Assembly (NCBI GenBank): GCA_963823665.1
Contig: CAWGMQ010000010.1
Span: forward strand, 1,760,001 to 1,824,000
DNA from: an uncultured Planctomycetota bacterium
GTDB taxonomy: Bacteria; Planctomycetota; Planctomycetia; Isosphaerales; Isosphaeraceae
Length of the DNA: 64,000 nt
Reading direction: 5' to 3'
In this document: piece by piece, positions 1 through 64,000 of the stretch
How positions within the stretch are numbered: the first letter of the stretch is position 1
Layout of the letters: every line of letters begins with the position of its first letter
Notes under the pieces: model-generated
The model's input: only the letters and a program-made list of their open reading frames with translations
Told to the model about the DNA's origin: nothing
The model's database searches: none
Program-made: the position numbers and the translations under genes

Positions 1-2567
1 CGGATAAGACGCTGGTCACCGGCTTCGGGGCGATCGTGGGCACGCTGGAATACATGTCGCCCGAGCAGGCGGAGGTCAACCAGCTCGACATCGACACACG
101 CAGCGACATCTACTCGCTGGGCGTGTTGCTCTACGAGTTGCTGACGGGCAGCCCGCCGTTTTCACGCAATGAGCTGACCCAGGCCGGCATGCTGGAAATG
201 CTCCGCTTGATCCGCGAGCAGGAGCCGTCAAAACCGAGCACGATGCTGAGCACGGCGGAGGGCTTGCCGACGTTGGCCGCCAATCGCGGGACGGAGCCGG
301 CGAGGCTGACGAAGCTTGTGCGTGGCGAGCTTGATTGGATCGTGATGAAGGCCCTGGATAAAGACCGCATCCGCCGCTACGAGACCGCCAGCGGCTTCGC
401 GATGGACGTGCGGCGCTACCTGGCCGACGAGCCAGTGCAGGCGTGTCCGCCTGGAGCGGGGTATCGGCTGCGCAAGTTCGCCAGGCGAAACAAGGGTGTG
501 CTGGCGGTGGCAGCGCTGGTGCTGTTCTTCCTCGTGCTTTTCGGCAGCGGCGTCGGCTGGGTGGTGCGGGATCGGTCGGCGCGGGAGGGGGAGTTGCGTG
601 CGGCGGTGACGGCGGCGCTCGACAAGGTGACGGACTTGCGAGAGCGCGGCGCTCGGGCGAGGCGCGTGCGGTGCTCGAGCAGGTGCGGCAGAGGCTCACG
701 TCCTCGGGCGCGGAGGATTTGCCGCGTCAGGTGAAGCAAGCGGAGGCCGATGTGGCGCTCGTGGACAGGCTGGAGGCGGCGCGGCTGCAAGCGTCGGCGG
801 TGGCCGGCAACATTCTCGACCATGCCTCGGCGGTAAGGGAGTACGCGGCGGCGTTTCGAGAAGCGGGTATCGGAGAGGAGACGGAGGCGGCGGAAGTCGT
901 CGCGGATCGGATTCGATCAAGGGCGGTGCGGGAGCAGTTGGTGGCGGCCGTGGACGATTGGGCCGTGCGCGTGGGCAAGGAAGAACCGCCGCGTGCGACC
1001 TGGATGTTGGCGGTGGCGCGGGCGGTGGACCCCAATCCGTGGCGCAATCGTTTTCGGGATGCGGCGGTGTGGAACGACCGCACGGCGCTTGAGCGTCTGG
1101 CCCGCGAGGCGAAGGTGAGCGAACTGTCCCCGCAAATCATGAATGCATTGGGGATGCTATTGGTGAAGCTAAACGCGGATGCGATACCGTTGTTGACCGC
1201 GGCGCAGCGGCGTTATCCGAGCGATTTCTGGTTGAATTTTAGTTTGGGTGGGGCATTATATAATGCCCAGCGATGGGAGGAGGCGATCAGTTGCTACCGA
1301 GCGGCGTTGGTGTTGCGTCCGGCAGCCAGCGCCGCGTACCACAGCCTCGGCAACGCCCTGCGGATGAACGGCCGTGTGGATGAGGCCATCGCCGAGTACC
1401 AGAAGGCGATCGAACTCGACCCCAAGTATGGCCTTGCCCACGTCAACCTCGGCCACGCCCTGCGGGAGAAGCGCCGTGGGGATGACGGCATCGCCGAGTA
1501 CCGGAAGGCCATCGAACTCGACCCCAAGTTTGCCGCTGCCCACGTCAACCTCGGCCACGCCCTGCGGGATATGGGCCGTGGGGATGACGCCATCGCCGAG
1601 TACCGGAAGGGCATCGAACTCGATCCCAAGAATGGCCGTGCCTACGACAACCTCGGCCACGCCCTGCGGGATATGGGCCGTGTGGACGAGGCCATCGCCG
1701 AGTACCGGAAGTTCATCGAACTCGACCCCAAGTTTGCCGCTGCCCACTACTTCCTCGGCCTCGCCATGAAAGCCAAGGGAGACCTGGACGGGGCTGAGCG
1801 TGCCTTCCGTGAGGCAGTTCGTCTGGACGGCGAAAAGCACGGGGACGCCATCGATGCGCTGGCGGAACTGCTGCTGTCCCGCGGCAATTTGAAGGAAGCC
1901 ATCGCCACGTATCAAAAGATCATGATCCTCGATCCCGAGAGCGCGTCGGCGCACTACCACCTCGGAATCGCCCTGAAAGCCAAGGGAGACCTGGACGAGG
2001 CCATCGCCGCCTTCGAAGACGTCATCCGGCGCCAGCCGGATTTCACCGCGGCGCATTTCGGACTGGCTTCCGCCCTCGCCGAGGCCAAGCAATGGGATCG
2101 CTCGGCGAGTGTCTACGCAGCGGCACTGAAGCAGTTTGGCCCCGAGCGATCGCCCGGGCCGTGGTTTGAAGCCATCCGCTCGGACGAGGTTTTCACGCGC
2201 TTGACGGCCGAGCAACCGGATGACCGCCTCCCTCGGATCATGCGGGCTCGCCTCCATGTCTTGGAGCGCGACTGGAAATGCGCCGTGGCGGAGTATGCCC
2301 GCGTCTATGAATCGTTGGCAAGTATCGACCCGGCTAAGCTCCGCGTCGAGGGGGGCGATGGCCCATTCCCGACTGGGTCATGTGGAGGACGCGCGCAAGT
2401 CCCTGCAGCGCGCTCTCGAACTGGCCGGCCGAGCGAGCCCCGAGCAACCACCGGGACTGGCATGGCCCGACATGGCGCCGCCTGATTTCGTGGAATTCGA
2501 GCTCCTTCGCCACGAGGCCGAGGAACTCATCGACCCCAAATCGGAGGAGAAACGGGACAAGAAATAA
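1..2567 (+). CDS. Ser/Thr protein kinase - TM - TPR protein (5' partial, frameshifts near 655 and 2375)
   Basis: Kinase C-lobe motifs [10 protein letters not shown] and [15 protein letters not shown], hydrophobic segment VLAVAALVLFFLVLFG, 34-aa TPR units (AIAEYQKAIELDPK). Pieced from ORFs 36..734, 443..2485 and 2220..2567. Paralog of 57881..60445. Confidence 0.9.
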
Positions 2568-2570
2568 ACG

Positions 2571-2636
2571 GACTGGGCGTACGCCCGAAGCTGGCTCCGG
2601 CTGGCTATCGACCGTACATCCGGCCACCGGCCCTGA
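2571..2636 (+). pseudogene. Orphan 3' tail of an ECF43/TIGR02999-like sigma gene
   Basis: Translates DWAYARSWLRLAIDRTSGHRP*, matching the sigma region-4 end (WLYARAWL / WRYARAWL) of the intact ECFs in the window; no upstream sigma sequence. Confidence 0.8.
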
Positions 2637-2658
2637 CCGACCGGGAAGAAGAAAAACG

Positions 2659-2686
2659 TTACGGGTCCGCCCCCGGTTTCTCGCAT
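2659..2686 (+). promoter_or_regulatory. Putative ECF promoter TTACGG-N17-CGCAT
   Basis: Member of the repeated bipartite motif family with exact 17-nt spacing, preceded by an A-tract. Confidence 0.7.
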
Positions 2687-2933
2687 TGTATTCTGGACGG
2701 GCCCCACGGCCCGCCGCGGAGGCTCCCATTACCGTATCGGTCACTGTTGGCATCGTTATCGGCCGGGTATTCTGAGTCAGTTGCTCTTCACCAGGCCGGC
2801 TGCCTTTTTTCCTGTCCTCGCGCTGGCCTGCAGTGCGGAATATACCTTTAGAGGCTCTAACTTTTGGACGGGGAACCCCCGGTATCTTCAGGCCAAGCGC
2901 CTCATTCTGTTCAGTACCTCTCAGGGGACCATC

Positions 2934-3566
2934 ATGACCGCACCCGCGACCGACGAGGCCGACCTCTTGCGGCGGGCGAAGGCGGGCGATCAGCAGGCTG
3001 TGGCCACGCTGTTCGCCCGCTACCGCGACCGCCTGCGCAAGATGGTCCGGCTTCGCCTCGATCGCCGCCTGTACGGTCGCATCGACACGTCGGACGTCCT
3101 CCAGGACGCTTACCTGGAGGTGGCCCGACGCTTCCCCGAGTACGCGGCCTCCCCGACCGTGCCGTTCTACATCTGGCTGCGGTCCCTGACGGGGCAGCGG
3201 CTCGTCGATGTGCATCGCCGCAACCTGGGCGCGGAGATGCGCGATGCCGGGCGGGAGGTGTCGCTGTACCGCGGCCCACTGCCGGCGGCCTCGTCCGCGT
3301 CGCTGGCGCAGCACCTGCTGGCCGGCCTGACGTCGCCCACACAGGCCGCCATCCGGGCGGAGATGCAGCTTCGGCTGCACGAGGTGCTCAACAGCATGGA
3401 CCCGATCGACCGCGAGGTGGTCGTGCTGCGTCACTTCGAAGAACTGAGCAACATCGAGGCGGCCGAGGTCCTCGGGATCGAGACCTCGGCGGCCAGCAAG
3501 CGCTACATCCGGGCGATTCGACGGCTCAAGGCGATTCTCGACGCCGTGCCCGGGTTTTTCGGCTGA
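2934..3566 (+). CDS. ECF sigma-70 factor, planctomycete TIGR02984-like
   Basis: LLRRAKAGDQQAVATLFARYRDRL, RIDTSDVLQD, TSPTQAA and DREVVVLRHFEELSNIEAAEVLG; ATG at 2934 follows AGGGG. Confidence 0.9.
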   Translation: MTAPATDEADLLRRAKAGDQQAVATLFARYRDRLRKMVRLRLDRRLYGRIDTSDVLQDAYLEVARRFPEYAASPTVPFYIWLRSLTGQRLVDVHRRNLGAEMRDAGREVSLYRGPLPAASSASLAQHLLAGLTSPTQAAIRAEMQLRLHEVLNSMDPIDREVVVLRHFEELSNIEAAEVLGIETSAASKRYIRAIRRLKAILDAVPGFFG

Positions 3567-3584
3567 ACGTCCCGGAGGAATGCA

Positions 3585-6500
3585 ATGCCCTCGTCCCATT
3601 CGTCCCGCGATGTGGTGCTGGAGCGGTTGGCCGCGGATTTCGTCGAACGCCACCGCCAGGGCAAGCACCCGCCCCTGAGCGAGTACACCGACCGCTACCC
3701 CGACCTCGCCGCCGACATCCGCGATCTGTTTCCGGCGCTGGTGCAGATCGAGAAACTGAAGCCACCCACCGACGTCACCGACGACTTCGAGCGGCCGGCG
3801 ATAGCCGCCTTCGCCAACCTGGAGCGCCTCGGCGACTACCGCATCCTGCGTGAGGTGGGCCGGGGCGGCATGGGGGTCGTTTACGAGGCGGAGCAAGAAT
3901 CGCTCGGCCGGCACGTTGCCCTCAAGGTGCTGCCGTCCTCGGCGCTCCTGAACCCGACGTACCTGGCCCGCTTCCGCCGCGAGGCCCAGGCGGCCGGGCG
4001 GCTGCACCACACCAACATCGTGCCCGTCTTCGGCGTCGGCGATTGCGACGGCGTCCACTACTACGCCATGCAGTTCATCCAGGGCGAGGGGCTCGACAAG
4101 GTGCTCTGCCGACGTCCGCCGCCTCCGCCGGCCGCTGGATTCCGGTGAAGCGCTGCCCGCCGAGGGTAGCGTGGCGCACAGCCTTCTGACCGGCCAGTTC
4201 AACCCGCCCACGGCCGTCGATCCCGGCCAGCCGACCGAACACCCCGATTCTTCGTCGCTCACCTCGCGGCTGTCGCCGTGCGGGCCCGAGGCCGAATACT
4301 ACCGAGGCGTGGCGCGGATCGGCGTTCAGGTCGCCGACGCGCTGGCCTACGCCCACCGCCAGGGCATCCTGCACCGCGACGTCAAGCCGTCGAACCTGCT
4401 GCTCGATCTGCAGGGGACCGTGTGGGTCACCGACTTTGGGCTGGCCAAGGCCGAGGGAACCGAGGAGCTGACGCACACCGGCGACATCGTCGGCACGATC
4501 CGCTTCATGGCTCCCGAGCGGTTCGAGGGCAAGTCGCTGCCGCAGAGCGACGTCTATGGCCTGGGCCTGACGCTCTACGAGTTGCTGACACTCCGGCCGG
4601 CGTTCGACGACACGAACAAGGGCCGGCTCATCGACAGGGTGCTGCACGAGCCGCCCCGGCCGCCGTGCAAGCTCGACCCGCGGGTCCCGCGCGATCTGGA
4701 GACGCTCGTGCTGAAGTGCCTGACGAAGGACCCCAGCGAGCGCTACGCGACGGCCGAGGCGCTGGCGAAGGACCTGCGCCGTTTCCTGGCCGATCGCCCC
4801 ATCCATGCGCGGCGCGCCACCGCGGCCGAGCAAGCCTGGCGCTGGTGCCGCCGCAATCCCTGGCTGGCTGGCCTGTCGGCCGCCGTTCTGCTGCTCTTGC
4901 TGGTCGTGGCCATGGGTTCCCTGGTGTTCGCCCTGCGCTTGCAGCAGGAGCTGGGCCACCGGCGCCAGGCGGAAGGCGACGCGCTGGAGAAGCTGTTCAC
5001 GGCCCGGGTCGCCGAGGCACAGGCGCGGCGCTACAGCGGCCGATCCGGGCAGCGCTTCAAAAGCCTGGAGGCGATTCAGGAGGCGGTCCAGTTGGCCCGG
5101 CGACTGCAGAAGCCGCCCGAGACTTTCGACGAGCTGCGCAACGAGGCCATTGCCGCGCTGTGCTTGCCCGACATTGATGACGGTGGGCCCCAATGGAAGA
5201 CGGCGTGTCCCGCTTCCGACATGGCCTTCGACCCGACCGGGCAGGGCTACGTGCAAGTGGACGAGGGACACGCCTATTACTGTCGGCTGGTCGACGGGAA
5301 AGAACAGCGGCTCAAGGAGCTGCACGTTTCCGGGAGGGCCCTCTTTGGGGAGTGGCACAGCCCGGACCTCCGTTTTCTGGCCCTGGGCAGCCCGCACATT
5401 CCCGGGAAAGGGTACGACTGGCTGAAGCTGTGGCGCTGCGATGGGCCCCAGGCGAAGTTGGTGCTGGAAGATCGCGGGATATCCGAGTCGGCCACGGCGT
5501 TCCGGCCGGACGGGCGGCAACTGGCCGTCGGCCACCGCGACGGCACGCTCACGGTCCACGACACCGAAACGGGGGCGGTCGTGCGGCAGTGGCAGGTCGG
5601 AGTTCCCCCGTTCGCCGCCATGTTCCACCCCCGCCTTCCCCGCCTGGCCGTCGCTTGCGGGGCAGAGGTACGCCTCTACGACGTCGAGAGCGGCGCCCTC
5701 CTTTCCCCCCGGTTCACCAACCCCAACGGCGTGTCGGCTGTCGCCTGGAACCCAGACGGCAGAAGGCTGGCCATCGACTGCTTTGAGCAAAAACTCGTCC
5801 TGTGGGACAGCGAGACCGGGCAGCAACTGACCCCGCACTATGAGGGGCTCGGCGGCGCCGGCCTCGACCTCCGATTCAACGCGACCGGCGATCGCCTCCT
5901 CACCGCCGACTGGGGCGGAATCCTCCGCCTCTGGGACGCGGGTACGGGCAAGCAGCTATTCAACACGCCGCGTACCAGCTTACGGCCCACCTCGGGGTAT
6001 TGGCCCCGCTTTTGCCGGGATGACCAGTGTCTCGTGTTGCGATTCGCCGGAGACACCATCAAGTTACTGCGGTTCGCCCCAGGCCGAGAACACCGGGTGC
6101 TGATCTCGGCCACCCCGTCGATCATCGAGGACGACTTCTATCACCTGCTGTACCCGCACGGGTGGCTGTTGTCGGCGGACCTGGCGATCGAGGGCCGGTT
6201 TGGGTTTGATGCCTCGGGTGCCCTCTTGAGTCGGAATGCGAACGGAGTCTTCCGCTGGCCTGTCCGCGTGGACGCCGGCTCGCCAGAGAGCTACCGCCTG
6301 GGCCCGCCTCAGAGGGTCACCTCGCAGCACACCGCGCAGGCAACCATCGGCGACGAGCCGTTCGGTGCCTCCCGGGATGGGCGAGTGCTGGCGTTTGCGC
6401 ACGCGACGCACGCAACGGTCGTTCACATGGGCCCGCCGCTCCGAACACTGACCCTGGGGCCCCAGTACGACGTGCGACACGTCAGCGTCAGTCCCGATGG

Positions 6501-7997
6501 GCGCTGGGTCGTAACCGGCAGCCGCTGGGCCGACCCAAACGGTGAGAACGCCAAGGTCTGGGAGGCGTCCACAGGCAAGTTGATCACCGTGTTGCCGATC
6601 GGCGCGGACTTGAAACCCGTTTTCAGCGCGGACGGCATCTGGCTGCACACCACGAATCCCACGCATCGCTCGCCGTACTGGTGCAAGGTCGGCACCTGGC
6701 AGCCCAAAGCTGTTCCCCGTCCGTCCGGCCTGCTCGCGCCGGACGGCCGGCTGCTCGCCTGTCTCGCTGGGTATGGTGAAATCCTGCTGGTGAACTTCGA
6801 GACCGGCAAGGAGATGGCACGCCTGAGCATCCCTCCGCAGACTCGCCTCGAGCCGCGGAACTTCAGCCCCGACGGCGCCTGGTTATATGCCATCGGCTGG
6901 GACCCAGCAGCTCTATCGCTGGGACCTGAGGGTCATTCGCCGTCAGCTCGCCGAGCTGGGTTTGGACATGGATCTGCCTCCGTGCCCCGAGCAGACGGAC
7001 CGACCGATGGCGTGGCCGCCGCCGGCCGTGACGGTGCATCATCCGGAGCTGGCGAGCGACGCGGCCAAACTGCGCCAGTCGGAGCTGACGCAGGCGTCCA
7101 TCGCCTCTTGGGTCAATCCCTTCGACGCCGATGCCCACGCCCGGCTCGGGGCCCTGGCGTACGCGGACGGGCGCTTCGGGGATGCGTTCGCCCACCTGTC
7201 GATTGCACGAACGATCCGCCCCGACGACTTCGAGGTTCGCCGCCTGCGGGCCATGGCCGCGCGCCGATGCGGTCAGTGGGCGGAGGCCGTCGTCGATGCG
7301 GATTGGGTACTGCGCGAGCAACCCGGTCACCTGGACGCCCTCGGGGCTCGGGGCGAGTCCCTGCAGCGCCTCGGACGCCACGCGGAGGCGGTCGCGGACC
7401 TCACCGCCTTGCTGAAGTTCTACCCCGAGGACGCCGAGCTGTACGAGCAGCGCGCCCGCTGTTACGACGCCTTGAACGACGCGGAGCCACGCCGACGCCG
7501 ACCGCAAGAAGGCGGCGGAGGTCGCGCGAAACGACCCGCGGCAGCTCAATAACAGGGCCTGGCATCTCCTCACCGGCCCCGCGGCCGAGCGCGACCCGGT
7601 GCGAGCGCTGGAGCTAGCAAGGAAGATCATCGAGCGGGCGCCCAACTCCCAGGCGTACCTCAACACGCTGGGCTTGGCCCAGTATCGCAACGGACTTTAT
7701 GGAGAGTCCATTGCGACGCTCGAAAACAGCCTCAAAGCCGGAAAGGGACAGTTCGACGCCTTTGACCTGTTCTTCCTCGTCATGTGCCATGCCAAACTCG
7801 GGGATTCGCTGAAGGCCAGGGACTGCTTTGATCGAGCCCTGAAGTGGACCGAGGCGCACAAGGACTTGCCGGCGCAGTACAAGGAAGAATTGAAGGCGTT
7901 CCGCGCGGAGGCCGAAGAGCTGCTGCGAAGTGCGCCAGGCACAAGCGGCAAAGGAGGAGGGGGAGAAGGGGAGGGAGAAAAGGTGGGGGGAAGGTGA
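3585..7997 (+). CDS. Ser/Thr kinase - TM - WD40 propeller - TPR protein (frameshifts near 4110, 6905, 7485)
   Basis: [27 protein letters not shown] motifs; TM LSAAVLLLLLVVAMG; WD40 repeats (AFRPDGRQLA, AWNPDGRRLA); TPR tail; SD GGAGG immediately after the sigma stop. Confidence 0.88.
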
Positions 7998-8011
7998 AGA
8001 AGAACGATCAG

Positions 8012-8063
8012 GACTGGGCTTACGCCCGCAGCGATCGACCGCATGTCCGGCCACCGGACCTGA
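8012..8063 (+). pseudogene. Orphan ECF sigma 3' tail (internally shortened)
   Basis: DWAYARS..IDRMSGHRT*, homologous to 2571..2636. Confidence 0.7.
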
Positions 8064-8084
8064 CCGACCGACCAGGAAAAAATA

Positions 8085-8112
8085 TTACGGGTTCGGTCCC
8101 GGTTTCTCGCAT
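8085..8112 (+). promoter_or_regulatory. Putative ECF promoter TTACGG-N17-CGCAT
   Basis: Repeated motif with exact spacing. Confidence 0.7.
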
Positions 8113-8210
8113 TGTGCTCTGGACGGGCCTAACCGGCCCGCCGCGGAGAAGGAGTAACCTGACACGATCTAACGCTGACCATTCGCGTTGATTCGGTGTG
8201 CGGGCTTCGT

Positions 8211-8369
8211 TGATCACCGAACTGACAACGTTCAGAGGAAAGCGGCCGGCGGGGTCCTTACCGCCAAGCAAGCCCCCGCCGGCCCGGCACCGCTCCGGCG
8301 ATCGGTCTGCGCACCGGCGCGATGTCTTTTTCATTGTACCGCAGACCAGCTCTCGAAAGGAGAAGCATC
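8211..8369 (+). ncRNA. Structured leader element, copy 1 (ACCGCCAAGC-loop family)
   Basis: TGATCACCGAACTGA box; hairpin GGCCGGCGGGG 8244-8254 / CCCCGCCGGCC 8274-8284; hairpin GGTCTGCG/CGCAGACC; TCTC-GAAA-GGAGA over the SD. Confidence 0.6.
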
Positions 8370-8505
8370 ATGTTGTTTCTCTTCCTGGCTGCGAACTCGG
8401 AATTTGAGCGGCAGCTGCGCGGCAGCGGGCGCGAACGTCCCCCCGCCGGACCAACCTCTTTCTCCGCCCCGTCCTCCGGCCGAAGTCCGACCGCCTGGTC
8501 ACTGG
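8370..8505 (+). pseudogene. Degraded 5' remnant of a TIGR03118-like gene
   Basis: ATGTTG..CTCTTCCTGGCTGCGAA start and a CGGCCGAAGTCC patch shared with 43676..44875. Confidence 0.6.
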
Positions 8506-8531
8506 GTGCCCTGACCGACCGGGAAAAAACT

Positions 8532-8559
8532 TTGCGGGTTCGGTCCCGGTTTCTCGCAT
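8532..8559 (+). promoter_or_regulatory. Putative ECF promoter TTGCGG-N17-CGCAT upstream of giant secreted protein 1
   Basis: Repeated motif; flanks homologous to the 2640-2720 and 8065-8145 copies. Confidence 0.7.
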
Positions 8560-8655
8560 TGTGTTCTGGACGGGCCCTGCGGCTCGCCGCGGCGGAGAGC
8601 CCCGCCATGGTGATCGGCCCTATCGCATGACATCCCACTCGAGGAGGAGACATCC

Positions 8656-11600
8656 ATGGCCAGCCATCGCAGACTTCAAGAGCGGTTCGCATTCGCCTCC
8701 CGCCCGGTTCACCATCACCGCCTCCGCCGCCGCCCGGACCTGGAGGTCCTCGAGGGCCGCGCCCTGCTGTCCACGTTCACCGTCAACAGCCTGGGCGATG
8801 TGGGGAGCGGTTCCGGCGACTCGGGCGACCTGCGGTACTGCATCAACCAGGCCAACGCCGATGACCAGGCGAACACGATCGTCTTCGATTCGACCATGTT
8901 CGGCACGCCCCAGACGATCACGCTCTCCAGCGGCGGCCAGCTCGAGCTGAGCGACACCGGCGGAACGCAGACGATCACCGGGCCGGCCGCGGGGGTGACC
9001 ATCAGCGGCGGCGGGAATAGCCGCGTCTTTCAGGTCGACAGCGGCGTGACGGCCTCGATTCTCCGGCCTGACCATCTCCGGCGGCTCAGTGCAGGGCAAA
9101 GGCGGCGGTCTGGCTGAACTACGGCACGGCGACGCATCACTGACTGCACCATAAGCGGCAACACCGTCACCAGATTCGTCTTCTACGGCCGATACGGCCA
9201 GGTGTACAGCGCCGACCAGGGCGGCGGCGTGTTCAATTCCGGAACGGCCGACCCTGACCGACTGCACCATCAGCGGCAACACCGCCTTCTCTATAGTCCG
9301 AAAGGCAAGACCAGGCTACGACACCTACTACTATTACAACTATTACGGCAACGGCGGCGGCGTGTTCAATGCCGGCACGGCCAAACTGACCGACTGCACC
9401 GTCAGCGGCAACGACGCCGGCGCCGCCGGATTCGCTGGCGGCGGCCTGTACAATCTCGGTACGGCCAACCTTATCCTGACCGACTGCACCGTCAGCGGCA
9501 ACACCGGCGGCGGCGAGGAAAACCTGGGCGTTACAACGTCACCCTGACCGACACCATCGTCGCCGGCAACAGCGGCGGCGACATCGCCGGTTACACCAAC
9601 GTCTCGGGCAGCTTTAACTTGATCGGCACCGGCGGCTCGGGGTCGGCTGACCAATGGCGTAGAATGGCAACATCGTCTTGACCAGCCTCACCGGTTTGGA
9701 CCTGGCCCCGCTCGGCAATTTTGGCGGGCCGACCCAGACCATGGCCTTGCTCCCCGGCAGCCCTGCCTTGGGCGCGGGTGTGATCGCCGACTACCCGGGC
9801 ACCACCACTCGCGATCACGACCGACCAACGCGGCGAGCCCCTCGACACACCCAATCCCGACATCGGCGCCTTCCAGTCCCAGGATCCCACGCTCACCGCG
9901 CTCTCCTTCTCGGGAATCAGCAACCAGGTTATCACCGACGGCACCTCGAGCGTGACCATTTCCGGTACGCTGGCCGACGGCTCGCAGGCCCCGGTGGGCG
10001 AGACCGTCGCCGTCACGCTCGATGGCGTGGAACAGTCGCCCACGATTGGCTCCGGCGGCGCCTTCTCCACGACCTTTGACACCACCAGCCTCACCGTGGC
10101 CAATTCGCCCTACACGGTCAACTATGTCTACTTGAGCGACGGCACCTTCGCCTCCGCCGATACCACCAGCGAGCTAACCGTCAACTCGGCGACGCCCACC
10201 ATCTTCACAGTCAACAGCTTGGGGGATGCCGGGAGCGGTTCCGGCGACTCGGGCGACCTGCGGTACTGCATCAACCAGGCCAACGCCGATGACCAGGCGA
10301 ATACGATCGTCTTCGATCCGACCCTGTTCAGCACGCCCCAGACGATCACGCTCTCAGGCACCGGGCTCTTTCTGGAAGACACCGGTGGAACGCAGACGAT
10401 CACCGGGCCGGCCGCGGGGCTGACCATCAAGAGCGGCGGGAACAGCCGCGTCTTTCAGATCGACGATGGTGTGACCGCCTCGATCTCCGGCCTGACCATT
10501 TCCGGCGGCACGGTCCAGTGGCCCGGTTCCGGTGGCGGTTTGAAGAACTACGGCACGGCGACGCTCACTGACTGCACGATCAGCGGCAACTCCGCCAACA
10601 TCGGCGGCGGCGTGTACAACGGCTCTTATGCCAACCTGACCCTGACCGACTGCACCGTCAGCGACAACTCGGCCCGGAGCTGGGGCGGCGGACTGTTCAA
10701 TGACGGCTTCGCCACCCTGACCGACTGCACCTTGAGCGGCAACTCGTCCGGGGGCGCGGGCGGAGGAGTGTTCAATACCGGCGTCGAATACGAAATGGGC
10801 GTCTTCCCCAAGCTGACCCTGACCGACTGCACCATCGGCGGCAACTCGGCCGGGGGCGGAGGCGGCGGGGTGTTCAATGACGCCACCGCCACGCTGACCG
10901 ACTGCACCGTCAGCGACAACTCGTCCGGGAGCACGGGCGGAGGCGTGTTCAATAAGGGCCCGGCCAACCTGACCCTGACCGGCTGCACCGTCAGCGGCAA
11001 CACCGGTGTCCGTGCCGGCGGTGTGGGAAATTACGCCGGCACGAGCACGCTGATCGACTGCACCGTCGGCGGCAACTACGCCGCCTACGGCGGCGGCGCG
11101 TTCAATTATTACCAAGAGGCCACCCTGATCCTGATCGACTGCACCGTGAGCGGCAACAACGCCACGGACTCCGGCGGTGGCGTGTTCAGTTACGGCACGG
11201 TCAACCTGACCGACACCATCCTCGCCGGCAACACCAGTGGCTCGAGCGCCAGCGACATCGTGGGTAACGTCTCGGGCAGCTTTAACTTGATCGGCACGGG
11301 CGGCTCGGGCGGGCTGGTTAATGGCGTCGACGGCAACATCGTCTTGACCAGCCTGAGCGGGCTCGGCCTGGCCCCGCTGGCCAAGAACGGCGGCCCGACC
11401 CAGACCATCGCCTTGCTCCGCGGCAGCCCGGCCATCGCCGCGGGTGTGATCGCCGACTATCCCGGCACCACCACTCCGATCACCACCGACCAGCGCGGCG
11501 AGCCCCTCGATTCGCCCTACCCTGACATGGGCGCCTTCCAGGTCCAGGGGTCCGGACTCATCGCGCTCTCCTTCTCGGGACTGAGCAACCCGAGCATCAC

Positions 11601-14600
11601 CTACGGCACCCCCAGCGTGACCATTTCCGGCACCCTCTCGAGCGGCTCGCGGGCCCCGGTGGGCGAGAGCGTCGCCGTGACGCTCGACGGCGTCCAGCAG
11701 TCGGCCAACATCGGCACCGGCGGCGCCTTCTCCACGACCTTCGACACCACCGGCCTCACCATTGCCAATTCGCCCTACACCGTCAGCTACGTCTACACGA
11801 GCGACGGGACTTTCGCCCCCGCCAGAACCACCAGCGAGCTGACGGTAACGCCCCCCATCTTCACCGTCAATAGCTTGGGAGACGCCGGGATCGGTTCCGG
11901 CGACTCGGGCGACCTGCGGTACTGCATCAACCAGGCCAACGCCGATGACGAGGCGAACACGATCGTCTTCGATCCGACCCTCTTCAGCACGCCCCAGACG
12001 ATCACGCTCAGCGGCGGCCAGCTCTCGCTGGAAGACACCGGCGGCACGCAGACGATCACCGGGCCGGCCACGGGGGTTACCATCAGCGGCGGCGGCAACA
12101 GCCGCGTCTTTCAGGTCGAACCCGGTGTGACAGCCTCGTTCTCCGGCCTGACCATCTCGGACGGCGCGTTAGTGCACGCCGGTGCCGGTCTGGAGAACTA
12201 CGGCACGGCGACGCTCACCGATTGCACAATCAGCGGCAACTCGCTCCCCGCCAGCGACCCCTACGGCACCCCCAGCGACGGCGCCGCCGTGTTCAATGGC
12301 CAAACGTTCCCGAACTACTACGGGACAAGATATGGCACGGGGAACCTGACGCTCATCGATTGCACCATCAGCGGCAACTCCTCCGGAGGATCTGGCGGCG
12401 GCGTGTTCAATTCCGGCACGGCCTACATCTACGGCTGCACCTTGAGCGACAACTATGGCGCTTCGAACAGCGGCGGCTTGTTCAATATCGGCACGGCCAA
12501 CCTGGCCGACTGCACCTTGAGCGGCAACTCCGCCGGTTTCAACGGCGGCGGTCTGGGCAACTACGGCGGCTGGAGCACGCTCGTCAACTGCACGATCAGC
12601 GGCAACTCCTCCACGATCGTCTCCGTCCGCGCCGGCGGCAGCTATGGCTACAACGGCGGCGTGTACAATTGGTCCGGCGCGGTCAACCTGACCGATACCA
12701 TCGTCGCCGGCAACACCAATTCCGTCGGCGCCAGCGCCGACATCGCCGGTCCCGGCAACGTCTCGGGCCGCTACAACCTGATCGGCCCCGGCGGCTCGGG
12801 GGGGCTGGTCAATGGAGTCTACGGCAACATCGTTCTAACCAGCCTCACCGGGTTGGGCTTGGCCCCGCTAGGCAACTACGGCGGCCCGACCCAGACCATG
12901 GCCTTGCTTCCCGGCAGCCCGGCGATCGGCGCGGGTGTGATCGCCGGCTACCCGGGCAACTTCATGACGCCGATCACCACCGATCAGCGCGGCCTCCCGC
13001 TCGACTCCCCCAATCCCGACATCGGCGCCTTCCAGAACCAGGGGTCCCCACTCCTCGGGCTAACCTTCTCGGTGAGCAATCAGAGCATCAACTACGGCAC
13101 GCCCAGCGTGACCATTTCCGGGACGCTGACCGACGGCGCGCGGGCCCCGGTGGGCGAGACCGTCGCCGTGACGCTCGACGGCGTCGAGCACTCGGCCACC
13201 ATCGGCCCTGGCGGCGCCTTTTCGACCACCCTCGACACCGCCGGCCTCACCGTGCCCGATTCGCCCTACACGATCATCTACGCGTATACCACCGACGGGA
13301 CCTTCGCCGCCGAGAGCACAACCAGCAAGCTGACGGTCAACCCGACGCTCATCACTTTGACGGTCGACAGCCTGGGGGATGCCGGGATCGGTTCCGGCGA
13401 CGCGGGCGACCTGCGGTACTGCATCGACCAGGCCAACGCCGATGACGTGCCAAACACGATCGTCTTCGATCCGACCGTCTTCAGCACGCCTCAGACGATC
13501 ACGCTCAGCGGTGGCCCGCTCGAGCTGAGCGACACCGCCGGAACGCAGACGATCACCGGGCCGGCCGCGGGGCTGACCTTGAGCGGCGGCGGGAGCAGCC
13601 GCGTCTTCCAGGTCGACTCGGGCGTGACCGCCTCGATCACCGGCCTGACCATCTCCGGCGGCTCGGCGGCGGGCCTTGGCGGCGGTCTGGCGAACTACGG
13701 CACCGCGACGCTCACCGACTGCACCTTGAGCGGCAACACATGCTTCAACTCACGCGGCGGCTACTGCGACGGCGGCGCCGTGTTCAATGGCCAAACGGCG
13801 CCGAACTACGACGGGGTCCGCTACGGCGCGGCCAACCTGACCCTGACCGACTGCACCTTGAGCGGCAACGACGCAACCTACGGCGGCGGAGTGTTCAATT
13901 CCGGCACGGCCAACCTGACCGACTGCACCTTGAGCGACAACGCCGCAACGTACGGCGGCGGCGTGCTCAACGTTTCCGGCACGGCCAACCTGACCGACTG
14001 CACCGTGAGCGGCAACTCCGCCGTCGGCTTGGGCGGCGGTCTGGCCAACTACGGCTACGCACAAACCGCGGTCGGCCCGGCCAACTTGACAGACACGATC
14101 GTCGCCGGCAACACCGATCCCTCCGGCGCCAGCGACATCGCCGGTGGCGACGTCTCGGGCAGCTTTAACCTGATCGGCACCGGCGGATCGGGGGGGCTGG
14201 TCAATGGAGTCGACGGCAACATCGTCTTGACCAGCCTCACTGGATTGGGCCTGGCCCCGCTGGGCAACAACGGCGGCCCGACCCAGACCATGGCCCTGCT
14301 CCCCGGCAGCCCGGCGATCGGCGCGGGTGTAATCGCCGACTACCCAGGCACCACCACTCCGATCACCACCGACCAGCGCGGCGAGCCCCTCGATTCGCCC
14401 AATCCCGACATCGGCGCCTACCAGACCCAGGGTTCCACACTCACGTCGCTCTCTTTCTCGGGGATCAGCAACCAGAGCATCACCTACGGCACCTCCAGCG
14501 TGACCGTTTCCGGTACGCTGGCCGACGGCTCGCAAGCCCCGGTCGGCGAGACCGTCGCCGTGACGCTCGACCACGTCCAGCAGTCGGCCACGATCGGCTC

Positions 14601-17201
14601 CGGCGGCGCCTTCTCCACCACCTTCAATGCCGACGGCCTCACCGTGTCCAATTCGCCCGACACGATCACCTACGCGTATACCAGCGACGGGACCTTCGCC
14701 TCCGCCAGCACCACCAGCACGCTGACGGTCAACCCGGCGACGCTCACCATCACGGCAAACCCCGAGACCAAGGTCTACGGCACCGCCGACCCGGCGCTGG
14801 CCTATACCGCCAGCGGCTTCCAGTTCCACGACACCGCCGACTCGGTCCTGACCGGCGCGCTGGCCCGGGCGCAGGCGGGCACCCTGGCCGGCGAGCAAGC
14901 CGGCGGCTACGCGATCAGCCAGGGGACGCTCGCCGCCGACAGCAATTACACGATCAGCTTCACCGGCAGCACGCTCACCATCACCCCGGCACCGCTAACC
15001 GTCACCGCCAATCCCCAGACCAAGGTCTACGGCACCGACGACCCCGCCTTGACCGACACGGCCACCGGATTTGTCGATACCACGGTCGACGGCGTGACGA
15101 TCGACGACACGGCCGCGACGGCGCTCTCGGGCCAGCTTGCGCGGACACCGGGCGAGACGGTATCCGGCGGCCCCTATGCGATCACCCAGGGGACGCTCGC
15201 CGCCGACAGCAACTACACGATCACCTTCACCGGCAGCACGCTCACCATCACCCCGGCTCCGCTGACCGTCACCGCCAATCCCCAGACCAAGGTCTACGGC
15301 ACGAGTGACCCCAGCTTGACCGACAGCGTGACCGGCCTGGTCGACACAACGGTGGACGGGCGTGACGATCGACGACACCGCCGCCTCGGTGCTGACGGGC
15401 CATCTGGTGCGCGGACGTCCGGCGAGACGGTGGCCGGCGGTCCCTACGCGATCACCCCGGGACGCTCGCCGCCGACAGCAATTACACGATCAGCTTCACG
15501 GGCAACACGCTGACGATTACCCCGGCCCCGCTGACCGTCACGGCCAATCCCCAGACCAAGGTCTACGGCACCGGCGATCCCAGCTTGACCGACAGCGTGA
15601 CCGGCCTGGTCGACACAACGGTGGACGGCGTGACGATCGACGACACCGCCGCGTCGGTGCTTACGGGCCATCTGGTGCGCGGACATCCGGCGAGACGGTG
15701 GCCGGCGGCCCCTACGCGATCACCCAGGGCACGCTCGCCGCCGACAGCAACTACACGCTCAGCTTCACCGGCAGCACGCTCACCATCACCCCGGCGACCT
15801 TGACCGTCACCGCCAATCCCCAGACCAAGGTCTACGGCACCGCCGATCCCGCCTTGACCGTCACGCCGGCAGGACTCGTCGACACAACGGTGGATGGCGT
15901 GACCATCGACGACACGCGCCGCGACAGTCCTCACCGGGTCGCCGGCCCGTGCCCAGGCGGGCACCATCGCCGGGGAGCAGGTGGGCCATTACGCAATCAC
16001 CCAGGGCACGCTCGCCGCCGACAGCAATTACACGCTGAGCTTCACCGCCAGCACGCTCACCATCACCCCGGCGACCTTGACCGTCACCGCCAATCCCCAG
16101 ACCAAGGTCTACGGCACCGCCGATCCCGCTCTGACCGACACCGCAACCGGATTTGTCGACACTACCGTCGACGGCGTGACGATCGACGACACCGCCGCGA
16201 CCGTGCTGACGGGCCAGCTTGCGCGCACACCCGGCGAGACGGTATCCAGCGGCCCCTACGCGATCACCCAGGGCACGCTCGCTGCCGACAGCAATTACAC
16301 GCTGAGCTTCACCGGCAGCACGCTGACGATCACCCCGGCGACGCTCACCATCACGGCGAAGCCCGAGACGAAGGTCTTCGGCTCAGCCGACCCGGCGCTG
16401 GCCTTCACCGCCGCCGGCTTCCAGTTCGGCGACACCGCCGCGACGGTGCTGAGCGGACATCTCTCGCGCGCAGCCGGCCAGACGGTGGCCGGCGGTCCCT
16501 ACGCGATCACGCAGGGGACGCTCGCGGCCGACGCCAACTATACGATCCAGTTCACCGCCAGCACGCTGACGATCACGCCGGCGACGCCCCTGGTGACCGA
16601 GAGCGCCGCGGGCGGGACCTACACCGGCGCTCCGATCGCCGCCACGGCTTCGGTCACAGGCGTCGGCAGCACGGCGACCCCGAACCTGGAAGACGTGACA
16701 CCGACCCTGACGTATTTTGCCGGTTCGAGCACCTCGGGCACGAATCTGGGCTCCACGGCCCCTTCCGCCGCCGGAACGTACACCGTCGTGGCCCGCTTCC
16801 CCGGCAGCGCCGATTACGCCGCGGCCCAGTCGAAGCCCGCCACCTTCACGATCACGCCGGCCACGACGACGATCGTCCTGGAGCCGCACGCGGTCCTCAC
16901 GCGAAAGAAGGTGCTGAAGGGAGTCGAGCTCACGGCGGCTATCCAGCCGATGACCCCCGGCGGCGGCGTGCCGACCGGCACGGTGACCTTCGAGTTCGTC
17001 ACGAAGCACGGGAAGAAGGTCAAGGTGACGACGCTCGGCACCGCGGCCTTGAGCGGCGGCGCGGCCACGCTGACGTTCAAGCCGAACAAGGTGCTGAACC
17101 AGACGCTGACGATCGTCTACAGCGGCGATCCCGACTTCCTGGCCAGCACGATGAGCCCGCCCAAATTGACCAAGTCCGAGGTCGCAAGTTCCAGGATTTG
17201 A
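8656..17201 (+). CDS. Giant secreted protein 1: planctomycete export motif, 4 beta-helix/choice-of-anchor-Q modules, 7 MBG-like repeats, C-terminal Ig-like domain (several frameshifts)
   Basis: RLRRRPDLEVLEGRALLS; repeats LTDCTxSGNxA..GGGVFN; [30 protein letters not shown]; TKVYGTx[25 protein letters not shown]. Confidence 0.85.
14740..16590 (+). repeat. Tandem ~250-275-bp MBG-like coding repeats (7 units)
   Basis: (A/G)AAGGTCT(A/T)CGGC (KVYG/KVFG) recurs near 14768, 15019, 15286, 15556, 15824, 16101 and 16368. Confidence 0.85.
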
Positions 17202-17216
17202 CCGGAGGGTAGCACC

Positions 17217-19224
17217 ATGAACTGCAAGAGACATCGTTTTGGAAGTCGATTCGTCGTGAGGGTCAGCGTGATCCTCGCCTCCTGGCTCGGCGCCGGAGCA
17301 GTCCAGGCGCCGGCCCAAGAAGGGCCTTCGCACGCCGAGGCCCCGGCGCTTTCTCCGCCGCTTGAGAGGATCGATCAGGACAAACTTCTTCTGGGCGTAT
17401 ACACACTCCGGCAGGTCATCGAGAACGGCCGCCACTTGTTCACCACACCCTTCACCAAAGCCGAAGGCTATGGAGAGGGAGGTAAACCGAATGGTTCAGG
17501 CGGGTTTCTGATCGGTCCGCGCGAAACGACCTTCCGCCAGAACCTCGATGCCTTCCGGGTCCAGACCCACTCTAGCCTATCGGACGACCAGCTCCGCCAG
17601 TTCCTGAACTTCCCCGTGCCGGAGGTCAATCCCGATACCCGAAAGATTGTCTACCCCTACCTCCGGCTCAACGGGCTCGATTCTCAAAGTTGCTGGGAGT
17701 GCCACAACTTGATCGGCTCGGAGCGTTTGCCCGACACCCGCACCTATGCACTCTCACGTAAACAGAGCGTTGCCGGCGGCGCGGGGGGATTCGCCGGCAA
17801 CGCGTTCATCAACCCCAACTTACCCAACCCGATCTTCATGTTCATCCGCAACCCGCCGCACATGTTCGGCAGCGGCTACGCGCAGGAGCTTGCGGAGGAG
17901 ATGACGCTGGATTTACTCGGACTGCGGACAATCGCCTTGAGAGACGCTCTCGCGAATCCAGGCGTTGCGGCCACGCAACCTCTACAGGCCAAGACGATTG
18001 ACTTCGGCCTTTTTGTCGTCACGTACACAGGCGACCCCGCCGCCAAGCCCGGTCTGAAGACAGTCACCAACGAGTTGAACGATCACCCAGGCCAGGACCC
18101 GCCGGGCTTCAAGATTCAGTGGGACAAGATTCTTGGTGTAAGCTCCGACCTGGTTGTCCGACCGTTCCAGTTCAAGGGTATCGCTTCGAAATGTGCGCAA
18201 CTTCGTGCGCGACGCGAGCCAGTTCCATTTCGGAATGGAACCACGCGAGAACAATCCTGGTTTTGACACATCAAGCGAGAACCACGATTCGGACAATGAC
18301 GGGGTCCCTGATGAGCTGAGCGTCGGTGACGTCTCGGCCTTGACGATTTACACGATGGCGATCCGACCCCCGTTCCAGGTGCAGTCACGAGATGACGCTG
18401 AAAATCGTTTGGCCAAGCGAGGGCGGAATCTCTTCGAGGGAAACGACGTGTTCACAAAGGCCGTATCCTGCGCACACTGCCATACCCCCTCGCTCCACCT
18501 GATCGACTCCACCGTTGTCGTCAGGGACCCCAGCAAGGACCGCGCGAAGTTCGGTCCGGAGCAGTTGGTCGGCAACGGAATCGGGCTGTCGGCTCAACGG
18601 AAGTCGAGCGCGCAGCTTCCAATCGTGCGGCGGTTCATGGAGCTCGACCCGGTCGCGACGGTCGCGAGCCGAGATGCTGGCTCGGCACTGGACGCGCTGC
18701 GCCAGGCACGGACCAGGTATGAGCTGTCGTTCTTTGCACCGTCGAATAACCCGCTCGACGCGTATGCGTTTGACCTCACGACCCTCAAGCCTGCGAACCG
18801 GCTCCCGAATTCACCCTCGGAACCGAGAGCGCTCTCCGAGACACAACCGAGGCTGCCTGCCTCCGGCCGGTCCATTGAGGTCCCCCTCTTCAGCGACTTG
18901 CGCCGTCACAAGATGGGTAAGGGCTTGAAGGAACGCGATGGCTTCCGCCAGGCGACCGACGTGGCCGGACTCGTTGTGCCCGAGGACGAGTTCCTCACCC
19001 GGCCGCTATGGGGCGTCGGAGACACCGGTCCCTGGCTGCACGACGGCCGCGCCCAGTCGCTCGAAGAGGCCATCTTGTTGCACAGGTCCGAAGGAAGCGA
19101 GGCCAACGATGTCATCGATGCCTTCACGAGCCTACCTCGCGGCGATCAGGACGCCATCATCAAGTTCCTGCTAATTCTGAGGTTGCCGCTCGACCCGCGT
19201 TACGATTTCGATGACTATCGTTAG
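17217..19224 (+). CDS. Secreted di-heme oxidoreductase-family (DHOR-like) protein (frameshift near 18185)
   Basis: Signal-like N-terminus, CWECH and CAHCH, RNPPHMFGSG, LFSDLRRHKMG, FLTRPLWGVGDTGPWLHDGRAQSLEEAILLH. Confidence 0.8.
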
Positions 19225-19258
19225 ACGAAAGGGGCGGGCACAAAGAGCAGGGGATTCG

Positions 19259-19285
19259 TGTCTCCGCGCCCCCGATTTCTCGCAT
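19259..19285 (+). promoter_or_regulatory. Variant ECF promoter TGTCTC-N16-CGCAT
   Basis: The -10 box and downstream flank (TTCTGGACGGGCC..GGCCCGCCGCG) match other copies; the -35 box is divergent and the spacer one base shorter. Confidence 0.45.
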
Positions 19286-19325
19286 GACGTTCTGGACGGG
19301 CCTCGCGGCCCGCCGCGAGGCTCGC

Positions 19326-22300
19326 ATGACCGCATCGCCACCCGACAACGAGGCGATCTTCCACGCCGCCCGCGACATCCCCGACCCGGACCGCCGGCGG
19401 AAGTACGTCCGGGAGGCGTGCGGCGAGAGACGAGGCCCGGATCGCCCACATCGAGGCGCTGCTGGCGGCCGCCGACAGCCCCGACAGTCTGCTGGACCGT
19501 CCGGTGGCGGCCGCTGCCTCGGCGACCATCGACCAGCCTACCACGGAGAGCCTCGGCACAATCGTCGGCCCGTACAAGCTCCTCCAGCAGATCGGCGAGG
19601 GGGGAATGGGCGCCGTCTACATGGCCGATCAGCTCGAGCCGGTTCGCCGCCGCGTGGCGCTGAAGATCATCAAGCCGGGGATGGACAGCCGCCAGGTCAT
19701 CGCCCGCTTCGAGGCCGAGCGGCAGGCCCTGGCCATGATGGACCACCAGAACATCGCCCGCGTCCTCGACGTCGGCACGACCGCCAGCGGCCGGCCCTAC
19801 TTCGTGATGGAGCTGGTCCATGGCGTGCCCATCACCCAGTTTTGCGACGACGGCAAGCTGAACCCGCGGCAGCGGCTGGAACTGTTCGTGCCGGTGTGCC
19901 AGGCGATCCAGCACGCGCATCAGAAGGGGATCATCCACCGCGACGTCAAGCCGTCCAACGTCCTGGTGACGATGTACGACGATCTTCCGGTGCCCAAGGT
20001 GATCGACTTCGGCGTGGCCAAGGCGGTCGAGCAGCGGCTGACGGAAAAGACGATGTTCACGCAGTTCGGCGCCTTTGTCGGCACCTTTGAGTACATGAGC
20101 CCCGAGCAGGCCGAGATGAATGCCTTCGGCGTCGACACGCGCAGCGACATCTACTCGCTGGGCGTCCTGCTCTATGAACTGCTTACAGGGACGACGCCCC
20201 TGGAGCAGAAACGGCTGCGCGAAGCAGGCCTGGCCGAGATGGTGCGGCTGATCAAGGAAGCGGAAGCGCCGCGGCCGAGCGTGCGGCTCTTCAGCTCGAA
20301 CAACCTGCCGAAGATCGCGGCGGCGCGGAACACGGATCCGGGCCGGCTATCGGGAATTGTCCGCGGCGAGCTCGACTGGATCGTGATGAAGTGCCTGGAG
20401 AAGGACCGCAAGCGGCGGTACGAAACCGCAAGCGGCCTGGCGCGGGACATCCAGAGATACCTCGCCGACGAGCCGGTGGAGGCGTGCCCGCCGGGCGCGG
20501 GCTACCGGCTGCGCAAGGCCGCACGCAAGCACCGCACGCCGCTGCTCGTGGCGAGCGCATTCCTGGTACTGCTGGTCTCAGGCGCGGTCGCCAGCGCCTG
20601 GCAAGCCGTTCGCGCCACCGTGGCCGAGAGAGAGGCCGAGAGCCGCAAGCGCGAGGCCGACGACGCCCGGGCGCAGGCCGAAGAGCGGCGCGACAAGCTG
20701 GCGGCCGTGAACGACACCCTGCGACGGGCCAGTTACGTCGCCGACGTGAACCTGGCCCACGTCGCCTGGGACGAGAACAATCTGAGCCGCGCCCACGAGT
20801 TGCTGGAGAAACACCGGCCCCGGCCCGGCGAGACCGATCTGCGCGGGTTCGAATGGCATTACCTTCGCCGTCTTTTTCAGCGCGATCTGCTCACCGTGAA
20901 GGCGCATCCCGGTGGGGTTACGGCCGTCGCCTTCACCCCCGACGGCAAGCGGCTGGTCACTTCCGGTGCGAGCCGCCCACGACAGAAATACTCGGACCCG
21001 AGGCTCGGCGATTTCAAGCTCTGGGATGCGGCTACGGGCCAGCAACTTCGCTTCCCGCTCGGCGGCCGCGCCCTTGAAGTGGAAAGAGTGGCGCTCAGCC
21101 CCGACGGTACCCGTCTCGCCGCGACTTGTTTGAATCAGACGGTCCTGGTATGGGAACTGGCCACCGGCGGCCTCGTCTCGCTGCAAGGGCCCGCGGGAGC
21201 GGTCGCCCGGAATGTGAATTTCAGTCCCGACGGCAAGCGACTGGTCTGCTCGTTTAACCCCGCTGACGACGATCCGACGAAGGATTCGCCGCGTTCGATC
21301 TGGATCTGGGACCTGGTAGAGCGCCGGGCCGTCGTGACCATCGATCGGCTCCCGTGGGGTGGATTCATGGCACCGTCCTTCAGCCCGGACGGCAAACTCC
21401 TGGCCGCCCCCCACGGGAGGGGTCTCGTCAAGGTGTGGGATGCGGCTACAGGCCACGAGGTCTTCTCTTGCAAATACGCCGATAGGTCAATCGTCTGTGA
21501 CGCAGCCTTCAGCCCGGACGGCAAACGTCTGGCCATCTGCGGTTATTATAACGGGATCCGCACCTGGGACGTGGCCAGCCGCGAGATGCTCTCCGCCTGG
21601 ACGTCCGAGTTCCAGGTCCGCGAATGCCTGGCCTTCAGCCGCGACGGCAAACGCCTGGCGACGGGAGGTATCCGCGGGATCGTCGAGGTGTGGGACACCA
21701 TGACGGGTCTCAAGGTCCAGACCTTCAAAGGGCACTTAGGACCGGTCGACGCCATCGCCTTCGCTCCGGACGGCATGCGCCTGGCCACCGGGAGCGCCGA
21801 CGGCACCTTGCGCCTCTGGGACGTGACCGAGCCTCCGGAGGCCGTCTCCATCCCCAAAGATGCAGCCGCGGCCGGAGGATTCCCCGACTTGAGCCCCGAC
21901 GGCCAGACGCTCCTGACCGATCCCGTATCGGGCGAGCGAAGGCCTCTTCGGCTCTGGGACACCGCCACGGGCAAGCCGCGCTGCGAGGCGATCGAGCTCC
22001 CGCAGCCCGCAGTCAGCTGGGCATGGACCGCCGACGGGAATCATCTGTACCTCGCAGACTCCGGCAAGGCCATCCGCGTCGTGGACGTCGCGACCGGCAA
22101 GGTGATCCGCACGTTCCCGGTCGACGCCGAAATCAATCCACTTAGGTACGACATCGCGCTTAGTCCTGATGAGAGATGGTGCGCGAACAGCGGGCCAGCC
22201 GGCACGATCACGGTGCGGGATGCCCAGAACGGCGCCCCATTCCGCACGATGGGGAAGCTCGAAGGCTCGGCGGGGATCTTGGCGTTCGGCCCGGACGGCT

Positions 22301-22758
22301 CGCGGTTGCTGGGAGCCGATGAGTACGGGGCGCTCAAGATCTGGGAAGTCGCCACGGGGCGCGAGATCGCGGCGACACGTTTGAGCGGCGTCTTGATCCA
22401 GGTCGCCCGGTTCAGCGCGGACGGAAAGCGCGTGGCCGTCGCGGGCCTCGTCGGTCAGTTGCTGACCGGTGAGGTGCGGATCCTGGACGCCGAAACCGCC
22501 CGCGAAGTCCAATCACTCAGGGGGCACTCCGCCAACGTGAAGGACGCGGTTTTCAGCCCCGACGGCGGGCGCCTGGCTACCGCGAGCGTGGACCAGACGA
22601 TCCGGATCTGGGACCTCGCCACCGGCCAGGAGATCCTCAAGTTGAGCGGCGACCCGAAGGTCTACACTGTCCGGTTCGTCGCGGGCGGCCGCCGATTGAT
22701 CGGCGCATCGGCGGATCGGACCATCCGCGTCTGGGACGCCACGCCGCTGCCGGAATAG
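19326..22758 (+). CDS. Ser/Thr kinase - TM - WD40 repeat protein (frameshift near 19425)
   Basis: [40 protein letters not shown] linker; many GH..FSPDG..WD repeats. Confidence 0.92.
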
Positions 22759-22807
22759 CGTCCTGTCCCGGTCGATCCCTGCCCCCCACTGCGTTATCAT
22801 GGCCGGC

Positions 22808-23365
22808 ATGAGTGAAGTCACACAGCTTTTGGATCAGATCCAGCAAGGCGATCCGCAAGCCGCTGCCGACCTGCTGCCCTTGGTCTATTCCGAATTGCGT
22901 CGCCTCGCCGCGGCGCGGTTGGCTCATGAAAAGCCCGGACAGACACTGGATGCGACGGCCTTGGTGCACGAAGCGTACCTGCGCCTGGTGGGGCCGGCCG
23001 ACGAGGAACGCTGGCGGAGCCGCGGCCACTTTTTCGCCGCCGCGGCCGAAGCAATGCGCCGAATTCTCGTCGAGCTTGCCCGGCGAAAGAGTCGAAAGAA
23101 ACGCGGGGGCGAACGTGTCCGCACGAACCTGGATCAGGTCGAGCCGGCTGCGGCGCCGCCCGGCGAGGACTTGCTGGCCCTCGACGAAGCCTTGACCCGG
23201 CTTGCCGTTGCCGATCCGATCGCCGCGGAGCTCGTGAAACTGCGCTATTTTGCCGGCATGACGATTCCTCAAGCCGCCGAATCTCTGGGCATAGGGAAGC
23301 GGTCGGCCGACCGGCTCTGGCTTTATGCCCGTGCCTGGCTGCGCAACGCGCTTTCCGAGAGCTAG
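22808..23365 (+). CDS. ECF sigma factor, TIGR02999/ECF43-like
   Basis: [71 protein letters not shown]. Confidence 0.92.
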   Translation: MSEVTQLLDQIQQGDPQAAADLLPLVYSELRRLAAARLAHEKPGQTLDATALVHEAYLRLVGPADEERWRSRGHFFAAAAEAMRRILVELARRKSRKKRGGERVRTNLDQVEPAAAPPGEDLLALDEALTRLAVADPIAAELVKLRYFAGMTIPQAAESLGIGKRSADRLWLYARAWLRNALSES

Positions 23366-23386
23366 GAATTAGCCAACGGATTTTCC

Positions 23387-23414
23387 TGGCGCGATTTCTG
23401 CGCCGTTGGCGCAT
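23387..23414 (+). promoter_or_regulatory. Putative ECF promoter TGGCGC-N17-CGCAT between sigma and kinase
   Basis: Repeated motif with exact spacing. Confidence 0.75.
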
Positions 23415-23461
23415 GTTGAATTGCAGTCGAAGCGGCGACCTCCAAGCGGGAGAAAACGCCA

Positions 23462-26400
23462 ATGGGCGAACGATCGATTTTCATCGCGGCGCTGGAAAAG
23501 GACGATGCCGCCGAGCGCGCCGCCTATCTCGACCAGGCGTGCGCCGGTGATGAGCTCTTCGCGCACGGATCGAACGGTTGCTCAAGGCACACGAGCCCGC
23601 CGACAGTTTCCTCGAGCGAGGTCCCACAGTCCTGGATGCGACCGACAATCTCGATCCGATCGCGGAACCCCTCGGCACGGTCATTGGCCCGTACAAGCTT
23701 ATTGAGCCGATCGGCGAGGGGGGCATGGGCAGCGTCTGGATGGCACAGCAGACCGAGCCGATCAAACGCTTGGTCGCCGTCAAATTGATCAGGGCCGGCA
23801 TGGACTCCCGCCAGGTCATCGCCCGCTTCGAGGCCGAGCGGCAGGCGCTGGCCCTGATGGACCACCCCAACATCGCCCGCGTCCTGGACGCCGGCACCAC
23901 AAGCGCTGGCCGGCCGTACTTCGTCATGGATCTCGTCAAGGGAGTGCCCATCACGCGCTACTGCGACGAGCACCACCTCACGCCGCGGCAGCGGCTGGAA
24001 CTCTTCATCCCCGTCTGCCAGGCCGTCCAGCACGCTCATCAGAAGGGCATCATCCACCGTGACTTGAAGCCCTCCAACGTGCTGGTCGCGCAATACGACG
24101 GCAAGCCGGTGCCGAAGATCATCGACTTCGGCGTGGCCAAGGCTGCCGGGCAACAGTTGACCGAGAAGACGCTCGTCACCGGCTTCGGCGCGATCGTGGG
24201 CACGCTGGAATACATGTCGCCCGAGCAGGCGGAGTTGAACCAGCTCGACATCGACACGCGCAGCGACATCTACTCGCTGGGCGTGCTGCTCTACGAGTTG
24301 CTTACCGGCAGCCCGCCGTTTTCCCGCAAGGAGTTGACGCAGGCCGGCATGCTGGAGATGCTCCGCGTGATCCGCGAGCAGGAGCCATCGAAACCGAGCA
24401 CGAAGCTGAGCACGGCCGAAGGTTTGCCCACATTGGCCGCCAACCGCGGGACAGAGCCGGCCAAGCTGACAAAGCTGGTGCGTGGCGAACTGGATTGGAT
24501 CGTGATGAAGGCGCTGGAGAAAGACCGCAACCGCCGCTACGAGACGGCCAACGGCTTCGCCATCGACGTGCAGCGTTTCCTCTCGGGCGAGCCCGTGCTG
24601 GCGGTGCCGGCGACCACGCTGTACCGGCTGCGGAAGTTTGTAAAGCGGCACAGGGGGCCGGTGGCGGCGGTGGGGCTGGTCCTGCTCACGCTGGTCGGCG
24701 GCATAGCCGGGACGACGTCGGGTCTGCTGCGGGCCGCGGCGAAGAATCGAGAAGCCGTGGCCCAACGCGATGCCAAGGATAGGGCGCTGATAAGCGAGCA
24801 ACAGGCCCGCGCTGACGAAACGAAGGCCCGCCAGCAAGCGTTCGCCGCCTTGCGGAGCATGACCACCGACGTGGTCGAGAGGAAGTTCGCCCAGGGGACT
24901 GCGCTCACGGCGGACGATCGGGCGTTCCTCCGCGGTGTCATCGCACAGTTCGATGCCTTTGCGGCGATCAAGGGAAACGACGCCGGCAGCCGGTTTGTGC
25001 GGGCCGACGGACGATCGCGGGTCGGCAACATTCGTCGCAGACTAGGTGAGCTCAAGGAGGCGGAGCAGGACTTAGGCCAGGCTATGAGCATGTACAAGGA
25101 ACTGGCGGCCGACTTCCCTGGTCGACCCGACTTCCGCAAGGAACTGGCCGCAACTCACCGCCTCCGGGGCCTTCTGTTGGTTCAGTTGGGCCGGCTCAGA
25201 GAGGCGGAGCCGGACATCAACCAGGCCGTGACGCTCAACGAGCAACTGGCGGCGGACTTCGCCTCACAAGCCGACGACAGCCAGGAGCTGGCCAGAAGCT
25301 TTAACAACCGAGGCCTTCTGCGGCAGGAGACAGGCCGGCCGAAAGAGGCCGAGCAGGACTTCGAACAGGTCCTGCGCATCTACACGCAACTGGGGGCCGA
25401 CTTCCTTGGTCGACCCGACTTCCGCAAGGATCTGGCCCGTGGTCAGCATAACCTGGCTTTCCTGCTGAGCATCACGGGCCGGCTGCCTGAGGCGTTAACG
25501 GCCTTCGACCAGGCCCTGGGCGTCCAGAAGCAACTGGCGGCGGAGTTTCCGTCCCAACCCGAGTTCCGCAATGAGGCAGCCGTAACTCACATCGACCGGG
25601 GCACGCTGCTGGTGAACATGGGCCGGCCCAAGGAGGCGGAAGAGGACTGCGACCAGGCCGTGCGTATCTACACGCAACTGGCGGCTGACTTCCCCTCGGC
25701 ACCCGAATTCCGCACGAGGCTGGCCACAGGTCACCACAACCGGGGAAATGTGCGGCTCGCCACGGGCCGGCTGCCTCTGGCAGAGAAGGACTTCGATCAG
25801 GCCCTGAGTATCAACAAGCAACTCGCGGCCGACTTCCCCTCCCAAACTGCGTTCCGCCACGACCTGGCCTCCAGCCGCAGTGCCCGCGGCAGTCTGCTGT
25901 TGGAAATGGGCCGGCTCAAGGAGGCAGAGCAGGAATATGACCAAACCTTGAGCGTCCGGAAGCAACTGGTAGCCGAGTCCCCCAGCCAGCCGGACCTGCG
26001 GAAGGAACTGGGGGGCACCTTCGACAACCTGGCGCTTGTCTATCTGCGCCAAGGATACTTTGCTGCGGCCAAACCCCTGCTCCTGGAGGGCCTGCCGCAC
26101 CATCTGGCCGCCCTGAAGGTCAACCCCCGGCATCCTCAATATCGCCTGACCTACCGCAAGCATCTGAGCCTGCTGCCAGAGGTTCACGCGGAGCTGCTGG
26201 AGCAGGAAGATGCCGTGCACGCCGCTCTTGCCGTGGGGGACCTGGGTTATGACCCGCCCGCGGATGCCTACGACGCGGCGTGTCTTCTGAGCCGGTGCGT
26301 CCGGAGGGTATCGAAGCACGACAAGTTGGACGACAAAGAGCGCCAGCAGGCGGCGCAGTTCTACGGCGACGAGGCGATGAAGCTCCTCCGCGCAGCGGTG

Positions 26401-26541
26401 AGCAAGGGCTTCAAAAACGTGGCGCACATGAAAAAAGACACCGATCTCGATCCCTTGCGCAAGCGGGACGATTTCCAGAAGCTCGTCGCGGAGCTGGAGG
26501 CCGCGGCCGTCCCAGAAAAAGATAAAAGCATAGAAGAATAA
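23462..26541 (+). CDS. Ser/Thr kinase - TM - 48-aa TPR-like repeat protein (frameshift near 23560)
   Basis: Full kinase motifs; TM; repeats [17 protein letters not shown]; C-terminal [16 protein letters not shown]. Confidence 0.92.
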
Positions 26542-26554
26542 TCGACCGATTTTC

Positions 26555-26582
26555 TTGCGCGATTTCCGCGCCGATGGCGCAT
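26555..26582 (+). promoter_or_regulatory. Putative ECF promoter TTGCGC-N17-CGCAT
   Basis: Homologous to 23387..23414 but with no sigma gene upstream. Confidence 0.7.
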
Positions 26583-26628
26583 CCTGAATTGGAGTGGAAG
26601 AGGCGATCTCGAAGCGAGTGAAAACGCC

Positions 26629-29600
26629 ATGAGCGAACGAACGATTTTCATCGCGGCGCTGGAAAACGACGATGCCAACGAGCGGGCCGCCTATCTCGAC
26701 CAGGCGTGCGCCGGTGATGAGCTCTTGCGCGAACGGATCGAACGGTTGCTCAAGGCACACGAGCCGGCCGACAACTTCCTCGAGCGTGCGTCCCGCAGTC
26801 CTCGATGCTACCGACAATTTTGAGCCAATCGCCGAATCTGCCGGCACGGTGATCGGCCCGTACAAGCTCATTGAGCCGATCGGCGAGGGCGGCATGGGCA
26901 GCGTCTGGATGGCACAGCAGACCGAGCCGGTCAAGCGCCTGGTCGCCGTCAAGTTGATCAAGGCCGGCATGGACTCCCGGCAGGTCATCGCCCGCTTCGA
27001 GGCCGAGCGGCAGGCGCTGGCCCTGATGGACCACCCGAACATCGCCCACGTGCTCGATGCCGGCACCACCAGCGGTGGCCGGCCGTACTTCGTCATGGAT
27101 CTGGTCAAGGGGATGCCCATCACCCGCTACTGCGACGAGCACCAGCTCACGCCGCGGCAGCGGCTGGAACTGTTCATTCCGGTCTGCCAGGCGGTCCAGC
27201 ACGCGCATCAGAAGGGCATCATCCACCGCGACTTCAAGCCCTCCAACGTGCTGGTCGCCCTCTACGACGGCAAGCCGGTGCCCAAGGTCATCGACTTCGG
27301 CGTGGCCAAGGCGACCGGGCAACAGCTGACCGACAAGACGCTGGTCACCGGCTTCGGGGCGATCGTCGGCACGCTGGAATACATGTCGCCCGAGCAGGCG
27401 GAGGTCAACCAGCTCGACATCGACACCCGCAGCGACATCTACTCGCTGGGCGTGCTGCTCTACGAGTTGCTGACCGGCAGCCCGCCGTTCTGCCGCAAGG
27501 AGCTGGACAAGGCCGGCATGCTGGAGATGCTGCGCGTGATCCGCGAGCAGGAGCCATCGAAACCGAGCACGAAGCTGAGCACGGCCGACGGCTTGCCGAC
27601 GCTGGCCGCCAACCGCGGGACGGAGCCGGCAAAGCTGACCAAGCTGGTCCGGGGCGAACTCGACTGGATCGTGATGAAGGCGCTGGAGAAGGACCGCGGC
27701 CGGCGTTACGAGACGGCCAACGGCTTCGCGATGGACGTGCAGCGCTACCTGGCGGGCGAGCCGGTGCTGGCGGCGCCGGCGACCGGCTGTACCGGCTGCG
27801 GAAATTTGTAAAGCGGCATCGGGGGCCGGTCGCGGCGGCGGGGCTGGTCCTGCTGACGTTGGTCGGCGGCATCGCCGGGACGACGTGGGGCCTGCTGGCG
27901 GCCGCGTGCCGAGGCGAAGAATCGAGAAGCCGTGGCCGAGCGCGATGCCAAGGATCGGGCCCTGAAAAGCGGAACAACAGGCCCGCGCAGACGAAACGAA
28001 GGCCCGGCAGCAAGCGTTCGCCGCCTTGCGGAGCATGACCACCGACGTGGTCGAGACGGAAGTTCGCCCAGGGGACGGTGCTGACGGAGGACGACCGGGC
28101 GTTCCTGCGCGGCGTCATCGCGCAGTTCGATGCCTTTGCGGCGATCAAGGGAAACGACGCCGACAGCCGGGCGATGCGGGCGGAGGGACGATTCCGAGTC
28201 GGCACCATGCGTCACAGGCTGGGTGAACTCCAGGAGGCGGAGCAGGACTACGACCAGGCCCTCATCATCCAGAAGCAACTGGCGGCCGACTTCCCCTCCC
28301 GCCCCGAGTTCCGCGAGGGCCTGGCCAATGGCCACAACAACCGGGGCATTCTGCTGCGGAAGACGGGCCGGCTCAAGGAGGCGGAGCAGGACTACGACCA
28401 GGCCCTGAGCATCAAGAAGCAACTGGCGGCCGACTTCCCCGCCCGACCCGAGTTCCGCCAGGAGCTGGCCAAAAGCCACAACAACCGAGGCACTCTGCTG
28501 CAGAAAACGGGCCGGCCCAAGGAAGCGGAGCAGGACTACGACCAGGCCCTGAGCATCCAGCAAGCAACTGGCGGCCGACTTCCCCTCCCGACCCGAGTTC
28601 CGCCAGGAGCTGGCCAGAAGCCACAACAACCGGGGCAATCTGCTGCGCGACACGGGCCGGCCCAAGGAGGCGGAGCAGGACTACGACCAGGCCCTCTTCA
28701 TCCAGAAGCAACTGGCGGCCGACTTCCCTGCCCGACCCGAGTTCCGCCAGGAGCTGGCCAGAAGCCACTTCAACCGGGGCGGTCTTCTGCGTGAGACGGG
28801 CCGGCTCCAGGAGGCGGAGAAGGACTACGACCAGGCCCTGAGCGTCCAGAAGCAACTGGCGGCCGACTTCCCCGCCCGACCCGAGTTTCGCCAGGAACTG
28901 GCCAGAAGCCACAACAGCCGAGGCAATCTGCTGCGTGACACGGGCCGGCTGACAGAGGCGGAGCAGGACTACGACCAGGCCCTGAACATCAAGAAGCAAC
29001 TGGCGGCCGACTTCCCCGCCCGACCCGAGTTCCGCCAGGACCTGGCCAGAAGCCACAACAGCCGAGGCAATCTGCTGCGTGACACGGGCCGGCCCAAGGA
29101 GGCGGAGCAGGACTACGGCCAGGCCGTATGCCTCTACAAGCAGCTAGTGGCCGACTTCCCCTCCCGGCCCGAGTTCCGCCAGGACCTGGCCAGAAGCCAC
29201 AACAGCCGGGGCAATCTACTGGCTACCACGGGCCGGCCCAAGGAGGCGGAGACAGGACTTCGACCAGGCACTGAGCCTCGACCAGCAATTGGCGGCCGAC
29301 TTCCCCAACCAGCCGGACCTGCGGAACGACCTGGCGGGCACCTGCGTGAACCTGGCGCATCTCCATCAACTCGAGGGGCAACTGGGCTGCCGCCAAACGG
29401 CTGCTCCTGGAAGGCCGGCCGCACCACCTGGCCGCCCTGAAGGCCAACCCCCGCCACCCGGCCTATCGCCAGTTCTATCGCACCCATCTCGGCCTGCTGA
29501 CCGAGGTCCACGCGGGGCTGCTGGAGCAGGAGGACGCTGTCCGCACCGCCGAAACGTGTCGGGACCTGGGCTGGAACGCGCCGGCGGATGCCTACGACGC

Positions 29601-29859
29601 GGCGTGCATGCTGAGCCAGTGCGTCCCCATCGTGGCCAAGCACGACAAGCTGGACGACCAGCAGCGGAAGCCAGCGGCGCAGTTCTATGGCGACGCGGCG
29701 ACGAAGATGCTCCGCGATGCAGTGAGCAAGGGCTACAAGGACTTGGCGCACATGAAGAAAGACACCGATCTCGATCCCTTGCGCCAGCGGGACGATTACC
29801 GGAAGCTCGTCGCCGAACTGCAGACCGCGGCCGTCCCAGAAAAAGTTAATAGCAGATAG
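26629..29859 (+). CDS. Tandem paralog of the kinase - TM - 48-aa TPR-like protein (multiple frameshifts)
   Basis: ORF pieces 26629, 26672, 28078, 29147, 29289 and 29608 are collinear with 23462..26541. Confidence 0.82.
28200..29330 (+). repeat. Near-identical 144-bp (48-aa) tandem repeats, about 8 units
   Basis: CCGACTTCCC at 28286, 28430, 28575, 28719, 28863, 29007, 29151 and near 29296. Confidence 0.9.
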
Positions 29860-29863
29860 GTGA

Positions 29864-29906
29864 CACGCCCGCGCCTGGCTGCGTGACGCAGCTTTCTGCC
29901 AGCTAG
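29864..29906 (+). pseudogene. Orphan 3' tail of a sigma gene of the 22808..23365 type
   Basis: HARAWLRDA followed by AGCTAGAAATTAGCCAACGGATTT, matching 23324-23385. Confidence 0.75.
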
Positions 29907-29926
29907 AAATTAGCCAACGGATTTCT

Positions 29927-29954
29927 TGGCGCGAATTCCACGCCGACGGCGCAT
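29927..29954 (+). promoter_or_regulatory. Putative ECF promoter TGGCGC-N17-CGCAT
   Basis: Repeated motif upstream of a structured leader. Confidence 0.75.
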
Positions 29955-30005
29955 GCTGTCTTGGAGTCGCAGCGGCGATCTCCAGGCGAGATAGAGGCAA
30001 GCCGT

Positions 30006-30164
30006 TCATCACCGAACTGACTACACCCAAAGCGAAGCGGCCGGCGGGGTCCTTACCGCCAAGCAAGCCCCCGCCGGCCCGGCAACGCTCCAGCGATCGG
30101 TCTGCGCGCTGGGACGATGTCTATTGCATTGTATCGCAGACCAGCTCCCGAAAGGAGAAACATC
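30006..30164 (+). ncRNA. Structured leader element, copy 2
   Basis: Same boxes and hairpins as 8211..8369; CTCC-CGAAA-GGAG over the SD. Confidence 0.6.
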
Positions 30165-30793
30165 ATGTTGTCCTCTTCCTGGCTGCGAAACTCGAAAAGC
30201 TCCGCACCCGTGGCGGCCCGGCGCACACCAACATCCCCTCGCCGGCGAACCAGTGTCCGCCCGCGACTGGAAGCGATCGAAGATCGCTGTTTGATGTCGA
30301 CGGCCGTCGTGCAAACCAACCTCGTGTCTGACGACACCCAATTCACTTCGGCCCAGATTCAGGACCCGAACCTGGTCAATCCCTGGGGGCTGGCCGTCGG
30401 TCCAACCGGCGCGTGGTGCGTCGCCAACGAGGGAACGGGCACCAGTACGCTCTACAACACCTCGAAAATCAGCCGTGGGCAGTAGCGATGGCCCCCTCGA
30501 ACTTTGGCAGCTTCAGCCACGATCTGCTGGTCGGCAATTTCGGCGACGGCACGATCAACGCCTTCAATCCCAAGAACGGCCATTTCGCCGGTGAGCTCAA
30601 GAACTCGAGCGGCCAACCGATCGCCATCACGCACCTGTGGGGGCTGGTGTTCGGCAATGGCGGCGCCGCCGGCCCCAAGAACACGCTGTACTTCACGGCC
30701 GGCCTGACCTCGCACCTGGCCCCCAGCGACAACCCTTTCCACGGCCTGTTTGGCTCCCTGCGAATGGCGCGGCACCGGCCAGGCGGGCGCTGA
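30165..30793 (+). pseudogene. TIGR03118-like gene with an internal deletion of ~540 bp
   Basis: N-terminal part (VQTNLVSD..NPWGLA..GTSTLYNT) joined near 30465 to the C-terminal part (QPWAVAMAPSNFG..) of the 43676..44875 homolog, out of frame. Confidence 0.8.
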
Positions 30794-30914
30794 CGGTCAA
30801 CGGGAGCGTGGCCGTCCCCGTGAGAAAGTCGGTGTCAGATCATGAGTTTGAGAAAGGATGAACTGACACCGAGTTGCTGCGATCGGCGCGGATTCCGAAA
30901 AAAAAGCTCTCTGC

Positions 30915-30942
30915 TGGCGCGATTCTGGTCTGGACGGCGCAT
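30915..30942 (+). promoter_or_regulatory. Putative ECF promoter TGGCGC-N17-CGCAT upstream of giant secreted protein 2
   Basis: Both boxes and the spacer length are kept although the spacer sequence differs; A-tract upstream. Confidence 0.75.
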
Positions 30943-31018
30943 TAAGGGGTGACGTAAGCGGCCGACCATCGTCTCAGGCCGATCCGCGATACCTAAGCAC
31001 GTTCGATCTCACGAATGG

Positions 31019-31103
31019 CCGACAGAGGTGATCACCGGACTGTAAGCAAGCTTACTCAGTCGCGCGTTGGCGGTGATCAAGGCCACGGCCGGTCCATTGT
31101 CGG
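31019..31103 (+). ncRNA. Putative structured RNA in the 5' leader of giant gene 2
   Basis: CCGACA/TGTCGG outer stem; TGATCACCG 31029-37 / CGGTGATCA 31071-79; inner GACTG-TAAG..CTTA-CT-CAGTC; bulged GCGCGTTGG. Confidence 0.5.
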
Positions 31104-31203
31104 AGCCGGGGACATCGAGAGTGCCGCGCCCGCGTCTCGGGAATCGCACCGCTTCGCATCACACCGTATCGCAGGGCATTTCACTCGAGAGAGGAGACGA
31201 GCC

Positions 31204-34200
31204 ATGGTCAGCCGTCACAGACTTCCAGAGCGGTTCGCGTTCGACTCCCGCGCGGTTCCGCATCGCCGCCTCCGCCGCCGCCCGGTCCTGGAGCTCCTCG
31301 AGGGCCGCGCCCTTCTGGCCACGTTCACGGTCACCAACGCGGGGGATGTGGGGATCGGTTCCAACGACGCGGGCGACTTGCGGTACTGCATCAACGAGGC
31401 CAACGCCGATAACCAGGCAAACACGATCGTCTTCGATTCGACGGCGTTCGCCACGCCCCAGACGATCACGCTGGCCGGCAGCCAGCTCGAGCTGGAAGAC
31501 ACCGGGGGGACGCAGACGATTACCGGGCCGGCGGCGGGTGTGACGATCAGCGGCGGCGGACAGAGCCGGGTGTTCCAGATCGACGGCGGTGTGACCGCCT
31601 CGATCTCCGGCCTGACCATCTCAGGCGGCTCGACCTCGGGCGAAAATGGCGGCGGTCTGGCGAACTACGGCACGGCGACGCTCACCGGCTGCACCTTGAG
31701 CGGCAACTCCGCCGCCCTCACTTACTACAACGGCTACTTCAGCGGCGGCGACGGTGGCGGCGTGGTCAATGGCCAAGCGGCGCCGAACTTCGGGAACGGC
31801 TATGGCGCGGCCAGCTTGACCATGACCGACTGCACCTTGAGCGGCAACTCTGCCGCAGAGGGTGGCGGCGTGTCCAATTCCGCCACGGCCTACCTGGCCT
31901 TGACCGACTGCACCTTGAGCGGCAACTCCGCCGCCGAGGGCGGCGGCGTATCCAGTTCCGCCACGGCCTACCTGGCCTTGACCGCCTGCACCGTGAGCGG
32001 CAACTCCGCCGCCGAGGACGGCGGCCTTGCAGACTATGACGGCACGGCATACCTGACCGACACCATTGTCGCAGGCAACACCGGTTACTCGGGCGCCAGC
32101 GATATCGGCGCTGACTCCAGCGGCTCGGGCAGCAACAACCTGTTCGGCACCGGCGGCTCGGGCGGTCTCACCAATGGGTCCGACGGCAACATCGTCTTGA
32201 CCAGCCTCACCGACCTGGGCCTGGCCCCGCTGGGCAATTACGGCGGTCCGACCCAGACCATCGCCCTGCTCCCGGGCAGCCCCGCGATAGGGGCGGGCAG
32301 CGCCGTCACTGGCGTCACCACCGACCAGCGCGGCCTTCCGCTCGACTCGCCAAACCCCGACATCGGCGCCTACCAATTCCAGCCAACAGCGTACTCGTTA
32401 ATAGTGACGACCCAGCCGCCTGGAAGCGTCACTGCCGGAACTGGCTTCGGGCTGACAATCACGGCCGAGGACAGCTCGGGCAACGTGGATACCTCGTTCG
32501 ACGGCACCGTCACCCTGGCCCTGGATAGCAGCCCCACCGGTTCCGTCCTGGGAGGGACGTTGACCGTGACGGCCCAATCCGGCGTAGCCTCATTCTCGGA
32601 CCTCACGCTCAACAAGGTAGGCACCGACTGCACGCTCTTGGTGTTCAGCAACGGCGAGCCACAGGCGGACACGGATGCCTTCAACGTGACGGCGGCCGCG
32701 GCGACGCAGCTTGTGGTGACCACGCAGCCGCCCAGCGCCGTCACGACCGGCATGGCGTTCGGGCTGACAGTCACGGCCGACGACAGCTCGGGCAACGTGG
32801 ATCCCACTTTCAACGGCAGCGTGACCGTCGCCCTCCTCGACAACCCCGGCGGCGCCACGCTCGGCGGCTCGCTGAGCGTGGCGGCCCAGAGCGGCGTGGC
32901 CACGTTCTCGGGACTGTCTCTCGACGACGCCGGCGCCGGCTATACCCTTCAGGTGTCGTCCCCCGGCCTGACCACGGCGACCACGGGCGCTTTCACGGTC
33001 TACGACCCAACGATCTACACGGTCGACCTCACCAGCGCCGACGGCACGGGTTCGGGAAACGCGGGCGATCTGGTCTACGTCGTCGGCCTGGCCAACGCGA
33101 ACATGAATCCTGGCGGCAGCGAGATCGAGTTCGATCCATCGGTCTTTTCCACGCCGCAGACGATCGAGCTGGGTGCAACACTGGGGCTGACCGAGACGGC
33201 CGGCCCGGAAGTGATCGACGCGCCCGGCGCCGGACTCGTGACGGTCAGCGGCGGCGGGACGGTCGGCGTGTTCGAGGTCGACAGCGGTGTCACTGCGACA
33301 ATCTCGGGCCTGACGATCAGCGACGGCTCCACGAACAGCGACGGCGGCGGACTGGAGAACTACGGCACGGCGACGCTTACCGACTGCACCCTGAGCGGCA
33401 ACTCCGGCGGCGGCGGGGGCGCTGTATTCAATGGCCAAACGTCGCCGAACTCCCACGGGAAAAGCTACGGCGCGGCCGACCTGACCATGATCGACTGCAC
33501 CTTGAGCGGCAACTCCGTCGCCGGAATCTACACCGGCGGTGGCGGCGTGTTCAATTCCGGCACGGCCACCCTGACCGACTGCACCTTGAGCGGCAACTCC
33601 GCATCCGGCGTCTACGGCGGCGGTGGGGTGTCCAATTCCGGCACGATCACCCTGACCGAGTGTACCTTGAGCGGCAACTCCGCCGGCGACGGCGGCGGCG
33701 GCGTGTTCAATTCCGGCACGGCCACCCTGACCGACTGCACCTTGAGCGGCAACTCCGGCGGCTCCCGCGGCGGCGGCGGCGTTTGGAATAACGGCATGGC
33801 CTACCTCACCGGCTGCACCTTGAGCGACAACTCCGGCGACTCCCGCGGCGGCGGCGGAGTTTTCAATATCGGCACGGCCAACCTGACCGACTGCACTTTG
33901 AGCGCCAACGTCACCTCCGGCTACGGCGGCGGATTTGCAAACTATGACGGCACGGCGGCTCTGACCGACTGCACCTTGAGCGGCAACTCTGCCTCCGTCG
34001 GCGGCGGCCTCTACAACAGCAGCGGCGTGTATCACCAAGCCACGGTCGCCCTGACCGACACTATTGTCGCCGGCAACACCAGTCCCTCTGCCGCCAGTGA
34101 CATCGGCGGTCCCGTCAGCGTCTCGGGCAGCGACAACCTGGTCGGGACCGGCGGCTCGGGCGGTCTCACCAATGGGTCCGACGGCAATATCGTCTTGACC

Positions 34201-37200
34201 AGTCTCACCGACCTGGGCCTGGCCCCGCTGGGCAATTACGGCGGCCCGACCCAGACCATCGCCCTGCTCCCGGGCAGCCCCGCGATAGGGGCGGGCAGCG
34301 CCGTCACTGGCGTCACCACCGACCAGCGCGGCCTTCCGCTCGACTCGCCCAACCCCGACATCGGCTCCTACCAATTCCAGCCAACAGCGTACTCGTTAAT
34401 AGTGACGACCCAGCCGCCCGGAAGCGTCACTGCCGGAACTGGCTTCGGGCTGACAATCACGGCCGAGGACAGCTCGGGCAACGTGGATACCTCGTTCGAC
34501 GGCACCGTCACCCTGGCCCTGGACAGCAGCCCCACCGGTTCCGTCCTGGGAGGGACGTTGACCGTGACGGCCCAATCCGGCGTAGCCTCATTCTCGGACC
34601 TCACGCTCAACAAGGTAGGCACCGACTGCACGCTCTTGGTGTTCAGCAACGGCGAGCCACAGGCGGCCACGGATGCCTTCAACGTGACGGCGGCCGCGGC
34701 GACGCAGCTTGTGGTGACCACGCAGCCGCCCAGCGCCGTCACGACCGGCATTGGGTTCGGGCTGGTCGTCACCGCCCTTGACGCGTTCGGCAACGTCGAC
34801 TCCACTTTCGGCGGCAGCGTGTCCGTCGCCCTCCTCGACAACCCCGGCGGCGCCGCGCTCGGCGGCTCGCTGAGCGTGGCGGCCCAGAGCGGCGTGGCCA
34901 CGTTCTCGGGACTGTCTCTCGACAACGCCGACACCGGCTACACCCTTCAGGTGTCATCCCCCGGCCTGAGCACGGCGACCACGGGCGTTTTCACGGTTTA
35001 CCCCCCGGCAACCATCTACACGGTCGACCTCACCAGCGCCGACGGCACGGGTTCGGGAAACGCGGGCGATCTGGTCTACGTCGTCGGCCTGGCCAATGCG
35101 AACATGAATCCTGGCGGCAGCGAGATCGAGTTCGATCCATCGGTCTTTTCCACGCCGCAGACGATCACGCTGGGTGCAACACTGGGGCTGACCGACACGG
35201 CCGGCCCGGAAGTGATCGACGCGCCCGGCGCCGGACTCGTGACGGTCAGCGGCGGTGGCGATTTCACCGTACTCTATGTCGCCAGTGGTGTCACTGCCTC
35301 GATTTCCGGCCTGACCATCACAGGCGGCTCGACCACGGGCGGCAATGGCGGCGGTCTGGCAAATTACGGCACGGCGACGCTCACCGACTGCACCATAAGC
35401 GGCAATACCGCCGCTGCCTCGTACACTTACGGTTACTACGGCGTTATAAGCAGCAGTGGCGGCAGCGGCGGCGGCGTGTTCAATTCGGGCACGGCCAACC
35501 TGACCCTGACCGACTGCACCATAAGCGGCAACCAAGCGTCCGTCGGCGGTGGCGTGTCCAATTCCGGCACGGCCAACCTGACCGCCTGCACCGTCAGCGG
35601 CAACTCCTCCCCCTTCGACGGCGGCGGTCTGGCCAGCTACGGCCCGGCCGGCCCGGCCAACCTGATCGACACCATCGTCGCCGGCAACACCGATTCCCTT
35701 GGCGCCAGCGACATCGGCGGTTCCGACGTCTCGGGCAGCGACAACTTGATCGGTACCGGCGGCTCGGGGGGGCTGGTCAATGGGCAGAGTGGCAACATCG
35801 TCTTGACCAGCCTCACCGATTTGGGCCTGGCCCCGCTGGGCAACTACGGCGGCCCGACCCAGACCATCGCCCTGCTCCCCGGCAGCCCCGCCTTGGGCGC
35901 GGGGTGATCGCCGACTACCCGGGCACCACCACTCCGATCACAACCGACCAGCGTGGCGAGCCCCTCGATTCGCCGAATCCCGACATCGGCGCCTTCCAGA
36001 GCCAGGGCTTCACGTTCACCTCCGCCGTCGGCAGCACGCCGCAATCCGCCGCGACCGGCACCGCGTTCGCCAATCCCCTGGCCGTCACGGTCACGGCCAA
36101 CAATCCTATCGAGCCCGTGGCCGGCGCCATCTTGACCTTCGCTGCACCCGCCATTGGTCCGTCGGCTGAGCTCTCCGCCACCACCGTCACGATCGGCTCC
36201 GATGGGGTCGCCTCGGTCACCGCCACGGCCAATGGCAAGGCCGGCTCCTACACCGTCACCGCATCGGCCGGCGGCCAAGGGACCTACTTCGCCCTCACCA
36301 ACACGACCGGATCATCCCTCACCCCGCTACCCTTCTCGGGCATCACCAACCAGAGCATCACCTACGGCACCTCCAGCGTGACCATCTCCGGCACGCTGGC
36401 CAACGGCTCGCAGGCCCCGGTCGGCGAGAGCGTGGCCGTGACGATGGACGGCGACGAGCAGCCGGCCACCATCGGCTCCGGAGGCGCTTTCTCCACCACG
36501 TTCAATGACGACGGTCTCGCCGTCGCCGGCTCGCCCTATACCGTCAATTATGCCTACACCAGCGACGGGAGCTTTGCGTCCGCCAGCACCACCAGCACAC
36601 TGACCGTCAACCCGGCAACGCTCACCATCACGGCGAAGTCCGAGACCAAGGTCTACGGCACCGACGACCCGGCGCTGGCCTATACCGCCAGCGGCTTCCA
36701 GTGGAGCGACACCGCCGCGTCGGTCCTGACCGGCGCACTGGCCCGCGCGCAGGCGGGCACCCTGGCCGGCGAGCAAGCCGGCAGCCACGCGATCAGCCAG
36801 GGGACGCTGGCCGCCGACGCCAACTACACGATCGCCTTCAGCGGCAATACGCTGACCATTACCCCGGCGCCCTTGACCGTCACCGCCCATGCCCAGTCCA
36901 AGGTCTACGGCACCGACGACCTCGCCCTGACCGAGACCGCAACTGGATTTGTCGACACCACGGTCGACGGGGTGACGCTGGACGACACGGCCGCGACGGT
37001 GCTGACGGGCCAGCTTTCGCGGACACCCGGCGAGACGGTATCCGGCGGCCCCTACGCGATCACCCAGGGGACGCTCGCGGCGAGCAACTACAAGATCACT
37101 TTCACCGGCAGCACGCTCACCATCGCCCCGGCTCCGCTCTCCGTCGCGGCCAATCCCCAGACCAAGGTCTATGGCACGGACGATCCCACTCTGACCGAGA

Positions 37201-39061
37201 GCGCAACCGGATTTGTCGACACCACCGTCGACGGCGTGACAATCGACGACACACCCGCGACAGCGCTGACGGGCCAGCTTGCGCGGACACCCGGCGAGAC
37301 GGTATCGGGGGGACCGTACGCGATCAGCCAGGGGACGCTCGCGGCCGACAGCAACTACAAAATCACCTTCATCGGCAGCACGCTTGCCATCACCCCGGCG
37401 CCGTTGACCGTTACCGCCAATCCCCAGACCAAGGTCTACGGCACGGCCGATCCCGAGTTGACCGAGACCGCAACCGGATTTGTCGACACGATGGTCGACG
37501 GAGTGACCAATGACGACACACCCGCGACGGCGCTGACGGGCCAGCTCGCGCGGACACCCGGGGAGACGGTATCCGGCGGCCCGTATCCGATTACCCAGGG
37601 GACGCTCGCGGCCGACAGCAACTACGCGGTCAGCTTCACCGGCAGCACGCTCGCCATCACCCCGGCGCCGTTGTCCGTCACCACCAATCCCGAGACCAAG
37701 GTCTACGGCACCGACGATCCCGCCCTGACCGAGAACGCAACCGGAATTGTCGATACCACGGTCGACGGGGTGACGATTGACGACACGGCCGCGACTGCCC
37801 TCACGGGCGAGCTTGCCCGGACACCCGGGGAAACGGTATCCGGCGGCCCGTATGCGATCACCCAGGGGACGCTCGCGGCCGACAGCAACTACACGATCAC
37901 CTTCACCGGCAGCACACTCAGCATCAGCCCGGCACCGCTCTCCGTCACGGCCAATCCACAGACGAAGGTCTACGGCACGGACGATCCCAGCCTGACCGTC
38001 GCTGCGATGGGCTTCGTGAACGCGCCGGTGGACGGGGTGACGCTGGACGACACGGCCGCGACGGTGCTCTCGGGCCAGCTTGCGCGGACACCGGGGGAGA
38101 CCGTATCCGGCGGCCCCTATGCGATCACCCAGGGGACGCTCGCGGCCAATAGCAACTACACGATCGCCTTCACCGCCGGCGCGCTGACGATCACCCCGGC
38201 GACGCTCACCGTCACGGCGAAGCCCGAGACGAAAGTCTTCGGCTCAGCCGACCCGGTGCTGGCCTACACCGCCACCGGCTTTCAGTTCGGAGACACCGCC
38301 GCGACGGTGCTGAGCGGACATCTCTCTCGCGCAGCCGGCCAGACGGTGGCCGGCGGTCCTTATACGATCACGCAGGGCACGCTCGCGGCCGACGGCAACT
38401 ACACGATCCAGTTCAACGCCAGCACGCTGACGATCACCCCGGCAACGCCGGTTGTGAACGAGACCGCCCCGGGCGGGACCTACACCGGCGCTCTGATCCG
38501 GGCCACGGCCACCGTGACAGCCTCGGGCAGCACGGCGGCCCCGAACCTGGAAGGCGTGACGCCGACCCTGACGTACTACGCCGGTTCGGGCACCTCGGGC
38601 ACGAATCTGGGCTCGACGGCGCCTTCGGCCGCCGGGACGTACACCGTCGTGGCCGGCTTCCCCGGTACGCCGATTTTGCCTCGGCCCAATCGAAGCCCAC
38701 CACCTTCACGATCGCGCCGGCCAGGGCGACCATCGTCCTGGAGCCGCACGCGGTCTTCAAGGGGAAGAAGGTGCTGAAGGGGGTCGAGCTCACGGCAACG
38801 ATCGAGCCGTCGGTCCCCGGCGGCGGCGTGCCGACCGGCACGGTGACCTTCGAGTTCCTTACGAAGCACGGGAAGAAGGTCAAGGCGACGACGCTCGGCA
38901 CCGCGGCCTTGAACGGCGGCGCGGCCACGCTGACGTTCAAGCCGAACAAGGTGCTGAACCAGCGGCTCTTGATCGTCTACAGCGGCGATCCTGACTTCCT
39001 GGCGAGCACGATCAGCCCGCCCAAATTGACCAAGTCCGAGGTCGCAAGTTCCAGGATTTGA
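31204..39061 (+). CDS. Giant secreted protein 2: 3 beta-helix/choice-of-anchor-Q modules, Ig-like inserts, 7 MBG-like repeats (frameshifts near 35900, 38665)
   Basis: [27 protein letters not shown] Ig-like modules; same C-terminus (KSEVASSRI) as gene 1; SD GAGGAG upstream of ATG 31204. Confidence 0.87.
32146..35400 (+). repeat. Intragenic direct duplication with ~2.0-kb period
   Basis: CCAACAGCGTACTCGTTAATAGTGACGACC at 32383 and 34381, with more than 1 kb of near-identical flanks. Confidence 0.9.
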
Positions 39062-39102
39062 CATCATGAATATGGGTGATCAGCGCAGGGTCAGCCCACC
39101 AG

Positions 39103-42100
39103 TCCCCGAGTACGCGGCCTCCCCGACCTCGCCGCCGACATCCGCGATCTGTTTCCGGCGCTGGTGCAGATCGAGAAACTGAAGCCACCCGCCGACGCCA
39201 CCGACGACTTCGAGCGGCCGGCGATACTCGCCCTCGCCAACCTGGAGCGCCTCGGCGACTACCGCATCCTGCGTGAGGTGGGCCGGGGCGGCATGGGCGT
39301 CGTTTACGAGGCGGAGCAAGAATCGCTCGGCCGGCACGTTGCTCTCAAGGTGCTGCCGGCCTCGGCGCTCCTGAACCCGACGTACCTGGCCCGCTTCCGC
39401 CGCGAGGCCCAGGCGGCCGGGCGGCTGCACCACACCAACATCGTGCCCGTCTTCGGCGTCGGCGAGTGCGGCGGCGTCCACTACTACGCCATGCAGTTCA
39501 TCCAGGGCGAGGGGCTCGACAAGGTGCTGGCCGACGTCCGCCGCCTCCGCCGGCCGTGGGGAGCCGGTGAGGCGCCGACCGCCGAGGGGAGCGTGGCGCA
39601 TAGCCTTCTGAACGGCCAGTTCAACCCGCCCATGGCCGCCGATCCCGGCAAGCCGAACGAACTCCCCGATTCGTCGTCGCTGACCTCGCGGCTGTCGCCG
39701 TGCGGTCCCGAGGCGGAATACTACCGAGGCGTGGCGCGGATCGGCGTCCAGGTCGCCGACGCGCTGGCCTACGCCCACCGCCAGGGCATCCTGCACCGCG
39801 ACGTCAAACCGTCGAACCTGCTGCTCGATCTGCAGGGGACGGTTTGGGTCACCGACTTTGGGCTGGCCAAGGCCGAGGGGACGGAGGAGCTGACGCACAC
39901 CGGCGACATCGTCGGCACGATCCGCTTCATGGCTCCCGAGCGGTTCGAGGGCGAGTCCCTGCCGCAGAGCGACGTCTATGGCCTGGGCCTGACGCTCTAC
40001 GAGTTGCTGACACTCCGGCCGGCGTTCGACGACACGAACAAGGGCCGGCTCATCGACAGGGTGCAGAACGAGCCGCCCCGGCCGCCGTGCAAGCTCGACC
40101 CGCGGATCCCGCGCGATCTGGAGACGCTCGTGCTGAAGTGCCTGGCGGCTGAGGCGCGGCGCGGCGCTACAGCGGCCGATCCGGGCAGCGCTTCAAAAGC
40201 CTGGAGGCCATTCAGGAGGCGGTCCAGTTGGCCCGGCGACTGCGGAAGCCGCTCGAGACCTTCGACGAGCTGCGCAACGAGGCCATTGCCGCGCTGTCCT
40301 TGCCCGACATTGATGACGGTGGTCCCCAATGGAAGACGGCGTGTCCCGCTTCCGACATGGCCTTCGACCCGACCGGGCAGGGCTACGTGCAAGTGGACGA
40401 GGGACACGCCTATTACTGTCGGCTGGTCGACGGGAAAGAACAGCGGCTCAAGGAGCTGCACGTTTCCGGGAGGGCCCTCTTTGGGGAGTGGCACAGCCCG
40501 GACATCCGTTTTCTGGCCCTGGGAAGCCCGCACATTCCCGGGAAAGGGCACGACTGGCTGAAGCTGTGGCGCTGCGATGGGCCCCAGGCGAAGTTGGTGC
40601 TGGAAGATCGCGGGATATCCGAGTCGGCCACGGCGTTCCGGCCGGACGGGCGGCAACTGGCCGTCGGCCACCGCGACGGCACGCTCACGGTCTATGACAC
40701 CGAAACGGGGGCGGTCGTGCGGCAGTGGCAGGTCGGAGTTCCCCCGTACACCGCCATGTTCCACCCCCGCCTTCCCCGCCTGGCCGTCGCTTGCGGGGCA
40801 GACGTACGCCTCTACGACGTCGAGAGCGGCGCCCTCCTTTCCCCCCGGTTCTCCAACCCCAACGGCGTGTCGGCTGTCGCCTGGAACCCGGATGGCAGAA
40901 GGCTGGCCATCGACTGCTTTGAGCAAAAACTCGTCCTGTGGGACAGCGAGACCGGGCAGCAACTGACCCCGCACTATGAGGGGCCCGGCCGCAGCGGCCT
41001 CAACCTACGATTCAACGCGACCGGCGATCGCCTCCTCACCGCCGACTGGGGCGGAATCCTCCGCGTCTGGGACGCAGGTACGGACAAGCAGCTATTCAAC
41101 ACGCCGAATACCAGCTTACAACCCGCCTTGGGGTGTTGGCCCAGCTTTTGTCGGGACGACCATTGTATCGTGGGGCGATTCACCGGAGACACCATCAAGT
41201 TACTGCGGTTCGCCCCAGGCCGAGAACAGCGGGTGTTGATCTCGGCCACCCCGGCGATCATCGAGGACGACTTCTACCACCTGCTGTACCCGCACAGTTG
41301 GCTGTTATCGGCGGACCTGGCGATCGAGGGCCGGTTTGGGTTTGATGCCACGGGTGCCCTCTTGAGTCGGAATGCGATCGGAGTCTTCCGCTGGCCTGTC
41401 CGCGTGGACGCCGGCTCGCCAGAGAGCTACCACCTGGGCCCGCCTCAGAGGGTCACCTCGCAGCACACCGTGCAGGCAACCATCGGCAACAGGCCGTTCG
41501 GTGCCTCCCGGGATGGGCGAGTGCTGGCATTTGCGAGCGGGACGCATGCAACAGTCGTTCACCTGGGCCCGCCGCTCCGAACACTGACCCTGGGGCCCCA
41601 GTCCGACGTGCGTCACGTGAGCGTCAGTCCCGATGGGCGCTGGGTCGTGACCGGCACTTGCTGGCACGACCCAAACGGTGAGAACGCCAAGGTCTGGGAG
41701 GCGTCCACGGGTAAGTTGATAACCGTGTTGCCGATCGGCGCGGACTTGAAACCCCTTTTCAGCGCGGACGGCATCTGGCTGCACTCCACGAAGCCCACTA
41801 TGGGCTCGCCGTACTGGTGCAAGGTCGGCACCTGGCAGCCCAAAGCCGTTCCCTGTCCGTCCGGCCTGCTCGCCCCAGACGGACGGCTGCTCGCCCGTCA
41901 GGCTGAGTATAGTGAAATCGTGCTGGTGAACTTCGAGACCGGCAAGGAGATGGCCCGCCTGAGCATCCCGGAGCAGACGCGCCTCGAGCCTCGGGACTTC
42001 AGCCCCGACGGTGCCTGGCTCTATGCCCGCGGCTGGGAGTCCCAGCAGCTCTATCGCTGGGACCTGAGGGTCATACGCAGTCAGCTCGCCGAGCTGGGTT

Positions 42101-43136
42101 TGGACCTGGATCTACCTCCGTACCCCGAGCAGACGGAGCGGCCCATGTCGTGGCCGCCGCCGGCCGTGATGGTGCATCATCCGGAGCTGGCCAGCGACGC
42201 GGCCAAACTGCGCCAGTGGGAGCTGACGCAGGCTGCCTTCGCCTGTTGGGTCAATCCCTTCGACGCCGATGCCCACGCCCGGCTCGGGGCCCTGGCGTAC
42301 GCGGACGGGCGCTTTGGGGATGCGTTCGCCCATCTGTCGATCGCACGAGCCGTCCGCCCCGACGACTTCGAGGTTCGCCGCCTGCGGGCCGTGGCCGCGC
42401 GCCGGTGCGGCCATTGGGCGGATGCCGTCGTCGATGCGACCTGGGTCCTGCACGAGCAACCCGGCCACCTGGACGGTCTGGGGGCCCGCGGCGAGTCCCT
42501 GGCAGCGCCTCGGGCGCCACGCCGAGGCGGTCGACGACCTCACCGCCTTGCTGAAGTTCTCCCCCGAGGACGCCTACCTGTACGAGCAGCGCGCCCGCTG
42601 TTACGACGCCCTGAACGACCGGAGCCACGCCGGCGCCGACCGCAAGAAGGTGGTGGAGGTCGCGCGAAACGACCCGCGGCAGCTCAATAACAGCGCCTGG
42701 CATCTCCTCACCGGCCCCGCGGCCGAGCGCGACCCGGTCCGCGCGCTGGAGCTAGTAACGAAGATCATCGAGCGGGCGCCCGACGCTCAGGCGTACCTCA
42801 ATACACCGGGCGTGGCCCAGTATCGCAACGGACTTTATGGAGAGTCCATCGCCACGCTCGAAAACAGCCTCAAAGCCGGAAAGGGACAGTCCGACGCCTT
42901 TGACCTGTTCTTCGTCGCCATGTGCCATGCCAAACTCGGGGATTCGCCGAAGGCCAGGGACTGCTTCGATCGAGCCCGGAAGTGGACCGAGTGCGCACAA
43001 AGACTTGCCGGCGCGGGATAAGGAAGAATTGAAGGCGTTCCGCGCGGAGGCCGAAGAGCTGCTGCGAAGTGCGCCAGGCACGAGCGGGAAAACGGGAGGT
43101 GGAAACGGGGAGGGAGAAAAGGTGGGGGGAAGGTGA
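39103..43136 (+). pseudogene. Deleted duplicate of the sigma(2934) + kinase-WD40-TPR(3585) unit
   Basis: A 26-nt sigma fragment is fused to the kinase gene at CCCCGACC; the start codon is missing; the TM-coding segment is deleted near 40150; the rest is collinear with 5020-7997. Confidence 0.85.
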
Positions 43137-43177
43137 AGAAGAACTAACCATCGGAGCCTCGCTTCGATTTCCCAAGC

Positions 43178-43290
43178 AGCGGCCGGCGGGGTCCTTACCG
43201 CCAAGCAAGTCCCCGCCGGCCCGGCACCGCTCCGGCGATCGGTCTGCGCGCCGGGGCGACGGCTTTTTCATTGTATCGCAGACCAGCTCG
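43178..43290 (+). ncRNA. Structured leader element, partial copy 3 (both main hairpins, no first box, no SD)
   Basis: GCGGCCGGCGGGGTCCTTACCGCCAAGCAAGTCCCCGCCGGCC and GGTCTGCG..CGCAGACC. Confidence 0.55.
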
Positions 43291-43304
43291 CGATCTGAAA
43301 AAAG

Positions 43305-43370
43305 GACCGGGCTTACGCCCGCATCAGGCCCCGGGCGGCGATCGACCGCATGTCCGGCAACCGGCTTTGA
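43305..43370 (+). pseudogene. Orphan ECF sigma 3' tail
   Basis: DRAYARIRPRAAIDRMSGNRL*, homologous to 2571..2636. Confidence 0.7.
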
Positions 43371-43386
43371 CCAACCGGAGAAAAAA

Positions 43387-43414
43387 TTACGGGTTCGGGC
43401 CCGGTTTCTCGCAT
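43387..43414 (+). promoter_or_regulatory. Putative ECF promoter TTACGG-N17-CGCAT
   Basis: Repeated motif with exact spacing. Confidence 0.7.
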
Positions 43415-43516
43415 TATGTTCCGGGAGGGCCAGGCGGCCCCCGGCGGAGAAGCAGTAACCTGACACGATGTAACGCTGACCATTCGCCCGTTGATTCGGT
43501 GTGCGGGCGAATCCGT

Positions 43517-43675
43517 TGATCACCGAACTGACAACGTTCAGAGGAAAGCGGCCGGCGGGGTCCTTACCGCCAAGCAAGCCCCCGCCGGCCAGGCACCGCT
43601 CCGGCGATCGGTCTGCGCGCCGGGGCGATGGCTTCTTCATTGTACCGCAGACCAGGTCTCGAAAGGAGAAGCATC
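43517..43675 (+). ncRNA. Structured leader element, copy 4 (upstream of the intact TIGR03118-like gene)
   Basis: Same boxes and hairpins as copy 1. Confidence 0.6.
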
Positions 43676-44875
43676 ATGTTGTACTCTTCCTGGCTGCGAA
43701 ACTGGACTCGCTCCGCGCCCACAGCGGCTCGGCACACACAAAGGTCGTCTCGTGAGCGCGCCCGCCTCCGCCCACGGCTCGAAGCGATCGAAGATCGCTG
43801 CCTGATGTCGACCACCTTCGTGCAAACCAACCTCGTCTCCGACGACACCAAGTTCACTCCGGCCGAAGTCCAGGACTCGAACCTGGTCAATCCCTGGGGG
43901 CTGGCCGCCAGTCCTACCGGCGAGTGGTGGGTGGCCAACGAGGGCACGGGCACCAGTACCCTGTACAACACCTCGACCTCGCCAATTACGACCTTCTCGC
44001 TGGTCGCCAGCGTTCCGCCCGGCGCGCCGACCGGTGTCGTCTACAACCCCGGCGGCGGGTTCGACGTCACCGAAAACGGCAAGACCGGCTCTAGCGTCTT
44101 CCTGTTCGATACCGCCGCCGGCACCATCGCCGGTTGGAGTCCGAGCGTGGACCCCAGCCATGCCATCATTGCCGCGACCAACCCCGGCGCGATCTACCTC
44201 GGCCTGGCCATCGCCACGGATCGCCACGGCGAAACGCTGCTGTACGCGGCCGATTTCGCCAAGGGCAACATCGATGTCTACGATCAGAACTTCCAGACGG
44301 TAACGACCGTGCCCGGCAACTTCACCGACCCTGCATTGCCGAGCAACTACCACCCGTTCAACATCCAGGCCATCAACAATTCCCTCTACGTCGAATACGC
44401 CCCGGTCAATGACGTCCTGGCCGGGACGAAAGCACCGGGCGAAGGGGCCGTCGATATCTACAACGCCGACGGCCAGTTGCAAGACCGCCTGATCCGCCCC
44501 GACGACTCCCACATCGATCAGCCGTGGGCAGTCGCGATGGCCCCCTCGAACTTTGGCAGCTTCAGCGACGACCTTCTGGTCGGTAATTTCGCCGACGGCA
44601 CCATCAGCGCCTTCAATCCCAAGACCGGCCAGTTCGCCGGCGTGCTGAGAAACTCGAGCGGCCAGGCGATCGTCATCAAGCATCTGTGGGGCCTGGCGTT
44701 TGGCAACGGCGGCGCCGGTGGCCCGACGAACACGCTGTACTTCACAGCCGGCCTGACATCGCACTTGGCCCCAAGCGACGCGCCGTTCCACGGCCTGTTT
44801 GGGTCCCTGGAAATTGCGCAGCACGGGCAAGCAGCCGATGACGCGGTACGCGTGCGTGTCCGTCACCGTCATTAA
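43676..44875 (+). CDS. TIGR03118-family-like secreted protein with planctomycete export motif
   Basis: RPRLEAIEDRCLMS; VQTNLVSD, LVNPWGLA, ANEGTGTSTLY, YLGLAI, PFNIQ, LLVGNFADGTI, LWGLAFGNG, LYFTAG; SD AAGGAG. Confidence 0.85.
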   Translation: MLYSSWLRNWTRSAPTAARHTQRSSRERARLRPRLEAIEDRCLMSTTFVQTNLVSDDTKFTPAEVQDSNLVNPWGLAASPTGEWWVANEGTGTSTLYNTSTSPITTFSLVASVPPGAPTGVVYNPGGGFDVTENGKTGSSVFLFDTAAGTIAGWSPSVDPSHAIIAATNPGAIYLGLAIATDRHGETLLYAADFAKGNIDVYDQNFQTVTTVPGNFTDPALPSNYHPFNIQAINNSLYVEYAPVNDVLAGTKAPGEGAVDIYNADGQLQDRLIRPDDSHIDQPWAVAMAPSNFGSFSDDLLVGNFADGTISAFNPKTGQFAGVLRNSSGQAIVIKHLWGLAFGNGGAGGPTNTLYFTAGLTSHLAPSDAPFHGLFGSLEIAQHGQAADDAVRVRVRHRH

Positions 44876-44927
44876 AAACTCATTGGTCCGGCGAGCCTCG
44901 CGCAACTCGTTATCGGAGGGTGGGACC

Positions 44928-45162
44928 ACGAACTGCAAGAGAGATCGTTTTGGGAGCCGATTCGTCGTGAGGCTCAGCATGACCGTCGCCTCCTGGGTCG
45001 CCGCGGGAGCAGTCCAGGCGCCGGCCCAGGAAGGGCTCTCGCACGCCGAGGACCCTGCGCTTTCTCGGCGGCTCACGAGGATCGATCAGGACAAACTTCT
45101 TCTGGGCGATTTCCCTGAGGCTGCCCCTCGACCCGCGTTATGACTTCGATGACTACCGTTAG
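44928..45162 (+). pseudogene. Ends-only remnant of the di-heme gene (start ATG>ACG, ~1.8 kb deleted)
   Basis: Matches 17217-17398, then jumps to 19175-19224. Confidence 0.85.
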
Positions 45163-45252
45163 CTGCGCTCACGTCTCGGCAATCGCGCCGCACCGCATCG
45201 TCGGATTGGATCAACCGTATCGCATGACATCCCACTCGAGGAGGAGATATCC

Positions 45253-48200
45253 ATGAGTAGCCATCGCAAACCTGGTCAGCGCTTTCGAAGTCGCCACCCG
45301 CCCGGTTCACCATCGCCGCCTCCGCGCCGCCCGGTCCTGGAGCTCCTCGAAGGCCGCGCCCTTCTGGCCACGTTCACCGTCAACAGCTTGGGGGATGCGG
45401 GGAGCGGTTCGGGCGACGCGGGTGACCTGGGGTACTGCATCAACCAGGCCAACGCCGATGACCAGGCGAACACGATCGTCTTCGATCCGACCGTCTTCGG
45501 CACGCCCCAGACGATTACGCTCTCTGGCGTCCCACTCGAGCTGAGCGACACCGGGGGCACCCAGACGATCACCGGGCCGGCCGCGGGGGTGACCGTCAGC
45601 GGCGGCGGAATCAGCCGCGTCTTTCAACTCGACAAAGGTGTGACCGCCTCGGTCTCCGGCCTGACCATCTCCGGCGGCTCGAGCTCGTACGGCAACGGCG
45701 GCGGTCTGCTGAACGACGGCACGGTGACGCTGACCGACTGCACCTTGAGCGGCAACACCGCAAGGTACGGCGGCGGCTTGTTCAATTCCGGCACGGCCGA
45801 CCTCACCGGCTGCACTCTCAGCGGCAACACCGCCTATTACAGTGCGTTTCGCACTATCGGCTATGTGAGCGCGTACGTCAACGTGGGCACCGGCGGGGGC
45901 GTGTTTAACGCCTCCTCGGCCATCCTGAGCTTGACCGACTGCACCGTCAGCGGCAGCTCCGCTGCCGGCGGCGGCGGCCTCGCCAATTTCGGCACGGCCA
46001 ACGTGAGTGACTGCACCTTCAGCGGCAACACCACCAGCGCCCTGGCCAATTTCAGCACGGCCAACCTGACCATGATTGACTCCACTATCAGCGGAAATTT
46101 TGGGAACTCTGGCGGCGGCGGCATGTTTAATTCAGGCACAGCCACCCTCACCGACTGCACCTTCAGCGGCAACGGCCCCGACGGCGTGAACAATGCCGGA
46201 ATGGCCGACCTGACCGGCTGCACCTCGAGCAGCAATTCCCTCGGTATGGACAATTCCGGAACGGCCGACTTGATCGACTGCACCTTGAGCAGCAACGAGA
46301 CCGCCTTGCTGAACGACGGCACGGCCAACCTGATCGACTCCACCGTGAGCGGTAATAACTGCGGAGGCGGAGAAGCCGGAGGCGTGGCCAATTACGACCT
46401 GGCCATCCTGACCGGCTGCACCGTGAGCGGCAACTCCTCCGGCAATGTTGCCGCCGGTGGCCTGCAAAACCTCTTCGCGGGGACGGTGATCCTGACCGAT
46501 ACCATTGTCGCCGGCAATACCGATTACTCCGGTCAGTACGTCCCCGGCGACATCTCCGGTAACGTTTCGGGCACCTACAACCTGATCGGCACCGGCGGCT
46601 CGGGGGGCCTGGTCAATGGGGTCGACGGCAACATCGTCTTGACCAGCCTCACCAACTTGGGCTTAGCCCCTCTGGGCAACTTTGGCGGGCCGACTCAAAC
46701 CATGGCCTTGCTCTCCGGCAGCCCGGCCATCGCCGCGGGTGTGATCGCCGACTATCCGGGCACAACCACCCCGATCACAACCGACCAGCGCGGCGAGCCG
46801 CTCGACACACCCAACCCCGACATCGGCGCCTTCCAGGTCCAGGGGTCCGGCCTCATCGCGCTGACCTTCTCGGGACTCAGCAACCCGAGCATCAACTCCG
46901 ACATCCCCAGCGTGTCCATCTCCGGTACGTTGGCCAACGGCTCGCAGGCCCCGGTCGGCGAAAGCGTCACCGTGACATTGGACGGCGTCCAGCAGTCGGC
47001 CACAATCGGCTCCGGAGGCGCGTTCTCCACGAGCTTCGACACGACCGGCCTCTTGGTCGCCAATTCGCCCTACACGGTCGACTTCGCGTATTTCGGCGAC
47101 GGGACGTTCGCCCCCGCCAGCACCACTAGCACGCTGACGGTCGAGCCAACGCACACCATCTTAACGGTAAACAGCCTGGGAGATGCGGGGATCGGTTCCG
47201 GCGACGCGGGCGACCTGCGTTACTGCGTCAACCAGGCCAACGCCGATGACGGGGTAGACACGATCGTCTTCGATCCGACCGTCTTCAGCACGGCCCAGAC
47301 GATCACGCTCTCCGGCGGCCAGCTCGAGCTGAGCGACACCGGCGGAATGCAGACGATCACTGCCCCGGCCGCGGGGTTGACCTTGGGCGGCGGCGGGAGC
47401 AGCCGCGTCTTCGAGATCGACTCTGGTGTGACTGCCTCGCTCTCCGGCGTGACCATCTCCGGCGGATCGATCTCGTCGGGCAATGGCGGCGGTCTGGCGA
47501 ACTACGGCACGGCGACGCTCACCGGCTGCACGATCCAGGGCAACTCGGCCCAGGACTCCTACGGCGCCGGCGGCGGCGGCGTGTTCAGTGGCGAGGGGGC
47601 CGACCTGACCCTGACCGACTGCACCGTCAGCGGCAACTCCGCCGACGACGGTGGCGGCGGTCTGGAAAACAAGGGCACGGCCACCCTGACCGACTGCACC
47701 GTCAGCGGCAACACCGGCTCCTACGGCGGCGGCGTGTTCGAAAACTACAAGGCCCAACTGAGCCTGACCGGCTGCACGGTAAGCGGCAACTCCGCCGCCA
47801 CCTACGGCGGCGGCCTGGACGCCAACAGCTACCCCTCCAGCTACATCACAGTCGTGACCGACACGATCGTCGCCGGCAACACCAATCCCTCCGGCGCCAG
47901 CGACATCGGCGGTAACGCTTCGGGCACCTACAACCTGATCGGCACCGGCGGCTCGGGGGGCCTGGCCAATGGGGTCGACGGCAACATCGTCGGCGTGGCC
48001 AATCCCCTCCTGGCGCCGCTGGACAACTACGGCGGGCCGACCCAGACCATCGCCCTGCTCGCCGGCAGCCCCGCCTTGGGCGCCGGTGTGATCGTCGACT
48101 ACCCGGGCACCACCACCCCGATCACCACCGATCAGCGCGGCCTCCCGCTCGACTCCCCCAATCCCGACATCGGCGCCTTCCAGAACCAGGGGTCCCCACT

Positions 48201-51200
48201 CCTCGGGCTGACCTTCTCGGTGAGCAATCAGAGCATCACCTACGGCACGCCAAGCGTGACCATTTCCGGGACGCTGGCCGACGGCGCGCAGGCCCCGGTG
48301 GGCGAGACCGTCGCCGTGACGCTCGACGGCGTCGAGCAGTCGGCCACCATCGGCCCTGGCGGCGCCTTCTCCACCACCCTCGACACCGCCGGCCTCACCG
48401 TGCTCGATTCGCCCTACACGGTCGACTACGCCTATGCGTATACCAGCGGCACGAGCTTCGCCTCCGCCAGTGCCACGAGCAAGCTGACGGTCAACCCGAC
48501 GCTCATCACTTTGACGGTCGACAGCCTTGGGGATGCGGGGATCGGTTCCGGCGACGCGGGCGACCTGCGGTACTGCATCGACCAGGTCAACGCCGACGAC
48601 CAGTCGAACACGATCGTCTTCGATCCGACCGTCTTCGGCACTGCCCAGACGATCACGCTCTCCGGCGGCACGCTCGAGCTGGAAAACATCTGGGGGACGC
48701 AGACGATCACCGGGCCGGCCGCGGGGTTGACCTTGAGCGGCGGCGGGAGCAGCCGCGTCTTCCAGGTCGACTCGGGTGTGACCGCCTCGATCACCGGCGT
48801 GACGATCACCGGCGGATCGATCTCGTCGGGCAATGGCGGCGGTCTGGCGAACTACGGCGCGGCGACGCTCACCGGCTGCACGATCCAGGGCAACTCGGCC
48901 CAGGACTCCTACGGCGGCGGCGTGTTCAATGCCGCGGGGGCCAACCTGACCCTGACCGACTGCACCGTCAGCGGCAACTCCGCCGACGTCTACGGCGGCG
49001 GCGGTCTGGGAAACAAGGGCACCGCCACCTTGACCGACTGCACCTTGAGCGGCAACACCGGCTCCTACGGCGGCGGCGTGCTCAATGCCTACACGGGCAA
49101 GCTGACCCTGACCGACTGCACCGTCAGCGGCAACTCCGCCACCTACGGCGGCGGCGTGTTCGAATACTTAAAGGCCCAACTGAGCCTGACCGGCTGCACG
49201 GTCAGCGGCAACTCCGCCCAGGGCGGCGGCGGCGGCCTGTACGCGGCCAGCTACTCCTCCAGCTACAACACAGTCCTGACCGACACGATCGTCGCCGGCA
49301 ACACCGATCCCTCCGGCGCCAGCGACATCGCCGGTCGGGGAAACGTCTCGGGCAACAACAACCTGATCGGCACCGGCGGCTCGGGGCGGCTGGTCAATGG
49401 CGCGAGCGGCAACATCGTCCTGACCAGCCTCACCGGCTTGGACCTGGCCCCGCTGGGCAACAACGGCGGCCCGACCCAGACCATGGCCCTGCTCCCCGGC
49501 AGCCCGGCGATCGGCGCAGGTGTCGTCGCCGACTACCCGGGCACCACCACTCCGATCACCACCGACCAGCGCGGTGAGCCGCTCGACTCCTCCAATCCCG
49601 ACATCGGCGCCTTCCAGACCCAGCCTCCCACACTCACCTCACTGACCTTCTCGGGAATCAGCAGCCAGAGCATCACATACGGCAGCACGAGCGTAACCGT
49701 TTCCGGTACGCTTGCCAACGGTTCGCAAGCCCCGGTGGGCGAGACCGTCGCCGTGACGCTCGACCACGTCCAGCAGTCGGCCAGGATCGGCTCCGGCGGC
49801 GCCTTCTCCACCACCTTCAATGCCGACGGCCTCACCGTCGCCGGCTCGCCCGACACGGTCAAGTATGCCTACTCGAGCGACGGGACCTTCGCCTCCGCCA
49901 GCACCACCAGCACGCTGACGGTGAACCCGGCGACGCTCACCATCACGGCAGAACCCGAGACCAAGGTCTACGGCGCCGACGACCCGGCGATGGCCTATAC
50001 CGTCAGCGGTTTCCAGTTCCACGACACCGCCGGATCGGTCCTGACCGGGTCCCTGGCCCGGACGGAGTCGGGCACCCTGTCCGGCGAACAGGCCGGCGGC
50101 TACGCGATCAGCCAGGGGGCGCTCGCGGCCAGCAGTAATTACATCATCAGTTTCACGGGCAATACGCTGACCATCACCCCGGCGCCCTTGACAGTCACCG
50201 CCCATGCCCAGACCAAGGTCTACGGCACCGACGACCCCGCCTTGACCGACACGGCCACCGGACTTGTCGATACCACAGCCGACGGGGTGACGATCGACGA
50301 CACGGCCGCGACGGCGCTGGCGGGCGATCTGGCGCGGACACCGGGCGAGCCGGTATCCGGCGGCCCCTATGCGATCACCCAGGGGACGCTCGCGGCGAGC
50401 AACTACACGATCACCTTTACCGGCAGCACGCTCGCCATCACCCCGGCGCCCTTGACCGTCACCGCCAATCCCCAGACCAAGGTCTACGGCACGGCCGATC
50501 CCACCCTGACCGACACCGCAACCGGATTTGTCGACACCACGGTCGACGGCGTGACGATCGACGACACCGCCGCCACGGCGCTGACGGGCCATCTGGCGCG
50601 CACATCCGGCGAGACGGTATCCGGCGGCCCCTATGCGATCACCCAGGGAACGCTCGCGGCGAGCAACTACAAGATCACCTTCACCGGCAGCACGCTCACG
50701 ATTACCCCGGCGCCCTTGACCGTCACCGCCAATCCCCAGACCAAGGTCTACGGCACGGCCGATCCCACCCTGACCGATACCGCAACCGGATTTGTCGACA
50801 CCACGGTCGACGGGGTGACGATTGACGACACAGCCGCGACTGCCCTCACGGGCGAGCTTGCGCGGACACCGGGCGAGACGGTATCCGGCGGCCCCTATGC
50901 GATCACCCAGGGCACGCTCGCGGCGAGCAACTACACGATCACCTTCACCGGCAGCACGCTCACCATCACCCCGGCAACGCTAACCATCACGGCCAATCCG
51001 CAGACCAAAGTCTACGGCACGGACGATCCCGCCTTGACCGATACCGCAACCGGCTTCGTCCACACCACGGTCGACGGCGCGGCGATCGACGACACCGCCG
51101 CGACGGTGCTGACGGGCCAGCTTGCGCGGACACCCGGCGAGACGGTTTCCGGCGGCCCCTACGAGATCACCCAGGGGACGCTCGCGGCCAGCAGTAACTA

Positions 51201-52723
51201 CACCATCAGCTTCACCGGCAATACCCTGACCATCACGCCGGCGCCCTTGACCATCACGGCCAGTCCGCAGACCAAAGTCTACGGCACGGACGATCCCGCC
51301 TTGACCGATACCGCAACCGGCTTCGTCCACACCACGGTCGACGGCGCGGCGATCGACGACACCGCCGCGACGGTGCTGACGGGCCAGCTCGCGCGGACAT
51401 CCGGCGAGACGGTATCCGGCGACCCCTATGCGATCACCCAGGGCACCCTCGCGGCCGACAGCAATTACACACTGAGCTTCACCGGCAGCACGCTCGCGAT
51501 CACCCCGGCGACCTTGAACGTCACCGCCAATCCCCAGACGAAGGTCTACGGTACCGCCGACCCCAGATTGACCGATGGAGTGACCGGTCTCGTCGATACA
51601 ACGGTGGACGGCGTGATGATCGACGACACGGCCGCGACTGTCCTGACCGGCGCGCTTGCCCGGGCGGAGGCCGGCACCGTGGCCGGCGAACAGGCCGGCG
51701 GCTACGCGATCACTCAGGGCACGCTCGCGGCGAACAGCAACTACACAATCCAGTTCAATGCGAGCAACCTGACGATTAGCCCAGCAACGCCGACCGTGAG
51801 CGTGCTCGCTCCGGGCGGGGTTTATACCGGCTCGCGGATCGCAGCCCAGGCGACGGTGGCCGGCACAAGCGGCACATCGGCCGCCAGCCTCGAGGGCGTC
51901 TCCCCGGCTTTGACCTATTACGTCGGTTCGGGCACTTCAGGCACAAGCCTCGGCTCGACACCGCCGATCCAGCCGGGGACTTACACGGTGGTGGCCAGCT
52001 TCCCCGACAGCGCCGATTACGTTGCGAGCCAGTCATTGCCGGTGACATTCACCATCGGCAAGGCCGCCCCGACGATCGCGCTGGTTCCCTCCGTCGAATC
52101 ATCGGTCTTCGGCCAGTCGGTGACGCTGACCGCCTCGATCGCCTTTGACGCCGCCGTGCCGGGCGGCTCGGTCACGTTCTACGATGGCTCGACGGCGCTG
52201 GGCACCGCGGCGGTCAACGCCTCGGGCAAGGCCATGCTGGCCACGGCGGCGCTCGGGGTCGGCATACATTCGCTCACCGCTTCGTACGCGGGCGACTCCG
52301 ACTTCGCGTCCAGTGTGTCGAAGGCCTCTGAAGAGTCGGTCTCCGCAAGCCGCCACCCAGGTCGTCCTGGTCCCGCAGCCGGTGTTCAGGCACAAGCGCA
52401 ACCTGGTCTCGCTTGGCCTGAAAGCCCAGGTCCAGCCGACAGCCCCGGCGAGTGGAGTGCCCACCGGCAGCGTGACCTTCGAGATCCAGAAAAAGGTAGG
52501 AAAGAAGTTGACCGAAAAGGTGCTGGGAACCGTCGCACTCAGCGGCGGGTCGGCGACCCTCTCAGTCAAGCCTGGCGTCGTGCTCGACAAGCCGATCACG
52601 GTCCTTTACAGCGGCGCCTCCGACTTCACAGCGAGCACCACTGCGCCCTCTTTGCTGACGATGAAGGCACTCGATCGAATGGCCCAACAGTCCGCGACTC
52701 CCCGATCCAGCCGCCACCACTGA
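45253..52723 (+). CDS. Giant secreted protein 3: 3 beta-helix/choice-of-anchor-Q modules, 7 MBG-like repeats, extra Ig-like domain (frameshift near 52345)
   Basis: [15 protein letters not shown]; same repeat motifs as genes 1 and 2; [18 protein letters not shown] Ig-like domain; C-terminus in ORF 52145..52723. Confidence 0.88.
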
Positions 52724-52997
52724 CGCGGCGGCACCGCTCGGTCCAGGTGCCACGCCACCGAGCCCGCCCGCAGTTGCCAGTCGTTCGCCAAAGACGCCGA
52801 ACACGCCAAGAACGCCTTGCGGCGACCCAAGGCGCCCAAGGGCTGTCCCCTCGCTCCCTTGTCGAGACTTTCGATATGGTTGCGACGCAGTTATGCTGAT
52901 CGTAGCAGCATCCTTGTCGGCCAGCGGCCGAGCCCGCAACAGCGAGTCGCGGCCTATCACGAGCCGCGGGCAGCGTCCCATTATGGTTGGTCTTCCA

Positions 52998-53569
52998 ATG
53001 AACGATGTCACGAAGATCCTCTCGGCTATCGAGCGGGGCGACCCGAAGGCGGGCGACCAGCTCCTGCCGCTGGTCTACGATGAGCTGCGCCGGCTGGCTG
53101 CCCGACGGCTCGCCCACGAGAGGCCAGGCCAGACGTTGCAGCCAACCGCCCTGGTGCATGAGGCCTATCTCCGGCTCGTCGGGTCCGGCGAGCCGCTGCG
53201 CTGGGAGGGGCGCGGCCATTTCTTCGCCGCGGCTGCCGAGGCTATGCGGCGTATCCTCGTCGAGGCGGCGCGGCGCAGCGCACCCTCAAACGCGGCGGCG
53301 ACCGTCAGCGTGAGCCTGTCGACCTCGACGCCCTGCACGCCGGTGGCCCCGCGCAGGACGTTTTGGCCCTGCACGAGGCCCTGGAGCAGCTCGCCGCACA
53401 CGACCCCCTCAAGGCCAGGCTGGTGGAGATGCGGGTCTTCGGCGGCCTGACTCTGAACGAGGCGGCCGACTGCCTGGGCATCCCGGAGCGATCCGCCGAC
53501 CGCGCCTGGCGGTACGCCCGGGCCTGGTTGTACGCCTCCATGGCCGGGGAAGATTCCGGGAAAAAATGA
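52998..53569 (+). CDS. ECF sigma factor, TIGR02999/ECF43-like (frameshift near 53275)
   Basis: [41 protein letters not shown]. Confidence 0.88.
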
Positions 53570-53577
53570 TAGGCACG

Positions 53578-53605
53578 TGACGCTTTTCGGGCTTCGACGA
53601 CGCAT
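53578..53605 (+). promoter_or_regulatory. Putative ECF promoter TGACGC-N17-CGCAT
   Basis: Directly follows a divergent sigma gene; spacer sequence unrelated but length identical. Confidence 0.75.
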
Positions 53606-53764
53606 AGAGGGCTGGTGACACACCCCCGCCCCGCGCCCGGGGGGTATCTCCGGCGCGGAGTTCCGCCCGACGCAGGGCCTGTGACCCGGTTTCGGGTCCA
53701 TCGTGCCGGCGGCAGCGGGGCCGGTGAACGCTTCCTGGGCCACGTTAGCTGGAGGAATGCTGCA

Positions 53765-56700
53765 ATGGGAGAAGAGTCGATCTTCGCCGCCGCGTTGACC
53801 AAGGCCCCCGGGGCCGAGCGGCGCGCTTTCCTTGACGAGGCCTGCGCCGGCGACGATGAGCTCCGCCGCCGCGTCGAGCGTCTCCTCGAGGTCGACCGGC
53901 TGTCCGGTGGCATCCTTGACATCGTTTCCGCGGCCACTCTCGATGAGAATCCCCGGCCGGATCGCACATCGCCGCCGGACCCGACCGCCACGGCCGTACA
54001 CTGCCCGATCGCCCAGCCCGGCCTCGTCATCGCCGGGCGGTACACGCTCCAGGAAAAGATCGGCGAAGGCGGCATGGGTGAGGTCTGGGTCGCCAAGCAA
54101 TCCGAGCCGGTCCGGCGCAAGGTCGCCCTCAAGCTCATCAAGGCCGGCATGGATTCCCGGGCGGTGCTCCAGCGCTTCGAGCAGGAGCGGCAGGCGCTGG
54201 CGCTGATGGACCACCCCAACATCGCCCGCGTCTTGGACGGTGGCCTGACTCCCACCGGTCAACCCTTCTTCGTCATGGAGCTGGTCAACGGCCTGCCCCT
54301 CACGCGGTTCTGCGACGAGGCCCGGCTCTCGCCCCATGAGCGGCTCGCGCTCTTTGTCCCGATCTGCCAGGCGGTCCAGCACGCGCACCAGAAGGGCATC
54401 GTCCACCGCGATCTGAAGCCCGCCAACATCCTGGTCACGCTCATCGACGGCAACGGTGTGCCCAAGGTCATCGACTTCGGCGTCGTCAAGGCGATTGCCG
54501 GCAAGATCACGGACGCATCGATGTCGACCCAGTTCGGCGCCATGGTCGGTACGCTGGAGTACATGGCACCGGAGCAGGCTGGCTACTCCGGCGCCGACGT
54601 CGACACCCGCGCCGATATCTATTCCCTGGGCGTGATCCTCTACGAGCTGCTCACCGGTCTGCGCCCGATCGACGCCCGGCGCCTGGAGAAAGCAGCGCTC
54701 ACCGAGATGATCCGGATCATCCGCGAGGAAGAGCCTTCGAAGCCCTCGACGCGACTCTCCACCGATGAGTCGCTCCCATCCCTGGCGGCCATGCGGCGCA
54801 CCGAGCCCCGCCGGCTGACGGCGATGCTGCGCGGCGAGCTCGACTGGGTCGTGATGAAATGCCTCGAGAAGGCTCGCGAGCGCCGGTACGAATCAGCAAG
54901 CGGCCTGGCGCGAGACATCCAGCGCTACCTGGCGGATGAGCCGGTCGAGGCGCGGCCGCCGTCGGCGGCCTATCGCCTGGCCAAGCTCCTCAAGCGACAC
55001 CGCACCGCGGGGATCGCGGCCGGTATCGTCCTGGTGGCGCTCTTGGTCGGGATCGCCGGGATGACCTTCGGCCTGGTCCGCGCCGAGATCCAGCGCGAGA
55101 AGGCCGAGCAGGCCCAGGCGGCCGAGGCCGAGCAGCGGGCGCGGGCCGAGGCGCAGCTCGCGAAGGCCGTCGCGGCCGAGCGGCAGACGGGCATCGAGCG
55201 CGACAAGGCCGTCGCGGCCGAGGCGAAGGCCCGCGCGATCAACGACTTCCTGACTCAGGACTTGCTCTATCATAACGCGCCGGAATTCAACGCGGTCGGG
55301 AGCAATGTGACCCTCCGTGAGGTCCTCGACCGCGCCGCGGCGCAGCGTCGGCCCGCGGTTCGCCGGCCAGCCCGAGATCGAGTCGGCTCTGCGCGTCACG
55401 ATCGCGCGCACCTACCTCGGATTGGGCTCGTTGGACCAGGCCGAGGCAACCTGGCGGTCGCTGCTGGATGCCGCGCGGCGGCGCGACCCGGATTCTGCCG
55501 AGACGTTCATCGCGCAAGGTGAGCTGGCGCACGCCCTGCGCGAGCGCGGTCGGCGCGACGCAGAGGTCTTGAAGATGGCCGAGGCGGCCGCCCAGGCGGT
55601 CGAGCGCAAGCTGGGACCGAACAACTTTGATGCGGAAAACATGCTCTCATACCTCGCCGTGATGTACGAGGACTTGGGCAGGTTCGATGAGGCGGTCACG
55701 CTCTTCGAGCGGGTCCGCGACACCAGGGTCGCCAGGCTAGGCCCAGACCACATCGTCACCCTGCAGCCACGCCAGAATCTCGGTCACGCGTACCTGCTTG
55801 CCGGCAAGCTCCCCGAGGCGATCGCCCTTCTCAAGCAGGTCTATGATGCTGAGGTCAAGCTGGGCCCCGACCATTCACTTACCATAACCACCGCCAATAA
55901 CCTCGCCGTGGCGCTCAGCCATGCCGGCAAGGACGCTGAAGCCGTCGCGCTGCTCGAGCCGGTGCGCGATACCGCAACCGCCATGCTGGGCCCTGACCAT
56001 CCGCTCACGCTGCACACGCTCAACAACCTCGCCACAAACTACGCTTTAGTAGGCAAGGTCCGCGACGCAATCGCGATGCTCGAGCGGGCGCGCGACGCCG
56101 AGATCGCCAAGCTGGGCCCCGACCATCCCCTCACCCTGACCACCCGCTACAACCTCGCCAGAGCGTACCAAGCCGATGGTAAGCTCCGTGAGGCGATCGA
56201 ACTACTCACCCGCGTGCTCGACGGCCGGATCGCCAAGCTCGGGCCCGACCATCCCGACACGCTGAACACGCGCCTCGCCCTCGCCGTGGCCTACTATTTC
56301 GCGAAGCAGCTCGACCGATCCGTGCCGCTCTTCGAGGACGCGCTCAAGCGAACGGAGGCCAGGTTCGGCCGTGCGCATGTGGAGACCCAGCGTGTCGTGG
56401 CCAACCTCGGGATCAATTACAAGGAAGCCGGCCGGCTCCGCGAGGCGATTCCGCTGCTCGAGGAAGCCTACCACTCGGGGCTGCTTGGCTTGGACTGGGT
56501 CGGCACGGCGCTCTTCGATGCCTATGTGAAGGATGGCCGGTCGAACGAGGCGGTGAAGCTCTTCAATCAACTCCTGCCCCTCGCCCGGTCGGAAAATCCC
56601 AAAGAAAGCCCGCGACTCGCGGACTTCCTGGCGGCGTCCTGTCTCGCGCTGATGAACGTCAAGGCTTTTGCCGAGGCTGAGCCGCTCCTCCGCGAATGCC

Positions 56701-57002
56701 TGGCCATCCGCGAAAAAAATCTGCCCGATGATTGGAGAACCTTCAACACGAAGTCGATGCTCGGGGGCGCCTTGTCGGCCCAGAAGAAACTTGCCGATGC
56801 CGAGCCGCTGCTGCTCGCCGGCTACCAGGGGATGAAGCAGCGAGAAGCAACGATCCCGCCCGAGGGGAAACCCCGGTTGCCCGAAGCGATCGAGCGACTC
56901 GTCCAGTTCTACGAGGCCACCAACAACCCCGGCGAGGCGTCCCGATGGCGCAAAGGACTCGACCCGAGCAAGCCGCCCGAGAAACCCTCCCAGAAGCCCT
57001 GA
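53765..57002 (+). CDS. Ser/Thr kinase - TM - 42-aa TPR (LGPDHP) protein (frameshift near 55343)
   Basis: Kinase motifs HRDLKPAN, DFG, YMAPEQ; repeats KLGPDHPLTL..NNLA; SD GGAGG. Confidence 0.9.
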
Positions 57003-57056
57003 GCGGCTTACCGGCGCGTGTGAGTCTCCCAGATTCGAAGAAAAACCGAACGCCCC

Positions 57057-57084
57057 TGGCGCGCCCGTCCCGTGGATCTCGCAT
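57057..57084 (+). promoter_or_regulatory. Putative ECF promoter TGGCGC-N17-CGCAT upstream of a sigma gene
   Basis: Both boxes and spacing conserved with a unique spacer sequence. Confidence 0.65.
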
Positions 57085-57225
57085 TCAGTTACGGGGGGCG
57101 GCCGCGGGCACCGAATCTCCTTGAGCTCGACCGCGCAGGCCGGGACGCCACACCTCAAGGACGGGATGGCGTGCGGCTTCTTGTCCTGATCGATCTCCGT
57201 CGCCGCATGCAGTATGATGCCCGGC

Positions 57226-57790
57226 ATGAGTGAAGTGACCGAGCTCTTGAATCAGATCCAGCATGGCGATCCGCAAGCCGCTGCGGACTTGCTGCCCTTG
57301 GTCTATGCCGAATTGCGTCGGCTCGCCGCGGCGCGGTTGGCTCGTGAAAAGCCAGGACAGACACTGGATGCGACGGCCTTGGTGCACGAAGCGTACCTGC
57401 GCCTGGTGGGGCCGGCGGACGAGGAACGCTGGCAGAATTGCGGCCATTTCTTTGCCGCTGCGGCCGAAGCGATGCGCCGAATTCTCGTCGAGCTTGCCCG
57501 GCGAAAGAGTCGAAAGAAACGCGGGGGCGAACGTGCCCGCATGAAGCTGGATGACGTCGAGCCGGCTGCTGAGGCGCCTGGCGATGACTTGCTGGCCCTC
57601 GACGAAGCCTTGACCCGGCTTGCCGGTGCCGATCCGATCGCCGCGGAGCTCGGTGAAACTGCGCTATTTTGCCGGCATGACGATTCCTCAAGCTGCCGAC
57701 GCTCTGGGCATAGGGAAGCGGTCGGCCGACCGGATCTGGCTGTATGCCCGTGCCTGGCTGCGCAATGCGCTTTCTGACAGTCAGGAATGA
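57226..57790 (+). CDS. ECF sigma factor, TIGR02999/ECF43-like, close paralog of 22808..23365 (frameshifts near 57650-57700)
   Basis: [24 protein letters not shown]; 3' end reads WLYARAWLRNALSDSQE* in an alternate frame. Confidence 0.85.
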
Positions 57791-57805
57791 ACCAGCGGAT
57801 TTTCT

Positions 57806-57833
57806 TGGCGCAATTTCTGCGCCGTCGGCGCAT
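57806..57833 (+). promoter_or_regulatory. Putative ECF promoter TGGCGC-N17-CGCAT
   Basis: Homologous to 23387..23414. Confidence 0.75.
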
Positions 57834-57880
57834 GTTGAATTGCGGTCGAAGCGGCGACCTCCAAGCGGGAGAAAACGCCA

Positions 57881-60445
57881 ATGGGCGAACGATCGATTTT
57901 CATCGCGGCGCTGGAAAAGGACGATGCCACCGAGCGGGCCGCCTATCTCGACCAGGCATGCGCCGGTGATGCGGCGATGCGCGTGCGGATCGAACGGTTG
58001 CTCAAGGCACACGAGCCGGCCGACAGTTTCCTCGAGCGCGGTCCCGCAGTCCTGGATGCGACCGACAACTTTGAGCCGATCGCGGAACAGACCGGCACGG
58101 TGATCGGCCCGTACAAGCTGATTGAGCCGATCGGCGAGGGGGGCATGGGCAGCGTCTGGATGGCCCAGCAGACCGAGCCGGTCAAGCGCCTGGTCGCCGT
58201 CAAGTTGATCAAGGCCGGCATGGACTCCCGCCAGGTCATCGCCCGCTTCGAGGCCGAGCGGCAGGCATTGGCCCTGATGGACCACCCGAACATCGCCCGC
58301 GTGCTCGACGGCGGCACCACCGGCGCTGGCCGGCCGTACTTCGTGATGGATCTCGTCAAGGGTGTGCCGATCACCCGCCACTGCGACGAGCACCACCTCA
58401 CGCCGCGGCAGCGGCTGGAACTGTTCATCCCGGTCTGCCAGGCTGTCCAGCACGCTCATCAGAAGGGCATCATCCATCGCGATATCAAGCCCTCCAACGT
58501 GCTGGTCGCCCTCTATGACAGCAATCCGGTGCCCAAGATCATCGACTTCGGCGTGGCGAAGGCGACCGGGCAACAGTTGACCGACAAGACTCTGGTCACC
58601 GGCTTCGGGGCGATTGTCGGCACGCTGGAATACATGTCGCCCGAGCAGGCCGAGGTCAACCAGCTCGACATCGACACCCGCAGTGACATCTACTCGCTGG
58701 GCGTGCTGCTCTACGAGCTGCTGGCCGGCAGCCCGCCTTTTTCCCGCAAGGAGCTGGAAAAGGCCGGCGTGCTGGAGATGCTGCGAGTGATCCGCGAGCA
58801 GGAGCCGTCGAAACCGAGCACGAAGCTGAGCACGGCGGATGGCTTGCCGACGCTCGCCGCCAACCGCGGGACTGAGCCGGCGAAGCTGACAAAGCTGGTG
58901 CGTGGCGAACTGGATTGGATCGTGATGAAGGCCCTGGAGAAGGACCGCAACCGCCGCTACGAGACCGCCAACGGCTTCGCGATGGACGCGCAGCGCTACC
59001 TGGCCGACGAGCCGGTGCAGGCGTGTCCGCCATCGGCGGCGTATCGGCTGCACAAGTTCGCAAGGCGGAACAAGGGGGCGCTGGCGGTGGTCGCCCTCGT
59101 GTTGTTCTTCGTTGTGCTCTTGGGGAGCGGCGTCGGCTGGGTGCTGTGGGATCGGTCGGCGCGGGAGGCGAAAGCGGCCAGACAGGAGGCGGAGCGGCAG
59201 GCGCAGTTGCGTGAGGCCGTGACGGGGGCGCTTGACAAGGTCGCGGACTTACGTCAGCGGGCGCGATGGGGCGAGGCTCAGGCGGTGCTCGAACAGGTGC
59301 GGCAGAGGTTGGGGTCCTCGGGTGCGAAGGACTTGCGGCGCCAGGTGGAGCAAGCGGAGGCCGATCTGGCGCTGGTGGACCGGCTGGACGCGGCGCGGCT
59401 GAAAGCGGCGGTGGTGGCGGTCAACCGGTTCGATACTGCCTCGGCGGCTCGCGATTACGCGGCGGCGTTTCGGGAAGCGGGTATCGGAGAGGAGACGGAA
59501 GCTGCGAACGTCGTGGCGGCTCGGATTCGATCGTCGGCAGTTCGAGAACAGTTAGTGGCGGCCGTGGACGATTGGGCCATCCGCGTGGGGAGAAAGGAAT
59601 CAGCGCTTCGGGCCTGGTTGTTGGCGGTGGCGCGGGCGGCGGATCCGGATCCGTGGCGCGATCGTTTTCGGGATGCGGCCCTATGGCAAGACGGCGCGGC
59701 CCTGGAACGTCTGGCTAGCGAGGGGAAGGTGAGCGAGCTGTCGTCGCAAATCATACACGCATTGAATCTGCTCTTGGTCGAGCACCACGCAGACCCGACG
59801 CCTTTGTTGAGGGCTGGGCAACGGCGTTATCCAAACGATTTCTGGTTGAACTTTAGTCTGGGTATGGAATTACAGAGTGCCAAGCGATGGGAGGACGCGA
59901 TCGGTTACTACCGAGCAGCGCTCGCGGTGCGTCCGGCAGCGAGCGCAGTGTACAACAACCTCGGCCTCGCCTTGTACGGCATAGGCCGTGTGGATGACGC
60001 CATCGCCGAGTACCAGAAGGCCATCGAGCTCGACCCAACGAATGCCAGGATCCACTCCAACCTCGGCAACGCCCTGGGAAAGAATGGCCATTTCGACGAG
60101 GACATCGCGGAGCAGCGGAAGGCGATCGAGCTCGACCCCAAGTCTGCCGCTTACCATAACAATCTCGGCAGCGCCCTGCGGGCCAAGGGCCGGGAAGACG
60201 AGGCCATCGTCGAGTACAAGAAGGCGATCGATCTCGACCCCAAGTATGCCAGCCCCCACTTTGGCCTGGGCAACACCCTGCTGGAGGGCAAGGGGCGTGT
60301 GGATGAGGCCATCGCCGAGCATCGGAAGGCCGTCGAGCTCGACCCCAATGATGCCTCTGCCCACTTCAACCTCGGCAACTCCCTGCGGGTCAAGGGCCAT
60401 GTGGACGAGGCCATCGCCGAGTGGAAGAAGGCCATCGAAAAATAA
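57881..60445 (+). CDS. Ser/Thr kinase - TM - 34-aa TPR protein
   Basis: Intact 854-aa ORF with kinase motifs, TM and TPRs; ends abruptly within a TPR unit. Confidence 0.92.
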   Translation: MGERSIFIAALEKDDATERAAYLDQACAGDAAMRVRIERLLKAHEPADSFLERGPAVLDATDNFEPIAEQTGTVIGPYKLIEPIGEGGMGSVWMAQQTEPVKRLVAVKLIKAGMDSRQVIARFEAERQALALMDHPNIARVLDGGTTGAGRPYFVMDLVKGVPITRHCDEHHLTPRQRLELFIPVCQAVQHAHQKGIIHRDIKPSNVLVALYDSNPVPKIIDFGVAKATGQQLTDKTLVTGFGAIVGTLEYMSPEQAEVNQLDIDTRSDIYSLGVLLYELLAGSPPFSRKELEKAGVLEMLRVIREQEPSKPSTKLSTADGLPTLAANRGTEPAKLTKLVRGELDWIVMKALEKDRNRRYETANGFAMDAQRYLADEPVQACPPSAAYRLHKFARRNKGALAVVALVLFFVVLLGSGVGWVLWDRSAREAKAARQEAERQAQLREAVTGALDKVADLRQRARWGEAQAVLEQVRQRLGSSGAKDLRRQVEQAEADLALVDRLDAARLKAAVVAVNRFDTASAARDYAAAFREAGIGEETEAANVVAARIRSSAVREQLVAAVDDWAIRVGRKESALRAWLLAVARAADPDPWRDRFRDAALWQDGAALERLASEGKVSELSSQIIHALNLLLVEHHADPTPLLRAGQRRYPNDFWLNFSLGMELQSAKRWEDAIGYYRAALAVRPAASAVYNNLGLALYGIGRVDDAIAEYQKAIELDPTNARIHSNLGNALGKNGHFDEDIAEQRKAIELDPKSAAYHNNLGSALRAKGREDEAIVEYKKAIDLDPKYASPHFGLGNTLLEGKGRVDEAIAEHRKAVELDPNDASAHFNLGNSLRVKGHVDEAIAEWKKAIEK

Positions 60446-60500
60446 GGCTCATTTCTCGCCCGTTGATTCGGTTTTTGGGCGCAGCGAGCAGCGAAGCCGT

Positions 60501-60659
60501 TCATCACCGAACTGACTACGTCCAAGGCAGAGCGGCCGGCAGGTTCATTACCGCCAAGCAAGCCCCCGCCGGCCAGGCACCGCTCCAGCGCTCGGTCTGC
60601 ACGCCGGGACGATGTCTATTTCATTGTATCGCAGACCAGCTTTCGAAAGGAGAAACATC
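60501..60659 (+). ncRNA. Structured leader element, copy 5
   Basis: TCATCACCGAACTGA box; loop TTACCGCCAAGCAAG retained although the 5' stem arm is mutated. Confidence 0.55.
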
Positions 60660-60818
60660 ATGTTGTCCTCTTCCTGGCTGCGAAACGCGAAACGCTCCGG
60701 ACCCGTGACCCGTCGCACACAAACGTCCCCTCGCGGGCGGAGCAGCGTTCGCCCGCGACTGGAAGCGATCGAAGATCGCTGCCTGATGTCGACCGCCGTC
60801 GTGCAAACCAACCTCGTG
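60660..60818 (+). pseudogene. 5' fragment of a TIGR03118-like gene fused to the giant-gene leader
   Basis: MLSSSWLRN..VQTNLV, then a jump to AAGGCCACGGCCGGTCC, which matches 31079 onward. Confidence 0.8.
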
Positions 60819-60941
60819 AAGGCCACGGCCGGTCCATTGTCGGAGCCGGGGACATCGAGAGTGCGCGCCCGCGTCCCGGAAAACGGACGACATCACATTA
60901 CACCGTATCGCAGGGCATTCCACTCGAGAGAGGAAACAGCA

Positions 60942-62633
60942 ATGGTAAGCCGTCACAGACTTCCAGTGCGGTTCGCATTCGCCTCCCGCGCCGTTCAGCA
61001 TCGCCGGCTCCGCCGCCGCCCGGTCCTGGAGGTCCTCGAGAGCCGCGCCCTACTATCGACGTTCACCGTCAACAGCTTGGGGAATTTGGGGAGCGGTTCT
61101 CTGGCGACTCGGGCGACCTGCCGTACTGCATCAACCAGGCCAACGCCGATAACCAGGCGAACTCGATCGTGTTCGATTCAACCCTGTTCAGCCCGCCGCA
61201 GACGATCAACAGCGGTCCGCTCGAGCTGGAAGACACCGATGGTACACAGACGATCACTGGGCCGGCCGCTGGGGTGACCATCGGCTTGAGCCCGACCGGC
61301 CTTCAGGTCGACCCTGGTGTGACCGACTGCACCATCAGCGGCAACTCCGGCGGCGGCGGCGTGTTCAATTCCGGCACGGTCAACCTGACCGCTTGCACCT
61401 TGAGCGGCAACTCCGACTCACTCACCAAGTACCCTGGGGGGCTGTACGACAGAGGCTCGGCCACGGCCGCCCTGACCGACACCATCGTCGCCGGCAACAC
61501 CAATCCTGGGGGTGCCAGCGACATCGGCGATCCCGTCAACGTTTCGGGCAGCCACAACCTGGTCGGGACCGGCGGCTCGGGGGGCTGGTGAATGGGGTCC
61601 ACGGCAACATCGTCTTGACCAGCCTCACCGACTTGGGCCTGGCCCCGCTGGGCAACAACGGCGGGCCGACCCAGACCATGGCCCTGCTCCAAGGCAGCCC
61701 GGCCATCGGCGCGGGTGTGATCGCCGACTACGCGGGCACCACGATCCCCAGACCAAGGTCTTTGGCCACGACGATCCCACCTTGACCGGCACCGCCGACC
61801 CGGTTTTGACCGACACCGTGACCGGCTTCGTCGACACCACGGTCGACGGAGTGGCGATCGACGACACGGCCGTGACGGCGCTCTCGGGCCATGGTGCGCG
61901 GACACCGGGGGAAACCGTATCCGGCGGCCCCTACGCGATCACGCAGGGCACGCTCGCGGCCGACGGCAACTACACGATCCAGTTCACCGGCAGCACGCTG
62001 ACAATCACCCCGGCGAAGCCCGTGGTGAGCGAGAGCGCCCCGGGCGGGACCTACACCGGCGCTCCGATCGCGGCCACGGCTACGCTGACAGGCGTCGGCA
62101 GCCCGGCGAACCCGGACCTGGAAGGCGTGACGCCGAGTCTGACGTATTACGCCGGTTCGGGCACCTCGGGCACGAATCTGGGCTCGATGGCCCCCGCCGC
62201 CGCCGGAACCTACACCGTCGTGGCCCGCTTCCCCGGCAGCGCCGATTACGCCCCGGCCCAGTCCAAGCCCACCACCTTCACGATCGCGCCGGCCAGGACG
62301 ACGATCGTCCTGGAGCCGCACCCGGTCCTCACGCGAAAGAACGTGCTGAAGGAGGTCGAGCTCACGGCGACAATCCAGCCGGCGGCACCCGGCGGCGGCG
62401 TGCCGACCGGCACGGTGACTTTCGAGTTCCTCACGAAGCGCCGGAACAAAGTCAAGGCGACGACGCTCGGCACCGCGGCCTTGAACGGCGGTGCGGCCAC
62501 GCTGACGTTCAAACCGAACAAGGTGCTGAACCAGTCGCTGACGGTCATCTACAGCGGCGATCCGAACTTCGTGGCCAGCATGATGAATCCGACCAAATTG
62601 ACCAAGTCCGAGGTCGCTAGCTCCAGGATTTGA
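60942..62633 (+). pseudogene. Collapsed copy of the giant secreted protein gene (~1.7 kb versus 7.5-8.5 kb)
   Basis: Export motif, a short beta-helix piece, one truncated anchor-Q module, about one MBG unit and the full KSEVASSRI C-terminal domain; multiple deletions and frameshifts. Confidence 0.8.
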
Positions 62634-62655
62634 CGGAACGAGACCGGGATTAGCT

Positions 62656-62730
62656 GCCGAGAAGGACTGAGCATACGCGCGCGGCCGGCCGCGAGTGGTG
62701 ATCGACCGCATGTCCGGCTGCCGACCCTGA
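62656..62730 (+). pseudogene. Orphan ECF sigma 3' tail with an internal stop
   Basis: AEKD*AYARGRPRVVIDRMSGCRP*. Confidence 0.7.
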
Positions 62731-62752
62731 TCGACCGGGAAGCAAAAAAACG

Positions 62753-62780
62753 TTACGGGTTGGCCCGCGGTTTCGCGCTT
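62753..62780 (+). promoter_or_regulatory. Putative ECF promoter TTACGG-N17-CGCTT (mutated -10 box)
   Basis: Homologous to 2659..2686. Confidence 0.55.
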
Positions 62781-62821
62781 TGTGTTCTGGACGGGCTCCG
62801 CGGCCCGCCGCGGAGGCTCCC

Positions 62822-64000
62822 ATGACCGCATCACCACCCGACAACGAGGCGATCTTCCACGCCGCCCGCAACATCCCCGACCCAGACCGCCAGCGGAACT
62901 ATGTCCGGGAGGCATGCGGCGGGGACGAGGCCCGGATTGCCCACATCGAGGCGCTGCTGGCGGCCGCCGACAGCCCCGACAGCCTGCTGGACCGTCCAGT
63001 GGCGGCCGCTCCCGCGGCAACCATCGACGAGCCTTCACAGGGACGACGCCCTTGGAACAGAAACGGCTGCGCGAAGCAGGCCTGGCCGAGATGGTGCGGC
63101 TGATCAAGGAAGCGGAAGCGCCGCGGCCGAGCGTGCGGCTCAGCAGCTCGAACAACCTGCCGAAGATCGCGGCGGCGCGGAACACGGATCCAGGCCGGCT
63201 ATCGGGAATTGTCCGGGGCGAGCTCGACTGGATCGTGATGAAGTGCCTGGAGAAGGACCGCAAGCGCCGGTACGAAACCGCCAGCGGCCTGGCGCGGGAC
63301 ATCCAGAGATACCTCGCCGACGAGCCGGTGGAGGCCTGCCCGCCGAGCGCGGGCTACCGATTGAGCAAGGCGGCGCGCAAGTATCGCACGCCGCCGCGGG
63401 TGGCGGGCGCATTCCTGGTGCTCCTGGTGCTGGGAGTGATCGTGAGCGCCTGGCAGGCCATCCGCGCCACCGTGGCCGAGCGGGTGGCTGAGAACCGAAA
63501 GCGTGAGGCCGATGAGGCCAGGGGACAGGCCGAGAAGCGGCGGGACGAACTGGCTGTCGTCAACGAAAACCTCCGCCGTGCCAGTTACGTGGCCGACATG
63601 AATCTCGCGCGCGTCGCCTGGGATGAGAACAACCTGAGCCGCGCCCACGAGTTGCTGGAGAAACACCGGCCCCGGCCCGGCGAGACCGATTACCGCGGGT
63701 TCGAATGGCATTATCTTCGCCGCCTCTTTCATGGCGATCTGCTGACCGTCAAGGCGCATGTCGGCTCGGTCAGGACCGTCGCCTTCACGCCGGACGGCAA
63801 GCGGCTGGTCACTTCCGGGTTGAGCCGGCCACGGCAGAAGTATTCCAACCCGAGGTCCGGCGATGTGAAGTTCTGGGATGCGGCGACGGGCCAGCCGCTT
63901 CGCGTCCAGCTCAGTGGCCACGCCGACAACCTGGACAGAGCGGTCCTCAGTCCCGACGGTACCCATCTCGCCGCGACTCGTTGGGATCATACGCTCCTGG
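62822..64000 (+). pseudogene. Duplicate of the kinase-WD40 gene (19326) lacking most of the kinase domain; 3' partial
   Basis: Matches 19326-19538, then jumps near 63033 to the equivalent of ~20184 (~645 bp lost, including the G-loop, HRD and DFG motifs). Confidence 0.85.

Follow-up and report, generated by a model that had tools for sequence, protein, structure and literature searches.

Genes and bipartite sites of the window

The window analysed here, a stretch of 64,000 nucleotides from an uncultured Planctomycetota bacterium, contains three TIGR02999 sigma factor genes, one TIGR02984 sigma gene, and numerous kinase, adhesin-like and TIGR03118-like genes, among which a bipartite promoter-like motif recurs (Table 1). 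The TIGR02999 sigmas are termed ECF43-like, since they fall outside the limits of ECF43 set by Casas-Pastor 2021. Most sites are copies of one of two junctions: class A comprises 2659, 8085, 8532, 43387 and 62753, together with the degraded 19259, and class B comprises 23387, 26555, 29927 and 57806. Two of the three TIGR02999 sigma genes and most of the kinase genes are frameshifted. In the contigs of four sequencing runs, one base is missing at 19426-19428 in all four, a weak hint that the frameshift there is particular to this assembly; the reads of these runs, assembled against the locus, gave only fragments of relatives and no start sites. The window kinases have a single membrane helix and outer TPRs; their hydropathy peaks past the kinase domain reach 2.0-2.8.

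Table 1. Motif sites and associated genes of the 64-kb window (all coordinates in window numbering; bits refer to the motif model for sites and to TIGR02999, cut-off 126, for sigma genes).
Feature	Position	Strand	Bits	Context
Class A site TTACGG-N17-CGCAT	2659..2686	+	20.9	Sigma-tail relic (2571-2633) before; kinase-start remnant without ATG after
TIGR02984 (planctomycete-specific) ECF sigma, intact	2934..3566	+		Possible target, not reader; begins 247 nt past site 2659
Class A site	8085..8112	+	21.9	Sigma-tail relic (8031) before; broken TIGR03118-type leader after
Class A site (TTGCGG)	8532..8559	+	23.2	96 nt ahead of adhesin start at 8656
Choice-of-anchor Q / MBG-domain adhesin-like gene, several frames	8656..17212	+
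Class A copy, -35 box lost	19259..19285	+		Before kinase-WD40 gene (19326-22758, frameshifted)
TIGR02999 ECF43-like sigma, intact, 188 aa	22799..23365	+	206
Class B site TGGCGC-N17-CGCAT	23387..23414	+	24.9	47 nt to start (23462) of a frameshifted kinase-TM-TPR gene ending at 26541
Class B copy (TTGCGC)	26555..26582	+		46 nt ahead of second kinase-TPR gene (26629, frameshifted)
Class B copy	29927..29954	+		Sigma-tail relic (29867) before; broken TIGR03118-like gene (30165-30793) after
Site with class B boxes, own flanks	30915..30942	+	22.1	No blastn match to class B junction; 261 nt to adhesin start at 31204
Beta-helix / choice-of-anchor Q / MBG adhesin-like gene, two ORFs	31204..38777	+
Class A copy	43387..43414	+		Behind sigma-tail relic (43299-43355); 261 nt to intact TIGR03118 gene (43676-44875)
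Intact 2548-aa adhesin-like ORF	45253..52899	+		Without own site
TIGR02999 sigma, two frames (break near 53277)	52998..53569	+	111	Score of first frame (ORF 52893), below cut-off
Site TGACGC-N17-CGCAT	53578..53605	+	18.1	159 nt ahead of kinase at 53765
Site TGGCGC..CT-CGCAT	57057..57084	+	16.3	Ahead of sigma at 57217
TIGR02999 sigma, two frames (break near 57660)	57217..57790	+	150	Score of ORF 57214; paralog of 22799 sigma, 85-91% identical
Class B site	57806..57833	+		47 nt ahead of intact kinase-TM-TPR gene 57881-60445
Class A copy with CGCTT	62753..62780	+	13.2	Behind sigma-tail relic (62656-62727); 41 nt to frameshifted kinase start (62822)

A pattern search of the window with T[TG][AG]CG[GC]-N17-CGCAT returned 11 exact matches on the + strand and none on the - strand, recovering all 11 CGCAT sites listed in the sequence-only reading; the CGCTT variant at 62753 is likewise present as described. 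With spacers of 10-25 other than N17, single matches only were obtained, at N14 (+), N18 (+) and N25 (-). By chance, about 0.4 exact sites would be expected per window (0.35-0.38 per 64 kb from wrong-spacer counts), so that the motif is indeed enriched in the window, but hardly so in the whole genome (16.46 Mb), where the N17 pattern has 114 matches, 13 of which fall in the array at this locus, versus 89 and 98 for N15 and N20. The reversed-pattern control (33 genome matches) understates the background. A genome-wide regulon was accordingly rejected for little excess of the exact pattern.

All 12 sites (11 exact plus 62753) lie outside intact ORFs, as had been claimed, with the qualification that site 8532 falls within a broken TIGR03118-type leader ORF, in the part of it that is out of frame at its tail. 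The supposed N16 variant at 19259 proved to be a class A copy minus its -35 box (TGTCTC in its place, similarity beginning at 19267, score -2.6 or lower). The full-model scan covered the window and 200 kb of flank; model matches at 142 and 1229 (12-13 bits, within kinase coding DNA) are regarded as background. Some cassettes have no site, namely the adhesin at 45253, a remnant leader at 60508 and a kinase at 39164, and no structured RNA in the window matched Rfam. The motif does stand behind all three TIGR02999 sigma genes (sites 23387, 53578 and 57806). The TIGR02984 sigma gene, proposed as an internal control, is a weak one within the window, because only 18 bp separate its end from the following ORF and its start is preceded by site 2659, but the control holds at other TIGR02984 loci (0/46 downstream, 0/45 upstream), and on these counts the TIGR02984 sigma was rejected as reader of the motif. 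A de novo search upstream of the 46 TIGR02984 genes found no motif.

The motif behind TIGR02999 sigma genes and its co-variation with sigma residues

The search for the motif behind TIGR02999 genes elsewhere, suggested by the sequence-only reading, recovered both boxes de novo. A blind Gibbs search of the DNA downstream of the sigma genes at 77 foreign loci (79 minus one without downstream DNA and one duplicate) yielded the consensus TG(G/A)(G/C)(G/A)(G/C)-N17-CGCA(T/C)TG, agreeing with the window motif in boxes and register. In held-out sets, from which the window-related loci L031, L038 and L073 and near-duplicates were excluded, matches of at least 10 bits were found at 12/51 relatives and 14/24 of the genome's own paralogs, with none on the opposite strand or upstream; shuffled sequences gave 1/510 and 0/240, and spacer 17 occurred at 29/75 loci versus 5-16 for other lengths. 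A further held-out set carried the motif at 51/80 loci downstream and 0/80 upstream of the sigma gene, and a metagenome set (7 of 80 loci left out, having no downstream DNA) at 54/73 downstream, against 0/71 upstream and 2/73 on the opposite strand. The 200 nt preceding the sigma gene contained the motif at 0/51, 0/24, 2/77, 0/80 and 0/71 loci, site 57057 being the sole such case in the window; TIGR02999 sigmas thus appear not to be autoregulated through this motif upstream of their own gene. In the cultured Paludisphaera borealis PX4, the sequence TGAGGC-N17-CGCATTG stands on plasmid PALBO1 between BSF38_RS29440 and BSF38_RS29435.

The next gene encodes a kinase at 126/133 motif loci, and in 117 of these 126 the box-to-ATG distance is 19-57 nt (training loci included in both counts). 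Among close sigmas without the motif, a kinase gene still follows in 41/57. Sigmas less than 50% identical lack the motif (0/31), with one exception elsewhere (L392), and it is missing at 4/4 non-PVC loci; Proteobacteria are represented among the tested loci by a single true locus (L407), and at the non-PVC Eleftheria locus the sigma and kinase genes share 4 bp. With its two boxes, a rigid spacer in the 16-18 nt range and an orientation facing the downstream gene, the motif has the form of an ECF-type promoter.

Co-variation was analysed for the 154/241 loci that passed thresholds (score of at least 8, at least 49% identity), of which 134 non-redundant pairs remained under 80% identity. The highest mutual information linked residue 99 to position -14, 171 to -31 and -30, 168 to -33 and -32, 172 to -34, 73 to -8, and 92 to -13 and -12, with the promoter numbering (first C of CGCAT = -12) inferred from the match to the published code. 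R99 was paired with G in 57/60 cases, other residues with G in 2/74; R168 with GC in 50/55, A168 with AG in 30/39, R172 with G in 93/100 and N73 with C in 40/44. Among non-overlapping pairs of close sigmas that differ at the residue, predicted versus contrary outcomes numbered 45:0, 37:0, 39:0, 30:0, 37:0, 23:1 and 31:0. In a prospective test on 57 new pairs, the code and the nearest sigma, respectively, predicted the bases correctly in 48/20, 44/37, 50/32, 48/29, 42/31, 38/33 and 46/40 cases. The bases of the boxes thus vary together with residues of sigma4.2 and sigma2.4 at known contact positions, residues 168, 171, 172 and 92 aligning with the SigL GTVKS and N-x-x-x-D positions. The residues were mapped to RpoE numbers via SigL and the RpoE GTVRS word. 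A single-sequence PDB search returned no sigma at E < 0.2; the AlphaFold sigma model, of moderate quality (pLDDT 71, pTM 0.39), served for helix limits only, and a fold search with it gave nothing at E <= 0.001, with SigL on top.

That some other factor, a trans-acting paralog or a different regulator, reads the motif, the co-variation reflecting only joint inheritance of neighbouring DNA, we judge very improbable. Such a reader could be sought among the 41 TIGR02999 genes over cut-off in this genome, some with identical code residues, and no sigma among the four local ones matches site 53578, which contradicts the code of the 52998 sigma before it. In addition, well-supported independent pairs are few: a strict tree test retained 3-9 on well-supported branches (p 0.03-0.25), and 2/6 mismatched control pairs leaned likewise (18:7, p 0.04; 14:5, p 0.06). 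Linkage, however, would raise all residues alike, whereas six stand out, three to four of them at published ECF code positions; the residue is a better predictor of the base than the nearest sigma, and along the tree 19-33 changes of the traits are counted. Since the motif stands between the sigma and kinase genes in most close relatives, and since its single bases change with the DNA-reading residues of the sigma, it is likely a promoter read by that sigma.

Site lineages, probable local regulons and the proposed loop

By sequence comparison, the sites represent at most five lineages: class A, class B, 30915, 53578 and 57057. The 12 sites can therefore not be counted as independent observations, most being copies of a 'sigma tail + promoter' piece. 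When 14 copies of class A are compared, variation is 0.17 per position in the -35 box and 1.06 in the spacer; the seven-position -10 stretch, at 1.0 per position, is conserved no more than the spacer is. In the congener G001, an orthologous class A sigma is accompanied by seven class A sites, ahead of five kinases and two adhesin-like genes, one arrangement being as at site 8532 and its adhesin.

The idea that the two -35 classes are read by different paralogs fits the code, with the correction that the sigma for TTACGG lies outside the window. By the code, the TGGCGC (class B) sites are likely assigned to the sigmas 22799/57217, of which the 22799 sigma has T53, R73, E92, R99, R168, D171 and R172, and the TTACGG (class A) sites likely to a sigma at -11880, 11.9 kb upstream of the window, the class A 'AC' being a minority outcome for S168. 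Site 57057 is best fitted by the 52998 sigma (T99, R168, D171 and R172 in its second frame), which may possibly drive the 57217 sigma in a cascade. With class B boxes in unrelated flanks, site 30915 is the best candidate for a target that arose separately. Extra sites near other sigmas are few, with 32 in 673 kb; a background of 3 in 103 kb would lead one to expect about 20. Of the 32, 8 agree with the local sigma code at all 8 positions, and the mean code match is 4.9 versus a null of 3.3, with 0/2000 draws reaching the observed mean.

We consider it likely that the motif is a -35/-10 promoter whereby each sigma transcribes its own activating kinase, which would give positive feedback, and that its array copies form two small local regulons. 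A signal at the outer TPR/WD40 domain would activate the kinase, which, by analogy with EcfP and EcfK, would phosphorylate the conserved sigma2.2 Thr53; the sigma would then bind RNA polymerase, with transcription starting some 7-8 nt past CGCAT. More kinase would result, the sigma gene itself being without such a promoter. Positive feedback, like kinase activation, is inferred by analogy with EcfP/PknT and EcfK/PknS. Repeated copying of the 'sigma tail + promoter' piece ahead of further kinase, adhesin and TIGR03118-like genes would likely have made the two regulons, class A for the -11880 sigma and class B for 22799/57217. Of the earlier proposal that the sigma drives its own kinase plus surface and TIGR03118-like proteins, the first part agrees with the ECF-type promoter ahead of the kinase, likely read by the adjacent sigma; TIGR03118-like targets are less sure than kinases, because a second conserved leader element intervenes between motif and gene.

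This intervening element would suit an alternative, which we regard as unlikely, that the promoter is genuine at true sigma-kinase junctions but that duplication and deletion in an array under decay merely left the additional window sites behind as passive relics, with no adhesin or TIGR03118-like regulon. Decayed TIGR02999 sigma 3' tails directly upstream of five sites, the kinase start without ATG behind 2659, the lost -35 box at 19259 and the many frameshifts point the same way, as do the differing cassette order in G001 and the absence of class B from the 140 kb of it examined; some window copies are probably dead. Passive relics would nevertheless hardly account for class A sites preceding kinases and adhesin-like genes in both genomes although the sequence upstream of the sites has been replaced, for a near-invariant -35 box, for the boxes of 30915, or for the extra sites' fit to the local code. 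Several copied kinase and adhesin genes of the locus are probably under a sigma-read promoter.

Thr53 is kept in 133/134 and 57/57 sigmas, within sigma2.2 words of an S/T type (QATA 71, QPTA 22, DATA 15, EATA 9). An acidic residue stands two places before the Thr in 24/134 sigmas (15 DATA, 9 EATA). The window sigma has the word D-A-T-A, and because of its acidic residue the window sigma's need for phosphorylation is less sure. Sigmas of this kind could need no kinase input, leaving no feedback loop, or the site, which could lie inside a single sigma-kinase transcript, might be bound without productive initiation (pause or roadblock). We hold both to be scarcely probable, given an almost invariant Thr and given two boxes, a rigid 17-nt spacer, strand and ATG distance that fit the 20-40 nt leaders reported for predicted ECF promoters (PMC7776599).

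The preferred loop might, more tentatively, be extended to a plug-in receptor array, an idea we find conceivable though somewhat doubtful. Because the promoter sits between the sigma gene and the kinase gene that follows it, each duplication of 'promoter + kinase' (or + adhesin) would wire a gene into the sigma's loop, while a six-residue code would insulate dozens of paralogous loops and link some into cascades. A single sigma would so gather surface proteins and numerous sensor kinases, of which the class A sigma in G001 has five.

Relation to known sigma-kinase systems

Planctomycetes carry dozens of such sigma-kinase pairs, and the consensus and residue-to-base table would permit target prediction per paralog from sequence. 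The suggested feedback layout amplifies the sensor rather than the sigma, and synthetic biology might find in the pairs a ready collection of switches that are insulated from one another and gated by phosphorylation. A wider ECF43 set of over 900 members is reportedly that of Iyer 2020.

ECF43 sigma/Hanks kinase pairs are known as EcfP-PknT of Vibrio parahaemolyticus and EcfK-PknS of Xanthomonas citri, the published accounts showing Thr phosphorylation by the adjacent kinase for EcfP and EcfK only (PMC8999054, PMC13147305). These accounts share with the present pairs a PF07638/TIGR02999 sigma, a kinase gene at +1 whose product has a single membrane helix and an outer TPR domain, a sigma2.2 Thr in a Q-x-T-A word (QTTA consensus replacing DAED), and no anti-sigma seen. 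Casas-Pastor 2021, as available, delimits ECF43 to Proteobacteria, with a predicted motif of GTC (-35) / CAG (-10) (PMC7826278), whereas the motif here is TGRSRS-N17-CGCAY, downstream of the sigma gene, outside that delimitation, and accompanied by dozens of paralogs per genome with different codes. Its planctomycete kinase-linked groups ECF59, ECF61 and ECF62 are similar in that the kinase, usually at +1 (-2 in ECF61), adjoins the sigma and bears WD40 or TPR sensor domains; promoter motifs are there described as not conserved for ECF61 and ECF62, and as only TC for ECF59 (PMC7826278). At ECF62-like TIGR02984 sigmas, our motif is missing on both sides.

Among the papers found by literature searches, none reports this motif as judged by titles and abstract openings; supplements, ECF Hub logos and Todor Datasets S2/S6 may bear on its novelty. 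The accounts covered give no promoter for these planctomycete pairs. Todor et al. 2020 confined their mining to upstream regions, whether of the sigma gene, of its operon or of a divergent gene, and their main text contains no 'ECF43', 'Planctomyc' or 'kinase' (PMC7776599). Their Table S1 lists Gly168/-33, Arg171/-31 and -30, Ser172/-34 and Asn84/-13 and -12; mutual information was used in both studies, and the positions agree (PMC7776599). The strongest pair here, 99/-14, is not in that table, and it is residue 73, not Arg76, that goes with -8. Neither the type of system nor the type of code is new; the 99/-14 pair and the downstream, sigma-to-kinase position of the promoter appear to distinguish the present case from the published code and the ECF43 motif.

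Sites of the motif in the window

The pattern T[TG][AG]CG[GC]-N17-CGCAT is present at all 11 + strand positions where the sequence-only reading had placed it and has no match on the - strand, while spacers other than N17 gave at most one match each in the window. In the 16.46-Mb genome, the N17 pattern has 114 matches and the wrong-spacer controls have 89 (N15) and 98 (N20), so that ~0.4 matches are expected per window; the excess over background is thus local (11 vs ~0.4), and genome-wide there are only 114 matches vs 89 and 98. The genes of the window form an array that lies wholly on the + strand: Ser/Thr kinase genes with TPR or WD40 tails, three TIGR02999 (ECF43-like) sigma genes, named here by their starts (22799, 52998 and 57217), one TIGR02984 (ECF62-like) sigma gene, TIGR03118-like genes and large adhesin-like genes, with many genes spread over several frames. 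Frameshifts, representing either decay or assembly error in the window, affect most kinases, two sigmas and several adhesins, and also occur in the array of the congener G001. Between an adhesin and a kinase lie ORFs (17217-19224) whose match is di-haem oxidoreductase / MauG-like.

The window sites (INDEPENDENCE) sort into class A, class B and three singles. Class A resembles the junction behind a TIGR02999 sigma gene 11.9 kb upstream of the window (locus L031, the -11880 sigma) and class B the junction behind the 22799 sigma; five sites are preceded by a degraded 3' end of one of these sigma genes. Given these relics and the class-wise junction similarity, duplication accounts for most of the count, and a regulon is not demonstrable from the window alone. 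The three singles, whose differing spacers had led to the earlier view that duplication alone is not the explanation, fall outside both classes, and the supposed N16 variant at 19259 is instead a broken class A copy. The kinase-WD40 gene that follows the TIGR02984 sigma has been copied, but the sigma has not (3585-8100 and 39100-43400), and both copies terminate in a class A site.

Motif sites and second leader elements in the window
Feature	Positions	Strand	Basis or context
Class A sites	2659, 8085, 8532, 43387, 62753; broken 19259	+	junction similarity
Class B sites	23387, 26555, 29927, 57806	+	junction similarity
Single sites	30915, 53578, 57057	+	outside classes A and B
TCACCGAACTG leader	8218, 30013, 43524, 60508; partial 31036		precedes TIGR03118-like and adhesin ORFs

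Conservation downstream of TIGR02999 sigma genes

TIGR02999 loci were pooled from the window's own genome (scoring of 150 of 362 candidates put at least 41 above the cut-off, and 30 loci were fetched), relatives, named genomes and metagenomes. When the 200 nt spanning the stop codons of 77 foreign sigma genes were put through an unseeded Gibbs search, TG(G/A)(G/C)(G/A)(G/C)-N17-CGCA(T/C)TG emerged, in the register originally read from the window. At 10 bits, this model matched 12/51 relatives and 14/24 own paralogs, with no match on the opposite strand or upstream of the sigma at the same loci, and 1/510 and 0/240 in shuffled sequences. TIGR02984 genes, proposed as an internal control, had no match downstream (0/46) or upstream (0/45). 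A 17-nt spacer gave matches in 29/75 loci, and each other spacer length in 5-16. New locus sets carried the motif in 51/80 and 54/73 cases, and upstream of the sigma in 0/80 and 0/71.

The motif is confined to a subgroup of TIGR02999 sigmas: by identity to those of the window, it accompanies 0/31 below 50%, 6/18 at 50-55%, 32/53 at 55-60% and 41/58 above. The distant motif-less sigmas cluster on the tree (4 changes), with one motif-bearing exception (locus L392), and often lie tight against the kinase (gap ≤15 nt in 7/13). Two genomes titled Verrucomicrobiota and Chthoniobacterales had the motif in 9/20 loci and further loci of the Verrucomicrobiota phylum in 2/12; of 4 loci from Gemmatimonadota, Betaproteobacteria and Bacteroidota, none carried it. 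A kinase gene comes next in 126/133 motif loci, its ATG lying 19-57 nt past the box in 117/126. Four loci of genome G000 (L044, L046, L051 and L055), whose sigmas have D92 and D/N96, show a variant -10 box, AGCATG, with a low model score, and motif-positive counts are consequently lower bounds. The genome of locus L152 (G089) is titled Alcaligenaceae, probably wrongly, since its genome sample is the same as that of the window's phylum.

Residue-base code and assignment of sigmas to sites

Mutual information between all residues and 36 bases (with the first C of CGCAT presumably at -12) in 134 sigma-site pairs below 80% identity ranked highest 99/-14, 171/-31 and -30, 168/-32 and -33, 172/-34, 73/-8, and 92/-13 and -12. 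R99 goes with G in 57/60 pairs (other residues 2/74), R168 with GC in 50/55 and A168 with AG in 30/39, E171 with GG in 28/32, Y171 with A in 15/16 and K171 with CC in 8/10, R172 with G in 93/100, D73 with T in 48/50 and N73 with C in 40/44, and N92 with GG in 6/6. Leave-one-out prediction from the residue vs the nearest sigma was correct for 115/63, 120/81, 119/86, 111/88, 120/77 and 122/94 of 134, with no residue advantage for 171/-30 (90/88) and 92/-13 (72/82). Disjoint close pairs changed in the predicted vs opposite direction at 45:0, 37:0, 39:0, 30:0, 37:0, 23:1 and 31:0, and six mismatched controls at 6:7, 18:7, 14:5, 12:9, 10:3 and 12:5. A strict tree test left 3-9 pairs on well-supported branches, none opposite (p 0.03-0.25), and in 57 pairs fetched afterwards the code outperformed the nearest sigma at 7/7 positions (margin 5 to 28).

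Profile alignment to SigL, whose numbering we link to RpoE partly by assumption, places 168/171/172 on G-T-V-K-S, while 92 aligns with the D that closes N-M-I-I-D; in a structure predicted with moderate confidence, 92, 96 and 99 lie on helix 76-101 and 168-172 open helix 167-187. Todor et al. (PMC7776599) pair Gly168/-33, Arg171/-31 and -30, Ser172/-34, and Asn84/-13 and -12, and three of these residues were experimentally tested. Mainly on this agreement, the adjacent sigma very probably reads the motif as a promoter.

When the code was derived with the sigma-site pairs of the window left out, every class A site went to the -11880 sigma (scores of 3.3 to 4.6, where class B sigmas scored -2 to -11; site 8532 also scored 2.7 with the 52998 sigma). 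The 22799/57217 pair received sites 23387, 26555, 29927, 30915 and 57806, in line with the suggestion that the TTACGG and TGGCGC classes may be read by different paralogs. Site 57057, ahead of the 57217 sigma, goes to the 52998 sigma (6.1), and site 53578 matches none of the local sigmas; the code thus ties the 52998 sigma (52998-53569) to 57057-57084 instead of the site behind its own gene, and the two sigmas may form a cascade. In G001, which carries an ortholog of the class A sigma, seven class A sites precede five kinases and two adhesin-like genes; the cassettes are ordered differently, and the 140 kb fetched contained none of class B. Variation per position among 14 class A copies (-35 box 0.17, spacer 1.06, -10 stretch 1.0, next 20 nt 1.75) suggests some selection on the -35 box, with a clear signal on the -10 absent. 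Extra sites near other sigmas are uncommon (32 in 673 kb, ~20 expected); they match the local code at 4.9 of 8 positions vs 3.3 by chance, and 8 match fully. The odds that the adhesin sites are live lie slightly above even. Class A and class B kinase domains (23674-24360, 26843-27529, 58091-58780 and upstream copies) are ~93% identical with differing TPR/WD40 tails, so that a single type of kinase may act with both types of sigma.

The TCACCGAACTG leader, followed by a GC-rich inverted repeat and without an Rfam match, may be another promoter or RNA element. Where the motif precedes TIGR03118-like genes, this leader intervenes, which means that they may have their own control. Adhesin and TIGR03118-like proteins (8656, 31204, 43676, 45253 and 60660) share an Arg-rich N-terminus ending L-E-x-(L/I)-E-x-R-x-L-(L/M), presumably a planctomycete export-leader-like word.

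Regulatory model and known systems

The motif, its placement, its family specificity and the residue-base code are established here, and positive feedback through a sigma-read kinase promoter is likely by analogy. According to PMC8999054 and PMC13147305, ECF43 sigmas have no acidic word in sigma2.2 and become active when the adjacent kinase phosphorylates a Thr; the corresponding Thr is kept in 133/134 sigmas. Basal read-through or another promoter would first supply sigma and kinase, a signal would activate the kinase, and the phosphorylated sigma would then transcribe its kinase gene together with the copied cassettes.

Among the papers listed by the literature searches, none was seen from its title or the start of its abstract to report the motif. 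Todor et al. mined only upstream of sigmas, whereas the present motif sits downstream. The window sigma-kinase pairs have three sequence features of ECF43, but differ from ECF43 as delimited in Casas-Pastor 2021 (PMC7826278), with its restriction to Proteobacteria and its GTC/CAG motif. They may work in the same way as EcfP-PknT and EcfK-PknS.
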